NCBI GenBank assembly: GCA_963781585.1
Contig: CAWAGQ010000006.1
Span: forward strand, 384,001-448,000
Length of the DNA: 64,000 nt
Direction: 5' to 3'
Origin: an uncultured Gemmatimonadaceae bacterium
GTDB lineage: Bacteria; Gemmatimonadota; Gemmatimonadetes; Gemmatimonadales; Gemmatimonadaceae
In this document: positions 1-64,000 of the stretch, piece after piece
Position numbering within the stretch: position 1 is the stretch's first letter
Layout: the number at the start of each line of letters is the position of its first letter
Position numbers and translations under genes: made by a program
Notes under the pieces: model-generated
The model's input: the letters and a program-made list of their open reading frames with translations, nothing else
Database searches by the model: none
Told to the model about the DNA's origin: nothing

Positions 1-191
1 TCCACCCAGCGCCGCGTGAAGATGATCTGCGTGCCGTCGGGTGACAGCTGGGGTGCCTGGACATCCTCCCAGTCGAGGTACTGCTCCAGGACGATGTGAT
101 TCGACGCCTTCTGTTGCGCCGCGATGGGCGGTGCCATGGCCACGAAAGCCAGGGCCGTCGCCGCGCGGGCGAGCCGCAGGGGGGTGCGCAT
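1..191 (-). CDS. S9-family peptidase, 5' end only (runs off the window)
   Basis: Hand translation from ATG 191 (GGAGG upstream): MRTPLRLARAATALAFVAMAPPIAAQQKASNHIVLEQYLDWEDVQAPQLSPDGTQIIFTRRWV. Signal peptide plus a PD40-like SPDG propeller start. Not in the ORF track. Confidence 0.75.
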   Translation of the reverse strand, partial: MRTPLRLARAATALAFVAMAPPIAAQQKASNHIVLEQYLDWEDVQAPQLSPDGTQIIFTRRWV

Positions 192-430
192 GGGGTGCCT
201 CCGAAGGTGGGCCGAAAAAATGATCCTCTATGGTGCACTTTCCCCTGCCGGGCGGCTAGTGGTGGCATCGCCACAACGGCACTGCCCGTGCGAGCAGGAG
301 CACCCAGGGCAGGACCGATCGGGCGGTGATTCGGGGAAACGCGGCCACCTCAGGCAGAGCAAGCTGAGCCGCTATCGAAACCGACCCCGTGACCATAGGT
401 TGCAGCCGCCCACTCCCCACGGCCCCGGAT

Positions 431-2353
431 ATGCACAAACTGCTTGCCTTCGCTGCCCCAGCCGTGCTCCTTGCCGCGACGGCCGGGGTGCACCGCGCCC
501 CCCGCACCACCGCGCCTAACGCCCCGGCGGCGATCGCGCCCAACGACAACCGCCTTCCCGCCGGCACCATGACCAGCGGCGTGTTGGAGGTTCACCTCGA
601 CGCCCGCCCGGGAGAGTGGCGCCCCTACGGCGGGAACGGCCCGCCGATCACGATCCTCGCCTTCGGCGAGATCGGAAAGTCGCTGCAGACGCCGGGTCCG
701 CTGATCCGGGTGAAGGCCGGAACCCGCGTTCACGCCACGATCACGAATTCGGCCATCGGTACGCTGGTGGTGCATGGACTGGCCGCGCGTCACCGGGTCG
801 TGATGGATACCCTCGTCGTCCCCGAGGGAGCGACGCGCGAGGTCACGTTCGTCGCCGCGGACGCCGGGACGTTCTTCTACTGGGGAACGACAACCGGCGT
901 GTCGTTCAGCGACCGGTACTTCGAGGATGTTCAACTGAATGGCGCCCTGATCGTCGACCCGGTGGGGGCGCCGCCGCGCCCCGATCGCGTCTTCGTGATT
1001 GCCTGGCACATTCCCCAGAAGGAGGCCAACGGGGAGCCCAACTTCACGAACGCGTTCTTCACATTCAACGGCCAGCCCTGGCCGTACACCGAGCGGCTGA
1101 CGTACAACCAGGGCGATTCGGTGCACTGGCGCTTCATCAACACCACCGCCGACGTGCATCCGCTGCACCTCCACGGCTTCTTCTTCCGTATCACCGCGCG
1201 CGGCGATGTGCAGCGCGATACGCTGTACTGGCCCGGACAGGAGCGAATGGCGGTCACGGAGTTGATGGACGAGGGCACCACGATGGACCTCTCGTGGTTC
1301 GCCGAGCGCCCGGGAGCGTGGATCTTCCATTGTCACCTCAACTGGCACGTGGTCCCGAACCCGGTGCTGGGGGCTGACATGGAGTCCGATAGCGCCCGCC
1401 TTCGCGAGTTGTTCGTGGCGCCGGACATGGGCGCGATGCACGACGGCCACGCCATGGGAAACCACGCCGAGACCGGCATGGGCGGCCTGGTGCTGGCGAT
1501 GAACATCAAGCCCTCGGCGACATGGCGGCCCTACACCGGGCCTCGCGAGCGGCTTCGCCTCTACATCCAGAGCGACTCGCAGCCCGGCGATACGGCGCGG
1601 CGGTTCGGATACGCCCTCGCCACGGGGAGCGAGATGCCGGCGCCTGACGCGATCACATGGCCCGGACCGCCCATCATTCTGCACAAGGGGCGCCCCACCA
1701 GCATCCGGGTCATCAACCGTGCGCCCGAGCCGTCACAGGTGCACTGGCACGGCCTCGAGATCGACAGCTACTACGACGGCGTGGCGGGGCTGAGCAGCAA
1801 CGCCGGCATGGTGTCGCCGATGATCATGCCGCGCGATTCGTTCGAGGTCACCGTGACCCCGCCGCGCGCCGGGAGCTTCATGTACCACACCCATATCAAC
1901 GACATGCGGCAGCAGAGCCACGGCCTGTACGGCCCCATCATCGTCCTCGACTCCGCCGAGACGTGGGACCCGCAGCACGACCTGATCTTCCAGACCGGCA
2001 CGGATCCCACGGACAGCCCGATCCTCAACGGAAGCACGTCGCCGCCCGCTCTGACGCTGCACGCGGGAACGCCGTATCGCATCCGGCTGATGAACATCTC
2101 GCTCGACGTGCCGTTCAACGAACTGTGGCTCACGAATTCGCTCGGTGGAGCAGTAGGGTGGATGCCGGTGGCCAAGGACGGCTTCGACCGGCCGACCTGG
2201 CAGCGCACGCCCGTGCTCTCGCGTCAGAGGGTGAGCATCGGCGAGACATACGATTTCCGCGTGACCTTTCCTGCGCCCGGTGAGTACGCAATGACAGGGC
2301 GTCGCGGCAGCGGGTTGGAGTATGCCCGGCAGGAGATCCACGTGGTGAAGTAG
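431..2353 (+). CDS. Secreted multicopper oxidase, four cupredoxin domains
   Basis: Signal peptide MHKLLAFAAPAVLLAA. Copper motifs HPLHLHG, WIFHCHLNWH, HAETGM, VHWHG, FMYHTH. Confidence 0.9.
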   Translation: MHKLLAFAAPAVLLAATAGVHRAPRTTAPNAPAAIAPNDNRLPAGTMTSGVLEVHLDARPGEWRPYGGNGPPITILAFGEIGKSLQTPGPLIRVKAGTRVHATITNSAIGTLVVHGLAARHRVVMDTLVVPEGATREVTFVAADAGTFFYWGTTTGVSFSDRYFEDVQLNGALIVDPVGAPPRPDRVFVIAWHIPQKEANGEPNFTNAFFTFNGQPWPYTERLTYNQGDSVHWRFINTTADVHPLHLHGFFFRITARGDVQRDTLYWPGQERMAVTELMDEGTTMDLSWFAERPGAWIFHCHLNWHVVPNPVLGADMESDSARLRELFVAPDMGAMHDGHAMGNHAETGMGGLVLAMNIKPSATWRPYTGPRERLRLYIQSDSQPGDTARRFGYALATGSEMPAPDAITWPGPPIILHKGRPTSIRVINRAPEPSQVHWHGLEIDSYYDGVAGLSSNAGMVSPMIMPRDSFEVTVTPPRAGSFMYHTHINDMRQQSHGLYGPIIVLDSAETWDPQHDLIFQTGTDPTDSPILNGSTSPPALTLHAGTPYRIRLMNISLDVPFNELWLTNSLGGAVGWMPVAKDGFDRPTWQRTPVLSRQRVSIGETYDFRVTFPAPGEYAMTGRRGSGLEYARQEIHVVK

Positions 2354-2454
2354 AGGCCGCGCCGGATGGATTGATCTGCCACAGACCGCTCGATCCGACT
2401 GATGTCGGCTGGCATCTGCGCGCTCGGTTTGACAACCGAGCGCTGATCGCTGAC

Positions 2455-5199
2455 CTACTCTTCCCGCAGCGCCACCACCGGTGCCACCCGCGAGGCACGC
2501 CACGCGGGCAGAAGGGCCGCGACCACGCCGCACGTCCCGAGCACCACGAGCGCGATGGTCAGTGACACCGGATCGGTGGTCCCGACACCGTGCAGCTGGT
2601 TCCGCAATAGCCGGGACGCTGCCAGCGCCAGCGGCACGCCCACCACCACCCCCACCGCCACCAGGCGCATCGCGTCGCCCAGCACCATGCCGATCACCGT
2701 GCCGCGTCCAGCGCCTAACGCCACACGCAGTCCGATCTCGCCGGTGCGCCGGGTGATGGCGTAGGTCATCACGCCGTACAATCCCACCGCCGCCAGCAGC
2801 AGTGCCATCACGCCGAACCCGCTGGCCAGCCTCGCCAACAGCCGTTCCTCGCGCACCGACTCCCGCATCAGCGCCGACAGCGGCTCGAGGTCGTCGATCG
2901 GGAGATCGTGGTCGAACTCCCCGACGGCTCGGCGTACCGCGACCGACAGCGCCGCCGGATCGCCGCGGGTACGGACCAGCAGCCGCAATGCCCCGGGGTC
3001 GCCGAACAGATGCTGCAGGTAGGGCACGTAGTAGCGCGCCACCGGCTCGCCAACGAGGGTGTGGTCCTTCACGTCGGCCACGAGCCCCACGATACGAGCG
3101 TGCGTGGAGTCGTTCACGCGAATAACCCGCCCTACCGGGTTCTCCCCCCTGAAATAGAACCGCGCAAATGTCTGGTTCACGAGCAGGACCGGCTGGGTGC
3201 CGGGCAGGTCCGTGTCGCTGAAATCGCGACCTGAAGCCAGGCGCGCCCCGATGGCATTCGCGTAACCCGGGCCCACCTCGTCGTATCGCACGATCGAATC
3301 GGTGCGCTCGTGCGCCACGAAGCCCGGCACGCCCAGATTGCTGGCCGATTCGCTGCCGCTGAAGATGCCGTTCGCCGAAAAGCTCACCGCCTCCACGCCG
3401 GGCACACGCGCGAGCCGCTCGCGCAGGTCGTGACTCACCTGCATCAACTTGTCACCGAGGTAGTTGCGCGAATAGACGTCCACGTCGGCAATCAGCAGGT
3501 GATCGCGATCGAGGCCGGTGTCGGATCCCTGCAGGTGCTGCAGGCTGCGCACCAGGAGCGCGGTGCCGACCAGCAGCACGAGCGACAGCGCCATCTGCGC
3601 CGAGATCAGCACCTTTCCTACCGGAATGCGCTGCCCGCGCGCGCCCAGCCCTCCGCCGCTCAGCGACCTGGCGCTGGCCCGCATCGCCGAGGCCAGGTCG
3701 ACCCGCGAGGCCCGCAGCGCGGGCGCCAGCGCGAACAGCGCCACCGCCAGCGCCGACAAGGACGCGGTAAACACCAGTACCGGCACGTCGAGTGCGACGT
3801 CGAGGGGAAGCGCGGTCCCGCCGTCGGCCACCAGCGCGAGCAAGAGCCGGCTTCCCCAACGCGCTACCACCAACCCGGCCGCGGCGCCGAGCAGGCCGAG
3901 CACCGCCCCTTCGGTCATCAGCTGACGCACCAGGCGGACGCGCCCGGCGCCGATCGCCATGCGCACGCTCATCTCCCGGCCTCGCGTCACCGCGCGCGCC
4001 AGCAGCAGGTTGGCGACATTTGCGCAGATGATGAGCAGCAGCACGCCCACTCCCACCGAGAGCGTGATGAGCGGCGCCTGGTAGGAGACCCGGACGTTCG
4101 ACAATCCCTTCGCTCCTGATGACACCCAGATGCGCATCTTGTCGATGCCCTCCGCCGTCGCGGCGCTGGTCGCCTGACGGATGAGCAGCTGTCGAATCCG
4201 CTGGGTGAGGCCAGCCTCGGCCTGGGCGAACGTCACCCCGGCCTTCCGGCGGCCAAGAAGCAGCAGCCAGTAGGCCTCGGTGTCGTTCAGCATCGGGCGG
4301 CCGGGATAGAGCACAGACTGCATGCTGATCGGCAGCCAGACATCGGTGGTGCGTCCGACGATCTCGCCGCTGAACCAGGGTGGCGCGACCCCGATGATCG
4401 TGAAGCGTGATCCGTTGATGAGTACGTTACGGCCGATCACGCGGTCGTCGCCCGAGAACCGCCGGATCCAGTAGCTGTGGCTGATCACGACCACCGGCGA
4501 GCCGCCGATCGTCTGATCCTCGCTCCCGTCGAAGATGCGGCCGCGCACCGCCGGCACACCAAGCACGCGAAAGTAGTTCCCCGACACGAACCGCCCGCGC
4601 GGGTGACCGGCTTCGGTGGCTCCCGAATCCGTCAACAGGTCCAGCCGGTCCATTCGCCCCGATGCCGCGAGCCCGGAGAGAAACTCGTGATCACGCGCCA
4701 GCTCGCGATAGCTCGGGTAGCTGAAGAGGTCCGACCGGGCGCTGGTGCTGAACGACATGCCGCCGGTGCGGGACGGATCGCCGAGCGCCACCAGCTCATC
4801 GGGCGCGGTCACCGGCAGCTTTCGCAGCAACACCGCGTTCACCAGCGTGAAGATTGCGGTGTTGGCCCCGATGCCTAACGCCAACGTCACGACGACCACC
4901 GCGGTGACCCCGGCATTGCGGCGCAGCATGCGCCAGGCGTAGGCCAGATCCTGGCGCAGGTCGGTCAGCAGATTCGCGCGATTCATCGCACGCTCCCGTT
5001 CCTGGTCCATGGCGATGCACGACCCACGCACCCGGTCCACGTCACCAAAGCGCTCACGGGCCCTGCGATACGCCTCATCGGGCGCCAAGCCCTGCGCGAT
5101 GAGCTTGCGCGCCCGCATCTCGATGTGGAACGACAACTCGTCGTCCACCTCGCGACCGATGTGGCCGTGCCCGAACCCGCGTCCCACCGCTCGCCGCAT
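2455..5199 (-). CDS. Duplicated orphan ABC permease (ADOP/MacB-FtsX type) #1
   Basis: EVDDELSFHIEMR prefix, LALGIGANTAIF, ANLLLARA, YGVMTYAITRRTGEIGLRVALGA, C-terminal PVVALREE. Confidence 0.93.
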   Translation of the reverse strand: MRRAVGRGFGHGHIGREVDDELSFHIEMRARKLIAQGLAPDEAYRRARERFGDVDRVRGSCIAMDQERERAMNRANLLTDLRQDLAYAWRMLRRNAGVTAVVVVTLALGIGANTAIFTLVNAVLLRKLPVTAPDELVALGDPSRTGGMSFSTSARSDLFSYPSYRELARDHEFLSGLAASGRMDRLDLLTDSGATEAGHPRGRFVSGNYFRVLGVPAVRGRIFDGSEDQTIGGSPVVVISHSYWIRRFSGDDRVIGRNVLINGSRFTIIGVAPPWFSGEIVGRTTDVWLPISMQSVLYPGRPMLNDTEAYWLLLLGRRKAGVTFAQAEAGLTQRIRQLLIRQATSAATAEGIDKMRIWVSSGAKGLSNVRVSYQAPLITLSVGVGVLLLIICANVANLLLARAVTRGREMSVRMAIGAGRVRLVRQLMTEGAVLGLLGAAAGLVVARWGSRLLLALVADGGTALPLDVALDVPVLVFTASLSALAVALFALAPALRASRVDLASAMRASARSLSGGGLGARGQRIPVGKVLISAQMALSLVLLVGTALLVRSLQHLQGSDTGLDRDHLLIADVDVYSRNYLGDKLMQVSHDLRERLARVPGVEAVSFSANGIFSGSESASNLGVPGFVAHERTDSIVRYDEVGPGYANAIGARLASGRDFSDTDLPGTQPVLLVNQTFARFYFRGENPVGRVIRVNDSTHARIVGLVADVKDHTLVGEPVARYYVPYLQHLFGDPGALRLLVRTRGDPAALSVAVRRAVGEFDHDLPIDDLEPLSALMRESVREERLLARLASGFGVMALLLAAVGLYGVMTYAITRRTGEIGLRVALGAGRGTVIGMVLGDAMRLVAVGVVVGVPLALAASRLLRNQLHGVGTTDPVSLTIALVVLGTCGVVAALLPAWRASRVAPVVALREE

Positions 5200-5202
5200 G
5201 GA

Positions 5203-5550
5203 TCAGGCAGGAACCGGCGACGGCGCGGCGAGCGCCTTGGTAACAGCGCGGACGTATCGCTCCCAACTCGAGACCTCGGACCTCAGCTGCTGACGGCCGG
5301 TGCGCGTCAACTGGTAGTACTTCGCCTTGCGGTTGTTCTCGGAATACCCCCAGTCGCCGGTGAGCCACCCCCTGCGTTCCAGCCGATGGAGCGCGGTGTA
5401 CAGGGGACCTTCCTCCACCAGCAGCTCCTCGTCGGTCACCGACCCGATCCACTCCGCCACCGCGTACCCGTGGCGCGGGCCCCAGGACAGCGCCTTGAGG
5501 ATGAGGACGTCGAGCGTGCCGCGGAGCAGACCGCCGTCGGGATCGAGCAT
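5203..5550 (-). CDS. PadR-family transcriptional regulator #1
   Basis: LLRGTLDVLILKAL, HGYAV, LYTALHRLE, SENNRKAKYYQLT. Directly upstream of the permease. Confidence 0.95.
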   Translation of the reverse strand: MLDPDGGLLRGTLDVLILKALSWGPRHGYAVAEWIGSVTDEELLVEEGPLYTALHRLERRGWLTGDWGYSENNRKAKYYQLTRTGRQQLRSEVSSWERYVRAVTKALAAPSPVPA

Positions 5551-5556
5551 ATCGGT

Positions 5557-5579
5557 TTCCCCTCTGAGTTAGAGGGGAA
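5557..5579. promoter_or_regulatory. Putative PadR #1 operator
   Basis: Perfect inverted repeat TTCCCCTCT-N5-AGAGGGGAA overlapping the padR ribosome-binding region. A degenerate copy lies at about 5592-5611. Confidence 0.7.
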
Positions 5580-5869
5580 GCTATCGCGGCGGTCCGTTCT
5601 ATGGAAGGGGAGCCGATCCGGCTTCACGTATTGCGCGCAGCCAGGGCCGACCCGAGCTGCGGGCATCCGACCTCATCGACGCGTCCGCATACACGATGGT
5701 TCGACGACCGCCCCGTCTGCCCCGACCGCCGCGGAGAGGCGCAACGGCGTTAACATTCTGGTCGGCCGTTGATCCCTTCGCGATTGCCCGCCGGACGAGC
5801 GTGCCGCGTGTCCAAGCCGGGAGATCGCCGAATGCTGCCTGCACCGACGCCCAACCCAGGCGAAGAGCC

Positions 5870-8029
<2,160 letters not shown>

Positions 8030-8055
8030 GCCCCGAAGCCCGCTGCGTCTTCGAG

Positions 8056-8205
8056 GGCGTCGGCCAGTCCACGCTCATCAGCCTGCTGCTCGGCTTCATC
8101 CGTCCCACCACGGGCGGCGTGCGTATCGGTGGACTCGAGCCGCGCGCGTTCATCGAGACTCGTGGCGTCAGCAACCTGCGACGACGACCGCCGGGAGAGG
8201 ACTGA
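8056..8205 (+). pseudogene. Relic of an ABC ATP-binding protein
   Basis: GVGQSTLISLLLGFIRPTTGGVRIGG resembles a decayed Walker A region (GxGKSTL...PTxG). The rest of the domain is absent. Confidence 0.6.
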
Positions 8206-8220
8206 CCACTTCCGCTCGCT

Positions 8221-8760
8221 CTACCTGGCGGCTGCCGTGCGAGTGCTGTTGGCGCTCGCCACTGCCCCCGGCGCGAGCACAACCAGCTGACCTGACATCA
8301 TGGGCAGGTGCGCCGCCACGCTGCATACAAACGAGTAGATCCCCGCGCGCCTGGCGACGTACGTCGCCTTCGTCGTCTGCTGCCCGGGGAGCGGCACCAC
8401 CAGGTCCGGCAGGACAAACGAATGCAGATCGTCCTCCGGATTGATGAATGTGAAGTGGATCGTGTCGCCTTCCACTACGGTCAGGGTGCTGGGCGAGAAG
8501 CCGTACACCTCCTTGCCGTCGAGGACGCCCCCCTTGGCGAAATCCGCGGGAAGGAACGGATAGAGATTACGCGCTTCCTTCACCAACAGCGGCACGGTGG
8601 TCACCGTCAGCTCGCGAACGCGCGGCGTATAGGCAGTGGTCTGCACGCGAGCCGTGCTCCCGCCGCAGGCAGCGAGGATGCTGGTGAGGGCTGCGCCGGC
8701 CAGCGGGGCGAGCGTCGAGCCAAACCGGCCGTCGCCAAAGACCGTCCGGGGATTGCGCAT
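8221..8760 (-). CDS. Single-domain cupredoxin lipoprotein
   Basis: Lipobox LAAC, FSPSTLTVVEGDTI, type-1 Cu ligands DLHSF and CSVAAHLPMM. Start uncertain. Confidence 0.8.
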   Translation of the reverse strand: MRNPRTVFGDGRFGSTLAPLAGAALTSILAACGGSTARVQTTAYTPRVRELTVTTVPLLVKEARNLYPFLPADFAKGGVLDGKEVYGFSPSTLTVVEGDTIHFTFINPEDDLHSFVLPDLVVPLPGQQTTKATYVARRAGIYSFVCSVAAHLPMMSGQLVVLAPGAVASANSTRTAAAR

Positions 8761-8820
8761 TGAGCAGGTCCTCGATTTTTCAGTGAGCAGCGATCGGAAG
8801 ACAGCGATCAAATGGAGCGT

Positions 8821-9618
8821 TCACTTCGTGCGCCGCCGCGCCGCCACGCTCTTCGCCACCTGCGGCTCCACGATCTGCCGGAACCGGGTGAAGTCGTCGG
8901 TAATGGCCATTGCCTTGAGCGACCAGAGCGTGTGCCCACTGTTCCACGTGCCACCGGGGAAGGCACGTCCGGCGCGGTAGCCCGCCTCGCGCACCGCGGC
9001 TTCCGCTTCCGGCGTGGCCACGCCGAACGGGTACGCGAAGAAGTCTACGGACGATCCCAACTGCTTTTGCAGAATCGCCCGGCTCCCTGCGATCTCCTCC
9101 CGGAGCTTTTCGGGATCATGGAGTTGCTTGATCTGGGGATGCAGCTGGGTGTGCGACCCGATTGTCATCCCCGCGCTCTGCATTTCACGAAGCTGCGCCC
9201 AGGTGAAATAGCGGTCGTTCCGGCCGATGGCGTGCGTGAACACGAAGAAGGTCGCGGTGAACCCGTAGCGCCGCAACTCGGGAAACGCGTGCACGTACTG
9301 GTTTTCCCATCCGTCGTCGAAGGTGATGACCACGGCATGCGGCGGAACGGTGCCGCGACCCTCGATGGCATCGACCAGTGCCTGCATCGACACCACGGGG
9401 ATGTGTTGGTCGTGCAGGTACGCGATCTCGCGGTCGAACGATTCCGGCGTCACTTCGAACACCCGGCTGGCGGCCGAGCGGCCGGGTTCGTGTTCGTGAA
9501 TGGAATGGTAGACGAGAATCGGGACCCGGAGGGAGTCGGGCGCGGATGCCGCGGTCTGTGCCGCGGCGGTCATCGGCCACGCGAGCCAGAGCGCGAGCCG
9601 GAGATGTGGGGCGAACAT
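8821..9618 (-). CDS. Polysaccharide deacetylase (CE4), secreted
   Basis: VPILVYHSI, TFDDG, GSHTQLH, FAYPFG. Signal peptide from ATG 9618. Confidence 0.9.
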   Translation of the reverse strand: MFAPHLRLALWLAWPMTAAAQTAASAPDSLRVPILVYHSIHEHEPGRSAASRVFEVTPESFDREIAYLHDQHIPVVSMQALVDAIEGRGTVPPHAVVITFDDGWENQYVHAFPELRRYGFTATFFVFTHAIGRNDRYFTWAQLREMQSAGMTIGSHTQLHPQIKQLHDPEKLREEIAGSRAILQKQLGSSVDFFAYPFGVATPEAEAAVREAGYRAGRAFPGGTWNSGHTLWSLKAMAITDDFTRFRQIVEPQVAKSVAARRRTK

Positions 9619-9983
9619 GAAGCGATGGATCCAGCGACGGCGCCGCGCGCCGGGTTGAAGAAAGAACGTGAGAGGGCGGGGTGCACCGGAAACAAGAGTG
9701 CTCTCCACCTGATGGACGCGTATGTCGCGGGAAAGATAATCGCGTGCGTTGTCCGCCCGCCGATCGTTAGGGCACTCCCGCTGGAACCGCCCCGTTGGGT
9801 TCGGGGAGAACCCGGGTTCCCGGATCGGATTACGAAACAGGTCGCTCGCTTCGATCGGATCCGCAACAGTTGCGACGCACGGGGCGCCCAGCGTCGAAAG
9901 GGGCGACACACCCACTCACGGTGGCTGGCGAGGCCAGGCGGGCCAGCATCCCGGTGAACAGATGCGCGAAGCCACGGCCGGCG

Positions 9984-11603
9984 TCATGCGGAGCTCCCGG
10001 GCGGTCTGTCTGACGCGGAGGGGGGGGAGGGGGAGGAGGACGGTGTTGCCGCCGGAAGGTGAAGCGGCGAGACCGGGAGCAGGTGCCGCTGCACCTTGCC
10101 TAACGCGTTGCGGGGCAGGGCATCCACCCGCACGAACGCGCGCGGGGTCTTGAACGACGCGAGCTGGCGCGAGCACGCATCGCGCGCGACCGCCTCGTCG
10201 AACTCCGGACCGGCCACCACGCAGGCAACCGGCACCTCGCCCCGGACCGGATCCGGCACGCCCACGACGGCCGCCTCGAGAACGCCCGGGACGTCCGCGA
10301 GCACATCCTCGATCTCGCGCGGATACACGTTGAAGCCGCCGGTGATGATCAGGTCGCTGGACCGTCCGCGCAGCGTGACGTACCCGTCGGCCGATCGCTC
10401 GGCCATGTCGCCGGTGCGGAACCAGCCGTCGGTCGTGAACGCGGCGAGGGTGGCGGCCGGATTCTTCCAGTACCCGGAGAAGACGTTGGGACCGCGCACC
10501 TGGAATTCTCCGACCGTATCGTGCGACACCGGACGGCCGACATCATCGACGATGCGGGCGGAAACGCCAGGCAGCGGCATGCCGACCGTACCGGCGCGCC
10601 GTGCTCCCGCACAGGGATTGCTCGTGTTCATGAGCGTCTCGCTCATGCCGTAGCGCTCGAGAATGGTGTGCCCGTACCGGTCGCGAAACGCGTCGAACAC
10701 GTGGGTGGGGAGGGGCGCCGACCCCGACACGAACAAACGCATGTGGCGGCCGATGCTGCGGGCCGCGTCGGCCGGGAGGTCGAGCAGGCGCAGGTAGATC
10801 GTCGGCACGCCGAAGAAGAGGGTCGGCCGGAACTCGGCGAACAGTGCGGCTGCGGTCTGGTGCGCAAAGCGCTCCACCAGCCGCATCCGGCATCCCGTTG
10901 CCAGCCAGCAGCAGAGGCCGTTGGCCAGCCCGTGCACGTGAAAGAGCGGCAGGACGGCCAGGTAGCGATCCTCACTCGTTATGCGCCAGCATGCCACGAG
11001 GCTGGCGGTGTTGGCGAGGAAGTTGTTGTGCGAGAGCACGGCGCCCTTCGAGCGGCCGGTGGTGCCCGACGTGTAGACGATGGCGACGGGGTCGTCTCCG
11101 TCCAGCGGCAGTCGGATCCGGCCGGGCTCCCGCGGCGCGTGTTCCCCCGATCGGTCGCCACTCGTTGGTTCCGTCGCTCCGGACTCCGATGCCCGCCAGG
11201 CGTCCGCCTCACGCGCCAGCTCCTCGATGTCCACGACCGGCGTGCCGGCTGGGAAGAGCGGCAGGTGGTGGTAGCTCGTGATCACCATCGCGGGTGAAGC
11301 GTCGCCGACGATGTGCGTCAGTTCGCGTTCGCGGTAGAGCACGTTTACGGGCACGAAGATGATGCCCAGTCGCACGCAGGCGACGAACAGATCGATGTAC
11401 TCCGCGCGGTTGGCCAGGTGTACGCAGAGCCGGTCGCCCCGAATCAGGCCGCGAGCCGCGAGGGTACGCGCCATGCGATTGGCGCGGGCGTCGACCTCCG
11501 CGAAGGTCAGCGACGTCGCGCCCCCGCCAGGGGCGTCGACGTCCAGCGCGGTCGCGTCAGGTCGCGCCGCCAGCGACAGATCGAACAGGTCCGCGAGCTG
11601 CAT
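9984..11603 (-). CDS. Acyl-CoA synthetase (malonyl-CoA synthetase MatB-like)
   Basis: YTSGTTGRSKG, LPLFHVHGL, ERYGMSET, GWFRTGD, PRNALGK. Confidence 0.9.
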   Translation of the reverse strand: MQLADLFDLSLAARPDATALDVDAPGGGATSLTFAEVDARANRMARTLAARGLIRGDRLCVHLANRAEYIDLFVACVRLGIIFVPVNVLYRERELTHIVGDASPAMVITSYHHLPLFPAGTPVVDIEELAREADAWRASESGATEPTSGDRSGEHAPREPGRIRLPLDGDDPVAIVYTSGTTGRSKGAVLSHNNFLANTASLVACWRITSEDRYLAVLPLFHVHGLANGLCCWLATGCRMRLVERFAHQTAAALFAEFRPTLFFGVPTIYLRLLDLPADAARSIGRHMRLFVSGSAPLPTHVFDAFRDRYGHTILERYGMSETLMNTSNPCAGARRAGTVGMPLPGVSARIVDDVGRPVSHDTVGEFQVRGPNVFSGYWKNPAATLAAFTTDGWFRTGDMAERSADGYVTLRGRSSDLIITGGFNVYPREIEDVLADVPGVLEAAVVGVPDPVRGEVPVACVVAGPEFDEAVARDACSRQLASFKTPRAFVRVDALPRNALGKVQRHLLPVSPLHLPAATPSSSPSPPSASDRPPGSSA

Positions 11604-11710
11604 GTGCGCCGGATTGTAGCTCGGCGACACGGTGATCCGCGAGAGGCTGCTGAGACCGGTTCGTCCTGCGCGCCGACCACCTCGGCGCCGCGGTTTCGGT
11701 CGGCGGACAC

Positions 11711-11729
11711 GCGGGCTAGATTAGCCCGC
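11711..11729. promoter_or_regulatory. Inverted repeat between divergent genes (possible operator)
   Basis: GCGGGCTA-GAT-TAGCCCGC, perfect 8-bp arms, between the synthetase and kinase starts. Confidence 0.35.
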
Positions 11730-11771
11730 CCGCGCTTCACGTCCCGATGATGGAGGGCGCGCAACAGGTCA

Positions 11772-14555
11772 ATGCGCATGTCCCGGCTCTCCCGATTCAC
11801 GGCGAACGTCTACGTCGTGGCCGTCGTCCTGGCCGCGATGGCCGGTGCGGTACGAGCGGTCTTCAACGACGTCCTCTCCCGCGAAGCGCCGTACCTGCCG
11901 TTCATCATGGCGGTAACGGTCGCGGCGTGGTACGGCGGTCTTCGCCCCGGCCTGCTGGCATCGGCGTTGGGCGCCGTCCTCTCGCTTGGCTATTTTCTGC
12001 CGCCACTCGGGTCACCCAACTTCGAGTTCGGCGTGCAGGGCGCGGGGCTGGTACTGTTTCTGCTCTCCACCGCCGCCATCTCGTGGCTCTGCGAATCGCT
12101 GCGACGTTCCAACCTGCGCGTGGAGAGCGAACGCGCCATGCGCACGATGAGCGACGAATTCCACGCCGCCATCGCCGATCTCAACTCGGACTTTGCCTAT
12201 CGAGGACACTTCGGGGCGGACGGCGCCATCATCCCGGATGCGGTCACCGAGGGCTTCACCCGCGTGATGGGCTACACCCCGGAGGAAGTGCGGTCGCTCG
12301 GCGGATGGCGTTCACTCATCCACCCGGACGACCTCGCTGTCACCGATCAGTCGGTCCAGCGGCTGCGGCGTGGGGAGACTTCGGAGGGTGAACTCCGGAT
12401 GCGGGCGAAGGATGGGCGGTTCGTGTGGCTGCACCGCCGCAACCGGCCGATCCTCGACGAGCGGGGCAGGGCGACCGGCGCCTACGGCGCCGCCAAGGAC
12501 ATCACCGAGCAGAAGGAAGCCGAGGATTCGCTGCGTGACGGGGAGGAACGGCTGCGGCTGGCGCTCGATGCGGGACAGATGGGGGTCTGGGACTGGAACA
12601 CGGTCACCAACGAGCTCAAGTGGACGGAGAACCTCGAGCCGATTCACGGGCTCGCTCCGGGGACATTCGGGGGAACGATCGACGCGTTCCGCGCCCTCAT
12701 TCATCCGGCCGACCGGCCGCGCGTCGAGGAACTGATTGCGCGATCGCTCGAGCAACGCACCGGCTACGACGCGGAGTTCCGCATCGTCGCGCCGGACGGC
12801 CAGGTGCGGTGGATCGCAGGGAAAGGGATGGTGATCTGCGACGCCGAAGGGAACCCGGTGCGCATGATCGGAGTGGGCATGGATGTCAACGATCGTCGTC
12901 AGGCACGGGAGACCCTGGCGGCGCTGTTGCGCATCAGCGCCCGGGTCAACGCCACCCTCGACCCCGACGCCCTGCTGGACGTCCTGGTGCAGGAGGCCAT
13001 CAATCTGGTCGGCGCGGAGAGCGGCGTTGCCGGGTTGTGGACTCCCGAAGCGATGGTGTGCACCCGGTACTTCGCGAACGGCGAGCCGGTGCCGTTCGAG
13101 TACCGCTGGCCGCCGCTGCACGGCCTGCCGGGATGGCTCATCGTGCACAAGGTCCCGTACCTCACCAACGACGCGGCACACGATCCGCAGGTCGCGCCCG
13201 CGGTCCGCGACCGGTTCGGCTTTCGCTCGGCGCTGTCCACGCCGATCGTGACCTCGGAAGGCGAGATTCTGGGGTTCTTCGAGGTGCATAACAAGCGCGA
13301 CGGGAGTGATTTCTGCGAGACCGATACCGCGCGGCTGACCGCCATCTCCCAATCCGCGTCGGTGGCGGTGCAGAACGCGTTGGCGTACCGGCGGCTGAAG
13401 GAGGCGGAGCAGGAGCTCATTCAGGCCGACCGTCGCAAGGAGGAGTTCATCGCGACGCTGGCCCACGAACTCCGGAATCCCCTCGCGCCCATCCGCAACG
13501 CGGTCGAGATCCTCGGGATGAAGAATTCCCTGGACCCCGATGTGGCCATGGCGCGCGACGTGATCGGGCGCCAACTGCGCCAGATGATCCGCCTGGTGGA
13601 CGACCTGCTCGATGTGAGTCGGATCAGCCGCGCCCAGCTCCAGATCCGGCGCGAGCGCGTGGAGTTCGGCGCCATCGTTCGCAGCGCGGTCGAGACCAGC
13701 CGGCCGCTGATCGACGCCGGCGGCCAGCGCCTGCGCCTCAGCGTGCCTGACGAGCCGGTGTACCTCGACGCCGACGCGGCACGCCTGGCCCAGGTGGTGT
13801 CGAACCTGCTGAACAACGCCGCGAAGTATACACCGGCCGGCGGCATCATCACGCTGACCGCGGCTGCCCGCGAGGGCACGCTCACGATCTCGGTGCGCGA
13901 TACCGGGGTCGGCATCGCACCCGAGCATCTCTCTCGCGTATTCGATCTGTTCTCGCAGGTCGATCCGGCGCTCGAGCGCTCGGCCGGCGGTCTGGGGATC
14001 GGTCTCTCGCTGGTGCGCTCGCTGGTGGAGCTGCACGGAGGGACGGTGGAGGCCCGCAGCGAAGGGCGGAATCGCGGCAGCGAGTTCATCGTCCGGCTCC
14101 CCGGCGTCCAGAACCGCACCCGGCCGCGCGAGACTCCGGTCGATGCCCCGCGGTGGTCACCCGGGGCGCAGAGCGATCGGCGTCGGGTGCTGGTGGTGGA
14201 CGACAACCAGGATTCGACGACCAGCCTCGCCGATCTGCTGCGACGTCGCGGCCACGACGTGCAGACTGCGTACGACGGAGTCGAGGCGATCGCGGTGTAT
14301 CAGACCTTCGCGCCGGACGTGGTGCTGCTGGACATCGGCCTGCCAAAGCTCAACGGGTACGAGGTCGCGCGGCGGCTGCGTCAACTGCCAAGCGGCGCGA
14401 CGGTCCTGCTGGTGGCGGTGACCGGGTGGGGGCAGAGCGATGACCGGCTTCGCTCGCGCGAAGCCGGCTTCGATCATCACCTGGTGAAGCCGGTGAGCCT
14501 GGCTGCGTTCGAGACCCTGCTCACCTCGTCACGGGCAACGCGGCTCCCCGCCTGA
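11772..14555 (+). CDS. Hybrid sensor histidine kinase (membrane DUF4118-like, 2 PAS, GAF, HisKA, HATPase, REC)
   Basis: N-terminal TM helices, IHPDD and IHPAD PAS motifs, LAHELRNPLAP, NLLNNAAKYT, GLGIGL, LVVDD...LLDIGLP. Confidence 0.93.
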   Translation: MRMSRLSRFTANVYVVAVVLAAMAGAVRAVFNDVLSREAPYLPFIMAVTVAAWYGGLRPGLLASALGAVLSLGYFLPPLGSPNFEFGVQGAGLVLFLLSTAAISWLCESLRRSNLRVESERAMRTMSDEFHAAIADLNSDFAYRGHFGADGAIIPDAVTEGFTRVMGYTPEEVRSLGGWRSLIHPDDLAVTDQSVQRLRRGETSEGELRMRAKDGRFVWLHRRNRPILDERGRATGAYGAAKDITEQKEAEDSLRDGEERLRLALDAGQMGVWDWNTVTNELKWTENLEPIHGLAPGTFGGTIDAFRALIHPADRPRVEELIARSLEQRTGYDAEFRIVAPDGQVRWIAGKGMVICDAEGNPVRMIGVGMDVNDRRQARETLAALLRISARVNATLDPDALLDVLVQEAINLVGAESGVAGLWTPEAMVCTRYFANGEPVPFEYRWPPLHGLPGWLIVHKVPYLTNDAAHDPQVAPAVRDRFGFRSALSTPIVTSEGEILGFFEVHNKRDGSDFCETDTARLTAISQSASVAVQNALAYRRLKEAEQELIQADRRKEEFIATLAHELRNPLAPIRNAVEILGMKNSLDPDVAMARDVIGRQLRQMIRLVDDLLDVSRISRAQLQIRRERVEFGAIVRSAVETSRPLIDAGGQRLRLSVPDEPVYLDADAARLAQVVSNLLNNAAKYTPAGGIITLTAAAREGTLTISVRDTGVGIAPEHLSRVFDLFSQVDPALERSAGGLGIGLSLVRSLVELHGGTVEARSEGRNRGSEFIVRLPGVQNRTRPRETPVDAPRWSPGAQSDRRRVLVVDDNQDSTTSLADLLRRRGHDVQTAYDGVEAIAVYQTFAPDVVLLDIGLPKLNGYEVARRLRQLPSGATVLLVAVTGWGQSDDRLRSREAGFDHHLVKPVSLAAFETLLTSSRATRLPA

Positions 14556-14698
14556 CGAGATCCGCGGGAAGACGCATGGGCCGGTTCCCCGGCGACTCGG
14601 CCCTTCTACTTGCCTCCTGATTCGAGCGTGAACGCGGGCCGAGGGGTGGCCTTTGAGCAGGTGATGCCGTTCTGGTTCTAGTCGGCGAGCGTGATTTC

Positions 14699-15062
14699 TT
14701 ACACCTTGCCGGGCCGCAACGAAAGCGCGCTCATGGCCGATCGCGGTCGCAGCAACGCGAGGCCTGCTGGCCGGCACGTGGCCTTCGCCGCCGCGTGCTT
14801 CGTCTGCGCCAAGGCGGCGGCCAGATCGGAGGGGACGGCGATTCCGGGCTTCGGTCTACTGGCCTTCTGCCGACGTTCCAGCCAGAGGGGCTTCACACCC
14901 TCTTCGTTCAGTTCCATCGCCTTCTTCACGAAGCCCGCGAGGACTCTCTTCCGGGGGAACGTCCTTCATTGATGTGATGCGGCCAAGCCCCTTCATGGCC
15001 GCCCGCGCCGCGGGATCGGCGCCGGCTACCTGCTCCGACTGGTCGTCGGAGCGGATTCGCAT
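14699..15062 (-). pseudogene. YdeI/OmpD-associated family relic, frameshifted and truncated
   Basis: AMKGLGRITSMKDVPP, then a frameshift near 14950 into KRVLAGFVKKAMELNEEGVK...IAVPSDLAAAL. Both ends missing. Confidence 0.7.
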
Positions 15063-15162
15063 GCCAAACCAGCAAGGAGCCTGCCGCCTAACGTCTTTTC
15101 AGTCAAGCGGCGCCGGCCCGGGGAGACGGTCAACCGGTCGACGTGGACGCGCAGACAGGGCT

Positions 15163-16419
15163 CTACGCGGCGGTTGACACCCCAGCCATCCGAGAGCCGG
15201 TGACATCATCACGGCTGTCGGGCCGCTCCGCGACGCGCGCGATCGCGCGATAGACCGCGTCGCGCAGCGCCTTCTCGCGCGGATCGTCGCTCAGCCAGAA
15301 GTCCAGCTTGTTCATGACGTACGCGTAACCAAGCCGCGCATCGGGATCGGCGAAGGCGAACGAGCCGCCGGCGCCCGGCGCGCCGAAGGCGCGCTGGCTC
15401 GAGCCAAAGGAGACATCCGGACCGGGCCGCAGGAAGCCAAGCGAGAAGTACGACGGCACGCCCAGCACCTCGTCTTTCGCGCGCGCTACTACGGGCGGCG
15501 CAGTCACGCGCGAGAACGTCTCCGCCGTGATCCCGAGCTCGGCGCCGCCTTCGGCGAAGGCGGAGTATGCGCGTGCAATCGCGCGCGCCGTGCCCACACC
15601 GTTGCCCGCAGGTAGCTCGATCTCGAGCGATCGCCGATCGTTCAGGTCGAGGTTCGAGCCCAGGAACGACCGGCGGAGCAACGAGCCCGGGCGGATCATC
15701 TTCAGCGTCGTCGTGAATGGGGTGTAGTGCAGCGCCAGGAGGCCACGCGCCAGCGACAACGGCCTGACCCTGGCGAGGCGATCGTCGCGCACCTCAACCG
15801 GAAGCCCGATGTAGAACTCCAGCCCCAGCGGTCTGGCGATCTCCTCGTGGAAGAACCGGCCGAGCGTGCGACTTGCCGGGTCGACGCGCCGAATGAGCTC
15901 CTGCATGTACAGCCCGAGCGTCAGCGTGTGGTATCCGTGACGCGTCCCCGGCGGCCACGCCGGCTTCTGGCGGGCGAGCACGCGCGCGACGTAGTCGAGG
16001 TCGCGCAGCTTCTCGATCGTCAGCGTCTCGTCGAGCAGGACGAGCCCCGCCTCGTGTCCCAGGAGCTGCCGGACGGTGATCGCGGACTTGCCATTCTGCG
16101 CGAAGTCCGGCCAGTAGCGCGCAACCGGCGCGTCGTAGTCGAGCCAGCCGCGCGCGTTGGCCACCGCGAGCGTCATCGCGGCGAGGCCCTTCGTGGTCGA
16201 GTTGACGATGACCATGGTGTCCTCGCTCCACGGTGCATCGCCGTCAGGCGAGCGGCGGCCACCCCACAGGTCGACGACCTTCTCGCCGTGCCAGTACGCC
16301 GTGACCGCGGCGCCGATGTCGCCGCGTTCGGTGAAGTTGCGCTCGAACTCGGCGCGCACTTCCTCGAAGCCCGGAGCAAACGACCCCGCGATCCGCGTTG
16401 TGGCCGTCATGGTCGTCAT
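15163..16419 (-). CDS. Serine hydrolase, beta-lactamase/EstA-like
   Basis: VVDLWGG, SxxK (STTK), LLGHEAGL, PGTRHGYH, FADPD. GGAGG before ATG 16419. Confidence 0.92.
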   Translation of the reverse strand: MTTMTATTRIAGSFAPGFEEVRAEFERNFTERGDIGAAVTAYWHGEKVVDLWGGRRSPDGDAPWSEDTMVIVNSTTKGLAAMTLAVANARGWLDYDAPVARYWPDFAQNGKSAITVRQLLGHEAGLVLLDETLTIEKLRDLDYVARVLARQKPAWPPGTRHGYHTLTLGLYMQELIRRVDPASRTLGRFFHEEIARPLGLEFYIGLPVEVRDDRLARVRPLSLARGLLALHYTPFTTTLKMIRPGSLLRRSFLGSNLDLNDRRSLEIELPAGNGVGTARAIARAYSAFAEGGAELGITAETFSRVTAPPVVARAKDEVLGVPSYFSLGFLRPGPDVSFGSSQRAFGAPGAGGSFAFADPDARLGYAYVMNKLDFWLSDDPREKALRDAVYRAIARVAERPDSRDDVTGSRMAGVSTAA

Positions 16420-16607
16420 CGCGCCCTCCTGGTTACCTGCGCGCGACTGTCGCACGCACCCGTGTCAGAATGGTGCGCGGAGGGTCACCTGTCTGTCGGC
16501 GGTATGCAGGCGCGGCGCCGGGTACTTCCCGACCAGGCCATCACGGTTTCACGCACCACAAGAAGCTGGACGACTGCGGCACGCACCCGGGAAACCGGGC
16601 GCCTCCA

Positions 16608-18293
16608 TCACGGCCGCGCCAGGTAGTCCCGTGCCTCCTTCAAGACCGGCCGCGTTCCGGCTTGAGCAACGTCGAGCAACTCCTGGTAGAAGCGACGCGC
16701 CGCAGCGGCGTTGCCCGAAGCGCGCGCAGCCCGGGCCGCGCCAAGCACGCTATTGAAACGCCGTGGGTACAGCTCCAACGAACGCGTGTACGCGACGAGC
16801 GCCGCCGCCGGCTCCTGCCGTTCCAGCAGCAGGTCTCCGAGCAGTTCCTGGGCGGGGAGCGTTGGTCCCGGGGTCACGGGGTGCTTCGGCGTCGAGGCCT
16901 CGAGGTCAGCGGCCTCACGAAGCAGTCTGACGCTGGATTCACCCTCCCCTCCCACGTGCGCGCGCCACGCGCTCAGCTCGAGGTGCAGCATCCGGATGTT
17001 GCGGCCAAACAGGTTCTCCCCCGTCTTACGCGTCGCGGCCTCGAGTTCATCGAGACGATCGTCGGCGGATTTGGCCGCGTCCAGCTCGCCCACGTGTGCG
17101 GCGCCCAGGCCGCGCGCGAACTGGACAATGGCTTCCGGCCAGGTGAAACGGTCCCAGTCGAGGAATTCGGGCTGGCGTGGAACCAGGCGTGCCGCCTCAT
17201 CCCAGGCGTGCCGCTCCAGTGCATACCGGCTCTGTGTCGACGCCAGGTGAAACGCCGTCTTGAACGAGGGTTCCATTCGGGGCGTTGCCCGAAGGCGCGT
17301 CACCGCTGCATCGGCGCTGTCGTCTTCGGCCTTCTGGAGATACGCATACACGAGATACTCCATTGCATGGGGGAACTCGTCCCACACGAATTCCCCATGG
17401 TCTCCGGCCGGAACGTCCAGCGCGGCGGCCGCCGCCCGCTGATTGCCCCGGATCACTCCCTCCCAGTCACCGAGACGCGTGTAGATGTGCGTCGGCATGT
17501 GGAGCGCGTGGGCATTGTGCGGAGCAATCGTCTCGTACTTGCGGATGATTTCCAGCGATTCGTGCTCGCGGCCCGGCACGTCGTTGGCGTGCACGAGGTA
17601 GTGCATGGCGCCGGGGTGGTCCGGATTCCGCTCGTACACGCGAAGGAGTATCCCGGCGGCGCGGTCGGCATGCGCCCGCGAGACGCTATCGGCCGGGGCA
17701 GTGGCCAACAGCGCGAGAGCATAGAACGTGGCCGCCTCGGCGTCATCGGGGAAAGACGAATACAACGTGTCCATGGCCTGCTCCCACCGCCGGATGCGGA
17801 GCCAGTAGTCCGGCGATGCCGGCTCGAGGAAGAACGCGGCCGCGGCGGCGACGAACAGTCGTTCGCGCTCCGTCGGCGGCCGAAGGGCCTGCGCCCTCTG
17901 CACCTCCTCCCACCCGCGCTGCAGCGCTTCCGGTCCGGGCCGCGTCGGCCAGACCGGCTGGAAGAGCGTCATGGCGATGCCCCAATGCGCCATCGCACAT
18001 CGTGGGTCGGTCGATGCCACCAATCGAAACGTCTCCCGTGCCTGTGGATACGTCATGTGATGCAGCAGGGCCACCGCTCGATTGAATTGCACCTGGGCCT
18101 GCGCAGAGCAGCTGACAGGAAAGTTCACTGTCCCCAGGTCGCCCCCGGCTTGTGGCTGGCCCTGACCGCCCGCGGCGTGGGTGCCGGCCACCACAAGGAC
18201 AACCACCAGGCCGATCCCTTCGAATCGGCACCGGAGACGAAATCGGCGGTCCAAATCCCCGGCGTTCCTTTCGGGGAGTGTCCAGCGCGTCAT
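16608..18293 (-). CDS. Secreted TPR-repeat protein
   Basis: LGTVNFPVSCS..AQ.QFNRAVALLH, PDHPGAMHYLVHAND, HALHMPTHIY. GGAGG before ATG 18293. Confidence 0.85.
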   Translation of the reverse strand: MTRWTLPERNAGDLDRRFRLRCRFEGIGLVVVLVVAGTHAAGGQGQPQAGGDLGTVNFPVSCSAQAQVQFNRAVALLHHMTYPQARETFRLVASTDPRCAMAHWGIAMTLFQPVWPTRPGPEALQRGWEEVQRAQALRPPTERERLFVAAAAAFFLEPASPDYWLRIRRWEQAMDTLYSSFPDDAEAATFYALALLATAPADSVSRAHADRAAGILLRVYERNPDHPGAMHYLVHANDVPGREHESLEIIRKYETIAPHNAHALHMPTHIYTRLGDWEGVIRGNQRAAAAALDVPAGDHGEFVWDEFPHAMEYLVYAYLQKAEDDSADAAVTRLRATPRMEPSFKTAFHLASTQSRYALERHAWDEAARLVPRQPEFLDWDRFTWPEAIVQFARGLGAAHVGELDAAKSADDRLDELEAATRKTGENLFGRNIRMLHLELSAWRAHVGGEGESSVRLLREAADLEASTPKHPVTPGPTLPAQELLGDLLLERQEPAAALVAYTRSLELYPRRFNSVLGAARAARASGNAAAARRFYQELLDVAQAGTRPVLKEARDYLARP

Positions 18294-18480
18294 GGTCCCC
18301 TCCCGTTCGCGGCCTAACGGTTCATCCAGGAGCCGCAACAGTCCGGTTCCTCGTCCAGCGCCCTGGCACGGCCGAGAACGATCGCGGTGACAGGCACGGC
18401 GAACGATGCACGACGCGGGGTGAGACCGCAACGGGTGATCAACAGACCTGTCTGCTCCTGCACGCAGGCGATCGTCGCGC

Positions 18481-21400
18481 CTAGGGAATGCTGATCGTCA
18501 CCGCCGGCATCGGCGTCAGGCTCGGCGCCAGCTGCGGCTGTCCGAGCGCCTGGTAGACCGCGGGAAGCGATGTGGTGATGATCCGGTTGAGCGCGCCGAC
18601 CGCGGTGACGAGGTCCTCGCGCGCCTCGCGCGCCAGGCGCATCTGGATCTCGGTGGGGCGCGATGTGGATGCGAGCAGCTGACTCTTCACCGTGCCGAAC
18701 TGGCCCGGCACCGGCGCCACGCCGCCGGCTCCCCCGCCGCGGCCCCCGGGCTCCGGCTCGCCCGGGAGCGTCACCGCGAACTGTCGGCGGAGCGTGCGCA
18801 GATCGCGGTCGACCGCATCCACGGAGGCACGGAGCGCCGCGGGCGGATTCTGTGCCTGCGCCACCAGCGACCGCATCGTGCCGAACGACCCGGTCACGGC
18901 GGCGACCTTCGCGCGCATCAGGCCGGCGATTCCCTGGAGCTGATGCACGGCGAGCGAGACATCGTGCCAGAGCTTCCGGTCCGCGTCGCTCATCTCGCTG
19001 AGCGGGTCACCGCTCACCACAACGGGACTTGCTCCGATCTCGCGGCCGTCGACCGATAGTGCAACGCGATACGTGCCGGGCAGAACGAAAGGCGCGTTGC
19101 CGCCGAGGCGGCCGCTGTTCCACAGCAGCGAATCGGGCAGCGGCTGGTGACGGAGATCCCAGTGCACCCGATGGACGCCGGCCGCGAGTTCACCGGCGAA
19201 GACATCGCCGGAGAGCTCGCGGACCACGGTTCCCGAGGCGTCGGTGATCCGTGCCGTGACGGTGCGCGCCCCAGCGCGCAGGTAGTAGGTCACCGCTGCA
19301 CCGGGTTCGGGATTCTTCCCCCAGAAGCGCCGGTCTCCCGGACTCCCGAAGTCCGGGCGGAACGATCCCATATTAAAGGATGTGGCCGGCCGGATGTCGA
19401 ACAGGTGTGCCGCCGTGCTCAGCGCAGCCGGTGCCTGCTGGAAGGCGGTGATGTCATCGAGGATCCAGACGCTGCGCCCGTGCGTCGCCAGGATCATGTC
19501 GTTATCGCGAGGGTGCAGCGTGATCTCGTTGATCGGCACCGTGGGCAGGTTTGCCTGCACGCGCATCCACTGCGCACCCTTGTTGAGCGAGACGAACAGC
19601 CCGAACTCCGTACCCAGGTAGAGCACGTTGGGGTTCTTCAGGTCCTCGGTGATCGTGCGCACGGCTTGTCCGGCCGGAATGCCGTTGGTGATGGCGCGCC
19701 ACGTCGTGCCGTGGTCGGTGGTCACGTAGACGTAGGGCGCATTGTCGTCCGCGCGATGGTTGTCGAACGTGACGTAGGCGGTCCCCTCATCATGCGACGA
19801 CGGCGCGACGCGGGAGACCGCGGCGCCCTTCGGCAGGCCCGGGAATCGCGACGTCACGTTGGTCCAGGTCGCCCCATTGTCACGCGACACGTACACGGTG
19901 CCGTCGTCGGCGCCGCTGTAGAACAGTCCGGCCTTCCTCTCCGACTCGGCAAACGTCACGATCACGCCATACGTCGAAACGCCGTCGTTCCGGGCGATCG
20001 CGATGTCACGGCCGGCGACGCCCATGATCGAGAGCGAGTCGCGGTCGATCTGCGCGGTGAGGTCCGGGCTGATCGCCTGCCACGAATCGCCGCGATCGGT
20101 AGACCTGAAGATCCGGTTCGCCGCCACGTACAGGACGTTCGGGTTGTGCGGCGAGAGCTGCATCGGCGTATCCCAGTTCCAGCGCAGCGGCGGCTCGCCA
20201 CGTGCGGGTTGAGGCCTGATGTTCTTCCGCTCCAGCGAGACGCGGTCGACCCGGTTCATGTTCCCGCCCTGCGATTCCGCGTAGAGCGTCCGCGAGCTGG
20301 TGGGATCGGCCAGGGTGACGAAACCGTCACCGGTGCCGATGTTCAGCCAGTCGAAGTTCCCGATGCCGATGTCGGCGCGTACGGCACTGGGCCCGAGCCA
20401 CGACGCATTGTCCTGCAGGCCGCCCATGACGTGATACGGCGTGTCCATGTCGAACCCGACGTGGTAGAACTGCCCGATGTCGATGTTGTCGATGAAGTCC
20501 CAGTTCCTTCCGCGATCCCAGGTCACGTTGACGCCGCCGTCGCAGCCCGTGAGCACGTGATTCGAGTTGGCCGGGTCGACCCACAGCGCGTGGTGATCGG
20601 AGTGGGGCACGGTGTTGGCGACGAACGTGCGGCCGCCGTCGTCGGACATGTACAGTTCGACGCCCAGCACGTAGAGGCGGTGGTCATCGTTGGGGTCGAT
20701 GCGCACCTGGCTGAAGTACATCGGCCGCGGGTTCACGTCGCTGACCTTGTGCCAGCTCGACCCCGCGTCATCGGATCGATAGAGTCCCGTCCCGGTGCGA
20801 TGTTCGATCCGTGCGTACAGGACGTTCGGGTTCTTCCGGTAGACGTCGAGCCCGATGCGGCCAAGGTCACCGCTGGGGATGCCGTTGGTGAGCTTCGTCC
20901 AGGTGCGACCGGCGTCCGAGGATTTCCAGATCGCGCTCCCCGGTCCGCCGCCGTTGAATCCCCAGTTGCTGCGGCGGCGCTGGTAGGTGGCGGCGTACAG
21001 CACCTTGTTGTTCGCGGGGTCCATGACCAGTTCGGTGGCGCCGGTGTTCTCGTCCACCTGCAGGATCGGGGACCACGTCACGCCGCCGTCGGTGGTCTTG
21101 TAGACGCCGCGCTCGCGGTTGGGCCCCCACAGGTGTCCGAGGGCGGCGACGTAGACGACATCGTGATCGACCGGATCGACGATGATGCGCGCGACGTGGC
21201 GCGATTCGGTGAGCCCCATGTGCTTCCACGTGTGACCGCCGTCCGTCGACTTGAAGATCCCGCCGCCCCACGAACTGCTCTGCCGGTTGTTGTTCTCCCC
21301 GGTGCCGACCCAGACCACGGAGGCGTCGTCAGGCGCAATCGCGACGTCGCCGATCGAGACGACCTCCTGATCGTTGAACAGCGACTCCCAGGTCGTGCCG

Positions 21401-21639
21401 TGGTTCATCGTCTTCCAGAGGCCGCCGGTTGCGGTGGCGACGTAGAACACCGAGGGGTTGGTTTCGAGGACGGCAAAGTCGTCGATGCGTCCCCCCATCG
21501 TGGCCGGGCCGATGTTGCGGAAGCGGAGCCGCTCGAAGGGCGACGCCACCGATGGGGAGTTGCTCCCCTGCGCGCCCAGGCTGGTGGCCGCGAGGGCGAG
21601 GACGCAGAGGGCGAGACGGGCGGAGCGCGAACGCGGCAT
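18481..21639 (-). CDS. Secreted VPS10/BNR-repeat (glycosyl hydrolase-like) beta-propeller protein
   Basis: Signal peptide, FRNIGPATMGGRI, many S/T-x-D-x-G-x-T/S-W Asp-boxes, C-terminal PGTYRV and a helical tail. Confidence 0.9.
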   Translation of the reverse strand: MPRSRSARLALCVLALAATSLGAQGSNSPSVASPFERLRFRNIGPATMGGRIDDFAVLETNPSVFYVATATGGLWKTMNHGTTWESLFNDQEVVSIGDVAIAPDDASVVWVGTGENNNRQSSSWGGGIFKSTDGGHTWKHMGLTESRHVARIIVDPVDHDVVYVAALGHLWGPNRERGVYKTTDGGVTWSPILQVDENTGATELVMDPANNKVLYAATYQRRRSNWGFNGGGPGSAIWKSSDAGRTWTKLTNGIPSGDLGRIGLDVYRKNPNVLYARIEHRTGTGLYRSDDAGSSWHKVSDVNPRPMYFSQVRIDPNDDHRLYVLGVELYMSDDGGRTFVANTVPHSDHHALWVDPANSNHVLTGCDGGVNVTWDRGRNWDFIDNIDIGQFYHVGFDMDTPYHVMGGLQDNASWLGPSAVRADIGIGNFDWLNIGTGDGFVTLADPTSSRTLYAESQGGNMNRVDRVSLERKNIRPQPARGEPPLRWNWDTPMQLSPHNPNVLYVAANRIFRSTDRGDSWQAISPDLTAQIDRDSLSIMGVAGRDIAIARNDGVSTYGVIVTFAESERKAGLFYSGADDGTVYVSRDNGATWTNVTSRFPGLPKGAAVSRVAPSSHDEGTAYVTFDNHRADDNAPYVYVTTDHGTTWRAITNGIPAGQAVRTITEDLKNPNVLYLGTEFGLFVSLNKGAQWMRVQANLPTVPINEITLHPRDNDMILATHGRSVWILDDITAFQQAPAALSTAAHLFDIRPATSFNMGSFRPDFGSPGDRRFWGKNPEPGAAVTYYLRAGARTVTARITDASGTVVRELSGDVFAGELAAGVHRVHWDLRHQPLPDSLLWNSGRLGGNAPFVLPGTYRVALSVDGREIGASPVVVSGDPLSEMSDADRKLWHDVSLAVHQLQGIAGLMRAKVAAVTGSFGTMRSLVAQAQNPPAALRASVDAVDRDLRTLRRQFAVTLPGEPEPGGRGGGAGGVAPVPGQFGTVKSQLLASTSRPTEIQMRLAREAREDLVTAVGALNRIITTSLPAVYQALGQPQLAPSLTPMPAVTISIP

Positions 21640-21656
21640 TGGCGATCCTCGATGAT

Positions 21657-22640
21657 CTAACGTGAAAAGCGGGACACGAATGCCCAGACCTCATCCGCGG
21701 CATGGACCAGCGTGGTGCGAGGGCCGATGAGGCGCTCCGGAAGGCCCGAGCCTTTCTCTCCCGGCCAGCCGTGTCCGGCCACCGTGAGCTTCCAGTGCGC
21801 CACCTCGACGCTGTCGCGGCAGCCTCCCCAGGCGAGCAGCGTGGCCGACTGCCCCGCGTCAGGCGAGCCGGCAATGCCGTGGCGTACCGCCACCGTGTCC
21901 GGGCGGGTGGAACAGCCGTCAGCGGCGATCCAGCGATCGAGCCCCGCCTGCACCGGCTGGTGCCGCACGCGCGAACTCGTTCCCGGGAAGGGCGGCCCGA
22001 GCCCGCCATTGTACAGCGCCCGCGGGTCATCCACGCTGTGGATCTGGAGCACCGCCACCGGTCGCGACGGCGCGAAGTGCGCGAGGTCGAGCGATCCCGC
22101 CACGGGAGCGATGGCCGCGACGAGGTCCGCGCGTTCCGCCGCGATCCGATGCGCGAGGATGGCTCCGTTGGAATGCCCCGTGGCGTAGATCCGGCGCCGG
22201 TCAATCGATGTGCGGTGCTCCAGGTCGTCGATCACTGCCGCGACGAAGCCCACGTCGTCCACCTGGTGCGCACGCGCGTAGCCGCAGCAGTCGTCACCCG
22301 CATTCCACGTCAGCAGGCGCTGGCGCAGGGGGCCGGTGCCGTTCGGGTACACCACCAGGAACCCTTCGCGGTCGGCGACAGCATCCAGGCCGGCGTACGC
22401 TTCGAATCCGGATGCATTGCCGCCGCCGCCGTGAAACGCCAGCAATACCGGCGGCGGTATGGTCCGCTTCGGCGGAACGTGCACCAGATAACTTCGCAGG
22501 CGGCCACCGTGCCGCAACGTGTATTGGTGTGTCCCCGGTTGGAGTTGCGATGTCGGGCGCGCCGCGCCGGCCTGCCCCTGGAGGGAGTGCGGCCACCATG
22601 CGACGAGCAGGGCGAGGGCGATCGAGAAGGTCGGTGGCAT
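21657..22640 (-). CDS. PHB-depolymerase/LpqC-like esterase, secreted
   Basis: LAFHGGGG, VVYPNG, WNAG.DCCG, GHSNG nucleophile, GHGWPG. Confidence 0.88.
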   Translation of the reverse strand: MPPTFSIALALLVAWWPHSLQGQAGAARPTSQLQPGTHQYTLRHGGRLRSYLVHVPPKRTIPPPVLLAFHGGGGNASGFEAYAGLDAVADREGFLVVYPNGTGPLRQRLLTWNAGDDCCGYARAHQVDDVGFVAAVIDDLEHRTSIDRRRIYATGHSNGAILAHRIAAERADLVAAIAPVAGSLDLAHFAPSRPVAVLQIHSVDDPRALYNGGLGPPFPGTSSRVRHQPVQAGLDRWIAADGCSTRPDTVAVRHGIAGSPDAGQSATLLAWGGCRDSVEVAHWKLTVAGHGWPGEKGSGLPERLIGPRTTLVHAADEVWAFVSRFSR

Positions 22641-22647
22641 CGGGAGT

Positions 22648-23127
22648 CTACCACGGATCGAAATCCGCCTTGCGGGTCCCGTGAGCACGACTGTACGTCC
22701 CGCGCACGTAACGTACCTGAAAGCGATGCCCCGCCAGGTGGAGGGTGTGTGTCTTCAGGAGGTCCAGCCCGGACACGTCATAGCGCCCGAAGTAGCTGAG
22801 TTGTCGAGCGAGATCATTGTCGTCCAGACCGGCGAGCCGGGCCCGGTATCGCGCGCGCGCCGCGCCGAACCTCGCGATCAGCTCCGGAATCGTCCCGTCG
22901 AGGTACACCGTCGGATCCCGATCGAGGCGATAGCGCCCTTCCCGGCCCAGCGCATCATGCGCCCATTCCTCGAACCACGCGAGATGGCCGACAAGCCAGC
23001 GCACGCTGTTCGCGGACGGGTGCGGGTGCCAATCGGCTTCGGCTTCCGAAATACCAGTCAGGTTCTGTTGCAGCAGGCTCCACATCTGCTCGTCCATCTC
23101 GTCGAGCGGCTTCACAGGTGGCAGCAT
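22648..23127 (-). CDS. DinB-family protein
   Basis: ANSVRWLVGHLAWFE and H..HLAGH..Q metal-binding pattern. Confidence 0.8.
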   Translation of the reverse strand: MLPPVKPLDEMDEQMWSLLQQNLTGISEAEADWHPHPSANSVRWLVGHLAWFEEWAHDALGREGRYRLDRDPTVYLDGTIPELIARFGAARARYRARLAGLDDNDLARQLSYFGRYDVSGLDLLKTHTLHLAGHRFQVRYVRGTYSRAHGTRKADFDPW

Positions 23128-23194
23128 GGCGCCTCGTTAAAGGGCGTGGTGGTCCAACGCGGACTGGGCTGCTGACTCACGGAGACCGACTGGC

Positions 23195-23228
23195 GGCGCT
23201 GCGCCCCCCTGACGGGAAGCGCAGCGCC
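23195..23228 (-). terminator. GC-rich hairpin downstream of the Ig-repeat lipoprotein gene
   Basis: GGCGCTGCGC...GCGCAGCGCC, 10-bp perfect arms, 20 nt after the stop. No clear U-tract. Confidence 0.45.
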
Positions 23229-23247
23229 CATGCAGTGCGGAGACCGC

Positions 23248-25422
23248 TTACTTCGTCCCCGAGAGCTGCGTCGTCCGGATTGTCGTCCCCTCGGTGCACT
23301 GGTTGCCGGCAATCGCGGCCGCCGACGTCGCGTCCAGAGACCACTCAATCGTCTGCCCGGTGGGCGGCGCCCAGCTGTTGTTCCAACCCGCGACGCCGCT
23401 GAAATCGGGCGTGGCGAGCGTGTTGGTCGCGCCGCTGAGAACGGACCCCGACGCGCCGACCGTCACCTGGTGCGCGTCACCGATGTCGTTGTACGTCAGA
23501 CTGGCGAACGGCGCGACCAGATCGGTCGGCGCGTTGAACATGACTTGTGCCATGGTGTACGCCGCGCCCGACGTTGTCACCGAGACGCCGCTGAGCAGGG
23601 CCGGGAGCGTGATGCTTCGGTCGCCAAAGGTGTGGAAGCTCTCCGCGTCCGCGCGATACGACGTGTTGGTGGACGCCTGGACGAACAATCCGTGATAGTC
23701 AGTCGCCGTCTGCCTGGCCGCCGGGAAGCCGTAGGCGGTGAACGTCGCGGGCAGCGACGTCGCCGACCAGAGCGTCGCCAGGTGGCACGCGGCATCAGTG
23801 AGGTAGAGCAAACCGGCGCTCAGGGTTTCGCCGCCACCCGGATTGGTGATCGTCATGGTCGCCGGCATGGGTGCGAACGAGTTCGCCCCGTTGAAGTCGA
23901 GCGTGCCGAGCGAGAGTCCGTTCGACGCCATGATGCCGCGCTGCGCGTAGGCGCGGTCGGTGGCCGAAAGGGCGCCGATGCTCTGGCGATACCCTACCAG
24001 ATCCCACGTTCCGTCGGGAACATGGTTGAACGTCACGTTGGGTGCGAAGGAGAACGCTGTCGCGGGGACGCCGCCGTAGCCGAACGAGGCGAAGTCCGTG
24101 AGGCCGAGGCCCGCGACGGTGCCGGTGACCGTGTTCGACCCGGTCGTCACGCTGGCGCAGAAGACGATGGTGTTGTTGGTAAGGTCGGCCTTGCTGCCGT
24201 ACTGCACAGAGATCTGGAACGATCCCGCGCTCCCCGTGACGTACGCGTAGGCGCCAGTCGCCGAGTTCAGCGTGTACTGGTAAACGTGATTGGTGCCGGT
24301 GAGCATCGTCCACGCCCCGTTGCCGTCCTGTGCCGCCAGCCAGATCGGCTGCTGATCCGGATCGCACGCCGAGAAATCCGCCGTCACGAGATTCCCGCCG
24401 CCGCCGCCGCCCGTGATGGTGAGCCCGACGTTGGTCTGCGCCACGGTGGATCCCGACGTGCCGGTGGCGGTGACTGTGAACGTTCCGGGCGTCGCGCTGC
24501 CGGACGCGGTCAGGGTAAGTGAGGTGGAGGTGCCGGACGTGCTGGTCGGGTCGAACGTCGCCGTCACACCGCCGGGCAGGCCCGAGGCGCTGAAGGCAAT
24601 CACGCCGCTGAAGCCGCCCGTTCGCGTGACGGTGATCGTCGTCGCCGCGTGCGCGCCCTGCGCGATGCTGAGGGACGTGGGCAGCGCCGCGAGGGTGAAG
24701 CCCGCTGGCGCCGTCACCGTGAGGACGATCGTCGTCGTGGCGTCTGAGACGCCGGTGCCGGAGCCTTTCACGGTGAGGTTGTAGGTATTGGCGGCGACCG
24801 AGGCGCCCACGGTGACGGTGGCGGTCGAGGTCGTACCCGTCACGTCCGCCGGATTGAACGACACCGTTACGCCCGTGGGCAGGTCCCTGGCCGTGAGGTT
24901 GACGGTCCCGGTGTAGTTGCTGCGCGAAATGGTGATGGTCACCGGGCCACTCCCGGAGGGCGCGAGCGATACGCTTCCGGCAGCGAGGCTGATGCTCGCG
25001 GTGCCGGTGGCGGTCACGGTCAGGCTGAAGGTCGCGGTGGCGTCGGTGACGCCGCTCCCCTTGACGCGAATCGTGAGCGGATACGAGCCGGTCGCGACGG
25101 CGTCGCCGATGGTCAGGGTGATGGTGGCGGACGTGGAGGTGCCGTCGGAACTGGTCTGGACGTTCGAGGCCGAGCCGCTGGCCCCGGTGGGCGCCCCTTC
25201 GACCGAAAAGGTCAGGGTGCCGGTGTATCCACCACCGCGCGCCACGGAGACGCTGAACTGCGAGGAACTCCCCTGGGCGATGGAGCCGGAAGAGGAGCCG
25301 AGGTGTAGCGTGATCGTGTAATTGGTGCCGGTGACCTTGTCGCCGCCGCCCGAACTGCAGCCCTGGACTCCGAACACCACAGCGCCTAACGCCAACGCAC
25401 AACCCGACAGACGGCGAGACAT
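23248..25422 (-). CDS. Ser/Thr-rich surface lipoprotein with three Ig-like repeats and an unknown C-terminal domain
   Basis: Lipobox VQGC. Three ~100-aa repeats (R.GG(Y/F).G...(L/A)P.G...), a G6 linker, then a ~390-aa beta-rich domain. Confidence 0.85.
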   Translation of the reverse strand: MSRRLSGCALALGAVVFGVQGCSSGGGDKVTGTNYTITLHLGSSSGSIAQGSSSQFSVSVARGGGYTGTLTFSVEGAPTGASGSASNVQTSSDGTSTSATITLTIGDAVATGSYPLTIRVKGSGVTDATATFSLTVTATGTASISLAAGSVSLAPSGSGPVTITISRSNYTGTVNLTARDLPTGVTVSFNPADVTGTTSTATVTVGASVAANTYNLTVKGSGTGVSDATTTIVLTVTAPAGFTLAALPTSLSIAQGAHAATTITVTRTGGFSGVIAFSASGLPGGVTATFDPTSTSGTSTSLTLTASGSATPGTFTVTATGTSGSTVAQTNVGLTITGGGGGGNLVTADFSACDPDQQPIWLAAQDGNGAWTMLTGTNHVYQYTLNSATGAYAYVTGSAGSFQISVQYGSKADLTNNTIVFCASVTTGSNTVTGTVAGLGLTDFASFGYGGVPATAFSFAPNVTFNHVPDGTWDLVGYRQSIGALSATDRAYAQRGIMASNGLSLGTLDFNGANSFAPMPATMTITNPGGGETLSAGLLYLTDAACHLATLWSATSLPATFTAYGFPAARQTATDYHGLFVQASTNTSYRADAESFHTFGDRSITLPALLSGVSVTTSGAAYTMAQVMFNAPTDLVAPFASLTYNDIGDAHQVTVGASGSVLSGATNTLATPDFSGVAGWNNSWAPPTGQTIEWSLDATSAAAIAGNQCTEGTTIRTTQLSGTK

Positions 25423-25740
25423 GACAGGATCTCCGGAAGCCCGGACGGCGGCCGGCGGCCCACGACGCGGCCCGACGAACCAGCAGCGGGTAAGGTGGAT
25501 GCGAACGAACGTTTAGTCGACGCCCGGCGTCGGGCCCCGAAAGTGGTGCAGCCAGACCACTGTGGCAGCGCCAGGATAAACGGGAGATTAACATATGGCT
25601 TGAGGCGTACTCGACCGCAAGCTGCCGACCGCGGCCTTAAGCGAGGTGGCGTGGCCGTCTCGACTCGGCGGAATGCGGCGACGCCCGTAGCATGCGTTGG
25701 GCAGGAGTTCGCCGATCGAGTCGCGGCGCCGCAGCAGTAT

Positions 25741-26292
25741 GCCAACGAAACCGGTCGGTGATCGGCGTGGTGAGAAACGCGGGAATGAGTGGAATCGCGC
25801 CGTTCCACACGCGCGCTGCGACTGCGGAAACCCGCTGAACCACGTCGGCCGTGAACTGAGACCTGTGGCACGCCATCGAGCGTGCAGACGACTGGAGATC
25901 TGCCGGGGTGAACGGCACCTGCACCGTGGCATACCGCGCGTCCGGCACAAGGAGGGGCGGTTCGCCACGCTGCGGGTTCATCGCGCGGATTGCTTCAGCG
26001 GGCAGATACAGCGCGCCTCTTCCGTTCGCGCACGGACGAGGTCCTGAGTGGGCGGCGCTGTGTCCCCCCGCGCAGCGGCGAAGCCGGTGCCTTGTCCGCC
26101 ATCGGTCGCAATCAGCAGATGGACCTGCACGCCTTCGCGCGCGTAACGAGACAGGATAGGTGCGGCGGGATCCTCGTCGTCAGCATGGGCCAGCACCGCC
26201 ACGAGTGTTCTGGGTCCAGTCGATTGCGAAAGGGACACGGCGGGGATGAAGAGCAACGGCGCGGCGATGACGACTGAAGTCAACGGGTACAT
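25741..26292 (-). pseudogene. PIG-L/LmbE deacetylase with an internal deletion
   Basis: Signal peptide, VLAHADDE, ATDG, R.EEARC, joined out of frame near 26010 to the C-terminal part MACHRSQF. The central HxDH region is missing. Confidence 0.78.
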
Positions 26293-26324
26293 GGTGCGCT
26301 CCTGGGGCCGCAAAGAACGGCGTG

Positions 26325-26372
26325 CCCTGGTCGGGAACGTCGCCGTGGCATGAAGAAGATGTACTTGTTCAT
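26325..26372 (-). pseudogene. Tiny 5' relic, possibly YciI-like
   Basis: ATG 26372 reads MNKYIFFM; with one base removed it continues HGDVPDQG. Follows an attC-like half-site. Confidence 0.3.
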
Positions 26373-26477
26373 CCGTGCGCGTTCCTGGAGAGCGGCGTTT
26401 CGCCCTACGTCTGCGCTCAGCCGCGACGGAAGATCATGGGAAGCGCACCGCCGGCGTCGCCGTGCTGTGCGGGGCGT

Positions 26478-27716
26478 CTAACGCACCACTCTCGCATTGT
26501 GGACGCCCGGAGCCAGAAACACCCGGATCGCGTGATCTCCCAGGCCTACCTCGGCCACATCGGCCACGCCGTCGCCGTCGAAGTCGCGTACGCCAAGTGA
26601 CGCCGGTGCCGGACCCGACGGTACGCTCACCGGATCTTCGAACGAGCCGTCACCCCGGCCATACAGCAGAGACAGGGTGCCGTGCTCCAGGTTCGCCGCA
26701 ACGGCGTCGAGCCTCCCGTCTCCGTTCAGGTCGCCTAACGCCACGTCGACGGGTGAGGGCAGTGGGATCACCACGGCGTCGCTGAACCCCGAGGCCGCCC
26801 CGAGTCGGACCACGAGCTGGTTGGTGAAGCCGTAACACGCGATCACCAGATCGTCGCGGCCGTCGGCATTGAGATCGCCGACCGCCAACGCGATGGTGCC
26901 GTCGGTGCCCGGGTTGGATGACACTGGAGGAACGATGGTCGGTGCACCAAACTCGCCCGTGCCGCGCCCGTGAAACACGAGGGCGGCGGCCTGCGGATCG
27001 CCTACGGCAACCGCCACATCCGCCAGGCCGTCGCCGTCGAAGTCACCCGCCGCGACGTCGACGGTCGTGAAGTACGGAGTTCCCATCTCCCACACCCGCC
27101 GCAGTTCCCCGGTGGCGGAGCCCAGGTAGGCCGTGACATACACCGGCGCGCCCGAGCCGTCGTGGACCGCGACGACGTCGTCGAACCTGTCGCCGTTCAG
27201 GTCTGCGACGACAACGCGACTCCCGTGATTGCGGAGGGAATACCGCACTGGCGCGCCGAACTGGGCGCCGCCCAGGCCGAGGCGAACGTTGAGCGCGTTG
27301 TCGTGGCCGATCACCAGCAAGTCGGGAATTCCGTCGCCGTTCACATCGCCGACCGCGGCCTGACGAGCGTCGCTCTCGGCGGGGAGCGCGATCACCTGCC
27401 CGAAGCCGCTCACATGGTCGCCGGGCAGAATCCGGATCGAGAGATCGCTCCGCGCGATTGCGATCAAGTCTGGGCGCGCGTCGCCGACCACGTTCAGGGC
27501 GGTCAGGTTGACCAGGGTGCTGGCGCCGACGTCGTAGACACCCGCTGGTTGCGGTAGAGGATGCGGACCGGGAGATGCCGGATCGCGCGCGCATGCCACC
27601 AGAGCGAGCGAGACCAGGGCGCCGAGCGAGGCCAGCCCTTGTGTTCCGCGACCCCTCACTGTGCCCGCATGCTCCGCCACGAACCCCTCCCCAGTTTGGT
27701 ACGGGTCGCCGGCCAT
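26478..27716 (-). CDS. FG-GAP/VCBS-repeat lipoprotein
   Basis: Lipobox LVAC. Six to seven (G/A)D(L/F/V)(N/D)GDG..D repeats. Start uncertain. Confidence 0.9.
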   Translation of the reverse strand: MAGDPYQTGEGFVAEHAGTVRGRGTQGLASLGALVSLALVACARDPASPGPHPLPQPAGVYDVGASTLVNLTALNVVGDARPDLIAIARSDLSIRILPGDHVSGFGQVIALPAESDARQAAVGDVNGDGIPDLLVIGHDNALNVRLGLGGAQFGAPVRYSLRNHGSRVVVADLNGDRFDDVVAVHDGSGAPVYVTAYLGSATGELRRVWEMGTPYFTTVDVAAGDFDGDGLADVAVAVGDPQAAALVFHGRGTGEFGAPTIVPPVSSNPGTDGTIALAVGDLNADGRDDLVIACYGFTNQLVVRLGAASGFSDAVVIPLPSPVDVALGDLNGDGRLDAVAANLEHGTLSLLYGRGDGSFEDPVSVPSGPAPASLGVRDFDGDGVADVAEVGLGDHAIRVFLAPGVHNARVVR

Positions 27717-27991
27717 CCCGTCGACAGGTTGCCGATCATTGCAGCGGAATCAGGCGATCGTGGCCGAAGTTCCCCGGATAGTTACCGGCGCGGGAATCCC
27801 GGCCCCGATGCGCTCCGGGGAGCGGCGGGCATCGTGCACCTTGTCGCGGACGGCATCGACGGCGATAGTGTGTCCGCTGAAGCGGTGATACCGAGGGGAA
27901 CAAGGATCTCGCGGTGCTGTCTTCGCGCCCAGGCTGGGAGCGTCGGGATCCGTCCCCTCGGCCGCTCCGGCCATCCAACTCCCTTCCCGCG

Positions 27992-28438
27992 ATGAACCCG
28001 GACCAAGAAGACCTGACCGTCGGCCTGGAGGATGGCGGCGGAATCCTGTGCATCCGCAACCCGGATGTTCACCGGGGATGGAACGGCATCCGCTATCGCA
28101 CCGGCATGTCGGCGAAGAACGTCGGCGCGCGGAGCCTGTCCATGAATGTCGCGACCGTGCCTCCCGGGGCGGTGGCGTACGCCCACCTGCACGACGGCTT
28201 TGAGGTGATGCTCTTCATCCTCGAAGGACGGGTGCGCCACGAGTACGGCGATGGGCTCAGGGAATCCATGGAGAATGGTCCCGGCGACTTCATCTTCATA
28301 CGCCCGGGAGTTCCCCACGAGGTGCTGAACCTGAGCGACGAGGAGCCCGTTGTGGCGGTGGTGGCACGCTCCGATGCGTCGGAGTGGTCGAACATCATCG
28401 ACTACCCGTCACCGCGAAGGCCACCGGCCGGAGGCTGA
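27992..28438 (+). CDS. Cupin-domain protein
   Basis: AHLHDGFE...ILEG, GPGDFIFIRPGVPH. Confidence 0.88.
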   Translation: MNPDQEDLTVGLEDGGGILCIRNPDVHRGWNGIRYRTGMSAKNVGARSLSMNVATVPPGAVAYAHLHDGFEVMLFILEGRVRHEYGDGLRESMENGPGDFIFIRPGVPHEVLNLSDEEPVVAVVARSDASEWSNIIDYPSPRRPPAGG

Positions 28439-30382
28439 TCACGCGCCCGCGGTACCAGACCGTGCTCCGCGCTCGCTTCCCGCAGCATCTCCGCCACGTG
28501 CCTGTGGCCCTTCATTTCTGCCCAGGCCAGGGGGACGGACCACCGGGCCCCCGACGCGACGGGGTCGGCGCCGCGCTCGAGCAATAGCTCGACCATCGCG
28601 CTCTGTCCGCGTCGGGCGGCCACGCCGAGGGGAGTGGAACGGTACTCGTCGTCAATGCCATCGATATCCGCGCCATGCGCGAGCAGCAGTTTCGCCTTGG
28701 CGAGCTCCCCCTCGGCGGCCATGTGATGGAGCAGCGTGAACCGGTGCCAGTTCATGTGGTTGGGGTCCATGCCGTGCTCCAGCAGGAAGGCGGCGGTCGC
28801 CTCGTGCTTGAAGTAGTAGTACGGCGCCCATTTCGACACCGGCGGCACCCGGGCGCCGAGTCGAAGGAGCATCGCGATGACGTCGTGCCGCCCCTCACGC
28901 GCGGGACCGGCGAGGATGCCGTCCCCCCAGCCCGCCTCGTCGTCATGGACCCAGTGCAGGTTGGCGCGCAGCAGTCGCTCCGCCTCGTCCAGCTTTCCCG
29001 CCTGCGCGAGTTGCGCGACCTGATCGCGGCCGGACGCCTCCCGCTGTCGTCCGCCGTGTCGGCGGAGGAGCTCCGTGAGCTCGGAGTCCTTTCTTTCCGC
29101 CTGCGACATGGGTGTGCCGCACGAGTCGACGTCTGCGTTCGGATCGGCGCCGTGCGCCAGCAGCAGGCGGGCGATTTCGCGCTCACGATCGTTCACGGCG
29201 ATCCAGAGCGACAGCCCGCGCGGCGCGCCCTCCTCGGGCAGGTTCGGATCCGCGCCGTGCTCGAGCAGCAATCGCGTCATCGCGAGATCGCGCCGGCGCA
29301 CGGCCGCCGAGAGCACGCGATGATGGCAGGTGTCCTCGAAGTCGGCGACCGAGCGGTCGCGGGCCAGCGCGTCGCGCACGAACTGCTCGTCGCCGCGGAG
29401 TGCGGCGATGAAGATCGTGTAACGCGCCCCCCGTGACAGAAGCAACGTCGCGATCTCCTCGCGCGGACCCAGCATGACCTGGAAGAACCAGTTGGGCATC
29501 AGGGCGCAGTGCACCGGTCGATACCCGTCCCCACGGACGGCGTCGACGTTCGCGCCCGCGGCGAGCAGCGCGCGAACGACCTGCAGGTGCCCGCCCTTGG
29601 CGGCGTGATGAAGGGCGGTGTCGCCCGTTTCGTTGCTGGCTCGAGCGAGCGCGGGGTCGCGGGCGAGCTCGGTCCCGACCCCGGCGAGGTCGCCCCGTCG
29701 CGCCGCCTCGATGATCGCGTGCGTCGCCCGAGGCGACGGCGAACCGGCGTGTCAGGCGCCGGCGCAGGACGTCGGCCAGCTCCTCATGACCGCGATCCTC
29801 GGCGAAGGTCAGCAGCGATTCCTGGAAGGGATAGCTGCGGTATGCCGGATCGGCACCGTGGTCCAGGAGAAACGTGGCGACGTCGCGCTGTCCTTCACGC
29901 GCCGCGAAGTGGATTGGCGGCGTGTAGTTGTACTCGACGGTCGCGAGCGCGGGATGGCGCGTCACGAGTTCCTTCACCGTGGTGATGTCACCCTCGCGCG
30001 CCGCGGCGAACATGGCGAAGACATCGTCCGTTGGCAGGTCCGTTCCATCGGCGAGCGTCCAACGCCGACCGGTCGAGAGCTCCACCGGACGAATGAGCGG
30101 CCGCAGAACGAACCCGCCGCCGGTGACGGTCTCCACATGGTGCACCAGCTTCGGCCAACTCGGGAAACCGAACTCGCGCGCGATCGCGAGTTGCGCGTCG
30201 GCGAGGGTGATCCGTGCGCCGCGACCGATGGCCGCCACACGCGCGCCCGCGTCTCCGCCGCGCGCGTCGTGAAGCAGGTCCTTGGCTTGCTTGCGGAGCT
30301 GCTCGAGCGACGGGCGCTCGGGGAGGGGCCGCGGCGCAGCGGGCGAGCCGCCATCGCCACCGCGTGAGGGGGAGGGGGACAT
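28402..30382 (-). CDS. Ankyrin-repeat protein with a small N-terminal helical domain; single frameshift near 29726
   Basis: N-terminal LPERPSLEQLRKQAKDLL...LADAQLAIAREFGFPSWPKL. Ankyrin repeats run to RFAVASG, then continue after one extra base as THAIIEAARRGD...GDTALHHAAKGGH and join ORF 28402..29514. Confidence 0.85.
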
Positions 30383-30501
30383 GAGATCTCCTTTCGATGC
30401 GCCCGTGTCCGCAGGTCGGGCTGAAAGAAGATCGGGATCCGACTGCCGTGTTTCGTCAGGTGGGCTCTGCCCTGCCCGCGGACGGGGTGCGCCCTGCGCG
30501 C
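30383..30501 (-). ncRNA. Putative structured cis-regulatory 5' leader of the ankyrin gene
   Basis: Long-range stem GUCCGCGGG (30483-30475) / CCUGCGGAC (30415-30407) encloses hairpins GGG-CAGAG-CCC and GUCGG-AUC-CCGAU and closes just before the RBS AAAGGAG. Confidence 0.55.
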
Positions 30502-30507
30502 TTGCCC

Positions 30508-30537
30508 ATCCTAAGACGGATGGCCGCTCGCCGTCAA
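30508..30537 (-). promoter_or_regulatory. Sigma70-like promoter of the ankyrin gene
   Basis: TTGACG (30537-30532), 18-nt spacer, TAGGAT (30513-30508). Confidence 0.6.
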
Positions 30538-30638
30538 GCGAGGGCCCATCTGGTCATTGCGGGGATACCGTCTGGCTGGAGTCGTCAAACTGATTGACCC
30601 CGAGTCCCGGTCCTGGTCTGGACGGCGGAGAGAGGTCC

Positions 30639-30668
30639 GCCTAACGCCATTCCGATCTGCTGCGGGGA
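30639..30668 (-). repeat. attC-like right half-site
   Basis: Minus strand CCCCGCAGCAGATCGGAATGGC-GTTAGGC downstream of the DUF4019 gene. No matching RYYYAAC left end found. Confidence 0.45.
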
Positions 30669-30763
30669 GCCCTCATGCGACTCTCGCCGCAGTCGCGCGG
30701 CGCCCGCCGCGCGCACTGAAGAGCGCCGACTACGGCACCAGCTGCCTGGGGCGCCGGTCCCTG

Positions 30764-31117
30764 TCACCGAATGAAATAACCAGAGACGCGCCAGGTGCCG
30801 TCAACGTCGCGCATCGGTGTGACCGTCTCGACGGCGGAGCGTTTGTGTTCAAACTGCGTGTCGAACTGGAAGACAACGTACTCCCCGTCAGGAGCGCCCG
30901 GGAGCTCGGTCGCTGGGCGCGCTTCCCTGAGCGTGCGCACCACCAGTGCTCCGAGGGGTTCGCGTGCGGCGGCGAGGGAACGGGCCCACTGGGTCTCCGG
31001 GACGGCCCGCCGAAAGAGCGAGGCGGCAGCCTCCCACGTGCCGGCCGCATCGGCGGCGTCGGCCCGGGCGAGCCAGTCACGCGCGGCCTGCTCGGCCTCA
31101 GGATCGTATTCAGCCAT
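30764..31117 (-). CDS. DUF4019-family protein
   Basis: AARDWLARAD, REPLG, LPGAPDGEYVVFQFDTQF, ETVTPM, WRVSGYFIR. Confidence 0.88.
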   Translation of the reverse strand: MAEYDPEAEQAARDWLARADAADAAGTWEAAASLFRRAVPETQWARSLAAAREPLGALVVRTLREARPATELPGAPDGEYVVFQFDTQFEHKRSAVETVTPMRDVDGTWRVSGYFIR

Positions 31118-31327
31118 TGCTGTCTCCGCTCTTCACATGTGAAGCGGGGGGCCCGCGCCCGCCACCTCACCTCACTACGGCAGATCCCTTCTCGTGGCCA
31201 TTGCCTTCGCGATCAGCGCGCCGTGGACACGCACCTCGACATCGGTGAGCGCGTCAGCCACGATGCCTTCCTTCGACGGCGGTGGATCATGTCCGGAGTG
31301 GAATCGCGCGTCGGGCCCGTCAGCCGG

Positions 31328-33166
31328 TTACTGGCTGAACGAAACCTGGAGGTTGTTGCCGACAATGCTGAAGCTGGGCAGGAATCCATTGACGCTGTTG
31401 CCCGTGAATTGAGCCGCCGAGAAGTTCGAGAGGTTGGTCGCCGTCAGAATGGTATACGGTGTGTCGAGCGCAAAACCGGCACCGCCCTTGAATGAGAAGG
31501 CTGCGGGACCCGCCGTCATGGCCAGGGTTCCCGAGACCACGAGACAGGTGGTGGCGGTGCCAAGGGTGGTCTCGATGACACCTTGCGCGAGTTCAAGGGC
31601 GCCGATCGTCAGGCTGGCTTGCTGATAATAGCTGATGTCCAGCGTACCGTTGCCGTAGAGTCCAACGGTCGCCGCGCCGCCGGAGGACCCCTGGTAGAAC
31701 GCGATTCTCCCGCCGGAACCGCCGTTGTAGCCACCCATGGCGAGCAACAGTGCATTACCTGCCGTCGTTGGTCCGCTGAATGAGGTCAGGCCTCCGTAGG
31801 GGCCCTGGGTGAGGGCGCCGAGGTTCACGAACGTACCGCTGGCGGCCGTGGGAATGTTGCTCCCGCTGGGGACCGTGGGAACGTCGCTCCCGCTTGCGGC
31901 CGGGGGAACCTTGGTCCCACTGCCAGCGGCGCTGTCGTCGGTGTACACGACAAACTCGGTGAGGCCTCCGGGAGCGCCGGCGCCCGTGCCGGGGAAGTTC
32001 CAGAAGGTGCCGTTGCCAGCGTTCGGAAAGAAGTTGCCCTTCGTTTGCGGGACGCTGATCGAGAAGACCGTGCGTCCGGCGCAGGAGTCCTTTCCGGAGA
32101 CGGCGCTGCCATAGTTGATGAACGTGCCGTTGGCCGCTGTGGGCGAGCCGTACCTGGCGGTGAAATAGGTATGACCGCCGCCTTGTTCACTCGCCTGGGC
32201 GCCATAGTTATAGAAGAAACCGCTGCCGGCCGACGATCCCGCTGTGGGGTCCATATAAGGCTTGTTGTTGTTGAAGCTGGTGACTCCGCCATTGCCCCCG
32301 GCGGCGGTGGCGGCATAGTTGTGGAAGTTGCCGTTCGCCGCCGTGGCAGTGCCGTCGAACGCCACGTCGCCGCCGTTCGCGTGGGGGACCGTCCCGCCCA
32401 GGTTGTGGAACACGCCGTTGCCCGCGCTCGCGGTGACGTAAAACTGCGTGTTGCCGCCATCGCAACCGTCCAGCGTCCCGCCGGCGTTTGTGAACACGGC
32501 ATTGGCCGCAGTCGCGGCATCGCGGAACACCGCGTTGCCGAACGTGTCACCCTTGTTCGCGGTGCTCGTGGAGCCGTAGACGGCGAACCGTGCGGTTCCG
32601 CCCGATGAAGAGTCGCAGAAGCTCACCTCGCCGCCCACCGTACTGTCGTTCTTCGGCGGCGCGCCCTCGCCGGTCGTAATGGTGAATGAGGCGGAGCCGG
32701 CGGTGGACGTGTCGTAGAAACCGATGACGCCCCCGCCAATGGCCGCGGGCGTGGCGGGACCAGAGACGTAGGAGACGCCGGGCCCTCCCGCGCTCGCCGA
32801 GTTCCTGAACTTCAGCAGCACCTGCGCATAGTCCTGGGCGGCAGACGCGACGACGAAACGCTGCGGGTTGGGGGAGTCGGTCGACACTCCGGCACCCGTG
32901 ATCGTGAGCGCCGGTACGGCGGCGTCGGGAGTGGTGAACGTGAACGTGTAGGGCGGTGCGTCGGCGGTAAACGCGATGCTCTCGACCGTGGCGTTACTGC
33001 TCGACGAAAAGACGATTCCCGTCCGGGAAGACGCGCCAAAGGTGGCGGTACTCGTGGGCACGCTGGCGGGGTTCCAGTTCGTCGCCGTGTTCCATTCGCC
33101 GGATGCTGGTTGCGTTCCCCAGGTGGAGTCTCCTGCGGCGGCGGACACTGATGGGCGATTGCTCAT
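31328..33166 (-). CDS. Gly/Ala/Ser/Thr-rich beta-helix-like repeat protein (autotransporter passenger-like)
   Basis: GAGGTGGAG before ATG 33166. W.TATNW start and about 10 repeats of F...(S/T)A(G/A)N(G/A).F.N.G. No signal peptide or beta-barrel seen. Confidence 0.75.
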   Translation of the reverse strand: MSNRPSVSAAAGDSTWGTQPASGEWNTATNWNPASVPTSTATFGASSRTGIVFSSSSNATVESIAFTADAPPYTFTFTTPDAAVPALTITGAGVSTDSPNPQRFVVASAAQDYAQVLLKFRNSASAGGPGVSYVSGPATPAAIGGGVIGFYDTSTAGSASFTITTGEGAPPKNDSTVGGEVSFCDSSSGGTARFAVYGSTSTANKGDTFGNAVFRDAATAANAVFTNAGGTLDGCDGGNTQFYVTASAGNGVFHNLGGTVPHANGGDVAFDGTATAANGNFHNYAATAAGGNGGVTSFNNNKPYMDPTAGSSAGSGFFYNYGAQASEQGGGHTYFTARYGSPTAANGTFINYGSAVSGKDSCAGRTVFSISVPQTKGNFFPNAGNGTFWNFPGTGAGAPGGLTEFVVYTDDSAAGSGTKVPPAASGSDVPTVPSGSNIPTAASGTFVNLGALTQGPYGGLTSFSGPTTAGNALLLAMGGYNGGSGGRIAFYQGSSGGAATVGLYGNGTLDISYYQQASLTIGALELAQGVIETTLGTATTCLVVSGTLAMTAGPAAFSFKGGAGFALDTPYTILTATNLSNFSAAQFTGNSVNGFLPSFSIVGNNLQVSFSQ

Positions 33167-33228
33167 GTTCTCCACCTCAGGCGATAAGGAGTTGAAAGGG
33201 AAAACTGCGGATCGCAACAAGCAGCGCC

Positions 33229-34404
33229 TCACCGCAGCAGGTCGAGCGCCGCCTCCTGCATCCGCCGCTGCGCTTCGGTTGCCGGGGTCGCGGTGTTGGT
33301 CGTGTTGAATACCGCGATCACCGAGAGCGTGCTCACCGGATCGAAGTAGTAGAACGACCGGAAGCCGGCCTGGCTTCCGGTATGGCCCAGAATGCGGTGG
33401 CCGTCGCGGTCGAGCACGAAGAACGCGAGCCCCATCCACTGGTGCGGTGCGGCCTCGTAGCTCTGCGACATCGGCTTCCCGGGTCGCCACATCTCCTCGA
33501 GACTCGACCGCGAGAGCACCACGTCGTACCGGGCCCGGGACATCCCTGGCAGGACGGCCCCGGTCAGGAAGGCCGTATACTTCACCAGATCGTTCACCGG
33601 TGCGTTCCAGGCGCCGTTAGGCGATGTGATCCCCGGATCGAAGTCGGCGCCGTTGTCCACCACCTGCGGCCGGCCCGCCGAATCCTTCCGGACGTAGTAG
33701 TTGTGTGACCGCTGGCCGGCCAGAAAATACGGCGTGCCGCGAAAATAGCTGCGGCTGAGGTCGAGCGGGGCAAAGATGTTCTTCTGGACGTACGCATCCC
33801 ACGGGTCGCCGGTGATCTGCTCGATGACGCGTGCCAGATAGATGAAGGCAGGGTTCGAATAGCTGTACCGGGATCCCGGCGGGAAGAGCAGTTCCTGGTA
33901 CGGCATCATGGCCACGAGCTGGTTCCAGGTCGTGGGCTCGAACGGTTCCCACGGCTTGCCATTGCCCCACGGCCAGGTGGGATTCTGGAATCCCGCGGTG
34001 TGCGACAGCAGCATGCGGATGGTGATGCTGTCGATCATGTTGTAGGGGTCGTGAATCTGCCGCAGCTCCGGCACCCAGCGCACGATCCGGTCGTCGAGCG
34101 AGAGCTTCCCGCGATCGCGAAGCTGCATGATCGAGATCGCAGTGAGCGACTTGGTGATCGAACCCCAGTGGAAGATCGTCTGGGAGTCGACGGCCGCGTG
34201 TGTCGCGCGGTCCGCGTCGCCGGTGTCGTAGCGGCCGATGACACGGCCGTTTTTCATGAGGACCACGCTGGCGCCCACCACCCTGTCGCTGTCGACGTAG
34301 GCCTGGAAGGTGTGCGTGAACGCGGCCCAGGTCGGCGGGGCCTGCGCGATGCCGATGGCGGGTGCGAGCGCGGCGAGCGCGGCGGCGCGATGGAGGGAGG
34401 TCAT
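33229..34404 (-). CDS. Secreted serine hydrolase, beta-lactamase family
   Basis: Signal peptide, GSITKS, LLSHTAG, YSYSN, GHTG. Confidence 0.93.
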   Translation of the reverse strand: MTSLHRAAALAALAPAIGIAQAPPTWAAFTHTFQAYVDSDRVVGASVVLMKNGRVIGRYDTGDADRATHAAVDSQTIFHWGSITKSLTAISIMQLRDRGKLSLDDRIVRWVPELRQIHDPYNMIDSITIRMLLSHTAGFQNPTWPWGNGKPWEPFEPTTWNQLVAMMPYQELLFPPGSRYSYSNPAFIYLARVIEQITGDPWDAYVQKNIFAPLDLSRSYFRGTPYFLAGQRSHNYYVRKDSAGRPQVVDNGADFDPGITSPNGAWNAPVNDLVKYTAFLTGAVLPGMSRARYDVVLSRSSLEEMWRPGKPMSQSYEAAPHQWMGLAFFVLDRDGHRILGHTGSQAGFRSFYYFDPVSTLSVIAVFNTTNTATPATEAQRRMQEAALDLLR

Positions 34405-34431
34405 GGGAACCGACGGCGGGGGAGCACGCGG

Positions 34432-35990
34432 TCAGGAAACCACAGCGTGTTGCGTGGCCCAGAGCGCGGCGGCGGCCCGGGTCGAAACGCCGATTTTCGT
34501 ATAGATGTGCTGGATGTGATGATCGGCCGTCTTGGCGAGATGTTGAGCCGGTCGCCAATCTGCCGGGTCGTGAGTCCCCGTGCCGCGAGCTGCAGTACGT
34601 CGACCTCGCGACGGGAGAGCCCGCCCGGATTTTTCGGGCGTGGGCCGGTGCGCGCTTTCGGCTCGCCGTGGCCCGCGGACACGAGCACCGCGCGGCTCGC
34701 CCGCGGCTCGATCACGCCTGACGACGCAAGCCGGCGCAGTTCGGCCGCGGCCTGCTCGGCGGAAAACGGCGGCCGGTCGGCTCGTTCGGTGGTCATCCCC
34801 ACATAGATCTCGGTCGCGGCAAGGACACCCGCACCGGGATCGATCGCCGCGGCAAGCACGCGCTTGTGGTAGCCGGATCCATCGCTCTTTTCGTGGTGCG
34901 CGCTGGCGACCGGGTTCAGGGCGGCCAGTGCCGGCGAACGCCTCAGCATCTGCTCGGTCAGCATCGGGTGCAGCTCGACGCGGTCGAATTCCGCACGGGT
35001 GAGCGCCGCTGGCTTGTCCCAGATGGAGTTCGGCACGCCGGTGGTGCCGAAGTCGTGCAGGAGCGCAGCCCTGCGGAGCGAGGCGACGGCGTCGTCGCTG
35101 AAGCCGAGCAGCCGGGCCGCGTCGGCGGCGAGCTGCGCGCAGCGACGGCTGTGTCCCACCATGTACGGCGACTTGAGGTCGATGAAGTCCGCCGCCACCG
35201 CGAGCGCGTCGTCGAGCTGAGCGCCACTCAAGATGCGATGTGGTTTCGGCTCGAGGTCGAGGACGGCATCCCACGGCTCGGTCTTCTCGAGCCGGTCGAA
35301 CCAGCTGGAGCCATGCGCGAGAAACAGGTCCGCGAGGACCGGGTCGTACGTGCGGTCCCGGCGGTCGCGGACGGCGTCGAGCGCCCGGGCCGGCGAGAAG
35401 ATCCGGCCAATCGACTCCATGTCGTGGCTCAAGTGGACGATCCGCATCGGCAACGGGATCGCGTCACCGCGCGCATGGGCAGGATAGCCATTGCCGTTCC
35501 AGCGCTCGAAGGTGTAGCGCAGCGCCTCGCGAACGTCCGGGCCGAAGTCGAGGCGTTGCACCAGCATGTCGGCCACTTCGCATCCCGACGCGAAGTTGTG
35601 CACCGCCCACTCGCGCGCGGTCTGTTGAATCATCTGCACGATCTGGTCGCGCTGATCCTGGGGATGGCCGGCCGTCGCGTAGGCAATCACGTCGCGCATG
35701 ACCTCGGCCGGATTCGCGGCGTCGTGCACCAGCGTCTGGGCGCGAATCGCGATCTCGTCGCCGAATACCGTGGCTACCTCGTGGGCGTGACCGGTGCAAC
35801 CGATGTACCGGAGGAGCGCCACCCAGTAGGTGGTCTCGCGCACTCTCCGTTCGAACCCCGCGGCCTCGCACATCCACGTCGCGAGCAGGCACGATCTGAG
35901 CTGCGATTCCAGCGGCTGACCGAACGCGTTGTCCTGCGCCAGGGCCAGGGTGGCCACGAATTCACCGAGACGAAGCGGCGGCGTGGAAAT
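34432..35990 (-). CDS. HD-GYP domain protein with C-terminal LuxR HTH; frameshift near 34535
   Basis: ERWNGNGYP, AALLHDFG, HHEKSDGSGY, GLSRREVDVLQLAARG. The HTH ends in another frame (KTADHHIQHIYTKIGVSTRAAAALWA, stop at 34432). Start uncertain: GTG 35957 or ATT 35990. Confidence 0.85.
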
Positions 35991-36006
35991 AGGGAACTCT
36001 CCCGAT
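35989..36006. promoter_or_regulatory. Putative LuxR-type operator
   Basis: Near-palindrome ATAGGGA-N4-TCCCGAT between the divergent regulator and binding-protein genes. Confidence 0.5.
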
Positions 36007-36108
36007 GCAGTGGCCTGCGGGCAGGCGCACCATGTATGCGACCAAAGCGCGCGTACCTAACGTCGCGCCGAGCGGATCCGGCAACGTACTTCCTGGAGGG
36101 GTGGACTC

Positions 36109-37224
36109 ATGACGGCATCAACGGCTCGACCAATCAGGGTGGGAGTTCTCGCGGACGAAACCGGTCCGCTCTCGTTCATCGGGCTCGCCAATGCCAACGT
36201 CGCCAGAATGGTCATTGCGGACATCAATGGCAAGGGTGGCCTGTTGGGGCGTCAGGTGGACCTCTTCCTCGAGGACAGCGCGACCGATGATTCGGTGGCC
36301 GCGGCCAGGGCGACGAAGCTGGTGGAGCACGACGACGTCGACGTGATCTTCGGCGGCATCTTCAGCTCCACGAGGCAGGCCATCAAGGGTCCGGCGGTCC
36401 GGAAGGGGAAGAAGCTGTACATCTATCCCGAGCAGTACGAGGGGCAGGAATGCGACCCGCTCATCTTCTGTACCGGCCCGGTGCCGGCGCAGCAGGTGGA
36501 CCCGTTCATTCCGTGGCTGATGCGGGAGACGGGAGCGAAAAAGTTCTACCTGCCGTCGGCGGACTACATCTGGCCGCGGGTGATGAACCGGAAGGTGCGC
36601 GGCGTGGTCGCGGCCAACGGCGGCGAGATCGTCGGAGAGGAGTACTTCCCTCTCGATCACGCGGACTACGGCGGGACGATCGCGAAGATCATGTCCAGCG
36701 GGACCGAGGTCGTGTTCAATACCACCGTTCCTCCCGGCGTCACGCCGTTCCTCGCGCAGCTTCATGACGCCGGCTTCGCGAAGCGTGGCGGGCACATCGT
36801 CTGCACGTACTTCGACGAGAACCTGCTGAACATGGTGCCCGCCGAGCACGCCGAGGGCATGTACAGTTGCCTCGACTACTACCAGGCCGTGAGCGATCCA
36901 TTCAGCAAGCGACTGCTCGAGCAGTACGACACGCTCTATCCCGGCAAGCCGCAGTTCACGGCCGGCAGTGCGTGTTCAGGTCTCTACCGGGGTCTCAGGC
37001 TCTGGGAGGCCGCGGTGCAGGAAGCCGGCTCGCTCGAGCAGCGCGATGTGATCAGCGCGCTGGACCACGCGAAGCTCGCCGAAGGGCCCGGCGGTCCCGC
37101 GGAAATGGTGCCGGGACAGCATCACGTTCGCATGAACATGTACATCGCCCAGGCCCACCACGGCCATTTCCGGATCATCAAGAGCCTCGGCGCCATGGAC
37201 CCCAGGGAGTACGTACAGGGGTGA
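36109..37224 (+). CDS. AmiC/UrtA-like type-I substrate-binding-fold protein, no signal peptide
   Basis: PIRVGVLAD.TGPL, INGKGGLLGR, GGIFSSTR, YPEQYEG, ADYIWPR. Confidence 0.88.
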   Translation: MTASTARPIRVGVLADETGPLSFIGLANANVARMVIADINGKGGLLGRQVDLFLEDSATDDSVAAARATKLVEHDDVDVIFGGIFSSTRQAIKGPAVRKGKKLYIYPEQYEGQECDPLIFCTGPVPAQQVDPFIPWLMRETGAKKFYLPSADYIWPRVMNRKVRGVVAANGGEIVGEEYFPLDHADYGGTIAKIMSSGTEVVFNTTVPPGVTPFLAQLHDAGFAKRGGHIVCTYFDENLLNMVPAEHAEGMYSCLDYYQAVSDPFSKRLLEQYDTLYPGKPQFTAGSACSGLYRGLRLWEAAVQEAGSLEQRDVISALDHAKLAEGPGGPAEMVPGQHHVRMNMYIAQAHHGHFRIIKSLGAMDPREYVQG

Positions 37225-37300
37225 AGCACGGCAGACGTCGTCAGGTCAGGTTCGCAACCCAGTCGCGCAAGCGACGACCCTTCCCACACCGGAGAGAGCC

Positions 37301-37573
37301 ATGATACTCGCAACAACGACCGTCGAGGATTTCGACCGCTTCATGAAGATCTTCTCGACCACGGGCGCGGACAAGCGCAAACAGCACGGGTCCCGGGGCG
37401 CGCTGGTCTTTCGCGATCCCAATCAGGCGGACCGCGTATGGGCGATCTTCGACTGGGACGAGAAGGGCTGGCAGAGCTTCGTGTCGGATCCCGCGGTGCC
37501 GCCGATCATGAAGGAAGCGGGGCACAAGGAAAGGCCGCAGGCGTTGACGCTCGCTGGCGAGTGCGGGGCGTAG
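37301..37573 (+). CDS. Small ferredoxin-like (ABM-like) hypothetical protein
   Basis: GGAGAG RBS. VEDFDRF...KRKQHGS.GA.VFRDP...FDWD. Confidence 0.7.
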   Translation: MILATTTVEDFDRFMKIFSTTGADKRKQHGSRGALVFRDPNQADRVWAIFDWDEKGWQSFVSDPAVPPIMKEAGHKERPQALTLAGECGA

Positions 37574-37639
37574 TGGATGGGTCCGTGCGGGGCGGCGCGT
37601 GGTCGTCGCCCCGCCGGATGTTCCACGCGCCGCTGCCTC

Positions 37640-41173
<3,534 letters not shown>

Positions 41174-41201
41174 TCAGCATCGCCCGATTATCATCGTGGC
41201 T

Positions 41202-42701
41202 ATGACGGAACATGCGGTGGTGATAGCCGGAGGCGGTCCGACGGGGCTGATGTTGGCGGGCGAGCTGGCGTTGGCGGAGGTCGACGTCGCGATTGTCGAG
41301 CGGCGCGCCAGCCAGGAGCTCATCGGCTCGCGCTCGGGCGGTCTGCATTCACGCACCATCGAGATTCTCGATCAACGCGGAATCGCGGATCGGTTCCTCT
41401 CGCAGGGGCAGAGGGCTCAGGTCGCCGGGTTCGCCGCGACCCGCCTGGACATCAGCGACTTTCCCACCCGCCACCCCTACGGACTCGGGCTGTGGCAGAA
41501 CCACATCGAGCGGATATTGGCCGGCTGGGTCGGCGAGCTGGAGGTGACGTTCTATCGCGGACGTGAGGTGACGGGCTTCGCGCAGGACGACGCCGGCGTC
41601 GACATCCAGCTGTCCGATGGCCAGTCGCTACGGGCGCAATATCTCGTCGGGTGCGACGGAGGACGCAGCCTGGTCCGCAAGGCCGCCGGCATCGAGTTCC
41701 CCGGGTGGGATCCGACGACGAGCAGCCTGATCGCCGAGGTCGAGATGACCGGGAAGCCGGAATTGGGCATGCGCCGAGACGCTCGCGGCGTCTATGGCCT
41801 CGGTCGCGTGGAGTACGAGATCCGCAACGGTGAGGTGGTCTACAAGGATGAAGGGACGGTACGGGTCATGTTGACCGAAGAGCACGTCGGCGCCGCGACG
41901 GATCCCACCATCCAGGATCTCAGCGAGGGCCTCATCGCCGTCTACGGGTCCGATTACGGGATCCACAGCCCCACCTTCATCTCCCGGTTCACCGACATGA
42001 CCCGGCAAGCCGCGGCCTACCGCAAGGGACGGGTGCTGCTGGCCGGCGACGCGGCGCACGTGCATTCCCCGGTCGGCGGACAGGGCCTCAACACCGGCGT
42101 GCAGGATGCTGTGAACCTGGGATGGAAGCTGGCCCAGGTGGTCCACCGGACGGCGCCGGAAAGCCTGCTGGATACCTATCATGCCGAGCGCCACCCGGTC
42201 GCTGCCCGTGTGCTGCGCACCACGATGGCGCAGGTCGCGCTCATGCGCGCCGACGATCGCATCGAGGCGCTGCGCGACACCGTGTCCGAGTTGCTGAGCA
42301 TGGACGAGCCGCGCAAACGATTCGCCGCGATGATGTCCGGTCTGGACATCCACTACGACCTGGGCGAGGGACACCCTCTGCTCGGACGCCGTATGCCCGA
42401 TCTCGACCTGGTCACCGCCAACGGCCCGCTGCGGGTTTTCACGCTCCTGCACGACGCCCGGCCGGTGCTCCTCAACCTCGGCGAGCCCGGCGGCTTCGAC
42501 ATCACTCCATGGGCGGATCGGGTTCAGTTGACCGACGCCAGGTACGAAGGTACGTGGGAGCTTCCGGCGATCGGGGCGGTCATTGCTCCTACCGCGGTGT
42601 TGATTCGGCCTGACGGGTATGTGGCCTGGGTGGGAGACCTGGCCCAGCTGGGGCTCGTCGACGCGCTGACCACCTGGTTCGGACCGCCTGCTGCGGCGTA
42701 G
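41202..42701 (+). CDS. FAD-dependent monooxygenase (PheA/TfdB/Rox-like)
   Basis: GGGPTG, VGCDGGRS, GRVLLAGDAAHVH.P.GGQGLN, LIRPDGYVAW. Confidence 0.93.
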   Translation: MTEHAVVIAGGGPTGLMLAGELALAEVDVAIVERRASQELIGSRSGGLHSRTIEILDQRGIADRFLSQGQRAQVAGFAATRLDISDFPTRHPYGLGLWQNHIERILAGWVGELEVTFYRGREVTGFAQDDAGVDIQLSDGQSLRAQYLVGCDGGRSLVRKAAGIEFPGWDPTTSSLIAEVEMTGKPELGMRRDARGVYGLGRVEYEIRNGEVVYKDEGTVRVMLTEEHVGAATDPTIQDLSEGLIAVYGSDYGIHSPTFISRFTDMTRQAAAYRKGRVLLAGDAAHVHSPVGGQGLNTGVQDAVNLGWKLAQVVHRTAPESLLDTYHAERHPVAARVLRTTMAQVALMRADDRIEALRDTVSELLSMDEPRKRFAAMMSGLDIHYDLGEGHPLLGRRMPDLDLVTANGPLRVFTLLHDARPVLLNLGEPGGFDITPWADRVQLTDARYEGTWELPAIGAVIAPTAVLIRPDGYVAWVGDLAQLGLVDALTTWFGPPAAA

Positions 42702-42742
42702 CGAACCGAGGTCAAGCGGAATGCAGGCGATAGTTGATCGGT

Positions 42743-42804
42743 CGCTCCTATTGACCGTTGCAGGGAGAACGGTTATCGTCTCCCTGTAACAGGCAATAGG
42801 AGCG
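42743..42804. promoter_or_regulatory. Twin putative PadR #2 operators forming a long inverted repeat
   Basis: CGCTCCTATTGACCGTTGCAGGGAGA ... TCTCCCTGTAACAGGCAATAGGAGCG: 26-bp arms with 3 mismatches, covering the RBS. Confidence 0.7.
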
Positions 42805-42808
42805 CACG

Positions 42809-43141
42809 GTGAGCCAGAGCAAGACCGATCTCCTGCAGGGCACGCTCGATCTCATCGTCCTCCGAATGCTCCGTGGACAGTCCGCGAACGGATGGGAGCT
42901 GACGCAATCCATCCAGGCCGTCACCAAAGGCGTTCTTGACATCAATTACGGGTCCATCTACCCTGCGCTCCGGCGTCTCGAGGCTCGTGGACTCGTCAAA
43001 GGCCGTTGGGCCACGTCCGAGAACAACCGGCGTGCGCGATTCTACGAGCTCACCGCGTCCGGCCGGAAGCAGCTCGAAACGGAGCGGCAGTCGTGGGAGC
43101 GCTTCGCGCATGCCCTCGGCCTCATCCTCGACCAGACCTGA
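42809..43141 (+). CDS. PadR-family transcriptional regulator #2
   Basis: DLLQGTLDLIVL, GSIYPALRRLE, SENNRRARFYELT. Confidence 0.95.
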   Translation: MSQSKTDLLQGTLDLIVLRMLRGQSANGWELTQSIQAVTKGVLDINYGSIYPALRRLEARGLVKGRWATSENNRRARFYELTASGRKQLETERQSWERFAHALGLILDQT

Positions 43142-43146
43142 CGATC

Positions 43147-45795
43147 GTGCTGCGGGAGTTCGCCGCCCGCGCGCGGGCATTCCTGGCCCGGCGCCAGCGC
43201 GAAGCGGAGCTGCACCTGGAGCTGCAGGACCACCTGGAGCGGGAGATCGCGCGCAACCTCGACCGCGGTCTTCCGCCTGACGAGGCTCGCCGTGCCGCGC
43301 ACCTCGCCATCGGCAACCTGACGATCCATCACGAGGACGGTCGCGTCGCGACGACGGGCGTCTGGTTCGAGCAACTCTCGCAGGACGTCCGGTACGCCTC
43401 GCGCATGCTCCGCCGGAACCCGGCCTTCGCGCTCGTCGCCATCCTCTCGCTCGGCTTCGGCATCGGCGCCACGACGACGATGTTCAGCACGATCGACGCT
43501 CTCGACTTCCGCCCACTCCCGTTCCACGACCCGGATCGCCTCGTGTGGCTGGCCGAGGTGGCGCCGCCGACCGACGACATCTGCCCGGGATGCGGATCGC
43601 GAACGTCGCCGCCGACGGCGATCGACTGGCTCGCTCAGGCCCGATCGTACGCCGCTGTCGGAGTCATGTCGGAGTCGGCCGCTCCGTGGGTCCACGACGA
43701 CGCGATCGAGCTGCTCTCCGTGAACCAGGTCACGCCGGGGTTCTTCCGGCTCCTCGGGGTCGCGCTCGAGGTCGGTCGCGACTTCCTGCCTGGCGACACG
43801 CTGCCCGGCGCTCCCCCGGTCGTCGTCGCGACGCACGGCTTCTGGCGACAACGGCTCGCCGGCGAGGTGGCGGCCGTCGGGCGTCCCCTGCCGTCCTCCC
43901 TCGATGCGGGAACGGACGCGAGGCTCCGCGGCGCAATCGTCGTCGGCGTGCTGCCGGAAACCTTCCGCTTCGAATTGTCGCGTGATCGCCAGCTCTGGAC
44001 GCCGCTCCGGCTGCCGGCGACGTCGCCACGCACAGCGCGTTCGGTGACGGTGATCGCGCGCCTTCGGCCCGACGCGAGCATCCCCGCGGCCAACGCCGAG
44101 TTGCAGGTGCTGTTCGCGCGACTCGTCTCCACGTATCCATCACCGTACCAGTCGTGGGGCGCGCGCGTCGAGCCGCTGCGGGCGCGACTCGGCTGGGGCG
44201 CCGGCGGCAACCGCGGGCTGCTGCTCGGCATCACCGCGCTGGTGCTGCTCATTGCCGTCATGAATGTCGCGGGCCTGCTGGCGGGGCGCGCGTCGATGCG
44301 ACGACAGGAGTTCGCCATGCGGAGTGCATTCGGCGCGAATCGGCGACGGCTGCTCCGCCAGCTCCTCGTCGAGGGAACGAGCGTCGGGCTTGGCGGCGGA
44401 CTGGTTGGCGCGCTGATCGCGCTGTGGGGCATCCGCTTTTCGGCGCGGTGGTTCGGCATCGACAGCGGCGTCGCGATCATGGACCTTCGAGTCCTGGCGT
44501 TCGCGCTCGTGCTGTCGATCAGCGTCGGGATCGTCACGGCGTTCGGTCCCGCATTCCGCATCTCCCGGGTCGACCTGATCGGCGACCTCCGGGGCAAGGC
44601 TACGGCCTCGACTGACCGCCAAACCGGCATGGCATCGAGCGTGCTGATCATCACGCAGATCGCGGTCGGCCTCGTGCTCCTCACCGCTGCCGCCTCGCTG
44701 AGTGCCGACTTCCTGACGCTGCGATACACCGATCTCGGGTTCGACCCGTCGGGCCTCTATGAGACGTCCCTCTCCGGTCCGCGGCCGGCCGGTGGCGATG
44801 CCACTCCGTGGCGCGACGTGGCGGAGGCCGCGCGTGAGCGCGTCGCGTCCATCCCGGGGGTGCGCGCGGCGACGCTCCGCTACATTTCGGCGATGCACCC
44901 CGAAATCGTGCGCCCTGCCGCTGGCGGCGGCGTCGCGTCGGGGACGCCGGTGCTGACCGCGATCGACCCGGCGTATTTCGAGACCTGGGGGATGCGGCTC
45001 CGGCGCGGTCGCGCGTTCGGCCCCGGCGACGGCGCGGGCGCGGCGCGGGTTGCGATCGTCAACCGATCCGCCGCGGCCCGGTTCTGGCCGGGTCAGGACC
45101 CGCTGGGCCTCGTGGTCTTTGTCGGGGACAGCGGGGCACCAGGTGAATTGCTCACCGTGATCGGCGTGAGCGAGGACGCGGAGCGTCTCGAGATGGCGGA
45201 CCGTCACTGGTCGGTGGTCTACCGGCCGCTCGCGCAGGCGACGCTGTGGCACACCGCCGCGGTGCTCCAGGTCCGCATCGACGGTCGGGCCGATCGCGCG
45301 GCGCTGCTCGCGCTCGCGCAGTCACGCGTCCGGGAGGTCCTGCAGCGGCCCATCGATCCGTTCCGTTCGGTCGAGGCCCAGCTCGACGAGCGCCTGCGGC
45401 CGCGCCGGTTGAACGCCATCGCGCTCGACCTGTTCGCGGCATTCGGGCTCGCGCTCGCGGCGATGGGGATATACGGTGCGATCGCCGCTGCCGTGACACG
45501 GCGGACCCGCGAGATCGGTGTGCGCATTGCGTTAGGCGCAGCGCCCGGCGGAGTGTTGCGCCTTGTCGTCCGGCGCGGGCTCGCGCTGGCGGTGACCGGC
45601 GTGGCACTCGGATTGCTCGGCGCCGCCGCGATGTCGCACGTTCTGCGCTCCCTCGTCATCGGCACCGACGTCCTCGACCCGCGGGTGTTCGCGGCCGCGG
45701 CCGCGGTGATGATCCTGACGGCCGTGTCCGCCGCGTTGCTGCCGGCGCGTCGCGTGCTGCGCGTGGATCCCGTGGATGCGTTGCGCGCGGACTGA
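43147..45795 (+). CDS. Duplicated orphan ABC permease #2
   Basis: ELHLELQDHLE prefix, LGFGIGATTTMF, RRTREIGVRIALGA, VDPVDALRAD. In-frame GTG 6 nt after the padR stop. Confidence 0.92.
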   Translation: MLREFAARARAFLARRQREAELHLELQDHLEREIARNLDRGLPPDEARRAAHLAIGNLTIHHEDGRVATTGVWFEQLSQDVRYASRMLRRNPAFALVAILSLGFGIGATTTMFSTIDALDFRPLPFHDPDRLVWLAEVAPPTDDICPGCGSRTSPPTAIDWLAQARSYAAVGVMSESAAPWVHDDAIELLSVNQVTPGFFRLLGVALEVGRDFLPGDTLPGAPPVVVATHGFWRQRLAGEVAAVGRPLPSSLDAGTDARLRGAIVVGVLPETFRFELSRDRQLWTPLRLPATSPRTARSVTVIARLRPDASIPAANAELQVLFARLVSTYPSPYQSWGARVEPLRARLGWGAGGNRGLLLGITALVLLIAVMNVAGLLAGRASMRRQEFAMRSAFGANRRRLLRQLLVEGTSVGLGGGLVGALIALWGIRFSARWFGIDSGVAIMDLRVLAFALVLSISVGIVTAFGPAFRISRVDLIGDLRGKATASTDRQTGMASSVLIITQIAVGLVLLTAAASLSADFLTLRYTDLGFDPSGLYETSLSGPRPAGGDATPWRDVAEAARERVASIPGVRAATLRYISAMHPEIVRPAAGGGVASGTPVLTAIDPAYFETWGMRLRRGRAFGPGDGAGAARVAIVNRSAAARFWPGQDPLGLVVFVGDSGAPGELLTVIGVSEDAERLEMADRHWSVVYRPLAQATLWHTAAVLQVRIDGRADRAALLALAQSRVREVLQRPIDPFRSVEAQLDERLRPRRLNAIALDLFAAFGLALAAMGIYGAIAAAVTRRTREIGVRIALGAAPGGVLRLVVRRGLALAVTGVALGLLGAAAMSHVLRSLVIGTDVLDPRVFAAAAAVMILTAVSAALLPARRVLRVDPVDALRAD

Positions 45796-45913
45796 TTGTT
45801 CTTGCGGAGGACGTCAGTGTCCAACCGTTGCGTTGGCGACACGCGGCTTTGACGCGCGAGAAAACGGACGAAATCGTGAACGCTCTGAGTCGAGATTCTC
45901 GCGTGTTCACAAG

Positions 45914-46276
45914 TCAGCATCCTGCCGTGGGGCCCCTCGCTGTCCGGCGACCGAACCGCGCCGGTCTTGACGATGCGCTCGACTGGACCAGACTTAGTCC
46001 GATGAAAACCTGCAACATCCACGAAGCCACGAGGTCGGCCTGCGAGAGCGACAGGCAGGGCTGGTCGTTGAACGGCACCTTCGGGACCACCGGCGTTTTG
46101 GGCTTGCTGAGAGCGGCTAGGATCGAATCAGTTACCACGCTGTCCGAATCGACCGCGGCCTGCATGGCGGTGGCCTTCTGTGGGGACTTCGCGGTCGTGC
46201 TGCAACCCGTCGCGAGCCACAGGGCGGTGGCCGTGCTGGCGGTGAGCGCCGTGCGTGCGACTTGTAGGATCCACAT
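45914..46276 (-). pseudogene. Probably truncated lipoprotein (DUF3558-like start)
   Basis: GGAGG RBS, lipobox ATGC, QPCLSLSQAD, then unrelated-looking sequence after about 46035. Confidence 0.45.
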
Positions 46277-46967
46277 GGGGGCCTCCTGGCGCGTGTGGGT
46301 GCGGCCTAACGACGCTCGCCCCGTGGCCTTGCGGTGCCGCCGGGTGGTCCCCGCAGCGGCACACGGGGTCTCCTGAACATACGGTCAGCGTCGGCAGCCG
46401 AAAGGCGAGCAGACGCGCCAACCGCGGAGTGAAGCAGTACCAGACTGGTCCTGTCGGTCTGATTCTGCGCTAACCTCGCGTCCAGGGAGGCGGCGAGCCA
46501 GAAGGCTGGGACGAGACCTCGTCCCGAGCGCGGTCGAGGCGACCGTCAGGAGCCGGCGGCGATCCGGGCGCAGTTCGATGCGCCGATCGAGACCGACGTG
46601 CCGGCATTGGAGGTGAGGCTACGGAAGGACGGGATCGATTCGGTGGTGCGGTAGCCAGTCCCTACTCTGATGAAGGAACCAGCGCGCTGCCGGGTGGGGA
46701 CGCGCGTGGTCGTTGGCGTCGATGTGAGGCGACGCGTCGACGCAATTCGGGCAGCCGAGTTGCCAGCGGAGTCGTACGAATACGCAATCAGGCATTCCGG
46801 GCCAGCGTTCTGAAGTGCGCGGAACTGATGCGAGGTAGTCGAGGCGTCCCACTTCCGTGATACATGTACACGATGGCAGGCATCCTCCTGTGGAGCGACC
46901 GAATGCGTGTGCGTCCGCGATGTTCTACCGCGGCGTGCCCCGCAGTCGAACAGGAATTAGAGCGCTC

Positions 46968-47204
46968 ATGAAGGCCTCCGTCGTCGAGAAAAACGGCACT
47001 GGCAGCCTACGCGCCGCCCAAGCGCCTGATCCCACCCTCGCGCCTCGCGACGCCCTCGTGTGCGTGAAAGCTGCCAGCATCAACCCGCTGGACAGCATGG
47101 TACGCGATGACGAGTTCAGGTTGCTCCTCAGGTACAAGACGCCGTCTGTACTCGGACACGATCTCGTGGGCGTCGTGACGCGCGTTGGTGCCGGAGTGCC
47201 CGAC
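46968..47204 (+). pseudogene. 5' relic of an NADP-dependent (MDR/quinone) oxidoreductase
   Basis: MKASVV...VKAASINPLD...P.VLGHD.VGVVTRVG. The Rossmann half is absent. Confidence 0.78.
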
Positions 47205-47502
47205 TCCGTCGCATCGAGGCGCTCCGCAACAGCAGGCCAAGCGCGACCAGGATCGGTGCGAGCGTCGCCAACCCGACGAGACGCGAGAAGACCTTCACGC
47301 CGCGCGTACGGTCGAGGAGCGCCGACGACGGGACGTGCGGGTGGGCTCGGCCCGCTGCCGGCGATGGCTGAAGACGTGACGAAGCTGCCACTGCCGGTGT
47401 CCGGGCCGGCGGCGCGACGTTGTGCGTGGCGCCGATACGGGTGATGTTGCAAGGCGCCCGGAACGCCAGCATAGTCACAGAACCTGATCCTGAGTGGCCG
47501 GC

Positions 47503-48948
47503 ATGGACTCTGCAGTCGTCTTCGAACGGCTCACTCAGCATCGCGCGCTTGGCGGTTCGCCGCCCGAGGAGTTGTCATGGCTCGCCACGCGCGGCGCGCT
47601 GCGCGTGTACCACGCCGGCGACATCACGACACGCAAGCACGAGCCCGAGGAGTCGCTGCAGGTCGTGCTCTCCGGTCAGCTGGCGATCTACACCGACCGT
47701 GGCGCGGGAGCACGGAAGATCATCGCCTGGCGCGGCGGTGATGTGTGCGGGTTGATGCCGTACTCGAGAGGCGGCCGCCCACCGGGCGATACCGTCGCCG
47801 AGGAAACGACGGAAACGCTCGCGATTCCCCGTGACCTCCTGCCGGCGATGATCCGGGAGTGCCCCGGCGTCACCGCGACGCTGGTGCACGCCATGCTCGA
47901 TCGCGCGCGCCATCTAACGTCCAGCGAACTGCAGGACGAGAAACTGCTCTCGCTCGGCAAGCTGGCGGCCGGGCTCGCGCACGAGCTGAACAACCCCGCG
48001 TCGGCGGCCGCACGCAGCGCCAAGCTGCTGGCGCGGGGATTGACGCAGGCGACCGCAGCGGCGAGAGCCGTGGCGGGCGCACAACTCTCGGATGCCCAGC
48101 TCGCGGCAATCGACCTGGGGCATACGATCCCCGGGATGTCGGGATCGCACGCGCCGCAATCGCCGTTGGACCGCGCGGACCGCGAGGAGGCGATCGGCGG
48201 ATGGCTCGACTCCCACGGGTGCGACAACGACATCGCGGCGGTGCTGGCTGAAGCGGGCGTCGACCCGACGGCGCTCGACGCGGTGGCGGCCGTGCTGCAT
48301 GGTGGCGTCCTGCGTGCGGCGGTGCAGTGGATCGCCGCGGAGCACCTCGTCCGCACGCTGGCGCTCGACATCGAGACGTCGACGACGCGCGTGTACGATC
48401 TGGTCGCGGCGGTGAAGGGCTTCACGTACATGGACCACGCGCCGATGCCCGAAGCGGTCGACATCCGTCGCGGGATCGCCGACACACTGACCGTGCTCGG
48501 CGCCAGGGCGCGCGAGAAGTCCGTTTCCATCGAAGTCGACATCGCGACCGACCTCCCGCCCGTGCGCGGCATCGGTGCCGAACTCAATCAGGTGTGGGCG
48601 AACCTGCTCGACAACGCCCTCGATGCCGTGGCGGTGTCGGGGCGCGTGGTGGTGACGGCGAGTCGCACGCCGCAGCGCGTCGTCGTGCAGATCGTCGACG
48701 ACGGACCCGGTGTCCCTCCCGGGATTCAGGGTCGCATCTTTGATCCGTTCTTCACGACGAAGGAGGTGGGCCGCGGTGTCGGACTCGGCCTCGACATCGT
48801 TCGGCGACTGCTCCAGCGAAATGACGGCGAGATCGCGCTCGACTCGAGGCCGGGACGCACGGCGTTTCGCGTGAGCTTGCCGCTCGACACGACGTCGGGC
48901 CACGGTGTGGCGGCGATGGGATCGACACCCGCCGGAGGTGCCGGATGA
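47503..48948 (+). CDS. Cytoplasmic histidine kinase with an N-terminal cNMP-binding-like domain
   Basis: LGKLAAGLAHELNNPA, ELNQVWANLLDNA, DPFFTTKEVGRGVGLGL. Confidence 0.92.
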   Translation: MDSAVVFERLTQHRALGGSPPEELSWLATRGALRVYHAGDITTRKHEPEESLQVVLSGQLAIYTDRGAGARKIIAWRGGDVCGLMPYSRGGRPPGDTVAEETTETLAIPRDLLPAMIRECPGVTATLVHAMLDRARHLTSSELQDEKLLSLGKLAAGLAHELNNPASAAARSAKLLARGLTQATAAARAVAGAQLSDAQLAAIDLGHTIPGMSGSHAPQSPLDRADREEAIGGWLDSHGCDNDIAAVLAEAGVDPTALDAVAAVLHGGVLRAAVQWIAAEHLVRTLALDIETSTTRVYDLVAAVKGFTYMDHAPMPEAVDIRRGIADTLTVLGARAREKSVSIEVDIATDLPPVRGIGAELNQVWANLLDNALDAVAVSGRVVVTASRTPQRVVVQIVDDGPGVPPGIQGRIFDPFFTTKEVGRGVGLGLDIVRRLLQRNDGEIALDSRPGRTAFRVSLPLDTTSGHGVAAMGSTPAGGAG

Positions 48949-49853
48949 TCTTTCGGATCGTCGAGTTTCCATCCGAGGGCACGACGTTGCGCGGACGACT
49001 GTATTCGCGGCCCGCACCCGTACGCGCCCAGCCAGTCGTGGTGATGGCGCATGGAACATCGGCCACGATCACCATGGTCGCCGACCGCTACGCCGAGGTC
49101 CTGCACGACGCCGGCTTCACGGTGCTGCTGTACGACCATCGCAACTTTGGCATCAGTGACGGCGAGCCGCGACAGGAGATCAATCCGTGGATTCAGGCGC
49201 GGGGCTATCGCGATGCGATCAGCTTTGCGGAGACGCTGGCCGGGGTCGATGCGTCGCGGATCGCACTCTGGGGCGACAGCGTGACCGCCGCGACGGTCAC
49301 GGTCATTGCGGCCGTGGACACGCGGGTCAGAGCGATCGTTGCACAGATTCCGTCGTTCGGGCGCGAGCCCGCACCCGAAGACCCCGACGGCTCCCTGTTC
49401 GCCGCGATGCGGGACACACTCCTCCACGGAGACGTCACCGGGTCGCCCGGGACGACGGTCGGTCCGCTCCCCGTGGTGTCATCCGATCAGCTGGGAACGC
49501 CGTCGTTGTTGACGCCGATTTCCGCGTTCCGCTGGTTCGTCGAGTATGGCGGGCGCCACGGCACGAACTGGCTCAACCGGGTCACGCGCGTCAGTCCCGC
49601 GACTCCGGTGGCGTTTCACGCCGGATTGTGCGCGCCGTACGTTCACACGCCAGCCCTCTTCATGATCGCCCCCGAGGACGAGATGCCGGGCGCCAATCCG
49701 GCTGTCTCGCGCCTGGCGTTTGACGCCGCGCGCGGACCGAAGGAGCTGTTCGAGATCGCGGGCGGCCACTTCGGGCTGCTGCACCATCCCGGCGCGCTGT
49801 TCGAACAGGCGTCGAGCGTTCAGCGCGACTTTCTCGTCCGCGTTCTCCGGTGA
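48945..49853 (+). CDS. Alpha/beta hydrolase
   Basis: VVMAHG, YDHRNFGISDGEPR, IALWGDS, GGHF. ATGA overlap with the kinase gene. Confidence 0.88.
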   Translation: MIFRIVEFPSEGTTLRGRLYSRPAPVRAQPVVVMAHGTSATITMVADRYAEVLHDAGFTVLLYDHRNFGISDGEPRQEINPWIQARGYRDAISFAETLAGVDASRIALWGDSVTAATVTVIAAVDTRVRAIVAQIPSFGREPAPEDPDGSLFAAMRDTLLHGDVTGSPGTTVGPLPVVSSDQLGTPSLLTPISAFRWFVEYGGRHGTNWLNRVTRVSPATPVAFHAGLCAPYVHTPALFMIAPEDEMPGANPAVSRLAFDAARGPKELFEIAGGHFGLLHHPGALFEQASSVQRDFLVRVLR

Positions 49854-49907
49854 ACTGCCGCGATCGGCGCGCGATCGGGACGACCGCACCTCAGCAGGGC
49901 GCGGCCC

Positions 49908-50036
49908 GCCGCCGGCACGTTTCGACCCGGTAACCGACTGTACTTCCTCAGCAACGCGTTGCGCCACTTCCCGGTCGGCCTGGAAGAAGTCGACGGCGGT
50001 CTCTTGTCCATCTTCGTCTGTCACGTGCTGCTTGCC
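49908..50036 (+). mobile_element. IS481-like transposase C-terminal relic
   Basis: AAGTFRPGNRLYFLSNALRHFPVGLEEVDGGLLSIFVCHVLLA resembles the IS481-family C-terminus. No catalytic core or ends seen. Confidence 0.65.
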
Positions 50037-50081
50037 CCCCCGGAGCGCGGCCGCGGCCACCTGGCAACCGTCCAGCCCCTC

Positions 50082-50102
50082 CGGGTGTCTGACAGACATC
50101 CG
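50082..50102. promoter_or_regulatory. Putative PadR #3 operator
   Basis: CGGGTGTCTG-A-CAGACATCCG, 9 of 10 inverted match, about 40 nt upstream of ATG 50144. Confidence 0.5.
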
Positions 50103-50143
50103 AAGATCTCAATAAGTGAGTGGTCGACACGTCCGGAGGCCGT

Positions 50144-50476
50144 ATGGGCACGGGATCCACCGACATCATTCGGGGCACCGCCGACATGCTGATCCTCCGG
50201 CTGCTCGCCATCCAGCCGATGCACGGCTATGGCATCGCGAAGTACGTCGAGCAACGGTCGAAGGAGGCGATCCGCATCCAGCCTGGCGCGCTGTACGCGT
50301 CGTTGAACCGACTCACCCGGCAAGGATGGATCCGGTCGTCGTGGAAGACCACGGACAACGGTCAGCGCGCCCGCTACTACACGCTGACGGCCGCCGGGTC
50401 GCGGCGCCTGGCCGAGGAGACCGCCAGCTGGCACCGGCTCGCGCGTGGCGTCGCCCTGATCCTCTCCGCCGATTAG
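50144..50476 (+). CDS. PadR-family transcriptional regulator #3
   Basis: GGAGG RBS. IIRGTADMLIL, MHGYGI, GALYASLNRL, RARYYTLT. Confidence 0.94.
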   Translation: MGTGSTDIIRGTADMLILRLLAIQPMHGYGIAKYVEQRSKEAIRIQPGALYASLNRLTRQGWIRSSWKTTDNGQRARYYTLTAAGSRRLAEETASWHRLARGVALILSAD

Positions 50477-50486
50477 AGGAGGATTC

Positions 50487-53123
50487 ATGTGGCGATTCCT
50501 GGGCGACCTCGCCTTCCGGGCCCGCGCGATCTTCCGTCGCGCCGAAGCCGACCGGGAGCTGCGGGACGAGTTCGCACATCACCGCGCCATGCTGGTCGCC
50601 GAGCTGCGTGCGGCGGGCGCGGCGGCCGCGGACGCCGAGCGCGAGGCGGCACGGCGCATGGGAGGTGAGGCCGGCCAGCGCGAAACGGCGAGGGACGGGT
50701 GGGGCGTGTCGCCCGTGACCGAGTTCGTCGCCGACGTGCATTACGCACTCCGGCAGATGCGCCGGCAGCCGAGGTTCACCGCGATCGTGGTCCTGACCGT
50801 CGGACTCGGCATCGGCGCCACCGTCGCTCTCTCGAGCGTCGCCGACGCGGTCATCCTGCGCGCACTCCCGTACGCGAACGAGGATCGCATCCACGTCTTC
50901 TGGTCGGACTACAACTGGCGGGGCGACGAGTACGAGTTCCTGCGCGACCGGAAGGGCGTTTTCTCGGACCTCGCGGCCTTCTCGACCAACGACGATCCGT
51001 ACGTGGTGGACCCGCGGGCCTCGACTGGTGCCCGTCTTCTCCCGTTCGTCGTCACCACGCCGACGCTCTTCGACGTCCTCGGCGTGCGGCCGGAACTCGG
51101 GCCGGCAATGACTCCGGACGACGACCGCCCGCACGCGCCCCCGGTGATCGTCATCAGCCACGCGATGTGGCAGGACGATCTGGGTGGCGACCCGAACGTT
51201 ATCGGCCGGCCGATCTTCATCAGCGGGACGCCGGTCACGATCGTCGGCGTCATGCCGAAGGGGTTCTATTTTCCGACGCCAGAGTACCGGGCGTGGCGGC
51301 CCCTTCAGATCGACCCGGCGGGCCCGATGTACAGCGTGGGGTATCTGGTGCTGGTCGGCCGCACGCCCGCCGGGACGCCGCAGGTCCGGGTGGACGCCGA
51401 CGTCCGGCGCATGGCGCACGATCTCGGCCGGCGCTTCACGTACACGAAGTCATGGGACAAGACGCAGGACGCGCGCGTCACGACCGTGCATACGTACCTC
51501 CTCGGCGACGTCCGCAATCCCATCCTCCTCCTCCTGGCGGCCGTCGCGTTGCTCCTCGCGATCGCGTCGGCGAATGCCGCCGCGCTCGTCCTGGCGCGAA
51601 CCAGCGACCGGAGCCAGGAGATGGCGGTGCGAACGGCGATGGGCGCGGGCAGCTGGCGCCTCGTCAGGCAGGTCGGCGCCGAATCGCTCGTGCTCTCGCT
51701 CGCGGCGGCATGCATCGGCGCCGGCGTGGCCGAGGCCGGGTTCCGCTTGCTCGTGGCGCGGCTGCCGCTCGGGAACGGCGCAGGCGCGACGGTCACGCCG
51801 GGCCTCGCGGTGCCGGCAATCGCGTTCGCGCTGGCACTCGTGATCGCGTGCGCGATCTCGATCGCCCCGGCGCGTGGGCTGCTCAAGCGACGATTCGACC
51901 TCGCGCTTTCCCGCGAGCGGAGCGAAACCGGGCTGCGCCGCGGTGTGCGGCACGTCCATACCGCGATCATCGCGGGCCAGGTCACGCTCGCCATCATGCT
52001 TGCCGTGGGCGCCACGTTGCTCATCCGCTCGGTCGATCGCATCCGCGCGCTCGATCCAGGGTTCAACGCGCACGGCGTCGCCACGTTCACGCTCGTGACG
52101 CGCAGCGACGTCCCGAGCGAGGCAACGACGCAGTTCCTGCGCGAGGTCATCTCCCGCACCGCCGCCCTGCCCGGCGTCACCGCGGTGGGCATGACCAACC
52201 GGCTCCCGGTGCGCGACGGAGGATACCAGAGCGTCGTGACGGTCGAGGGGCGTCCCGATCTCGAGGGGGCGAACCGGCCGAACGCACTCTATCGAATCGT
52301 CTCGACAGGGTTTTTCCGCGCGATGGGAATGCGGATCGTCGAAGGCCGCGGGGTCGACTCGACCGACCTCGCGAACACGGTACCGGTCACGGTCGTGAGC
52401 GAGTCGTTTGCGCGTGCCATGTGGCCCGGGCAGAGCGCCATCGGGAGGCATGTTACGACGGGCTGGACCGGCACCATGGTGTCACGCGAGGTCGTGGGCG
52501 TGGCCCGCGAAACACGGATGACGAGCATGACCGGGGAGATCCCATTCGTGATGTTCGTACCGTTCGCGCAGTCCAACGGGCGACCCGGGAGTGTGCTGGT
52601 GGTGCGCGCGACGGGACCGGTTACCACGGTCATTCCCGCGGTGCGAATGGTCGTCGCCGAGCTCGATCCACTCGTCGCGGTCACGAACGTCGGGTCCATG
52701 GAGGACGTCGTGTCGACCGCCCTCGCCCAGCCGCTCCGGCTGCGGTTCTTCCTGGGCGTGTTCGCCGCGCTCGCGATTCTCCTCTCGGCCGTCGGCGTGT
52801 ACGGAACCGTGCGCTACGCGGTGGCGCGACGCCGCGCCGAGTTCGGGATCCAGATGGCGCTCGGCGCGTCGCCAGCGCGCGTGCTCTCGGGCGTGGTGCG
52901 GCAGGCGCTCACGCCGGTCGTGCTCGGCGCGCTCGCCGGCCTTGGCGGCACACTGCTCCTGTCGCGCGCGCTGCGCGCGTTCGTGTACGGCGTGGCGCCG
53001 ACCGATGCGACGAGCCTCGTCGTTGCGACGGGATCGCTGCTGGGGACCGCGATCGTGGCGGCACTGGTGCCGGCGCTCCAGGCGAGTCGTACAAGTCCCG
53101 CCGAGTCGCTGCGCGCGCAGTAG
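50487..53123 (+). CDS. Duplicated orphan ABC permease #3
   Basis: ADRELRDEFAHH prefix, GLGIGAT, RRRAEFGIQMALGA, PAESLRAQ. Confidence 0.92.
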   Translation: MWRFLGDLAFRARAIFRRAEADRELRDEFAHHRAMLVAELRAAGAAAADAEREAARRMGGEAGQRETARDGWGVSPVTEFVADVHYALRQMRRQPRFTAIVVLTVGLGIGATVALSSVADAVILRALPYANEDRIHVFWSDYNWRGDEYEFLRDRKGVFSDLAAFSTNDDPYVVDPRASTGARLLPFVVTTPTLFDVLGVRPELGPAMTPDDDRPHAPPVIVISHAMWQDDLGGDPNVIGRPIFISGTPVTIVGVMPKGFYFPTPEYRAWRPLQIDPAGPMYSVGYLVLVGRTPAGTPQVRVDADVRRMAHDLGRRFTYTKSWDKTQDARVTTVHTYLLGDVRNPILLLLAAVALLLAIASANAAALVLARTSDRSQEMAVRTAMGAGSWRLVRQVGAESLVLSLAAACIGAGVAEAGFRLLVARLPLGNGAGATVTPGLAVPAIAFALALVIACAISIAPARGLLKRRFDLALSRERSETGLRRGVRHVHTAIIAGQVTLAIMLAVGATLLIRSVDRIRALDPGFNAHGVATFTLVTRSDVPSEATTQFLREVISRTAALPGVTAVGMTNRLPVRDGGYQSVVTVEGRPDLEGANRPNALYRIVSTGFFRAMGMRIVEGRGVDSTDLANTVPVTVVSESFARAMWPGQSAIGRHVTTGWTGTMVSREVVGVARETRMTSMTGEIPFVMFVPFAQSNGRPGSVLVVRATGPVTTVIPAVRMVVAELDPLVAVTNVGSMEDVVSTALAQPLRLRFFLGVFAALAILLSAVGVYGTVRYAVARRRAEFGIQMALGASPARVLSGVVRQALTPVVLGALAGLGGTLLLSRALRAFVYGVAPTDATSLVVATGSLLGTAIVAALVPALQASRTSPAESLRAQ

Positions 53124-53210
53124 GGCGCGCCCGCGCAAGAGGGCGCTCGGCCGCCGCTTCGGCCGGCCGACTGCGTTGTGGCCCGCCGACCGGCGGCCGC
53201 ATCGAGAATG

Positions 53211-53801
53211 TTACTGGATGGCTTGCCGGATGGTGAGCGGGACGAGTTGAATCTGTCGCGTAAGCGCGTACGCGGTCGGAAGGTCGCTGTCGCTGTATAC
53301 GAGGATGCGGCCGATGACGAACACCGAATTGCGCGTCGATGCAATCTGCTTCATCCCACTCGGCACCTGTCCTTTCCAACCCGGTCCCGTGATGAGATAT
53401 TCGCCCGCTTGCGTACCTGTGGTGCGTTTGCCGACGTAAGCGAAAACAGTGTTGTTCGGAGCGGTGAACTGCACGCTGTAATAGCGACCCGCCATCTCGG
53501 GCACATGCAGGACTTGCGGTCCATAGCTCAGGTCCAACACGCCGGCCGTAAGAAGCGTGTCGTGGTTCACGCCAGTGGTTGCCAATTTCGTGGCAGAGGC
53601 TGGCGGGTGGAGAGGATCCGCAAAAATCGCTTCCGGTTCGGTAGCGAGCGTATTGATCGGGATTGGACCTTCGAACCCTTTGGTGAGAACAGCCTTCTTG
53701 TATATGTTGAGCACAAGGCGCGGCAAGAAATAAATGATGAAGAACCATGCCGTGATCGCGACAGAACAGAATATGAGCAGATTTTCGTATCGCAATTTCA
53801 T
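53211..53801 (-). CDS. DUF1254-domain membrane-anchored protein
   Basis: N-terminal TM helix, NHDTL...LDLS.GP.VLHVP...RYYSVQF, YLITGPGWKG. ATGA overlap with the upstream gene. Confidence 0.85.
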   Translation of the reverse strand: MKLRYENLLIFCSVAITAWFFIIYFLPRLVLNIYKKAVLTKGFEGPIPINTLATEPEAIFADPLHPPASATKLATTGVNHDTLLTAGVLDLSYGPQVLHVPEMAGRYYSVQFTAPNNTVFAYVGKRTTGTQAGEYLITGPGWKGQVPSGMKQIASTRNSVFVIGRILVYSDSDLPTAYALTRQIQLVPLTIRQAIQ

Positions 53802-54463
53802 TGTACTTTGACGACCGGCGGCACCGTATACTTGCCCTCGAGAACGGCCGCTCCAGGCATGTACGCGCGCAGCCAAAGTCTGAAGTTGCCCGTTGGCGCG
53901 GGTAGCCAGTTGGATTCATGCCCCGCCGGCGCGGTGTTCTGGATATGCACATCCACTGAGCCGTCCGCGTTTGCCACGAGGCCGGAGCGATCGCCGACGA
54001 GGTACCGATTGAGCGGATTCGCCACGAAGCGTTCTTTCTCGTCGGCCATGGTCAGCGACCAGAACGCGTCATTGGGCGGGAGCCCCTCCGACGGGAAGTG
54101 CATGATGTAATCGTGCCCTCCCGAGAGCGTGTGGCCCGCTCCATCTACGTTCGTCTTCCAGTACATCGCCTCTTGCGGCCCGCTTATCGGGCCGGGAAAT
54201 ATTCGGGTGCGCGCGGCCCGCATGAACATGCCGTTGCGCGACAGGCCGCACCCAAACGCGGTGACCCAGCCATTGATTCTCGCAAACTTGATCGTTGCGA
54301 CAATCTCAATCGTGACAACCGCCAGCCCGAACCCGACGAAGAAGCCTTGTATTAGAGCATTGCGCAGAGTCAGTGAATCGGCAAAGAGGAACCGTTTGAT
54401 GACGACATAGCTGCATACTGCGCCGATAAGCGTAATGAAACGTTTGTACGTTCTGTCGCTCAT
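53798..54463 (-). CDS. DUF1214-domain membrane protein
   Basis: Two TM helices, EAMY...DGAG..LSG, LPP.DAFWSLT, NADGSVD, NWLPAP.G.F.L.LRAY. Confidence 0.87.
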   Translation of the reverse strand: MSDRTYKRFITLIGAVCSYVVIKRFLFADSLTLRNALIQGFFVGFGLAVVTIEIVATIKFARINGWVTAFGCGLSRNGMFMRAARTRIFPGPISGPQEAMYWKTNVDGAGHTLSGGHDYIMHFPSEGLPPNDAFWSLTMADEKERFVANPLNRYLVGDRSGLVANADGSVDVHIQNTAPAGHESNWLPAPTGNFRLWLRAYMPGAAVLEGKYTVPPVVKVQ

Positions 54464-54889
54464 CCTGTTTCCTTGACTGCGACCACGTTGGCTTCGCGAA
54501 CAGGATACCTTCACCGCTATCGCGGTGGCCTGGAGCTCAATCAACGTGATAGTCAGAAGACTGCGAGCTCATCGCAACCCGGTACTGCCGCCCTCCTGAT
54601 AACTTCCTCACAACGCCCCGCGCCGCAAGGTTGTAACCGGCGGCGCGGCGGCAGCCGGCGGTTGGACCGCGAGCGCTTCGCAACCCAGTCTGCACGTCGA
54701 GGGATTTCGCGCCGAGCGCCGCGGACGGAGCACCAGGGTCGCACTGACCCGTTGATCTGGTCGGGAAGGTGATGCAGGTTCACTCGGACCAGGGATCGAG
54801 CGCCACACCGGGCGGTGGCCGTCCTGGATCGAACGTGGCCAAGCGGATCCGCCTAGGCCGATTGAATCCCTCGCCCCGCGGAGGTCGAG

Positions 54890-55360
54890 ATGCGTGGCAT
54901 TCCTGTTGTCTCCCTGGCGGTCGTTTGCTCTCTCACCGCTCCACCGCTCAGTGCTCAGGCATCCCCTTCCGTGGATGCCTGCCCGCTGGTCACCGCGGCG
55001 GAGGTCAGCGCGGTCCTCGGTATCACGTCACTGCCCGGCCGGCCTTTCCTCGGCAGTCACGTAACCTGCTACTTCGCGGCCGATACCGGCTACGCTACGA
55101 CGCCGTCAGTCAGCGTGAATGTGATGACGCCCGAGATGTTTCATAATCAGGGGCAGATGGGCGGTCCGCTGGCGTCGCATCCGCTGACGGGGTTGGGCGA
55201 CGAGGCCTTCTATATCAGTTCCGGGAACTATACCAAGGTGAGCGTCCTCAAGGGCGGGCGCGCATGCAGCGTGACGATCGTTCCGGGTGGGAAGGTGAAA
55301 GCCGCCCAGGTGCTGGACATGGAAAAATCGCTGGCGCAGAAGGCAGTGGCGCGGCTGTAG
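54890..55360 (+). CDS. Secreted hypothetical protein (DUF3558-like)
   Basis: GGAGG RBS, signal peptide, DACPLVTAAEVSAVLG, GLGDEAF. Confidence 0.75.
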   Translation: MRGIPVVSLAVVCSLTAPPLSAQASPSVDACPLVTAAEVSAVLGITSLPGRPFLGSHVTCYFAADTGYATTPSVSVNVMTPEMFHNQGQMGGPLASHPLTGLGDEAFYISSGNYTKVSVLKGGRACSVTIVPGGKVKAAQVLDMEKSLAQKAVARL

Positions 55361-55445
55361 CGACGAGGATGAGCGGGGCGCGATCGTAACATGGCGGCGA
55401 TGGAACCGTCCACTTCAGCCACCGATGATTCGCGCGCCCAATGAA

Positions 55446-55477
55446 CGCGCCGCACAGTCCAGAGACCGTGCGGCGCG
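55446..55477 (-). terminator. Hairpin between convergent genes (likely terminator of the TonB-receptor operon)
   Basis: CGCGCCGCAC...GTGCGGCGCG perfect outer arms; TTCATT follows on the minus strand. Confidence 0.6.
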
Positions 55478-55492
55478 CGGTGCATCCGTCGG

Positions 55493-58400
55493 TCAGAAGT
55501 AGTACTTCAGTCCGACCTGCGCCTGGAACTGGAGCAGCAGGTTGGTCCCCGTGATCCCCAGCGATCCGAAGGTCGTGGGCACGCTGTAGAGGATCTTCCC
55601 GCTCGCCGCGTCGAAGCTGTTCGGCGTCAGCAGGTCGCGGCTCGCACCGAAGACGCCCATGTAGCGCCCCCACTTGCTGTTCAAGCCATTCAGCACGTTG
55701 AACAGGTTCACCTGAAGCTCGGCGCGCTGCGCCCCCGTCGTGGTGATGGATTTCGCGAGCTGGATGTCCATCCGGTTGAACCAGGGGAGGGTGCACGTGT
55801 TTCGCTGGATGATCTGCCCCACGTACTTCCCGACGCACGGGTAGGCCTTGAGGTAGCCCGCATAACGATCGCGGATCGCCTGCGCTTTCGTCGGGTCCGT
55901 CTCCGTCAGCGGGAGGTCCGTGGGCGCGAAGATGAACGGCCGGTCATTGAAGTTCGCGCCGTCGCCGTTCAGGTCGCCGCCCTGCTCGGGTCCCCACCGG
56001 TTCCCCGACTGGAAGCGCCAGAGCCCGCTCACGCGGATGTCCCACGGCAGCTGCGCGTTGCCCGAGATGACGATGACGTGGTTACGCACCGTCGCCGACG
56101 GTCCCCACGCCTTGTCGGTCGCGCCGACGCCGCCGATGTCGTTCGGCCCGTACGCACCGACCGTCGGATTGGTGAAGCCTTCCTTCGCCGTGCAGCAGGA
56201 ATAGGATGAGTTGTCATACGCCCGCGTGTACGTGTATGACACCCGCACCTGCGAGCCGCCACGGAAGATGCGCGTCAGTTCCGCCGTGCCCGCCAACGAC
56301 TGCGACTGGCCGTCGTTGTAGTTGGCGTAGATCTGGGCGAAATCGATGTTGAGCTCCGCATTCGGTGCCGTCGACGTCGCACTCGACGGGTTGAACACCG
56401 CCGCGGGCACGAAGACCTGCCGGTTCCCCTCGTTCGTCAGCGCGAACTGCGCGGGGCGCAGGTTCAGGTTGCGCACCGTGTACAGGCGGTACGAGCGCGA
56501 CCCCACGATGTCGACCGAGAGCTTGGTGTTCCCCGCGAAAAGGCGGTCATACCCGATGTTCGCCTTGAAGCTCTCGGGATACTGGAAGTTGTCCTTCCAG
56601 AAGGTGTACGTCGGCACCCCGGTTCCTGTCTGCCCGCCGGCGCAGGTGACCGGGTCGTTTTCCCCACCGGTGCTCCAGGAGGAGAACCCCGACACCGACG
56701 GCGGCGCGTCCGGGGCTCCGGTCGCGCTCGACCCGGCGCACGTGAGGCTCAGCACCGGGTGCACCGAGCTCGTCACGTTCCCGCCCACCACGTAAGGCAG
56801 CCGGCCGTAGAAGTACCCCATGCCGAAGCGCGCCACCGACCGCCCGTCGCCGTTCACGTCGTACGCCAGCGCGAGCCGCGGCGAGACGTTGTTCTTGTCG
56901 GTCGGCGCGTTGCCGGATTTCACGCCGAACGCGCGCTCGGCGTCGATCACCCGCTGCGGATTGTTGAGGAACGACTCGACGTCGTAGCGGACGCCGAGCG
57001 TCGCCGTGAGCTTCGGCGTCGGGCGCCACTCGTCCTGTGCGTAGACGGCGTACTCGCCGACGTTGAACTTCGAGAGTGGCACCGTGCCATCGATCGTCTC
57101 GCTGCGCGTGAAGGACGACGGCTTCCTGGCCGCGAAGTCGGCCAGCGACGCGAAGGTGTACGCGCCCGTCGTGTTGTCGATCGATCCGGTCGGCCCGATG
57201 AACGAGTTCTTGAGGTGCGAGTAGATGCCGCTCCCCCCGAACTTGAACGTGTGCCGCCCGGCCTCGAGCGTGAAGTTGTCGATCAGCTGGAGCTTCCGCT
57301 CCAGCAGGTCGTTGTTCAGCGAGACGAACGTGCCGCCGTAGCCGGCGCTCTGGCCGCCGCCGATGTTCGTCACGAACAGCGAGGGCCGCAGGTCGTGCCC
57401 GTTGCGCGGCCGGTCCTCGTCGGAGAACTGGAAGCGGAGCACGTTGAACGACCTCGCCCCCGTCACCGACTGGAGCTCGCCCACCAGCGACGACGACCGG
57501 TCGCCCAGGTTCTCCGCGCGCGCCTGCCCGTACGAGAAGTCGAAGCTCGGACTGAACAGGTTGTCGTTGTGGTGGTTCGCGTAGTTCTCCCGCAGCGAGA
57601 AGCGGTTGTTGCGATCGAGGTTCCAGTCGAGGCGGCCGAACAGCGTGATCACGTCGTTGGTCGTCTGGAAGTTGGAGTACTTCGCGGCCGCGTCGCCGAC
57701 GCCGTAGGTGCTCTGGAGGATGTCGATGAACTGTTGCAGGTTGTGTGCGCCCTCGGTATCCGGCGCCGGGTTGCCGTTGGCGTCCAGCTTGGAGAGGAAG
57801 TAGTCCGGGCGCAGCGGCAGCTGCGGTTCCCGGCGCCGCTGGCCGTCGAGCGAGACGAGGAAGAACGCCTTGTCACGCTTGATCGGCCCCGAGTAGCGGG
57901 CCGCGTATTGCGCCGAGCTGAAGTCGATCGCGGGCTTGCCGGCGAAGTCCTTCGCCGCGAACTGATTGCCGCTGTAGTTCGCGTACGCAGTCCCCTCAAA
58001 CGCGTTCGTGCCGCCGCGAGTCACCACGTTGACCACGCCGCCCGTGTAGTTCCCGTACTCGACGTCGAAACCATTGGTGATGATCTGGAACTCGCGGATC
58101 GATTCCAGCGAAAACTCGAACGGGATGCGCGAGCCGCCGCGGTTCTCGCCGAAGAAGGAGTTGTTGGCGTCGACGCCGTCGATCTGGACGTTGGTCTGCG
58201 ACGGACGCAGCCCGGCGATCGAGAACTGGCCACCGGTCGTCTTCTCGGGATTCGGGTCGACGAGGCCGGACAGGTTGATGAAGTCCGTGAAGTCACGGCC
58301 AAGCGACGGCAGCGTCTCGATCTCCTTCTGCGACACGCTCTGTGCCACCGAGGCATCGGTGACGTCGATCTCCGGCCGCGCATTCGCCTGCACCTGCACC

Positions 58401-58774
58401 CCCTGCAGCGCGACGGCCTGCTGCGCCATCGCGAAGTTCACCGTCGCCGTCTGCCCCACGATGACCGTGATGTTGCGCTGCGAATCCGCGGCGAACCCGA
58501 TCATCCGCGCCTGGACCGTGTACGTCCCCGGCGGCAGCAGAACGAGGGTGTACTGCCCGTCGCCGTTGGAGTGCGCGGAACGTTCGAAGCCCGTGTTGAT
58601 GTTGCGACCCGTGATCGTCGCATTCTCCAGCGGCGCGCCGCCCGGCCCCGTGATGAGCCCACGGATCGCGCCGGTCGTCGTGGCGTTCTGCGCCCCGACC
58701 GGGGCCGCGGCCAGCAGGGTCGCGACCATCAGCGCGGCCAGGCCGCCCATCGGCTGCCGGCTCGTCATGGACAT
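55493..58774 (-). CDS. TonB-dependent receptor, Oar-like, with an N-terminal carboxypeptidase-regulatory-like domain
   Basis: GGAGG before ATG 58774, signal peptide, LPPGTYTV, LPSLGRDF, IDGVDAN, GGVVNVVTRGGTN, C-terminal QVGLKYYF. Confidence 0.93.
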   Translation of the reverse strand: MSMTSRQPMGGLAALMVATLLAAAPVGAQNATTTGAIRGLITGPGGAPLENATITGRNINTGFERSAHSNGDGQYTLVLLPPGTYTVQARMIGFAADSQRNITVIVGQTATVNFAMAQQAVALQGVQVQANARPEIDVTDASVAQSVSQKEIETLPSLGRDFTDFINLSGLVDPNPEKTTGGQFSIAGLRPSQTNVQIDGVDANNSFFGENRGGSRIPFEFSLESIREFQIITNGFDVEYGNYTGGVVNVVTRGGTNAFEGTAYANYSGNQFAAKDFAGKPAIDFSSAQYAARYSGPIKRDKAFFLVSLDGQRRREPQLPLRPDYFLSKLDANGNPAPDTEGAHNLQQFIDILQSTYGVGDAAAKYSNFQTTNDVITLFGRLDWNLDRNNRFSLRENYANHHNDNLFSPSFDFSYGQARAENLGDRSSSLVGELQSVTGARSFNVLRFQFSDEDRPRNGHDLRPSLFVTNIGGGQSAGYGGTFVSLNNDLLERKLQLIDNFTLEAGRHTFKFGGSGIYSHLKNSFIGPTGSIDNTTGAYTFASLADFAARKPSSFTRSETIDGTVPLSKFNVGEYAVYAQDEWRPTPKLTATLGVRYDVESFLNNPQRVIDAERAFGVKSGNAPTDKNNVSPRLALAYDVNGDGRSVARFGMGYFYGRLPYVVGGNVTSSVHPVLSLTCAGSSATGAPDAPPSVSGFSSWSTGGENDPVTCAGGQTGTGVPTYTFWKDNFQYPESFKANIGYDRLFAGNTKLSVDIVGSRSYRLYTVRNLNLRPAQFALTNEGNRQVFVPAAVFNPSSATSTAPNAELNIDFAQIYANYNDGQSQSLAGTAELTRIFRGGSQVRVSYTYTRAYDNSSYSCCTAKEGFTNPTVGAYGPNDIGGVGATDKAWGPSATVRNHVIVISGNAQLPWDIRVSGLWRFQSGNRWGPEQGGDLNGDGANFNDRPFIFAPTDLPLTETDPTKAQAIRDRYAGYLKAYPCVGKYVGQIIQRNTCTLPWFNRMDIQLAKSITTTGAQRAELQVNLFNVLNGLNSKWGRYMGVFGASRDLLTPNSFDAASGKILYSVPTTFGSLGITGTNLLLQFQAQVGLKYYF

Positions 58775-59817
58775 GCCACCTCCGTCGCCTCGCTCAGCGA
58801 GCGCGGGAACAGCTCGACGGGCGGGTTCGTGAACGCTTTCAGGATGCCGGTCCAGTCGTAGCACTTCCCGGCGGTGAAGGTCGTCTTGAGCGTGGTCGTG
58901 TCGGCCACCACGTGACTGTCGAAGCGCACCGCCACGGCACCGCTGCCGTCGTCGACCACCGCGTTGCGGCCGCCGCCCGTCGTGAAGACGTCGAGCAGCT
59001 TGCCGGCCTTGATCCGGATCAGCCGCCCCTGGAGGTTCGCGTGAATGTCGCTTCCCGCGTCCGCCGCGTCCTTGGACGTGACGTCCGCCGGCGCGAGCGG
59101 CGTGCCGGACTGGACCGAGTTGACCGTCACCGGGCTCAGCTCGAACTCGTTGTTGAACGCCGCCAGCGTCGCCGACACCTCGATCACGTCGCCGATCTGG
59201 AACGACGGTCCGGTCGGGCTGAACAGCTCGACGCCACCCGTCTCGTCCTCGATGTACGCCTGCCCCGTCGAGATCTGGTTCACCGTCGACGTCACCGTGC
59301 CGCGCACCGTGATGCGCGCGCCGAGCGACTGTTGCTCGGCGGCGGCAATGGTGATCACGCATCCCGTGCGCCCATCGAGCGTCACGAACTGCGTCTCCGA
59401 GATATAGATGCTGACCGACTTCGGGTTCTCGCAGAACGACACCACCGAGCCCATGCCGGTGGTGTCGACCCTGAGCCAGTGGGTGCCCGCAGGGAGGTCG
59501 GAGACGTCGAAGCGGCCGTCCACGCCGGAGTGGACGTCGCCACCCGCGAGTGCCGCCGACGTCCCGCGCACCTGCACGATCAGGTGCACGTTCGCCATGG
59601 CGCTGTCGCCCGCCGACGGATCGTAGAGACCGTTCTGGTCACGGTCCAGGAAGACGATCCCGTCCAGGCCACCGGTGCCGCTCACCGTGAACGGGCGCGC
59701 CGGCTTGATCGAGCACCCGGATGCGGTGCCCAGCGCCGCGAGCGCGATGCACGTCAGGATCAGCGGCCCGCGCCTCGCGCGCGACGGTCCGGATCCGGAG
59801 AGAGTCTGGTACCTCAT
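58765..59817 (-). CDS. Lipoprotein: SdrD-B-like domain plus one paired OB-fold-like module
   Basis: Lipobox ASGC, VFLDRDQNGLYD, AYIEDETGGV...GDVIEV...FNNEFEL...LQGRLI...ELFPRS. Overlaps both neighbours. Confidence 0.8.
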   Translation of the reverse strand: MRYQTLSGSGPSRARRGPLILTCIALAALGTASGCSIKPARPFTVSGTGGLDGIVFLDRDQNGLYDPSAGDSAMANVHLIVQVRGTSAALAGGDVHSGVDGRFDVSDLPAGTHWLRVDTTGMGSVVSFCENPKSVSIYISETQFVTLDGRTGCVITIAAAEQQSLGARITVRGTVTSTVNQISTGQAYIEDETGGVELFSPTGPSFQIGDVIEVSATLAAFNNEFELSPVTVNSVQSGTPLAPADVTSKDAADAGSDIHANLQGRLIRIKAGKLLDVFTTGGGRNAVVDDGSGAVAVRFDSHVVADTTTLKTTFTAGKCYDWTGILKAFTNPPVELFPRSLSEATEVACP

Positions 59818-62312
59818 TTCTGCACCACGTCCGATGCACCTCTCGGCTTGAGTTCCGCGGCGCTTGGCGTGCCGAACGGCACCGCGATACCGGTGATGTC
59901 GTAATGCGTCCCCACGGTGAACAGCGACGCCGGCGGCGGGACGTGCCCCGTCGGCGCCGACATGAAGACCGTGAACGACGAGGCGTCAGGCGCCGTGACG
60001 GTGACGCTGTATGTCCCGCTCCCGCTGGGCGTGCCCACCGTGTTGACCGTCACGTCCCGAATCGTCACCAGCTGGCCTTCGTACGTTCGTGCGAGGAATT
60101 CCGCGCCCGTCACTACGCGCGGAGCCGGCGGCGCCCCGGATCCGAGCTTCGTCACCTTGATCGAATCGGTCGGCGTGATGTTGTTCGTGATCTCCTTCTC
60201 GTTGCTGAACGTCGTCATCTTGCCGTGGACCCGCACGGCGTCACCCGCCATGAGGCCGAGCGCGGCCGGCAGGTTGAAGATCAGCACGCCCCCCGTCGCA
60301 TCCTGGATGTACGAGTTGTCCGTGCGGAACGTCCCCTGTCCCGCCGTCACGATCCCTTCCACCGTGACGGTGTCGTTGTTGACCGCGCGCGCCGCCGCGA
60401 TCGTCACCAGGTTCGGGTTGGTGGAGACCACGTCCGCCGGCGAGCGCGGCTTCACTTCGGGCGTGAACGTCGTGCCGTTGGTCGAGAAGTTGAGCGCCGC
60501 GCCCGAGACGTCGTACGTCATCCCGACCTGCCAGAACGTGTTCGTGATCCCGACCGCGGCGTTGTCGATGCGAACCGTCAGATCGGTGCCGTCGGGGGCC
60601 GTCGCGAGGACGTTGTACGCGCCGCTCCCGCTTGGCGTGCCGACGCTGTTGACCACCAGGCCGGAGAGCCGCACGAACTGCCCGTCGTAGATCCTCGACG
60701 CGAGGTCAGGCCCCGTGACCGTGCGCGGCGACGGCGGGGTCGTCGTGCCGAGCCTCTCGATCAACGGCGGCGTCGAGGCGTTGAAGCGCGCGATCTCGTA
60801 CTCGTTGTTGAAGAACGAGACGACGCCGGTGACGCGGATACTGTCTCCCGGCACAAGTACCGTCGCGGTCGGGATGTTGAAGATATCGGCGCCGCCTGTC
60901 GGGTCGACGATATAGGCGCTCAGGTTCGTCGCCGTCGAGAGCTGGTAGACGCCGGTGCCGGCGTACACCACCCCCTCGACCGTCACCGTGTCGCCGGCGG
61001 CGTGCGTGCGCGCCTGCGCGATCGGGATCGCGACCGTGCCGACGGCCACGTCGGCGCTCGAGCGCGGCTTGAGCTGCGCCGTGCCGTTGAAGACGCCGTC
61101 GAGTCCCGTGACGTTGTACGCGTGCCCGACCTGCCAATACGAGATCGGGATGTCGATGTTGTTGGTGTTGCCGTTCCGGACCTGGAACCCCTCGGAGGCA
61201 TTCTGGCCCTGCAGGTTCACGTTATACGACGTGGCGCCGGTGGTGGCCGAGCTCAGGACCGTCGCCCCCTGAACGCTCACGAGCTGCCCCGCGAACGCTC
61301 CCGAAACGAGGTCGGCGATCGAGATCGGCTTGGCATCGGGAACCGGGCCGCTGCCGAGCTTCGTCACGCTCAGGGTTCCGCCGGAGGGCGCGACCACTTC
61401 GAGCTCGCCGTTGAAGACCGACGTGACGCCGATGACGCGCACCGTATCACCGGCCACGGTCCCGATCACCTGCGCGCCGAAGACCACGATGCCCGCCGTC
61501 TGGTCCTGAACGTAGAGGTTGTTGAAGCTCAGGAATCCGCCGTTGGACGTAGCCACGGCGACGAACGCGACGGTCGTGCCGACCGCGCTCGCACGCGACT
61601 CGGCCACCGTGGTAAGCAGGTTCCCCGTGAACTGCACCGCGACCGACTGCGTCGCGTTGGCGCCGACGGTTACGGTCCGCACCGTGCCGCCGACGATATC
61701 AATGGTCGGAATCGGCGTGATCACGACCGTATAGGTCCCCGGTCTCAATGTTGCGAACGTGAACTCGCCGCCGCTGCCCGTCGCCGTCGTCGCCTGAGGC
61801 TCCTGGGTCGTGTCGGAGGTGGCAAACAGCCGGACCGTCATGCCGGGCGCCGGGGTGTCGACGCCTGCGTCGTAGGTGCTGTTCGCGTTGTTGTCGCGGA
61901 ACAGCAACCCGCTGATGGTGCCGGGCTCGTACACATAGCGGAATTCCGAGCTGACCACGCCACCGCGGAAGGGAACCACGACTACCGGTGTCGGAGCACT
62001 CGCCAGCAACGCGCCAGCCGGTGCGGTGGCGGACAGGGCGGCACTGTAGCTCCCAGGGTCGACGTCGTCGAAGGTGGCGCTCCCGTCGCTGCCGAGCGTG
62101 GCCTGTCGAGCCGAACCGCCACCGACGGGGGTGAGGGTTACCTGGCCGCTGATCGCGAGGTCGCCGGTCGAGTAGGCGCCGGAGCCGTCGACATCGACGT
62201 ACGCGCGCACGGAGACCGTGACGGCCGTGCCGGTTGGAATCTTGTTATCATTGCAGCCGAACATGATGAGTGCGGCCACCGCGACGATGGCCGGTCGAGC
62301 CCTGCGACGCAT
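59814..62312 (-). CDS. Lipoprotein: two SdrD-B-like domains plus three tandem paired OB-fold-like modules
   Basis: GGAG RBS, lipobox MFGC, YVDVDGSG and FRDNNANSTYD. Three ~200-aa repeats Y(V/I).D.T.G...GD.(V/I)RV.G...F....E...GQ.V...KPR..DV. Confidence 0.85.
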   Translation of the reverse strand: MRRRARPAIVAVAALIMFGCNDNKIPTGTAVTVSVRAYVDVDGSGAYSTGDLAISGQVTLTPVGGGSARQATLGSDGSATFDDVDPGSYSAALSATAPAGALLASAPTPVVVVPFRGGVVSSEFRYVYEPGTISGLLFRDNNANSTYDAGVDTPAPGMTVRLFATSDTTQEPQATTATGSGGEFTFATLRPGTYTVVITPIPTIDIVGGTVRTVTVGANATQSVAVQFTGNLLTTVAESRASAVGTTVAFVAVATSNGGFLSFNNLYVQDQTAGIVVFGAQVIGTVAGDTVRVIGVTSVFNGELEVVAPSGGTLSVTKLGSGPVPDAKPISIADLVSGAFAGQLVSVQGATVLSSATTGATSYNVNLQGQNASEGFQVRNGNTNNIDIPISYWQVGHAYNVTGLDGVFNGTAQLKPRSSADVAVGTVAIPIAQARTHAAGDTVTVEGVVYAGTGVYQLSTATNLSAYIVDPTGGADIFNIPTATVLVPGDSIRVTGVVSFFNNEYEIARFNASTPPLIERLGTTTPPSPRTVTGPDLASRIYDGQFVRLSGLVVNSVGTPSGSGAYNVLATAPDGTDLTVRIDNAAVGITNTFWQVGMTYDVSGAALNFSTNGTTFTPEVKPRSPADVVSTNPNLVTIAAARAVNNDTVTVEGIVTAGQGTFRTDNSYIQDATGGVLIFNLPAALGLMAGDAVRVHGKMTTFSNEKEITNNITPTDSIKVTKLGSGAPPAPRVVTGAEFLARTYEGQLVTIRDVTVNTVGTPSGSGTYSVTVTAPDASSFTVFMSAPTGHVPPPASLFTVGTHYDITGIAVPFGTPSAAELKPRGASDVVQK

Positions 62313-62472
62313 CACGGCTCCTGCCTTGCGGATCATGGACGGGTTGCGAATCGAAGTCTTTCGGGCGAACGCGAGCCTAGATCCCACGGCAATGACTGTC
62401 AAGATGTCACCGCCGGGCGACCGCATCGTTCCCCGTTCGTTACCACGCGGATAAACCGAGGCTGAAGGCAAG

Positions 62473-63693
62473 GTGACGCTCCGTCAGTCCGTCACATTCG
62501 CGCTGCTGGTCGCCTTCGGCGTGTCCGCCTGCTCGCCCGGCGACAAGGCCACCGGCCCCCTGACCGCGCCCGTCATTTCGATTGCGGGTGTCACCGAGGG
62601 CGCGACCTACTCGGTTCCTGTGACGATTCACATCGATACCGACGTGGGATCGTGGGAGGCTACGCTCGACGGACAGCCGTTCACGTCTGGCGGTACCGTG
62701 CAGACCCCCGGGGACCACACGCTGTCGGTGACGGCGCACCTCTCGCTCGCCGTCGCAACTGTCGTCGTGCACTTCAGGATCCAGCCTCCAGCGGGCGGGG
62801 AACTGATCATCCGGATGTTCGACCTTGGGCCGAATGAGTTCGGCGGGGGTGGGGACGCCATCCTGATCACCGACTCCACCTCGGCGGGCATGGTGAGCGC
62901 CATGGTGGATGCCGGGCCGGCGGGCGCCGATGCGAGTGATCCCGGCTTGGTCTCGCGCCAGCTCGCGCAGCTCCACATCGACACGCTCGCGATCCTGCTG
63001 CTCACCCACGCCCACGGCGACCACTATGGCGGCATGGGGCCGATTCTCTCGAGCGTGCACGTGAAGCGGTTCCTGTACAACGGACAGATTCGCAGCCTGT
63101 CGTCCTACACGAGCGTGATCTCCCAGGCCGGCCTCGTCGCCGACAGCACCATCGTCGTCACGGCGACGCGCGACTACGACCTGGGATACGCGGCAACTCC
63201 CTCACACCTGAAAGTCCTCCCGCCGCTCGCGACGCACCTGGCCGAGGACACCGACGATGGCACTCTGCTGAACGACGGCTCGGTGGGGGCGCGTCTCTCA
63301 CTCGGCACGTTCTCGATGTTCCTCACCGGAGACAGCGAGGTCGCCGCGACGGAGCGCTGGCGCGCACAGTTCACGAGCCTCGTCCAGAACATCACCGTGC
63401 TGAAGGTCGGCCACCATGGTGCGAACAACGCCATCTTCGACAACGGCGTGAGCGGGACGTCGTCCTGGCTCGCGGTGACCGCACCGCGGGTGTCGATCAT
63501 CTCGGGGAACGGCACCACCCATCCGCGTATCAACGCGCTCAACAAGCTCCTGGGACAGCCCGGAAACCGGACGTACTGCACCAACGTGCACGGGAACATC
63601 ACAATCCGCGTGGCGCGCGATGGCAGTTACCGTGTGAGCGTGGCGAAGAACGCCGACCAGGACTGCGTGCCGGGGAGCGACGCGACGACCTGA
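62473..63693 (+). CDS. ComEC/Rec2-type metallo-beta-lactamase-fold lipoprotein (putative nuclease)
   Basis: Lipobox VSAC, Ig-like domain, GDAILI, VDAG, THAHGDH, LTGDSE, LKVGHHG, HP, T..HGNITI. No ComEC membrane domain. Confidence 0.87.
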   Translation: MTLRQSVTFALLVAFGVSACSPGDKATGPLTAPVISIAGVTEGATYSVPVTIHIDTDVGSWEATLDGQPFTSGGTVQTPGDHTLSVTAHLSLAVATVVVHFRIQPPAGGELIIRMFDLGPNEFGGGGDAILITDSTSAGMVSAMVDAGPAGADASDPGLVSRQLAQLHIDTLAILLLTHAHGDHYGGMGPILSSVHVKRFLYNGQIRSLSSYTSVISQAGLVADSTIVVTATRDYDLGYAATPSHLKVLPPLATHLAEDTDDGTLLNDGSVGARLSLGTFSMFLTGDSEVAATERWRAQFTSLVQNITVLKVGHHGANNAIFDNGVSGTSSWLAVTAPRVSIISGNGTTHPRINALNKLLGQPGNRTYCTNVHGNITIRVARDGSYRVSVAKNADQDCVPGSDATT

Positions 63694-63920
63694 TGGGTCA
63701 GTGCCACGCGGTGTCGTGCGCCCGACGACCACCGCGCCGAACGACCTCTGGATCGCAGACTTCAACCGGAGCGTATCGCACCACACGCTGCCACGAAACG
63801 CAACACCCCCGCGGGGCCCGGTGCCGGGCTCTGACCGGCAACTCATTCCCGCCAAGTCGCTTACCGATTCTCTGGTTGCACCGCTGAGCCGCAGGTACCT
63901 TGGACCGCCACGAGCATTCG

Positions 63921-64000
63921 TTGCGGCTCCCCTTCCTGCACTCGCTCCGTTCGCGGCTCCTCCTGCTCTTCGCCGCGCTCGCGGCTCGCGGGCTCGAGCT
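63921..64000 (+). CDS. Possible 5' end of a membrane sensor protein
   Basis: TTG 63921 reads LRLPFLHSLRSRLLLLFAALA, like the first TM segment of HAMP-type sensors. Too short to be sure. Confidence 0.25.
   Translation, partial: MRLPFLHSLRSRLLLLFAALAARGLE

Follow-up and report, generated by a model that had tools for sequence, protein, structure and literature searches.

A hyper-abundant octamer as a candidate uptake-sequence-like word in a lineage of Gemmatimonadota that includes Gemmatirosa

The documented record of uptake-signal-like words comes mainly from two families of proteobacteria. Those of Pasteurellaceae (USS) and Neisseriaceae (DUS) are 9 to 12 bp long, occur with even spacing at a density of roughly one per 1.1 to 1.3 kb, and are accompanied by many singly mismatched copies; in Neisseria, inverted pairs of DUS typically act as terminators. 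We know of no competence and no uptake receptor in Gemmatimonadota. Another well-described word, Chi (GCTGGTGG of Escherichia coli), is an asymmetric, lineage-specific, and over-represented octamer; known Chi sequences are built from common codons, and Chi works in one direction only. HIP1 (GCGATCGC) is a hyper-abundant octamer written into the coding regions of cyanobacteria. According to a recent study, it is quasi-periodically spaced, evolutionarily conserved, palindromic, and recognized by methyltransferases; long without a function, it has now been tied to transformation and argued to be another uptake-signal-like word (10.64898/2026.06.24.733823).

Here we analyze the octamer GCCTAACG in a 64-kb window, the whole stretch of DNA from an uncultured Gemmatimonadaceae bacterium, and in replicons of Gemmatirosa kalamazoonensis. 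Like USS and DUS, GCCTAACG is short, exact, and nonpalindromic, exceeds its expectation by hundreds-fold, and occurs in Gemmatirosa about once per 1.5 kb, equally on both strands and more evenly spaced than random. As with those words, it takes the frames that encode common peptides when within genes, shows weaker preferences in its flanks, and is common to related genera and absent from others. It differs from them in its length (8 to 9 bp), in having an AT core in a genome of 67 to 73% GC, which is reached through the rarest codon, and in that its enriched one-off variants are of the transition type only. Unlike DUS, it does not form inverted terminator pairs (27 inverted versus 36 direct pairs within 200 bp on Gemmatirosa plasmid 2). 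With HIP1, as described above, GCCTAACG shares hyper-abundance, quasi-periodicity, and presence in coding regions, yet HIP1 is a palindrome, whereas GCCTAACG is asymmetric, with the reverse complement CGTTAGGC. Nor does the published SMRT methylome of Gemmatirosa, whose scope leaves 5mC aside, include it: the m6A motifs given there are only RGATCY, ATGCAC, and CCAGN7TCA (PMC3974934). Of the HIP1-like element suggested in the preliminary description of this DNA, the abundance stands, and the palindrome does not. A full-text literature search, with about 1.7 million PMC articles outside its reach, found no paper linking the word to Gemmatimonadota, and among the matches listed for uptake sequences and competence, none reported natural competence, or an uptake or transformation assay, for members of the phylum.

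An exact match search of the window recovered all 13 copies counted in the preliminary description, 11 on the plus strand and 2 on the minus strand (Table 1). Dinucleotide-preserving shuffles (n = 100) yielded a mean of 1.04 copies and a maximum of 5, with 0 of 100 reaching 13. The third-order Markov expectation was 0.40, and GCCTAACG was the top-ranked octamer of the window (z of about 18 to 20). Under a codon-aware null, in which synonymous codons were shuffled inside each of 31 called ORFs while the TTA count of each gene was preserved, coding copies averaged 0.44 with a maximum of 4, versus 10 observed; 0 of 500 shuffles reached 10. In the window, the word is enriched over both the Markov and the codon-shuffled expectations, the two kinds of model named in the preliminary description.

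Table 1. Copies of GCCTAACG in the 64-kb window and the end of the window that is free of them
Feature	Position	Strand	Context
Copy 1	514..521	+	Multicopper-oxidase gene 368-2350 (+); Cu-oxidase_3, Cu-oxidase_2; frame xxG-CCT-AAC-G (Pro-Asn)
Copy 2	2713..2720	+	Duplicated MacB_PCD/FtsX permease gene 2458-5199 (-); codon 829 TTA in R-V-A-L-G-A
Copy 3	4873..4880	+	Permease gene 2458-5199 (-); codon 109 TTA in T-L-A-L-G-I-G, N-terminal membrane helix
Copy 4	10098..10105	+	AMP-binding enzyme gene 9987-11720 (-); codon 540 TTA in R-N-A-L-G-K-V
Copy 5	15086..15093	+	Intergenic, between convergent genes 11751-14552 (+) and 15166-16464 (-); no overlapping ORF with positive coding score
Copy 6	18312..18319	+	19 nt upstream of probable ATG (18293) of minus-strand gene ending at 16611
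Copy 7	25384..25391	+	Gene 23251-25512 (-), no Pfam family, coding score 148; codon 42 TTA in A-L-A-L-G-A-V
Copy 8	26733..26740	+	FG-GAP repeat protein gene 26481-27749 (-); codon 338 TTA in D-V-A-L-G-D-L
Copy 9	30639..30646	+	Region of about 29.75-31.3 kb, no ORF with convincing coding signature
Copy 10	33615..33622	-	Beta-lactamase-family gene 33232-34431 (-); frame xxG-CCT-AAC-G (Pro-Asn)
Copy 11	39527..39534	+	GH2 beta-galactosidase gene 37643-41173 (-); codon 548 TTA in R-F-T-L-G-D-K
Copy 12	45530..45537	-	Second duplicated permease gene 42940-45792 (+); codon 865 TTA in R-I-A-L-G-A-A
Copy 13	46304..46311	+	Region 45.8-47.5 kb, no ORF with positive coding score
Copy-free end	46312..64000		17.7 kb without GCCTAACG despite 10 [APST]-L-G sites

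The earlier tally of nine copies in genes holds for confident genes, where seven read xCG-TTA-GGC and two read CCT-AAC, so that two codon frames are used. As for the share of TTA codons inside the motif, which had been proposed as a check, 8 of the 11 in-frame TTA codons of the window fall within GCCTAACG. The word is present at 6 of 17 A-L-G tripeptides, and 8 of the 29 xCG-Leu-GGC sites use TTA (counted from the site table). Its density, 1 per 4.9 kb, is below that in Gemmatirosa, its copies are spaced more regularly than random (CV, 0.51; p = 0.011), and 11 of 13 have a pyrimidine just before GCCTAAC-G. The sequences flanking the 13 copies are unrelated, which rules out a longer repeat or mobile element, and a coding by-product is ruled out by the codon shuffle and by homologues with other Leu codons. 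The word is written into the DNA in spite of codon preference: the two frames, the unrelated flanks, the extragenic copies, and the enrichment beyond the codon-aware null bear out the idea of a DNA-level signal put forward in the preliminary description.

Copy 6 lies within an open frame, in which it reads P-L-G as the eighth TTA-frame copy, and GGGAGGGG precedes the probable start codon of the gene concerned. At copies 5, 9, and 13, no ORF scores positive as coding. Copies 2 and 12 occupy homologous positions in the duplicated permeases; the R-V-A-L-G-A around copy 2 is a conserved FtsX motif. An empty end of the length found here has a P of 0.032 under uniform placement, and site usage in it (0/10) does not differ significantly from that in the rest of the window (8/35; Fisher p of about 0.17, hand-computed). 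A megablast search of window positions 1 to 25000 against plasmids returned a sole match of 100 bp.

Three other Gemmatimonadota loci (L001, L002, and L047) hold 0 copies in 67,917 bp, in keeping with the lineage-specific motif proposed earlier, and GCCTAACG is rare elsewhere (16 copies in the 1,416,525 bp of 76 other loci). In the permease homologues of these three loci, the site homologous to copy 2 reads CTC, CTG, or CTT, and the site homologous to copy 3 reads CTC in L001, CTG in L002, and CTC in L047; the best relative of the window permease is 59% identical, and the window itself has the look of Gemmatimonadota DNA. "Dialects" of the word in other Gemmatimonadota were considered and rejected: the words that rank first in L001 and L047 prove to be local repeats, tandem or clustered, and L002 lacks such a word.

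For Gemmatirosa, the data comprise the complete plasmid 2 (1,040,503 bp) and a 50-kb piece of plasmid 1, which carries 36 copies. GCCTAACG is the top octamer of plasmid 2 as well, with 701 copies (366 on the plus and 335 on the minus strand). Its density amounts to one copy per 1,484 bp, and a Markov model that masks the word predicts about 2.4 copies, which makes the enrichment about 300-fold. The fuller consensus there is Y-GCCTAAC-G. A pyrimidine occupies position -1 in 84% of copies, a preference shared by all frame classes; the base after GCCTAAC is G in 701 cases, A in 85, C in 12, and T in 8; and G precedes CCTAACG in 701 of 705. Four codon frames are used. The word contains 250 of the 323 in-frame TTA codons of the plasmid, and TTA is used at 250 of 777 xCG-Leu-GGC sites (32%). 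Likewise, CCT is used at 135 of 241 G-CCN-AAC-G sites (56%) and is almost unused outside this context. Hence, the word is tolerated where it is synonymous, with A/P/S/T-Leu-Gly written as xCG-TTA-GGC and Pro-Asn as CCT-AAC, and it is also found outside genes. The sole enriched one-off variants are transition neighbors, namely, GCCCAACG (150 versus 29 expected), GCCTGACG (155 versus 50), GCCTAGCG (13 versus 1.7), and GCCTAACA (85 versus 1); transversion-type variants show no enrichment on plasmid 2. At R-x-A-L-G-A sites, the intermediate codon TTG is used in 11 of 50. A role as a hidden stop ("ambush") was rejected by reasoning from the sequence, since the two main frames put the stop triplet of the word in different shifted frames.

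Copies on plasmid 2 are more evenly spaced than random (CV, 0.908 versus 0.997 ± 0.037), and one copy, in either orientation, reduces the chance of another within about 300 to 500 bp. Adjacent occupied copies less than 300 bp apart number 30, versus 59.8 ± 5.9 in permutations of 1,015 available coding sites (0 of 3,000 as low), a depletion that is based on our own crude gene calls (486 ORFs) and that tandem-domain genes could inflate; 798 genes have been reported for this plasmid (PMC3974934). The depletion of pairs within 300 bp is about twofold in either orientation, with 29 same-orientation pairs versus 63.0 expected and 12 opposite-orientation pairs versus 21.9 expected (p = 0.023), and it fades past about 500 bp. 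It is present for LG-LG, PN-PN, and LG-PN pairs. Since the pairs that involve PN are affected as well, a translational cost tied to one tRNA is ruled out as its cause. Convergent pairs show no excess (11 of 63 close pairs), and a hairpin-loop or terminator context was discarded, as the association is weak (6.9% versus 3.6%, counting stems of 6 bp or more). The proposal that motif deserts are mobile DNA also failed: 28 ORFs from the eight largest gaps of plasmid 2 are unremarkable genes for metabolism, regulation, and receptors. ParA/ParB sit in one of these gaps.

Both strands of this complete replicon carry the word equally often. In the window, the 11:2 skew has a p of 0.022 in a plain binomial test and of 0.042 (one-sided) when the codable sites in plus- and minus-strand genes are allowed for. 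When sets of 13 consecutive copies are taken by sliding along plasmid 2, 48 of the 701 sets (6.8%) equal or surpass this imbalance, no strand skew is left after gene direction (Fisher p of 0.69 and 0.24), and the cumulative-residual excursion (32.7 versus 31.9 ± 9.6; p = 0.40) gives no replichore signal beyond it. The comparison of skew with replichore and gene direction that the preliminary description had called for thus found no replichore polarity on plasmid 2. The origin of this plasmid probably lies near 650 kb, judging from ParA/ParB and a sign change in GC skew; relative to this inferred origin, 315 of 701 copies (summed from bins) would be on the leading strand. Since plasmid 2 stands at 366:335 with no residual skew, the 11:2 skew of the window reflects mostly gene direction plus chance. 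A strand-dependent role may nevertheless hold in the window's own organism, because the density there is lower and the skew is marginally beyond gene direction.

Among the readings listed in the preliminary description, an uptake-sequence-like element fits best. We tentatively favor the view that GCCTAACG (Y-GCCTAAC-G) is a genome-wide, orientation-independent, uptake-sequence-like recognition word of one Gemmatimonadota lineage, made up of the window's organism and Gemmatirosa, a reading that is plausible but falls short of probable. Some protein would read the word on a DNA segment in either direction, and a single copy per segment would suffice. The likeliest process would be preferential uptake or recombination of word-carrying DNA, analogous to the Pasteurellaceae USS and the Neisseriaceae DUS. 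Biased uptake followed by homologous replacement would then act as a molecular drive, spreading the word until most cheap sites are full.

An alternative, which we consider fairly unlikely, is that the word is a landmark for a direction-blind DNA-binding or repair factor apart from uptake, with ordinary selection keeping about one copy per segment. Candidate examples are a chromosome-organizing protein and a strand-discrimination or nicking site, and HIP1, as it stood before a function had been put forward, offers a comparison. The strand symmetry, even spacing, short-range depletion, sharp profile, and presence on all sampled replicons are as expected of such a landmark, and no datum demands DNA uptake. 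However, the selective benefit at each of hundreds of sites would have to exceed the cost of the rarest codon, the patchy presence in Gemmatimonadota is unusual for core chromosome maintenance, no candidate protein is known, and the word is no m6A site (PMC3974934).

The word could instead be a Chi-like hotspot or self-marker, at which RecBCD or AddAB switches from degradation to RecA loading and for which resident replicons are selected to carry dense copies. It is, like Chi, an exact asymmetric octamer that is lineage-specific and lies on large secondary replicons; its density in the window resembles that of E. coli Chi, its 11:2 excess there is on the strand of positive cumulative GC skew, and diminishing returns between same-orientation copies would be expected. 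Yet four-fold-site GC skew does not identify a leading strand in the window, and a leading-strand bias is missing on plasmid 2, with nothing beyond gene direction. An enrichment of about 300-fold and a saturation of 32 to 56% by way of the rarest codon are also far above those of known Chi. Moreover, opposite-orientation copies deplete, and substitute for, one another, and Chi is disfavored because this would not be expected of a direction-dependent signal. The Chi reading in the preliminary description rested on the skew, and we regard it as decidedly unlikely.

Site-autonomous mutation or short-patch repair, e.g., a 5mC methyltransferase with a Vsr-like partner that converts near-matches and leaves the word functionless, seems very improbable. 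The enriched transition neighbors and the visible CTG to TTG to TTA path would agree with it, and 5mC escapes the SMRT methylome method. Against it, such a process predicts independence between sites, yet copies are depleted within 300 to 500 bp in both orientations; the neighbors are 3- to 85-fold enriched, whereas Vsr-type repair depletes the transition neighbor; and the GC-to-AT changes needed oppose a composition of 67 to 73% GC.

A KOPS/AIMS-like polar sequence pointing FtsK to dif is extremely unlikely, even though the word is an octamer with 11 of its 13 window copies on one strand. This apparent skew, on which the earlier KOPS reading depended, is not intrinsic: it is marginal once codable sites are considered and gives way to 366:335 without a switch on the relative's complete replicon, where a KOPS or SRS word would show a polarity above about 80% that flips at dif. 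In addition, the word is neither purine- nor G-rich, in contrast to the known KOPS and SRS motifs (PMC3384302). Finally, a recombinase target or a translation-level TTA signal can be practically dismissed: the attC core match noted earlier is real as to letters (GTTAGGC fits GTTRRRY, and GCCTAAC fits RYYYAAC), but copies are single, whereas attC has an inverse-core and a core site 50 to 150 bp apart on a bottom strand that folds (the smallest distance in the window is 774 bp, and close pairs on plasmid 2 show no attC- or DUS-like pairing), a search of 150 window ORFs (≥170 aa) at E of ≤1e-6 turned up no integrase family, and most copies occupy conserved codons in genes of housekeeping type, while a codon-level signal, suggested by the in-frame TTA in 7 of 9 copies of confident genes, fails because copies occupy four frames, both orientations, and positions outside genes.

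Returning to the uptake-sequence-like reading, GCCTAACG may represent an undescribed signal for sequence-specific DNA uptake or self-recognition in Gemmatimonadota. If so, a clade of a poorly cultured soil phylum would carry out natural transformation with a word-specific receptor, and drive would fill a third to a half of synonymous sites with the rarest codon of the genome. A recent gain or loss of the recognition system would then account for the patchy distribution, and phylogenetic profiling could lead to the receptor. A third, independent, and asymmetric case would provide a clean comparative system for the origin and spread of such words, in a GC-rich soil phylum with a cultured representative and a finished genome, Gemmatirosa kalamazoonensis KBS708. 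The sharpness of the word together with its visible cost (TTA and CCT) would make the strength of the force measurable site by site. In practical terms, the word could separate resident from recently acquired DNA and flag clade membership in metagenomic bins. The word also accounts for most TTA codons in the window and on plasmid 2, which matters wherever TTA is interpreted as a regulatory codon in bacteria of high GC content.

All 13 exact copies of the octamer GCCTAACG claimed for the window in the preliminary description were confirmed, with 11 on the + strand and two on the - strand. Dinucleotide-preserving shuffles of the window gave a mean of 1.04 copies and at most 5, none of the 100 reaching 13, and no other octamer of the window is as exceptional under a third-order Markov model (0.40 copies of the word expected). 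Over 25 nt on either side, the copies have nothing in common; therefore, the word does not belong to any longer repeat. Its boundaries are sharp, with 13 of the 27 CTAA tetramers of the window inside it, and its single-mismatch variants mostly occur zero to three times each. The 12 gaps between copies have a CV of 0.51 (p = 0.011), and the final 17.7 kb (46312-64000) are free of copies (p = 0.032), although they offer 10 [APST]-L-G sites; this stretch could be newer DNA or a chance gap. Its genes look ordinary (a histidine kinase, a hydrolase, a permease, a TonB-type barrel and an SdrD-like protein).

Gene calls for the window (31 ORFs, from a codon log-odds score trained on Pfam-supported frames) make TTA the rarest codon, with 7 of 14,671 codons vs 608 for CTG and 559 for CTC. 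Eleven TTA triplets are in frame in these calls; the word contains eight of them, and three of the eleven fall upstream of likely starts. GCG-TTA-GGC encodes 6 of the 17 A-L-G tripeptides, and TTA fills 8 of the 29 sites whose xCG...GGC flanks are already present (our own count from the tabulated sites). It had been proposed that the word be abandoned if a codon-aware null model could account for its frequency. When the synonymous codons of each gene were shuffled with its TTA count kept, 0.44 copies resulted (maximum, 4) vs 10 observed, and 0 of 500 shuffles reached 10; thus, the word stands. The copies at 2713 and 45530 lie in two permeases that are paralogues, at matching R-x-A-L-G-A positions where homologues from other Gemmatimonadota (loci L001 and L002, and four homologues in L047) carry CTC, CTG, or CTT. 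The word is thus derived in this lineage through synonymous changes.

The window has a GC content of 64-69%. Among its 150 stop-to-stop frames that span 170 aa or more, Pfam identified three duplicated MacB_PCD+FtsX permeases of ~900 aa, which we take to be of the "ADOP" type, together with a CarboxypepD_reg/TonB-type outer-membrane barrel and Sortilin/BNR, FG-GAP, GH2, and multicopper-oxidase genes. A contig profile search with the alignment of the three permeases returned 79 loci; the best two of these, from Gemmatimonadota and Gemmatimonadaceae metagenome-assembled genomes (MAGs), share 59% and 54% identity, and the others are mostly from Acidobacteriota. A small ORF, presumably "PadR-like," lies upstream of two of the three permeases (Table). 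The first of these ORFs matches its positional counterparts in L001 (80% identity) and L002 (79%), and with its permease it forms a conserved pair of putative regulator and permease. Two stretches of the window, in which no ORF has a positive coding score, may hold genes that have decayed or whose composition is atypical. DUF1254 and DUF1214, which usually occur together in a single protein, occupy overlapping frames that may represent a frameshifted gene. No tRNA gene was found across the 64-kb window, so a TTA-reading tRNA was not seen there; the genomes must retain one for the TTA codons of the word.

Positions of sequence features and reading frames of the word on plasmid 2
Feature	Sequence	Coordinates (strand)	Copies	Remark
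Small ORF, ~120 aa	Window	5206-5568 (-)		Precedes permease 2458-5199 (-)
Small ORF, ~120 aa	Window	50120-50473 (+)		Precedes permease 50460-53120 (+)
No ORF with positive coding score	Window	29750-31300		
No ORF with positive coding score	Window	45800-47500		Sole domain match, ADH_N fragment at 46839-47441
DUF1254 and DUF1214 frames	Window	53214-53915 (-), 53801-54568 (-)		Overlapping, same strand
ParA/ParB-like genes	Plasmid 2 (L094, 641644-650816)	~647.5-649.5 kb		In 9-kb word-free stretch
GGACTGAAGAA-like element	Plasmid 2	44152-44247		Inverted array, starts after tccacgtacg
GGACTGAAGAA-like element	Plasmid 2	63191-63288		Inverted array, starts after tccacgtacg
GGACTGAAGAA-like element	Plasmid 2	81323-81341		
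CCCTACA heptamer arrays	L047	267-295, 17285-17348, 20496-20557		Two of three inverted
Word in frame x-L-G	Plasmid 2		250	
Word in frame P-N	Plasmid 2		134	
Word in frame L-T	Plasmid 2		35	
Word in frame V-R	Plasmid 2		34	
Word outside called ORFs	Plasmid 2		248	

The word was absent from three other Gemmatimonadota loci (0 copies in 67,917 bp), and the remaining 76 permease loci hold 16 copies in 1,416,525 bp. A megablast search of the window against PLSDB matched plasmid 2 of Gemmatirosa kalamazoonensis, a cultured relative, and tblastn located permease homologues on both Gemmatirosa megaplasmids. The same octamer is the top word in two 50-kb Gemmatirosa samples, which contain 42 and 36 copies, distributed over both strands. 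Plasmid 2 in its entirety (72.8% GC) carries 701 copies (366 + and 335 -), or one per 1,484 bp, vs 2.4 expected under a third-order Markov model with the word masked. The base before CCTAACG is G in 701 of 705 cases, and GCCTAAC is followed by G in 701, A in 85, C in 12, and T in 8. Position -1 is C in 46%, T in 38%, G in 13%, and A in 3% of the plasmid copies, a preference that holds in every class, and 11 of the 13 window copies have C or T there; thus, the full word is Y-GCCTAAC-G.

The frame counts for plasmid 2 (Table) rest on our own crude gene calls, whose 486 ORFs make up 74% of the replicon, vs 798 genes in the genome paper. In these calls, 250 of the 323 in-frame TTA codons lie within the word and 293 within G-TTA-GGC; at the 777 xCG-Leu-GGC sites, TTA is used 250 times and TTG another 79. 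Likewise, CCT occupies 135 of 241 G-CCN-AAC-G sites and is nearly unused in other contexts. Among one-off variants, only transition neighbours are enriched: GCCCAACG (150 observed vs 29 expected), GCCTGACG (155 vs 50), GCCTAGCG (13 vs 1.7), and GCCTAACA (85 vs 1). Since the intermediate codon TTG is also found at 11 of 50 R-x-A-L-G-A sites, the word spreads via point substitutions, driven by a strong directional force.

Copies on plasmid 2 are spaced more evenly than at random (CV, 0.908 vs 0.997 ± 0.037; p = 0.0055), with 63 gaps below 200 bp vs 88 expected. When occupancy was permuted among the 1,015 exact-flank coding sites available in our crude gene calls, adjacent copies less than 300 bp apart numbered 30 vs 59.8 ± 5.9, and none of 3,000 permutations was as low. 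Close pairs are depleted within and between classes (LG-LG, 17 vs 30.1; PN-PN, 12 vs 32.9; LG-PN, 12 vs 21.9) and in the same (29 vs 63.0; p = 0.0003) as well as the opposite (12 vs 21.9; p = 0.023) orientation, an effect that fades past 300-500 bp. Hence, one copy, whichever its orientation, "covers" a few hundred base pairs, which favours a reader acting on a DNA segment irrespective of direction over both a site-by-site mutational writer and one-directional signals. A direction-blind landmark for some DNA transaction other than uptake or recombination is a main rival on these grounds, one that we consider unlikely. Close pairs show no preference for inversion on plasmid 2 (27 inverted vs 36 direct), and the eight largest gaps contain ordinary genes and no mobile elements. 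Outside called genes, the word is weakly associated with hairpin loops (6.9% vs 3.6%; stems of at least 6 bp).

The 11:2 strand ratio in the window gives a plain binomial p of 0.022. The commonest frame puts CGTTAGGC on the sense strand of the gene, and 29 of the 45 [APST]-L-G sites lie in - strand genes; conditioned on codable sites, the one-sided p is 0.042. No leading strand can be assigned in the window, since + and - genes are alike in four-fold-site GC skew. On plasmid 2, the ParA/ParB-like genes coincide with a change in GC skew from -0.038 to +0.036 between neighbouring 50-kb bins; therefore, the megaplasmid probably has its origin of replication and partition in this region. With the origin placed there, 315 of the 701 copies have GCCTAACG on the presumed leading strand (our own bin sum). 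The sense class of coding copies is independent of gene strand in both parts of the replicon (Fisher p = 0.69 and 0.24), and the cumulative residual after subtracting gene direction makes an excursion of 32.7 vs 31.9 ± 9.6 (5,000 permutations; p = 0.40). Of 701 sliding sets, each of 13 consecutive copies, 48 place 11 or more copies on one strand, vs 2.25% under the binomial; thus, operon-scale gene orientation makes window-like local skews three times commoner. The suggestion of a Chi- or KOPS-type signal, drawn from the skew, is therefore not supported by plasmid 2, which has no residual polarity beyond gene direction. A Chi-like self-marker, the other main rival, would also have to accommodate the depletion of neighbours in both orientations, and we regard it as quite improbable.

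The SMRT methylome of strain KBS708 of G. kalamazoonensis contains solely RGATCY, ATGCAC, and CCAGN7TCA as m6A motifs (PMC3974934). The word is missing from this list, which does not cover 5mC, and is thus not an m6A site.

Other over-represented sequences were also observed. The palindromic octamers AACGCGTT (12 vs 1.9), ATCCGGAT (12 vs 2.2), and GGAATTCC (6 vs 0.9) are enriched in the window and have 48, 24, and 0 copies, respectively, on plasmid 2. The intergenic elements of plasmid 2 (pieces L082-L083) consist of 11-bp tandem units; GGACTGAA occurs 76 times vs 5.8 expected. The heptamer arrays of L047, a Gemmatimonadales MAG, appear to be intergenic elements of this kind built from a different unit. 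The 18-kb locus L061 of a Terriglobus MAG contains GATGCCGA 17 times vs 1.8 expected, with 16 of these on one strand and with unrelated flanks. It could be a polar word; it may be codon-driven, since it consists of common codons (GGC-ATC, opposite sense).

Full-text searches, most subscription journals being outside them, gave no paper linking the word or its 7-mers with this phylum, whether in work on octamer skew, on uptake sequences or competence in the phylum, or on Gemmatirosa. In abundance, HIP1 is an analogue of the word; a 2026 preprint (10.64898/2026.06.24.733823) reports that HIP1 is becoming connected with transformation.

Like DNA uptake sequences (USS/DUS), the word is extremely over-represented, has a sharp asymmetric core whose flanks are weaker, is strand-symmetric, is spaced evenly at the segment level, falls in the reading frames that cost least, is accompanied by an excess of mutational neighbours, and occurs in related genera while being absent from others. 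Because these combined properties match, we chose, tentatively and at somewhat less than even odds, to read it as a recognition word for uptake or recombination, for which the recognition step, a receptor, and competence are postulated. In these bacteria, an uptake or recombination machinery would recognise the word, and molecular drive would spread it.

Follow-up and report, generated by a model that had tools for sequence, protein, structure and literature searches.

Covariation points to a pseudoknotted leader RNA paired with an N-terminal protein domain, a candidate module for translational autoregulation

Introduction

On the minus strand of a 64,000-nucleotide stretch from an uncultured Gemmatimonadaceae bacterium (GenBank assembly GCA_963781585.1, contig CAWAGQ010000006.1, positions 384,001 to 448,000), a leader RNA element lies 5′ of an ankyrin-repeat gene. 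What might such a leader be doing ahead of a protein of this kind, and to what might it respond? A sequence-only reading of this stretch, which we call the window and whose coordinates are used throughout, had proposed a promoter, a leader folding into several stems, and a small N-terminal domain on the ankyrin protein. It had also supposed similar leaders ahead of other genes with this domain, suggested a search of Rfam, and offered an autoregulatory module or a riboswitch as explanations. We consider here the structure of the leader, the company it keeps across genomes, and the explanations that fit both.

Results

Promoter, transcript, and ankyrin gene

A promoter scan of positions 29500-33000 returned a single sigma70-like site, confirming the promoter that had been claimed. 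Its -35 hexamer (30537-30532, minus strand) is separated by an 18-nt spacer from a -10 hexamer (30513-30508), and it scores 9 of 12 matches, while shuffled sequences average 0.3. Promoter and leader lie 7 nt apart, placing the presumed transcription start at or just before 30501. The leader, 119 nt long (30501-30383, minus strand), abuts the ATG at 30382 and represents class I of the superfamily proposed below; it scores 96.1 bits with our covariance model R1, whose seed includes the window sequence. Promoter-like hexamer pairs were found within 60 nt of the first helix, P1, in 66 of 148 leaders versus 3 of 148 control windows further upstream, and in 64 of those 66 the -10 element ends 6 to 11 nt before P1. 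By this spacing, transcription probably begins with the first base of the RNA (+1), which would then make up the entire 5′ untranslated region. Rfam returned no match to the window at gathering thresholds, and none to positions 30330-30600 even at an E value of ≤10.

The ankyrin-repeat gene (28402-30382, minus strand) is split by a frameshift near 29725, a feature that the sequence-only reading left unmentioned, with ankyrin Pfam matches in both frames. Two homologues (P0003 and P0059) align with 30331-29726 in one frame and from 29724 onward in the next. Named homologues belong to Gemmatimonadota, including Gemmatimonas aurantiaca; intact ones have about 650 amino acids, and 104 of the 120 listed reach at least 600. 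Since these 104 are full length, we set aside a programmed frameshift near 29725. The split may reflect sequencing error or recent decay. A gene for an HD-domain protein with a LuxR-like tail (34401-35957 and 34432-35274, minus strand) also seems, by eye, to be frame-split near its end, and this second frameshift less than 5 kb away hints at assembly indel errors.

Three further observations concern the surroundings of the gene. A DUF4019 gene (30764-31117) lies between the leader and a minus-strand gene at 31328-33490, two genes upstream of the leader, which encodes a 720-amino-acid, repetitive, Gly/Ala/Thr-rich protein with no Pfam match at an E value of ≤1. On the other side, at 25637-26313 (minus strand), two abutting open reading frames resemble by eye the start and end of one deacetylase, presumably of the PIG-L type, with the middle missing.

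Conserved fold of the leader

The upstream regions of homologs retain the structure of the leader, as judged by covariation and strand-swap tests. On this comparative evidence the leader is a conserved RNA with six helices backed by covariation, a weaker 2-bp helix, and two pseudoknots. Helices were first read by eye in an initial 30 leaders and tested afterwards. Alignment A1 was built on sequence only; alignment A3, comprising the window and 77 other loci, was fitted to P1, P3, P4, and P5 and to neither pseudoknot. The strand-swap set held 68 leaders, dereplicated at 80% from 101; not included were a duplicate of the window leader, two rows cut short by a contig end, two others that carried long insertions, and two further duplicates. 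In A1, the two pseudoknots and P3 together are 96.4% paired with 53 both-side changes, a result equaled by none of 500 shuffles, while slid controls reach 39 to 46%.

At the 5′ end, P1 (30501-30489) pairs 30501-30498 with 30492-30489 (swap z, -11.2), and two of its pairs change on both sides in A3. Its loop, 30496-30493, forms pseudoknot 1 (PK1) with 30460-30457, directly after P3 (swap z, -9.1). PK1 was the top signal of a 1083-window grid and is 82.5% paired in A3; four of its five pairs show both-side changes in A1 and A3 alike, and the fifth, outermost pair is poorly kept. P2 (30486-30476) is the weaker 2-bp helix, pairing 30486-30485 with 30477-30476 and presenting a six-base kissing word. 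In 157 leaders it appears as C-G/C-G in 136, with a compensated outer pair in 4, as U-G in 3, and mismatched or unparsed in 14; it is 90% paired in A1, which by itself is weak support, as 4 of 500 shuffles score as high. In A1 as in A3, the P3 hairpin (30472-30462) is paired throughout (100%) and has two covarying pairs (swap z, -10.6). The bases joining these helices are near-invariant in sequence logos, and an A-rich linker adjoins the H-type pseudoknot.

A linker at 30456-30434, which shows no conservation in A1 and no covariation, leads to the 3′ half. Here P4, an 11-bp helix between anti-Shine-Dalgarno and Shine-Dalgarno (SD) strands, pairs 30433-30423 with 30395-30385 (swap z, -13.9), so that conserved structure covers the SD of the first gene. 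P4 belongs to the minimum-energy fold and comes to -14.6 kcal/mol with its own strands versus -10.3 kcal/mol with swapped strands in the 68 leaders. Stacked within it, P5 (30421-30401; 30421-30417 with 30405-30401; swap z, -7.0) carries an 11-nt loop that bears the kissing partner. The loop around this partner word is short, mostly 3 to 6 nt before and 0 to 3 nt after it. Pseudoknot 2 (PK2) is the resulting loop-loop contact, 30483-30478 with 30412-30407 (swap z, -9.1); in A3, which was not fitted to it, 99.6% of cells are paired and four of six pairs show both-side changes.

The fold had been read differently from the window alone. Its 9-bp closing stem (30483-30475 with 30415-30407) is present in the window, but only the 6-bp core, which is PK2, is conserved in the family. 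The CCC/GGG and GCG/CGC extensions of this stem likewise exist in the window sequence but not as a family feature (swap z, +0.8 in 68 leaders). Alternative pairings had been proposed for GUCGG (30443-30439); both partners occur in the window, but the word lies in the unconserved linker and its swap z values are -1.3 with CCGAU and -0.7 with CCGAC. As family features, then, the multi-stem fold and the GUCGG switch are wrong by the 68-leader swap test, and two pseudoknots with an SD-burying hairpin take their place. Nor does the structure end beside the ribosome-binding site; it covers it through P4. The earlier fold lies only about 2 kcal/mol or less from the best fold of the window sequence. 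The stability of a single sequence is itself barely beyond chance (z, -1.91, with 6 of 200 shuffles as good; z, -0.37 for the plus strand), and the case for an RNA rests on covariation rather than on stability.

Association of the leader with an N-terminal domain

The protein behind the leader begins as had been described, with a small helical domain followed by ankyrin repeats recognized by Pfam. The domain spans about 70 amino acids (30122-30331, minus strand), and an AlphaFold2 model gives it four helices (pLDDT, 86). A profile of the domain recovers 10,359 clusters at 50% identity (E ≤ 0.001), with the domain nearly always at the extreme N-terminus; its Lys, Gln, Arg, and Trp positions are 90 to 100% conserved, and its net charge has a median of +3 (range, -3 to +10). 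Pfam returned no match to the window domain, which stays below the 23.7-bit threshold of Glyoxalase_8 (PF20066). Six of 30 relatives match PF20066 weakly (best E, 6e-4), and a profile comparison by hhalign of class I with PF20066-type domains gives 96.6% (E, 7e-10; 54 columns), pointing to a distant relative of the N-terminal part of that family. No sequence match to the domain was found in the PDB and no Foldseek match at an E value of ≤0.001, while a search of the ESM Atlas matched only unnamed clusters. The best VIA-align matches are weak for the class I domain (Z, 4.3; rmsd, 4.6; 63 aligned) and likewise for the class II domain, there to the DUF1244 structure 3fyb (Z, 5.2; rmsd, 2.5; 51 aligned); together, these structure searches indicate neither a known nor a new fold.

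What follows the domain varies. Cargo sequences form 26 clusters, and of 20 representatives scanned, 13 are ankyrin proteins; the other seven comprise an LRR protein, a Clp_N protein, a PNP_UDP_1 protein, a glyoxalase with TIGR03067, a protein with a weak match to DUF6263, and two that fall in no family. R1 found the leader at the loci of all seven. Ankyrin families, the LRR, Clp_N, PNP_UDP_1, and glyoxalase cargoes, and a hydrolase-like domain of no assigned family thus swap while the leader stays. Gene neighborhoods share nothing beyond close kin and indicate no pathway.

Some proteins carry more than one copy of the domain. LRR and Clp_N/ClpX-zinc-finger proteins with two or three tandem copies occur at L032, L035, L043, and L065 and in P0124, P0150, and P0177, and tandem copies may imply that the domain works as a dimer. 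In P0138 and P0192, two copies are fused to a FliM-like domain.

The sequence-only reading had held that similar leaders precede genes with this domain; this is borne out, and the coupling holds in both directions. From domain to RNA, the leader is visible by eye at all 30 loci from which R1 was built, the window's own included, and R1 finds it at 77 of 80 loci of named genomes (the best 80 of at least 515 confirmed loci). The three missed loci start 44 to 74 nt from a contig end and have a visible 3′ half. Across 141 whole genomes, R1 gave 66 matches in 38 genomes, with the RNA just upstream of 54 of 55 domain matches; the exception has an internally deleted leader. From RNA to domain, 10 of the 12 matches outside those 54 fit the domain profile (one contig-cut, one degraded), and the remaining two are 5′-half remnants without the domain. 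In the genome of the window, the top two leader matches (E, 9e-6 and 5e-9, with 0.67 for the third) fall at the two further domain copies. A protein-blind pattern scan returned at least 120 metagenome loci and one viral locus. Among the pattern matches listed, the domain lies within 60 codons in 114 of 117 assessable cases; three lack it, and four more were too short to assess. This pattern fixes the commonest kissing words and therefore samples typical leaders, and since kin are not independent, none of these coupling counts is a significance test. Taken together, they strongly support a conserved cis-regulatory leader that is paired with an N-terminal domain.

Individual loci depart from the common arrangement in several ways. 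The two 5′ halves without a domain gene are L150 (G085:C2:19475-19551) and L152 (G096:C48:15720-15833), and one of them runs into another reading frame, which we take to be PilC-like. The leader of L319 (G054:C15, about 29800-29840) has its middle deleted. At L085 (999-1138 and 1186-5124), tandem domain genes stand under one leader, the second without a leader of its own. The two further leader-domain genes in the genome of the window, G000:C6:456626-456755 (minus strand) and G000:C15:87347-87489 (plus strand), have open frames of about 420 to 430 amino acids.

Of 201 genomes sampled from the phylum, 54 carry the domain (one of these, G182, is counted in this tally alone). Carriers among the loci listed include members of Gemmatimonadota, Acidobacteriota, Actinomycetota (Kribbella and others), Planctomycetota, Verrucomicrobiota, Chloroflexota, and Pseudomonadota, and cultured carriers include Kribbella type strains and, through a homologue of the protein, Gemmatimonas aurantiaca. 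A phage element is unsupported, with a single pattern match in viral contigs.

Sister classes of leader and domain

Because six of the 30 domains weakly matched PF20066, we examined the regions upstream of PF20066 genes, which occurred in 17 and 19 of 201 genomes in two overlapping samples of Pseudomonadota. A junction motif is common to 31 of 32 loci with an N-terminal PF20066 match, in leaders of the same layout and different sequence, which we call class II; we excluded a near-duplicate, two loci of other classes, and three whose match fell in the C-terminal part. Across 30 aligned class II leaders, pairing in the kissing helix and P2 reaches 98.1%, and 16 changes affect both sides. Swap z values for the 27 parsed leaders are -3.6 for P1, -7.2 for PK1, -6.6 for PK2, -9.0 for P3, -6.5 for P4, and -9.8 for P5, with a control at +0.3. 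Cargoes in this class include glyoxalase, Lon substrate-binding, and weak DUF3471 domains. At one locus (L294:1211-1503), another structured stretch, long and GC-rich, lies between the class II leader and the annotated start.

An Rfam search of 17 sister loci gave a single match, to the COG3860 RNA at 60.9 bits, and five loci among 151 genomes lie above the threshold of that family (class III). In all five, the word between two hairpins is perfectly complemented 96 to 117 nt downstream, inside a hairpin that covers the SD. The word occurs in four variants, none of which finds its complement outside its own locus or a locus that has the same word. Class III genes encode DUF2087 behind the domain, with a weak PF20066 match at the start in three of the four scanned. 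Profile comparison by hhalign gives 96.4% for the class III domain against class II, and directly against class I only 14% (E, 0.002); since this direct match is weak and class II stands between, class I is linked to COG3860 by a chain. From these sequences, the orphan COG3860 RNA of Rfam appears to correspond to the 5′ half of the leader in a third version.

Leaders of like layout also precede nine genes of the PRK05973 "DNA helicase" type (class IV; one assignment confirmed, at 382 bits) and four more distant loci (class V), the latter read largely by eye. For both classes the case is made by complementarity more than by covariation; the class IV kissing word is invariant, so that its complementarity comes without covariation (own equals swapped). 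Neither class matched Rfam, where a search of 20 sister-class loci yielded one tRNA only. At L310 and L322 to L329, proteins of the PRK05973 "DNA helicase" family open with such a domain, and their genes share a highly conserved leader that is absent from Rfam; the helicase annotation may hide a regulator. R1 crosses between classes once, weakly, at 1 of 20 PF20066-type loci (E, 0.017). From the shared layout and the homology of the domains, we infer that the classes have a common ancestor.

Discussion

What might the leader respond to? The genes have only their first 55 to 75 codons in common, and changes in the RNA go with changes in the domain, which makes the domain the simplest ligand. 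Of the two explanations first offered, we therefore favor autoregulation over a riboswitch: the RNA tracks the domain whatever the remainder of the protein may be, and the two come in matched sister versions. Specifically, we lean with modest confidence toward translational self-repression, in which the N-terminal domain would bind its own leader. In favor are the two-way coupling, independence from cargo, the sister versions, the conserved Lys, Gln, Arg, and Trp positions, and the charge of +3. Against it, much of the coupling is already accounted for by linkage alone, since gene fusions would carry leader and first codons along as one piece, and the net charge is modest. The second gene of L085 lacks a leader, three of the 117 listed leaders lack the domain, the domain match between class I and COG3860 is weak, and the window copy is frameshifted.

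An orphan riboswitch is an unlikely alternative. Its 5′ pseudoknot would bind a metabolite or ion, the loop-loop contact would relay binding to the SD hairpin, and the domain would merely occur in regulated genes. Near-invariant joining bases, an A-rich linker, and a covarying core with SD burial as expression platform suit such a device. Some cargoes look damage- or stress-related (Clp_N, ClpX zinc finger, Lon substrate-binding, glyoxalase), and Rfam files the COG3860 cousin as cis-regulatory. However, the cargoes share no pathway, their common part is the first 70 codons, and the joining bases differ by class in step with the type of domain.

How might autoregulation work? The program used for folding cannot score pseudoknots, and the following energies refer to nested folds. 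The best fold closes the SD in 108 of 150 leaders, opening it costs a median of 7.5 kcal/mol, and the 3′ hairpin alone has a median of -23.8 kcal/mol. The best SD-open fold contains the six-base helix in 89 of 150 leaders and keeps P5 in only 11, and the six-base helix also forms in 112 of 150 transcripts truncated directly behind the partner word. Among 1083 window pairs, there was no covarying anti-anti-SD helix; six pairs had z below -3, all of them PK1 or PK2, and four had z above 3. In nested folds, the PK2 helix alone competes with P5 and P4. Covariation thus gives no support for a classical two-state switch. At this cost of opening the SD, the free RNA looks off by default, which would suit activation no less than repression. 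The shortness of the loop that holds the partner word is equally compatible with a docked, closed form in which every helix is present. The nested folds suggest that the open state arises while the RNA is being transcribed and that the product favors the closed one.

Under self-repression, the module would consist of a promoter, a folded leader, and a small predicted RNA-binding domain fused at the N-terminus of varied cargo. The 5′ pseudoknot (P1, PK1, P2, and P3) would present the six-base word, and the 3′ hairpin (P4 and P5) would bury the SD while its loop bears the complementary word. On a growing transcript, the six-base contact would form first, before the 3′ strand of P5 and the SD exist, and could keep the hairpin open so that ribosomes load. 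As product accumulates, its domain would bind the leader, favor the closed hairpin, and stop further synthesis, as at ribosomal-protein leaders. The protein would either clamp the docked closed form or block the opening contact, a choice that sequence cannot make. By binding a partner of its own, the cargo, be it a repeat, protease-adaptor, enzyme, or ATPase domain, may adjust this control.

The stability of the 3′ hairpin and the frequency of closed best folds could equally be read with the domain as an activator. A hairpin this stable would shut the free leader until the protein, possibly as a nascent chain, stabilizes its open form; the outcome would be positive feedback and on/off expression. 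The near-constant position of the domain at the very N-terminus would suit a nascent chain. However, such a loop needs a leak to start, and self-activation through a protein's own leader is rarer than self-repression; we regard this reading as improbable.

Still less probable is an arrangement in the style of type III toxin-antitoxin systems, with the RNA as structural partner or inhibitor of the protein and SD burial keeping protein below RNA. The strict pairing of a pseudoknotted RNA with one domain, stand-alone genes, several copies per genome, and a weak HEPN/RES match at the N-terminus of one distant relative would accord with it. Against this, no terminator or repeat array lies between RNA and gene, class I cargoes show no nuclease or toxin domain, and viral contigs gave the one pattern match only. 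The least credible reading is that the leader senses something else (temperature, an RNA chaperone, or a trans factor) or is a fixed translation brake coupled to the domain by linkage: the strong anti-SD helix and the heritability of adjacent promoter, leader, and first codons as a block would allow it, but two conserved pseudoknots are more than a brake or thermometer requires, and linkage does not explain why, in the genomes searched, neither part occurs alone in working order.

We also put forward a broader proposal, held tentatively and at less than even confidence. The PF20066-like domain would be an unrecognized RNA-binding domain, forming with its knotted leader a portable feedback module that exists in mutually specific versions (class I, PF20066, COG3860, and PRK05973 types, and others) on thousands of unrelated sensor and adaptor proteins. 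If so, these proteins would serve as one-component regulators whose target is mRNA and not DNA, perhaps through a nascent domain that works on its own message, and the orphan COG3860 motif would be explained. A large uncharacterized domain family would gain a testable function, and an orphan Rfam motif would gain a full structure and a candidate ligand. Mutually specific classes would also offer a natural set of non-interfering RNA-protein switches.

Comparison with known systems

Self-regulating leaders are already known as a kind; this RNA family is absent from Rfam. In a full-text literature search, outside which most subscription journals lie, we found no account of the leader or of its pairing with the domain. 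Within it, searches for ankyrin genes together with riboswitch candidates, RNA motifs, or CMfinder returned nothing describing the leader, searches for glyoxalase superfamily proteins with RNA terms likewise gave no such description, and no paper was found on PF20066. The COG3860 RNA is said to come from Weinberg et al. 2017, in whose main text the term does not appear. The main texts of PMC11109978 and PMC5737381 make no mention of it, and their supplements, outside the search, may describe a COG3860 pseudoknot or a related motif; the main text and one supplement of PMC8632094 make no mention either. The accessible part of PMC1564403 treats COG3860 as a protein domain only, and the accessible parts of the DUF2087 literature are unrelated to the leader.

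In autogenous ribosomal-protein operators, a pseudoknotted 5′ leader over the ribosome-binding site is bound by the product of the gene behind it. The window leader resembles such an operator in being a pseudoknotted leader over the ribosome-binding site that co-occurs with the gene of its presumed, still putative, binder. The accessible part of PMC8470358 describes one example, the rpsO (S15) pseudoknot, as the autogenous translational operator of a ribosomal-protein gene. Unlike rpsO, the leader and its protein have no known second, rRNA-like target, and the presumed binder is a portable domain on unrelated cargoes.

Among riboswitches, SAM-II, the preQ1 classes, and ZTP use SD-occluding pseudoknots. 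The leader shares with them an H-type pseudoknot and an A-rich linker, and its hairpin loop pairs across a variable linker as in ZTP. It differs in having two pseudoknots plus a separate anti-SD helix, no metabolic gene context, and no Rfam match.

The nearest relatives are the Rfam and Pfam families to which the sister classes lead. The COG3860 RNA (RF02940) is a cis-regulatory orphan of 54 positions. It shares with the window leader the plan of the 5′ half, namely a hairpin, a joining word, a second hairpin, an A-rich linker, and a complement to the first loop (in COG3860 as read by eye); in class I, P1, P3, and PK1 of this layout covary, and the first loop pairs after the second hairpin. 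The two differ in sequence, the window leader having no score against a threshold of 42.5 bits and no match at an E value of ≤10, and in arrangement, P3 following P2 in the window and lying inside P2 in COG3860. RF02940 sits 5′ of COG3860/DUF2087 genes, whereas the window gene is an ankyrin gene without a DUF2087 match; its model stops before the 3′ hairpin, and the comparison draws on five loci. On the protein side, the N-terminal 55 or so residues of PF20066 (Glyoxalase_8) show the same AlphaFold2 helix pattern and the K..AK.L and AR..G...W motifs, while the window domain has an extra helix and the leaders are unlike in sequence. By family thresholds the leader falls outside COG3860 and the domain outside PF20066, yet by layout and profile they are kin to both.

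Follow-up and report, generated by a model that had tools for sequence, protein, structure and literature searches.

A candidate gene cluster for capture, cleavage and import of extracellular nucleic acid in Gemmatimonadota, with likeness to DNA-uptake loci of Bacteroidota

In Bacteroides thetaiotaomicron, the DNA-utilisation locus ddbABCDEF is reported to be required for DNA depletion; its protein DdbD contains the domain DUF5689, was predicted by the authors to be a DNA-binding lid of the transporter DdbC, and was likened in fold to the HIN protein p202 (PDB 4JBM) (PMC12478041). In Riemerella anatipestifer, the CarboxypepD_reg barrel RA0C_RS04915 and the DUF5689 protein RA0C_RS04920 are both described as essential for natural transformation (PMC8459023). 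The MBL domain of ComEC is described as a Mn-dependent endonuclease and 5'-3' exonuclease, whose weak DNA affinity is rescued by the neighbouring OB fold, which strongly stimulates the domain (PMC12455585, PMC8579336). Here we analysed a cluster of four genes, A to D, found in a window of 64,000 nucleotides from an uncultured Gemmatimonadaceae bacterium (Table 1). Our analysis favours, with a probability of roughly 0.6, a cluster that would serve the outer-membrane capture, cleavage and TonB-dependent import of extracellular nucleic acid. Judged from its sequence, it is most likely a cousin of a DNA-uptake system previously described only in Bacteroidota.

Table 1. Predicted features of the A-D cluster (positions within the window)
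Feature	Coordinates	Strand	Description
Gene A	59814..62312	-	832-aa predicted lipoprotein
Gene B	58765..59817	-	350-aa predicted lipoprotein, paralogue of A
Gene C	55493..58774	-	TonB-dependent transporter, ~1093 aa; alternative ATG at 58768
Gene D	62473..63693	+	406-aa predicted lipoprotein, GTG start
Hairpin 3' of the C stop	55445..55478	-	15-bp G+C-rich stem, then UUCAUU
Divergent spacer, A ATG to D GTG	62313..62472		160 bp

The stop codon of A and the start codon of B overlap as ATGA, and ATGTCCATGA contains the B stop together with both candidate starts of C. Judged by these overlaps, B is translationally coupled to A and to C, and because the three genes overlap, no extra gene such as a SusD can fit between them. 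The hairpin that follows C folds at -34.6 kcal/mol, better than any of 200 shuffled sequences (z = -4.26). It was not flagged by a simple terminator consensus scan because its U-tail is weak, and it is probably the end of the A-B-C transcript. The first-pass annotation had read this region as three overlapping, coupled genes ending at a hairpin and sharing a divergent spacer with a fourth gene; the gene map, the two overlaps, the stem and the spacer common to A and D all agree with that reading. On the A strand the spacer carries TTGACA (62397-62402) and, after a gap of 17 nt, TAGGCT (62374-62379), followed by AGGAGC, the ribosome-binding site of A (62317-62322); the motif GT[A/C]ACG occupies 62438-62443. 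In an alignment of 10 spacers this motif was conserved, together with the TTGACA-like box and the ribosome-binding site, and a strict consensus scan of the spacer called no promoter. We infer the function of these elements from their sequence. Full-length homologues agree with the start positions of A and D, and the conserved AGGAGC further backs the start of A.

A, B and D are predicted to be lipoproteins. These calls were made by inspection of the signal peptide and its cysteine, together with the invariance of that cysteine in the family alignments (A C20 in 20/20, B C35 in 41/41, D C20 in 48/48). Behind its signal peptide and Cys20, A comprises two Ig-like domains of the SdrD_B / CarboxypepD_reg-like kind (~30-234; Pfam SdrD_B, E 2.5e-12) and three DUF5689-type tandem-OB modules of ~200 aa each (~235-429, 430-631 and 632-832). 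B has a signal peptide with Cys35, one Ig-like domain and a single module of the same type (154-346). The match of A 644-813 to Pfam DUF5689 reached E 2.4e-11 and 44.4 bits (gathering cut-off 28.6), and such matches were found in 17/20 members of the A family and 26/41 of the B family. Two stretches of A, 429-624 and 635-831, align with the module of B, and a longer alignment pairs B 49-343 with A 131-421. When the B family was compared by hhalign with DUF5689 lipoproteins from TBDT loci of Bacteroidota, the match was 99.7% (E 8.9e-26, 178 columns). The putative binding part is thus shared with the Bacteroidales system, since the modules of A and B are homologous to the DUF5689 of DdbD. A itself has 58 near-full-length homologues, and all those with a taxon name are Gemmatimonadota.

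An AlphaFold2 model of B (pLDDT 90.3) was compared with known structures by Foldseek. It matched the DNA complex p204 HINab-dsDNA (9e-6), POT1 (2e-5) and RPA70 (4e-4), and the DNA binders HIN, POT1 and RPA were the best non-pilin matches of the B repeats, with TM-scores of the OB part that are low (0.19-0.26). DUF3823 proteins, whose function is unknown, were also matched at 1.5e-4. The repeats model as tandem OB folds, a resemblance that the first-pass annotation had anticipated. The pI of A and B is 4.66 (net charge -20 and -14), an acidity that is unusual in electrostatic DNA binders. DUF5689 lipoproteins of Bacteroidota are more acidic still (~pI 4.05), so acidity does not set A and B apart from DdbD-like proteins. 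Searches against Pfam and NCBIfam found only Ig-like and OB/DUF5689 domains in A and B; neither protein showed a catalytic domain (SNase, EEP or 5'-nucleotidase) or a DUF5017. A gave a weak N-terminal match to ExeM_NucH_DNase (1.6e-6, 27 bits, cut-off 300), and 14 of the 62 A homologues listed carry the JGI auto-name 'DNA/RNA endonuclease YhcR...'. That name overstates their role, because A and B lack a catalytic domain and would be binders, not nucleases.

The remaining lipoprotein, D, consists of a signal peptide with Cys20, a beta-sandwich (~35-103) and a ComEC-type MBL domain (~110-390). All four metal-binding MBL motifs, which the first-pass annotation had called intact, are present (HAHGDH 179-184, GD 286-287, GHHG 313-316, HP 350-351) and are invariant in 48/48 aligned family members; two further cysteines, 369 and 398, are also invariant. 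Motifs of this kind alone cannot separate nucleases from enzymes with phosphorylcholine esterase substrates. In sequence, D shares 29% identity over 281 aa with a Gemmatimonadota ComEC MBL domain (E 1e-17) and matches TIGR00361 ComEC_Rec2 at 1.8e-9 (36.3 bits, below the cut-off of 190). The structure model of D (pLDDT 90.1) had the ComEC MBL structure 9ic4 as its best Foldseek match (E 4.9e-17, TMt 0.82) and Pce/CbpE as its second (E 6e-14, TMt 0.68), and the D family profile matched ComEC 9vc6 at 9.7e-14 against ~1e-7 for Pce. Only ComEC, not Pce, aligns through the C-terminal HP and strand region of D. With a single sequence as query, the best PDB match was Pce. Taken together, sequence profile and modelled fold place D nearest to the ComEC nuclease domain, with Pce second. 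The 406 residues of D gave MBL matches only, without the competence channel domain PF03772 and, in Pfam, without choline-binding repeats. The name 'ComEC/Rec2 family competence protein' that NCBI gives to some D homologues therefore overstates, since there is no channel domain and the TIGR00361 match lies below the cut-off.

C begins with a Type I signal peptide and an N-terminal CarboxypepD_reg domain (Pfam, 1.4e-21), followed by a Plug (6.8e-07) and an Oar-type barrel (PF25183, OMP_b-brl_4, 1.4e-65) with a C-terminal Phe. Against the Bacteroidota ddb-like transporter L070, BLAST aligned the N-terminal domain only (27% over 134 aa, E 7e-6). Barrels of Bacteroidota ddb-like loci belong to PF00593 or have no match. 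No SusD or SusC family match was found in A, B or C with Pfam and NCBIfam.

In order to assess conservation, we compared 15 Gemmatimonadota loci, with each count limited to those whose contig reaches far enough. A, B and C were collinear, with C directly after B, in 13/13 loci reaching past A, and D was divergent upstream of A in 12/12 loci with upstream DNA, so the synteny of the four-gene set holds across loci in which A identity falls to 32-33%. Beyond D, Pfam identified a full-length comEC in three loci (L005, L007 and L011), and BLAST clustering alone added a fourth (L006), which gives 4 of the 11 loci having at least 2 kb of DNA beyond D. This comEC lies two genes from D and convergent to it, with an FBPase gene between, and is therefore not in the D operon. 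Between L011 and the L005 group, D identity is only ~50%, so the adjacency spans a deep split. Other neighbours include adenosine deaminase (L005, L010 and L011), a CNT nucleoside transporter and a uridine kinase (both in L010), a nucleotide pyrophosphatase (L004) and PilM near D (L013). No nucleic-acid gene was seen in the flanks of the window itself, which stops 307 bp past D, and no nucleic-acid neighbour in 8/15 related loci (44 selected ORFs scanned). No CAZyme was conserved beside the module across the 15 loci.

The OB module also occurs outside the phylum, in 65 non-Gemmatimonadota proteins, of which 29 were scanned for fusion partners. SNase, 5'-nucleotidase/Metallophos, PLDc_2 or MBL domains were borne by 7/29 and lamin-tail domains by 13/29, so that 15/29 carried a nuclease-type or lamin-tail domain; a glycoside hydrolase or CBM at E <= 1e-7 was found in 0/29. 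In an Acidobacteriota protein of 2160 aa with a signal peptide (L048), a ComEC-type MBL (TIGR00361 3.5e-22; 9ic4 3.4e-20) is fused to OB modules, and Firmicutes proteins, L016, L025 and L069 among them, join the module to SNase, Metallophos and 5_nucleotid_C domains. In four Bacteroidota loci, a CarboxypepD_reg TBDT stands between a divergent EEP nuclease of the ExeM/NucH type and one or more DUF5689 proteins. In Eisenbacteria-like loci, a ComEC-type MBL occurs together with an LTD+OB protein and with a ComEA-like HhH protein. DUF5689 modules also occur outside DNA loci: a Balneolaceae protein (L022) with DUF5689, CBM_20 and T9SS lies alongside LacI and alpha-amylase, and in L054 the module adjoins pectinesterases.

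On these grounds we propose that A and B would bind the polymer at the cell surface as lipid-anchored proteins, A through three DUF5689 modules carried by an Ig-like stalk and B through one. The captured polymer would be cleaved by D, which its fold and motifs suggest to be a lipid-anchored, free-standing copy of the ComEC-type MBL domain. As D has no DNA-binding domain of its own, D together with A and B would recreate in trans the MBL/OB pairing of ComEC. By analogy with DdbC/DdbD, C may pass the fragments into the periplasm, and B, given its translational coupling, would be the likeliest lid or partner of C. Later steps (nucleotidases, nucleoside uptake, deamination, or hand-over to ComEC) are not encoded in the window; some of the corresponding genes adjoin the module in some related genomes. 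The imported nucleic acid would most likely be DNA, with scavenging of P, N and nucleobases as the default purpose and a contribution to natural transformation as a possible one. A broader picture, in which the cluster is a phylum-wide DNA-import machine of Gemmatimonadota that combines the ComEC-like D in trans with multi-OB lipoproteins and an Oar-type barrel and feeds both ComEC transformation and nucleotide salvage, appears doubtful. If this broader picture held, it would mean a pilus-independent DNA route across the outer membrane outside Bacteroidota, and would assign a substrate class to one of the numerous Oar-type transporters that are orphans in soil phyla.

The same genes could be read as a dedicated outer-membrane DNA-uptake system for natural transformation, Riemerella-like, in which transforming DNA is bound by A and B, C lets the DNA or a single strand through to the periplasm for hand-over to ComEC, and D trims or makes ends instead of digesting DNA for food. 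The essential roles reported for both Riemerella genes (PMC8459023), the comEC found two genes from D on both sides of the ~50% identity split, PilM near D in L013, and the reading of D as a copy of the ComEC nuclease domain, suggested by fold and profile, are all consistent with it. However, comEC stands beside the module in only 4/11 loci and is not co-oriented, and the neighbouring genes for adenosine deaminase, a nucleoside transporter, uridine kinase and a nucleotide pyrophosphatase speak for catabolism or salvage. Our literature search returned no report of competence in Gemmatimonadota. Moreover, to our knowledge the passage of long DNA through a TonB-dependent barrel has been demonstrated nowhere, which also counts against this reading, and we regard it as unlikely.

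We consider it quite improbable that the polymer is not a nucleic acid. In that case D would be a Pce-like phosphodiesterase for phosphodiester-linked polymers such as teichoic acids or glycans decorated with phosphorylcholine or phosphoglycerol, A and B would bind oligosaccharides through their OB folds, and C would take up the resulting fragments. The rank of Pce/CbpE as second structural match and best single-sequence PDB match of D would fit such a role, as would the DUF5689 with CBM_20 in the starch-like locus L022, the pectinesterases of L054, the acidity of A and B, and DUF3823 among the Foldseek matches of B. Nevertheless, structure and profile searches alike rank ComEC above Pce, choline-binding repeats are missing from D, the fusion partners of the module are nuclease-associated in 15/29 cases and never a glycoside hydrolase or CBM, and no CAZyme is conserved beside it. 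At their N-termini, A and B have domains that are similar to the Gram-positive adhesin/pilin domains SdrD_B, CnaB and GBS52, and eDNA of biofilms is a described target of extracellular nucleases such as ExeM (PMC3929857). Both observations favour a role in remodelling of the eDNA or biofilm matrix or in adhesion, with A and B as Ig-stalk adhesins for matrix eDNA, D as the enzyme that trims it, and a transporter whose linkage has some other cause. This is very improbable in our view: B and C are coupled and C follows B in 13/13 loci, so transport should be integral to the system.

In summary, import of extracellular nucleic acid remains our preferred reading, and comparison with known systems places the cluster as follows. 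Like a SusC/SusD PUL, it places genes for predicted surface lipoproteins, for a putative hydrolase and for a TonB-dependent transporter in one locus, but Pfam and NCBIfam found in it no SusD, SusC-family match or CAZyme. D belongs to one MBL sub-clade with Pce/CbpE (PDB 2bib, 1wra) and differs in its missing choline-binding repeats and its better match to ComEC. Secreted nucleases of the YhcR and ExeM/NucH types, which bear OB and lamin-tail domains, share the OB module with A and B; the latter lack their catalytic domains. With ComEC/Rec2 the cluster shares the MBL subfamily fold and motifs and the pairing of MBL with an OB-fold DNA binder; in contrast, D is a lipoprotein without a competence channel, and the OB folds are of DUF5689 type and sit on separate proteins. 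As in the Riemerella pair, a CarboxypepD_reg outer-membrane barrel adjoins a DUF5689 protein, and comEC is near in some loci; A and B differ in having no DUF5017, and an MBL nuclease-like lipoprotein is added. With the ddb locus as reported, and its core pair DdbC/DdbD, the cluster shares its layout: a TonB-dependent transporter beside a DUF5689 lipoprotein, a secreted or lipoprotein nuclease in the locus, and PUL-like logic without a SusD. The B module is homologous to DUF5689 lipoproteins of similarly arranged Bacteroidota loci, and its modelled fold resembles that of HIN-type dsDNA binders. A nuclease candidate is likewise present here, as D is predicted to be extracytoplasmic. The differences are the phylum, the order of the genes (lipoproteins before the transporter), a pair of paralogous candidate binders whose Ig-like stalks bear 3 + 1 modules, a ComEC-type MBL lipoprotein as sole nuclease candidate where the compared Bacteroidota loci carry the EEP type, and an Oar-like barrel. 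The Sus-like, SusD-free scheme of the first-pass annotation, in which nucleic acid would be bound, cut and imported, was supported by the comparative tests; its statement that the system is built from different parts than that of Bacteroidales was wrong for the binder, whose repeats are DUF5689 homologous to DdbD and RA0C_RS04920, and holds for the nuclease (MBL against EEP and others) and the barrel subfamily only.

We consider it probable, at roughly 0.6, that the cluster is a system in which two predicted lipoproteins, A and B, would capture extracellular nucleic acid, a divergently encoded predicted metallo-beta-lactamase (MBL) lipoprotein, D, would cleave it, and a TonB-dependent transporter, C, would import the fragments in a TonB-dependent manner, with B as the probable lid of C. 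We further infer surface exposure, and DNA rather than RNA as the substrate. This reading was drawn from the observed gene set and its conservation, and from domain homologies, folds and fusion patterns. Sequence inspection confirmed the arrangement described in the first-pass annotation, namely the overlapping A, B and C genes, the hairpin at their end, the 160 bp between the A ATG and the D GTG, and the MBL motifs in D. ATGA is common to the A stop and the B start, and ATGTCCATGA contains the B stop and both candidate C starts. The 15-bp G+C-rich hairpin lies 3' of the C stop (-34.6 kcal/mol, z = -4.26, 0/200 shuffles as stable) in a window of about 67% G+C, and was overlooked by the consensus terminator scan because its U-tail is weak. 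That scan called neither a promoter nor a terminator at the relevant sites of the window, and an Rfam search of the window found no family. An alignment of ten spacers from Gemmatimonadota loci revealed a kept CTTGACA box, which in the window reads TTGACA-17 nt-TAGGCT, and a kept AGGAGC ahead of the A ATG. Judged from this alignment, the spacer elements may act as an operator common to the divergent genes; among related loci, a conserved regulator gene was not found near the spacer.

Genes and spacer elements of the A-D cluster, in window coordinates
Feature	Position	Strand	Product	Remark
Gene A	59814-62312	minus	832 aa	
Gene B	58765-59817	minus	350 aa	
Gene C	55493-58774	minus	~1093 aa	
Gene D	62473-63693	plus	406 aa	
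TTGACA	62397-62402			Spacer 62313-62472; kept in ten-spacer alignment
TAGGCT	62374-62379			Spacer 62313-62472; promoter-like partner of TTGACA, 17-nt gap
GT[A/C]ACG motif	62438-62443			Spacer, nearer D; invariant in ten-spacer alignment

The genes flanking the cluster in the window (PadR, FtsX/MacB permeases and DUF1214) are unrelated, and the window ends 307 bp beyond D. No nucleic-acid genes were found around A-D within the window, which we counted against capture. Elsewhere, the 64 kb hold three MacB/FtsX-type permeases, two of them paired with a PadR regulator (2455-5568, 42940-45795, 50120-53123), as well as codon-bias-supported ORFs without a Pfam family at 23213-25318 and 29612-33616, one of them of 762 aa (31331-33616, minus strand).

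Synteny was assessed by searching loci from a genome scan centred on A with the four proteins of the cluster (tblastn); the scan kept 80 of 167 confirmed loci, L001-L015 being those of Gemmatimonadota. The four genes that the first-pass annotation had grouped proved to be a conserved set: B lies immediately after A in 13/13 loci extending past A, C follows B in 13/13 (in L014 cut by the contig end), and D is divergent and upstream of A in 12/12 loci with upstream DNA. D cannot be judged in L009, L012 and L015 because these contigs begin less than 350 bp ahead of A. Since the set persists with A identity down to 32-33%, it is a conserved unit of long standing in the phylum, and it is present in both Gemmatimonadales and Longimicrobiales. 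On one Longimicrobiales chromosome (L013:5967-15176), the C homologue comprises only the N-terminal 523 residues (match residues 9-523 of C), and an IS481-type transposase and PilM adjoin D; decay or rearrangement of this unit is possible.

In each of A, B and D, the signal peptide ends in a Cys, and this residue is invariant within the respective family (20/20, 41/41 and 48/48); on this basis, all three are predicted to be lipoproteins. Pfam placed Ig-like SdrD_B/CarboxypepD_reg-type domains at the N-termini of A and B, DUF5689 at A residues 644-813 (44.4 bits against a gathering cut-off of 28.6, 183/217 profile positions), and weak OB-fold matches in A. By BLASTP, the C-terminal 200 residues of B match A twice, at residues 429-624 and 635-831 (30-32% identity, E ~5e-13), and B 49-343 aligns to A 131-421. 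From these alignments and domains, A consists of a stalk of two Ig-like domains followed by three modules, and B of one Ig-like domain and one module; on the alignments, the two are paralogues. The repeat structure was drawn from BLASTP, the DUF5689 matches in both families (17/20 A-family and 26/41 B-family members, E <= 0.001), profile alignment and the B model. A has 62 database matches, 58 of which reach 72% coverage of A or more, and all those with a named taxon are Gemmatimonadota. The A family occurs in two sizes, with three modules (~830 aa) or two (~625 aa), as seen in A itself (59814-62312), in L009-L011 and among its protein homologues P0014-P0058; judging from these members, the number of modules is evolutionarily labile.

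The B model, built from a 41-sequence alignment (pLDDT 90.3), shows an Ig-like domain and then two beta-barrels. With Foldseek against the PDB, the stalk matched pilin and CnaB domains, and the barrel pair matched HINab of p204 in complex with dsDNA (E 9e-6), the DNA-binding domain of POT1 (2e-5 to 1.5e-4), RPA70 DBD-A/B (3.6e-4) and Teb1, with the low TM-scores (0.19-0.26) expected for multi-domain superpositions. DUF3823 proteins, whose function is unknown, also matched the B model (1.5e-4). In the PDB, the A-family profile matched nothing but adhesin domains of the Ig-like type and, very weakly, the OB folds of RPA/STN1 (E 0.2-1), and an ESM Atlas search with B returned only its own Gemmatimonadota clusters. 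We counted the acidity of A and B (pI 4.66) against capture; Bacteroidota DUF5689 lipoproteins are even more acidic, and charge or pI did not discriminate as a test of DNA binding by A and B. After its lipobox, A continues from Cys20 as C-N-D-N (62244-62252), and Bacteroidota DUF5689 lipoproteins (L062, L067, L070, L075) begin with C-N-D-D, C-G-D-D-D or C-E-E-E. Bacteroidota have an acidic lipoprotein export signal, of which these post-Cys residues are reminiscent.

In D, the motifs HAHGDH, GD, GHHG and HP are invariant across 48/48 aligned family members. At least 476 database matches were obtained, of which the best 120 are of ~400 aa and at least 48% identical. A Gemmatimonadota ComEC aligns with D through its MBL domain (29% over 281 aa, E 1e-17), and in the D model (pLDDT 90.1) the MBL domain is accompanied by a beta-sandwich at the N-terminus. 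Among PDB folds, the Moorella glycerini ComEC MBL matched best (9ic4, E 4.9e-17, TMt 0.82), followed by the phosphorylcholine esterases Pce/CbpE (6e-14 to 5e-13, TMt <=0.68) and generic MBLs (1e-7 or worse). The D-family profile likewise favoured full-length ComECs (9vc6, 9.7e-14) over Pce (~1e-7), and of the two only ComECs aligned with the C-terminal HP region of the family. Searched against the PDB as a single sequence, D retrieved nothing beyond weak Pce matches (E 0.018); family profile and fold search were needed. D is itself not a ComEC, because the channel domain is absent and TIGR00361 scores 36 bits against a cut-off of 190. Two candidate markers were rejected: motif II does not separate D (HxHxDH) from ComEC (HxDxDH in that of Moorella), as HxHxDH also occurs in a Gemmatimonadota ComEC (L005) and in the fusion protein of L048, and the invariant Asn N267 is not a ComEC-specific motif III, as an Asn aligns there in Pce also. 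The ComEC MBL has Mn-dependent endonuclease and 5'-3' exonuclease activity; its DNA affinity in vitro is undetectably weak, and a nearby OB fold or any other DNA-binding domain stimulates it strongly (PMC8579336, PMC12455585). Since the ComEC MBL is stimulated by such a neighbour, D may by analogy rely on A and B. A complex prediction for D (30-406) and B (44-350), run without controls, scored 0.00 and speaks neither for nor against binding.

Module fusions in other phyla were surveyed in 29 of 65 non-Gemmatimonadota module proteins, chosen by size after removal of near-duplicates and those already scanned. A catalytic partner was present in 7/29: SNase in 3 (L016, L025, L069), Metallophos/5'-nucleotidase in 3 (L016, L018, L069), PLDc_2 in 2 (L030, L033) and MBL in 1 (L048). 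Lamin-tail domains accompany the module in 13/29, and either kind of partner in 15/29. The Acidobacteriota protein of L048 (L048:4108-10590; 2160 aa) begins with a signal peptide and a ComEC-type MBL (TIGR00361 3.5e-22; 9ic4 3.4e-20), followed by DUF5689-like OB modules and a lamin-tail domain, and also contains five Calx-beta domains and NHL repeats; by its domain content it unites D-like and A/B-like parts in a natural fusion. Eisenbacteria-like loci (L027, 1836-16370; L028; L052) encode a metallophosphoesterase, a free-standing MBL of the ComEC type (31% identity with D across 199 aa; TIGR00361 3.1e-23), ABC importer parts, a 1025-aa protein with lamin-tail and OB domains and an 825-aa protein with ComEA-like HhH motifs, and this gene content looks like another kind of DNA-utilisation locus.

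Could the substrate instead be a non-nucleic phosphodiester or a glycan? The closeness of D to Pce was counted against nucleic-acid capture, and so were the glycan contexts in which DUF5689 occurs. In a Balneolaceae locus (L022:526-16572), a CarboxypepD_reg transporter, two large family-less proteins, LacI and a T9SS alpha-amylase accompany a 1398-aa module protein with DUF5689, CBM_20 and a T9SS tail, a starch-like context with a similar locus in L058, and the module locus L054 adjoins pectinesterases. On the other side, none of the 29 surveyed proteins had a glycoside hydrolase or CBM partner at E <= 1e-7, and ComEC is the nearer relative of D; we regard such a substrate as unlikely. The pilin, CnaB and adhesin matches of the stalks would fit a matrix or adhesion function, which, set beside the overlap of B with C and the position of C after B in 13/13 loci, appears highly improbable.

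A further alternative, that the unit is an uptake step dedicated to transformation, draws on its neighbours in related loci. In flank scans of 44 ORFs, a non-exhaustive set (the remaining loci showed unrelated genes), full-length comEC (Competence and MBL by Pfam) lies beyond D, convergent to it with an FBPase gene between, in L005, L007 and L011, and likewise in L006 by BLAST clustering only; because the D of L011 is only ~50% identical to that of the L005 group, this adjacency spans a deep split. Genes of nucleotide metabolism are found as well: adenosine deaminase adjoins the unit in L005, L010 and L011, L010 adds a CNT nucleoside transporter and uridine kinase, and L004 has a nucleotide pyrophosphatase/phosphodiesterase neighbour. 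Transformation as the dedicated role seems to us rather unlikely, and we favour capture, cleavage and import of nucleic acid for utilisation.

If this favoured reading is true, the DUF5689-type TonB DNA system extends to Gemmatimonadota, an abundant and poorly cultured phylum of soil and sludge, and a candidate substrate is provided for one of the Oar-type transporters, a large orphan family. The family of free-standing extracytoplasmic ComEC-type MBLs (at least 476 matches) would then be candidate surface nucleases, and the ComEC pairing of OB and MBL would exist in natural split (D with A/B) and fused (L048) versions. Extracellular DNA makes up a significant pool of phosphorus in soils and sediments, and the reading is relevant to its turnover as well.

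No description of the A-D locus was found in the openly accessible literature on DUF5689, Gemmatimonadota extracellular DNA and TonB, TonB DNA uptake with OB folds, or stand-alone ComEC MBLs, subscription-only papers lying outside this coverage; a preprint on TonB-transporter lids (10.1101/2023.03.17.533168) has 0 occurrences of DUF5689 and DNA. In the sources cited here, Bacteroidota is to date the only phylum with described DNA utilisation or uptake loci that pair a TonB-dependent transporter with a DUF5689 lid (ddb in 2025, Riemerella competence in 2021); ddb-like loci outside Bacteroidales may be among those listed in Datasets S1-S3 of PMC12478041. Bacteroides thetaiotaomicron needs ddbABCDEF to deplete exogenous DNA; of the products, DdbC is the TonB-dependent transporter, DdbD a DUF5689 protein predicted as its cap, with a model resembling the dsDNA-binding HIN domain of p202, and DdbA, DdbB and DdbF are nucleases (PMC12478041). 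DdbC and DdbD are homologous to Riemerella RA0C_RS04915 (CarboxypepD_reg barrel) and RA0C_RS04920 (DUF5689 and DUF5017) (PMC12478041, PMC8459023), each essential for natural transformation (PMC8459023). The ddb-like layout, a divergent EEP nuclease (Exo_endo_phos_3, ExeM/NucH-like), a CarboxypepD_reg transporter and DUF5689 lipoprotein(s), recurs in four Bacteroidota loci of our scan (L062, L067, L070, L075).

The first-pass annotation held the window locus to be built from different parts, which is not so for the binding part: the B-family profile aligns with seven Bacteroidota DUF5689 lipoproteins across the whole module (99.7% probability, E 8.9e-26, 178 columns), and the two are therefore homologous. 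C has CarboxypepD_reg, Plug and Oar-type barrel (PF25183) domains and aligns with a Bacteroidota ddb-like transporter only in the N-terminal domain (27% over 134 aa); by this comparison it is not demonstrably of the same subfamily, and the absence of a specific relation was counted against capture. In summary, the window locus would share with the Bacteroidota systems a TonB transporter, a DUF5689 binder and a nuclease for DNA, and it differs from them in belonging to another phylum, Gemmatimonadota, in its multi-module binders on Ig-like stalks, in a candidate nuclease that is a free-standing ComEC-type MBL lipoprotein, in its Oar-type barrel, and in its reversed gene order.
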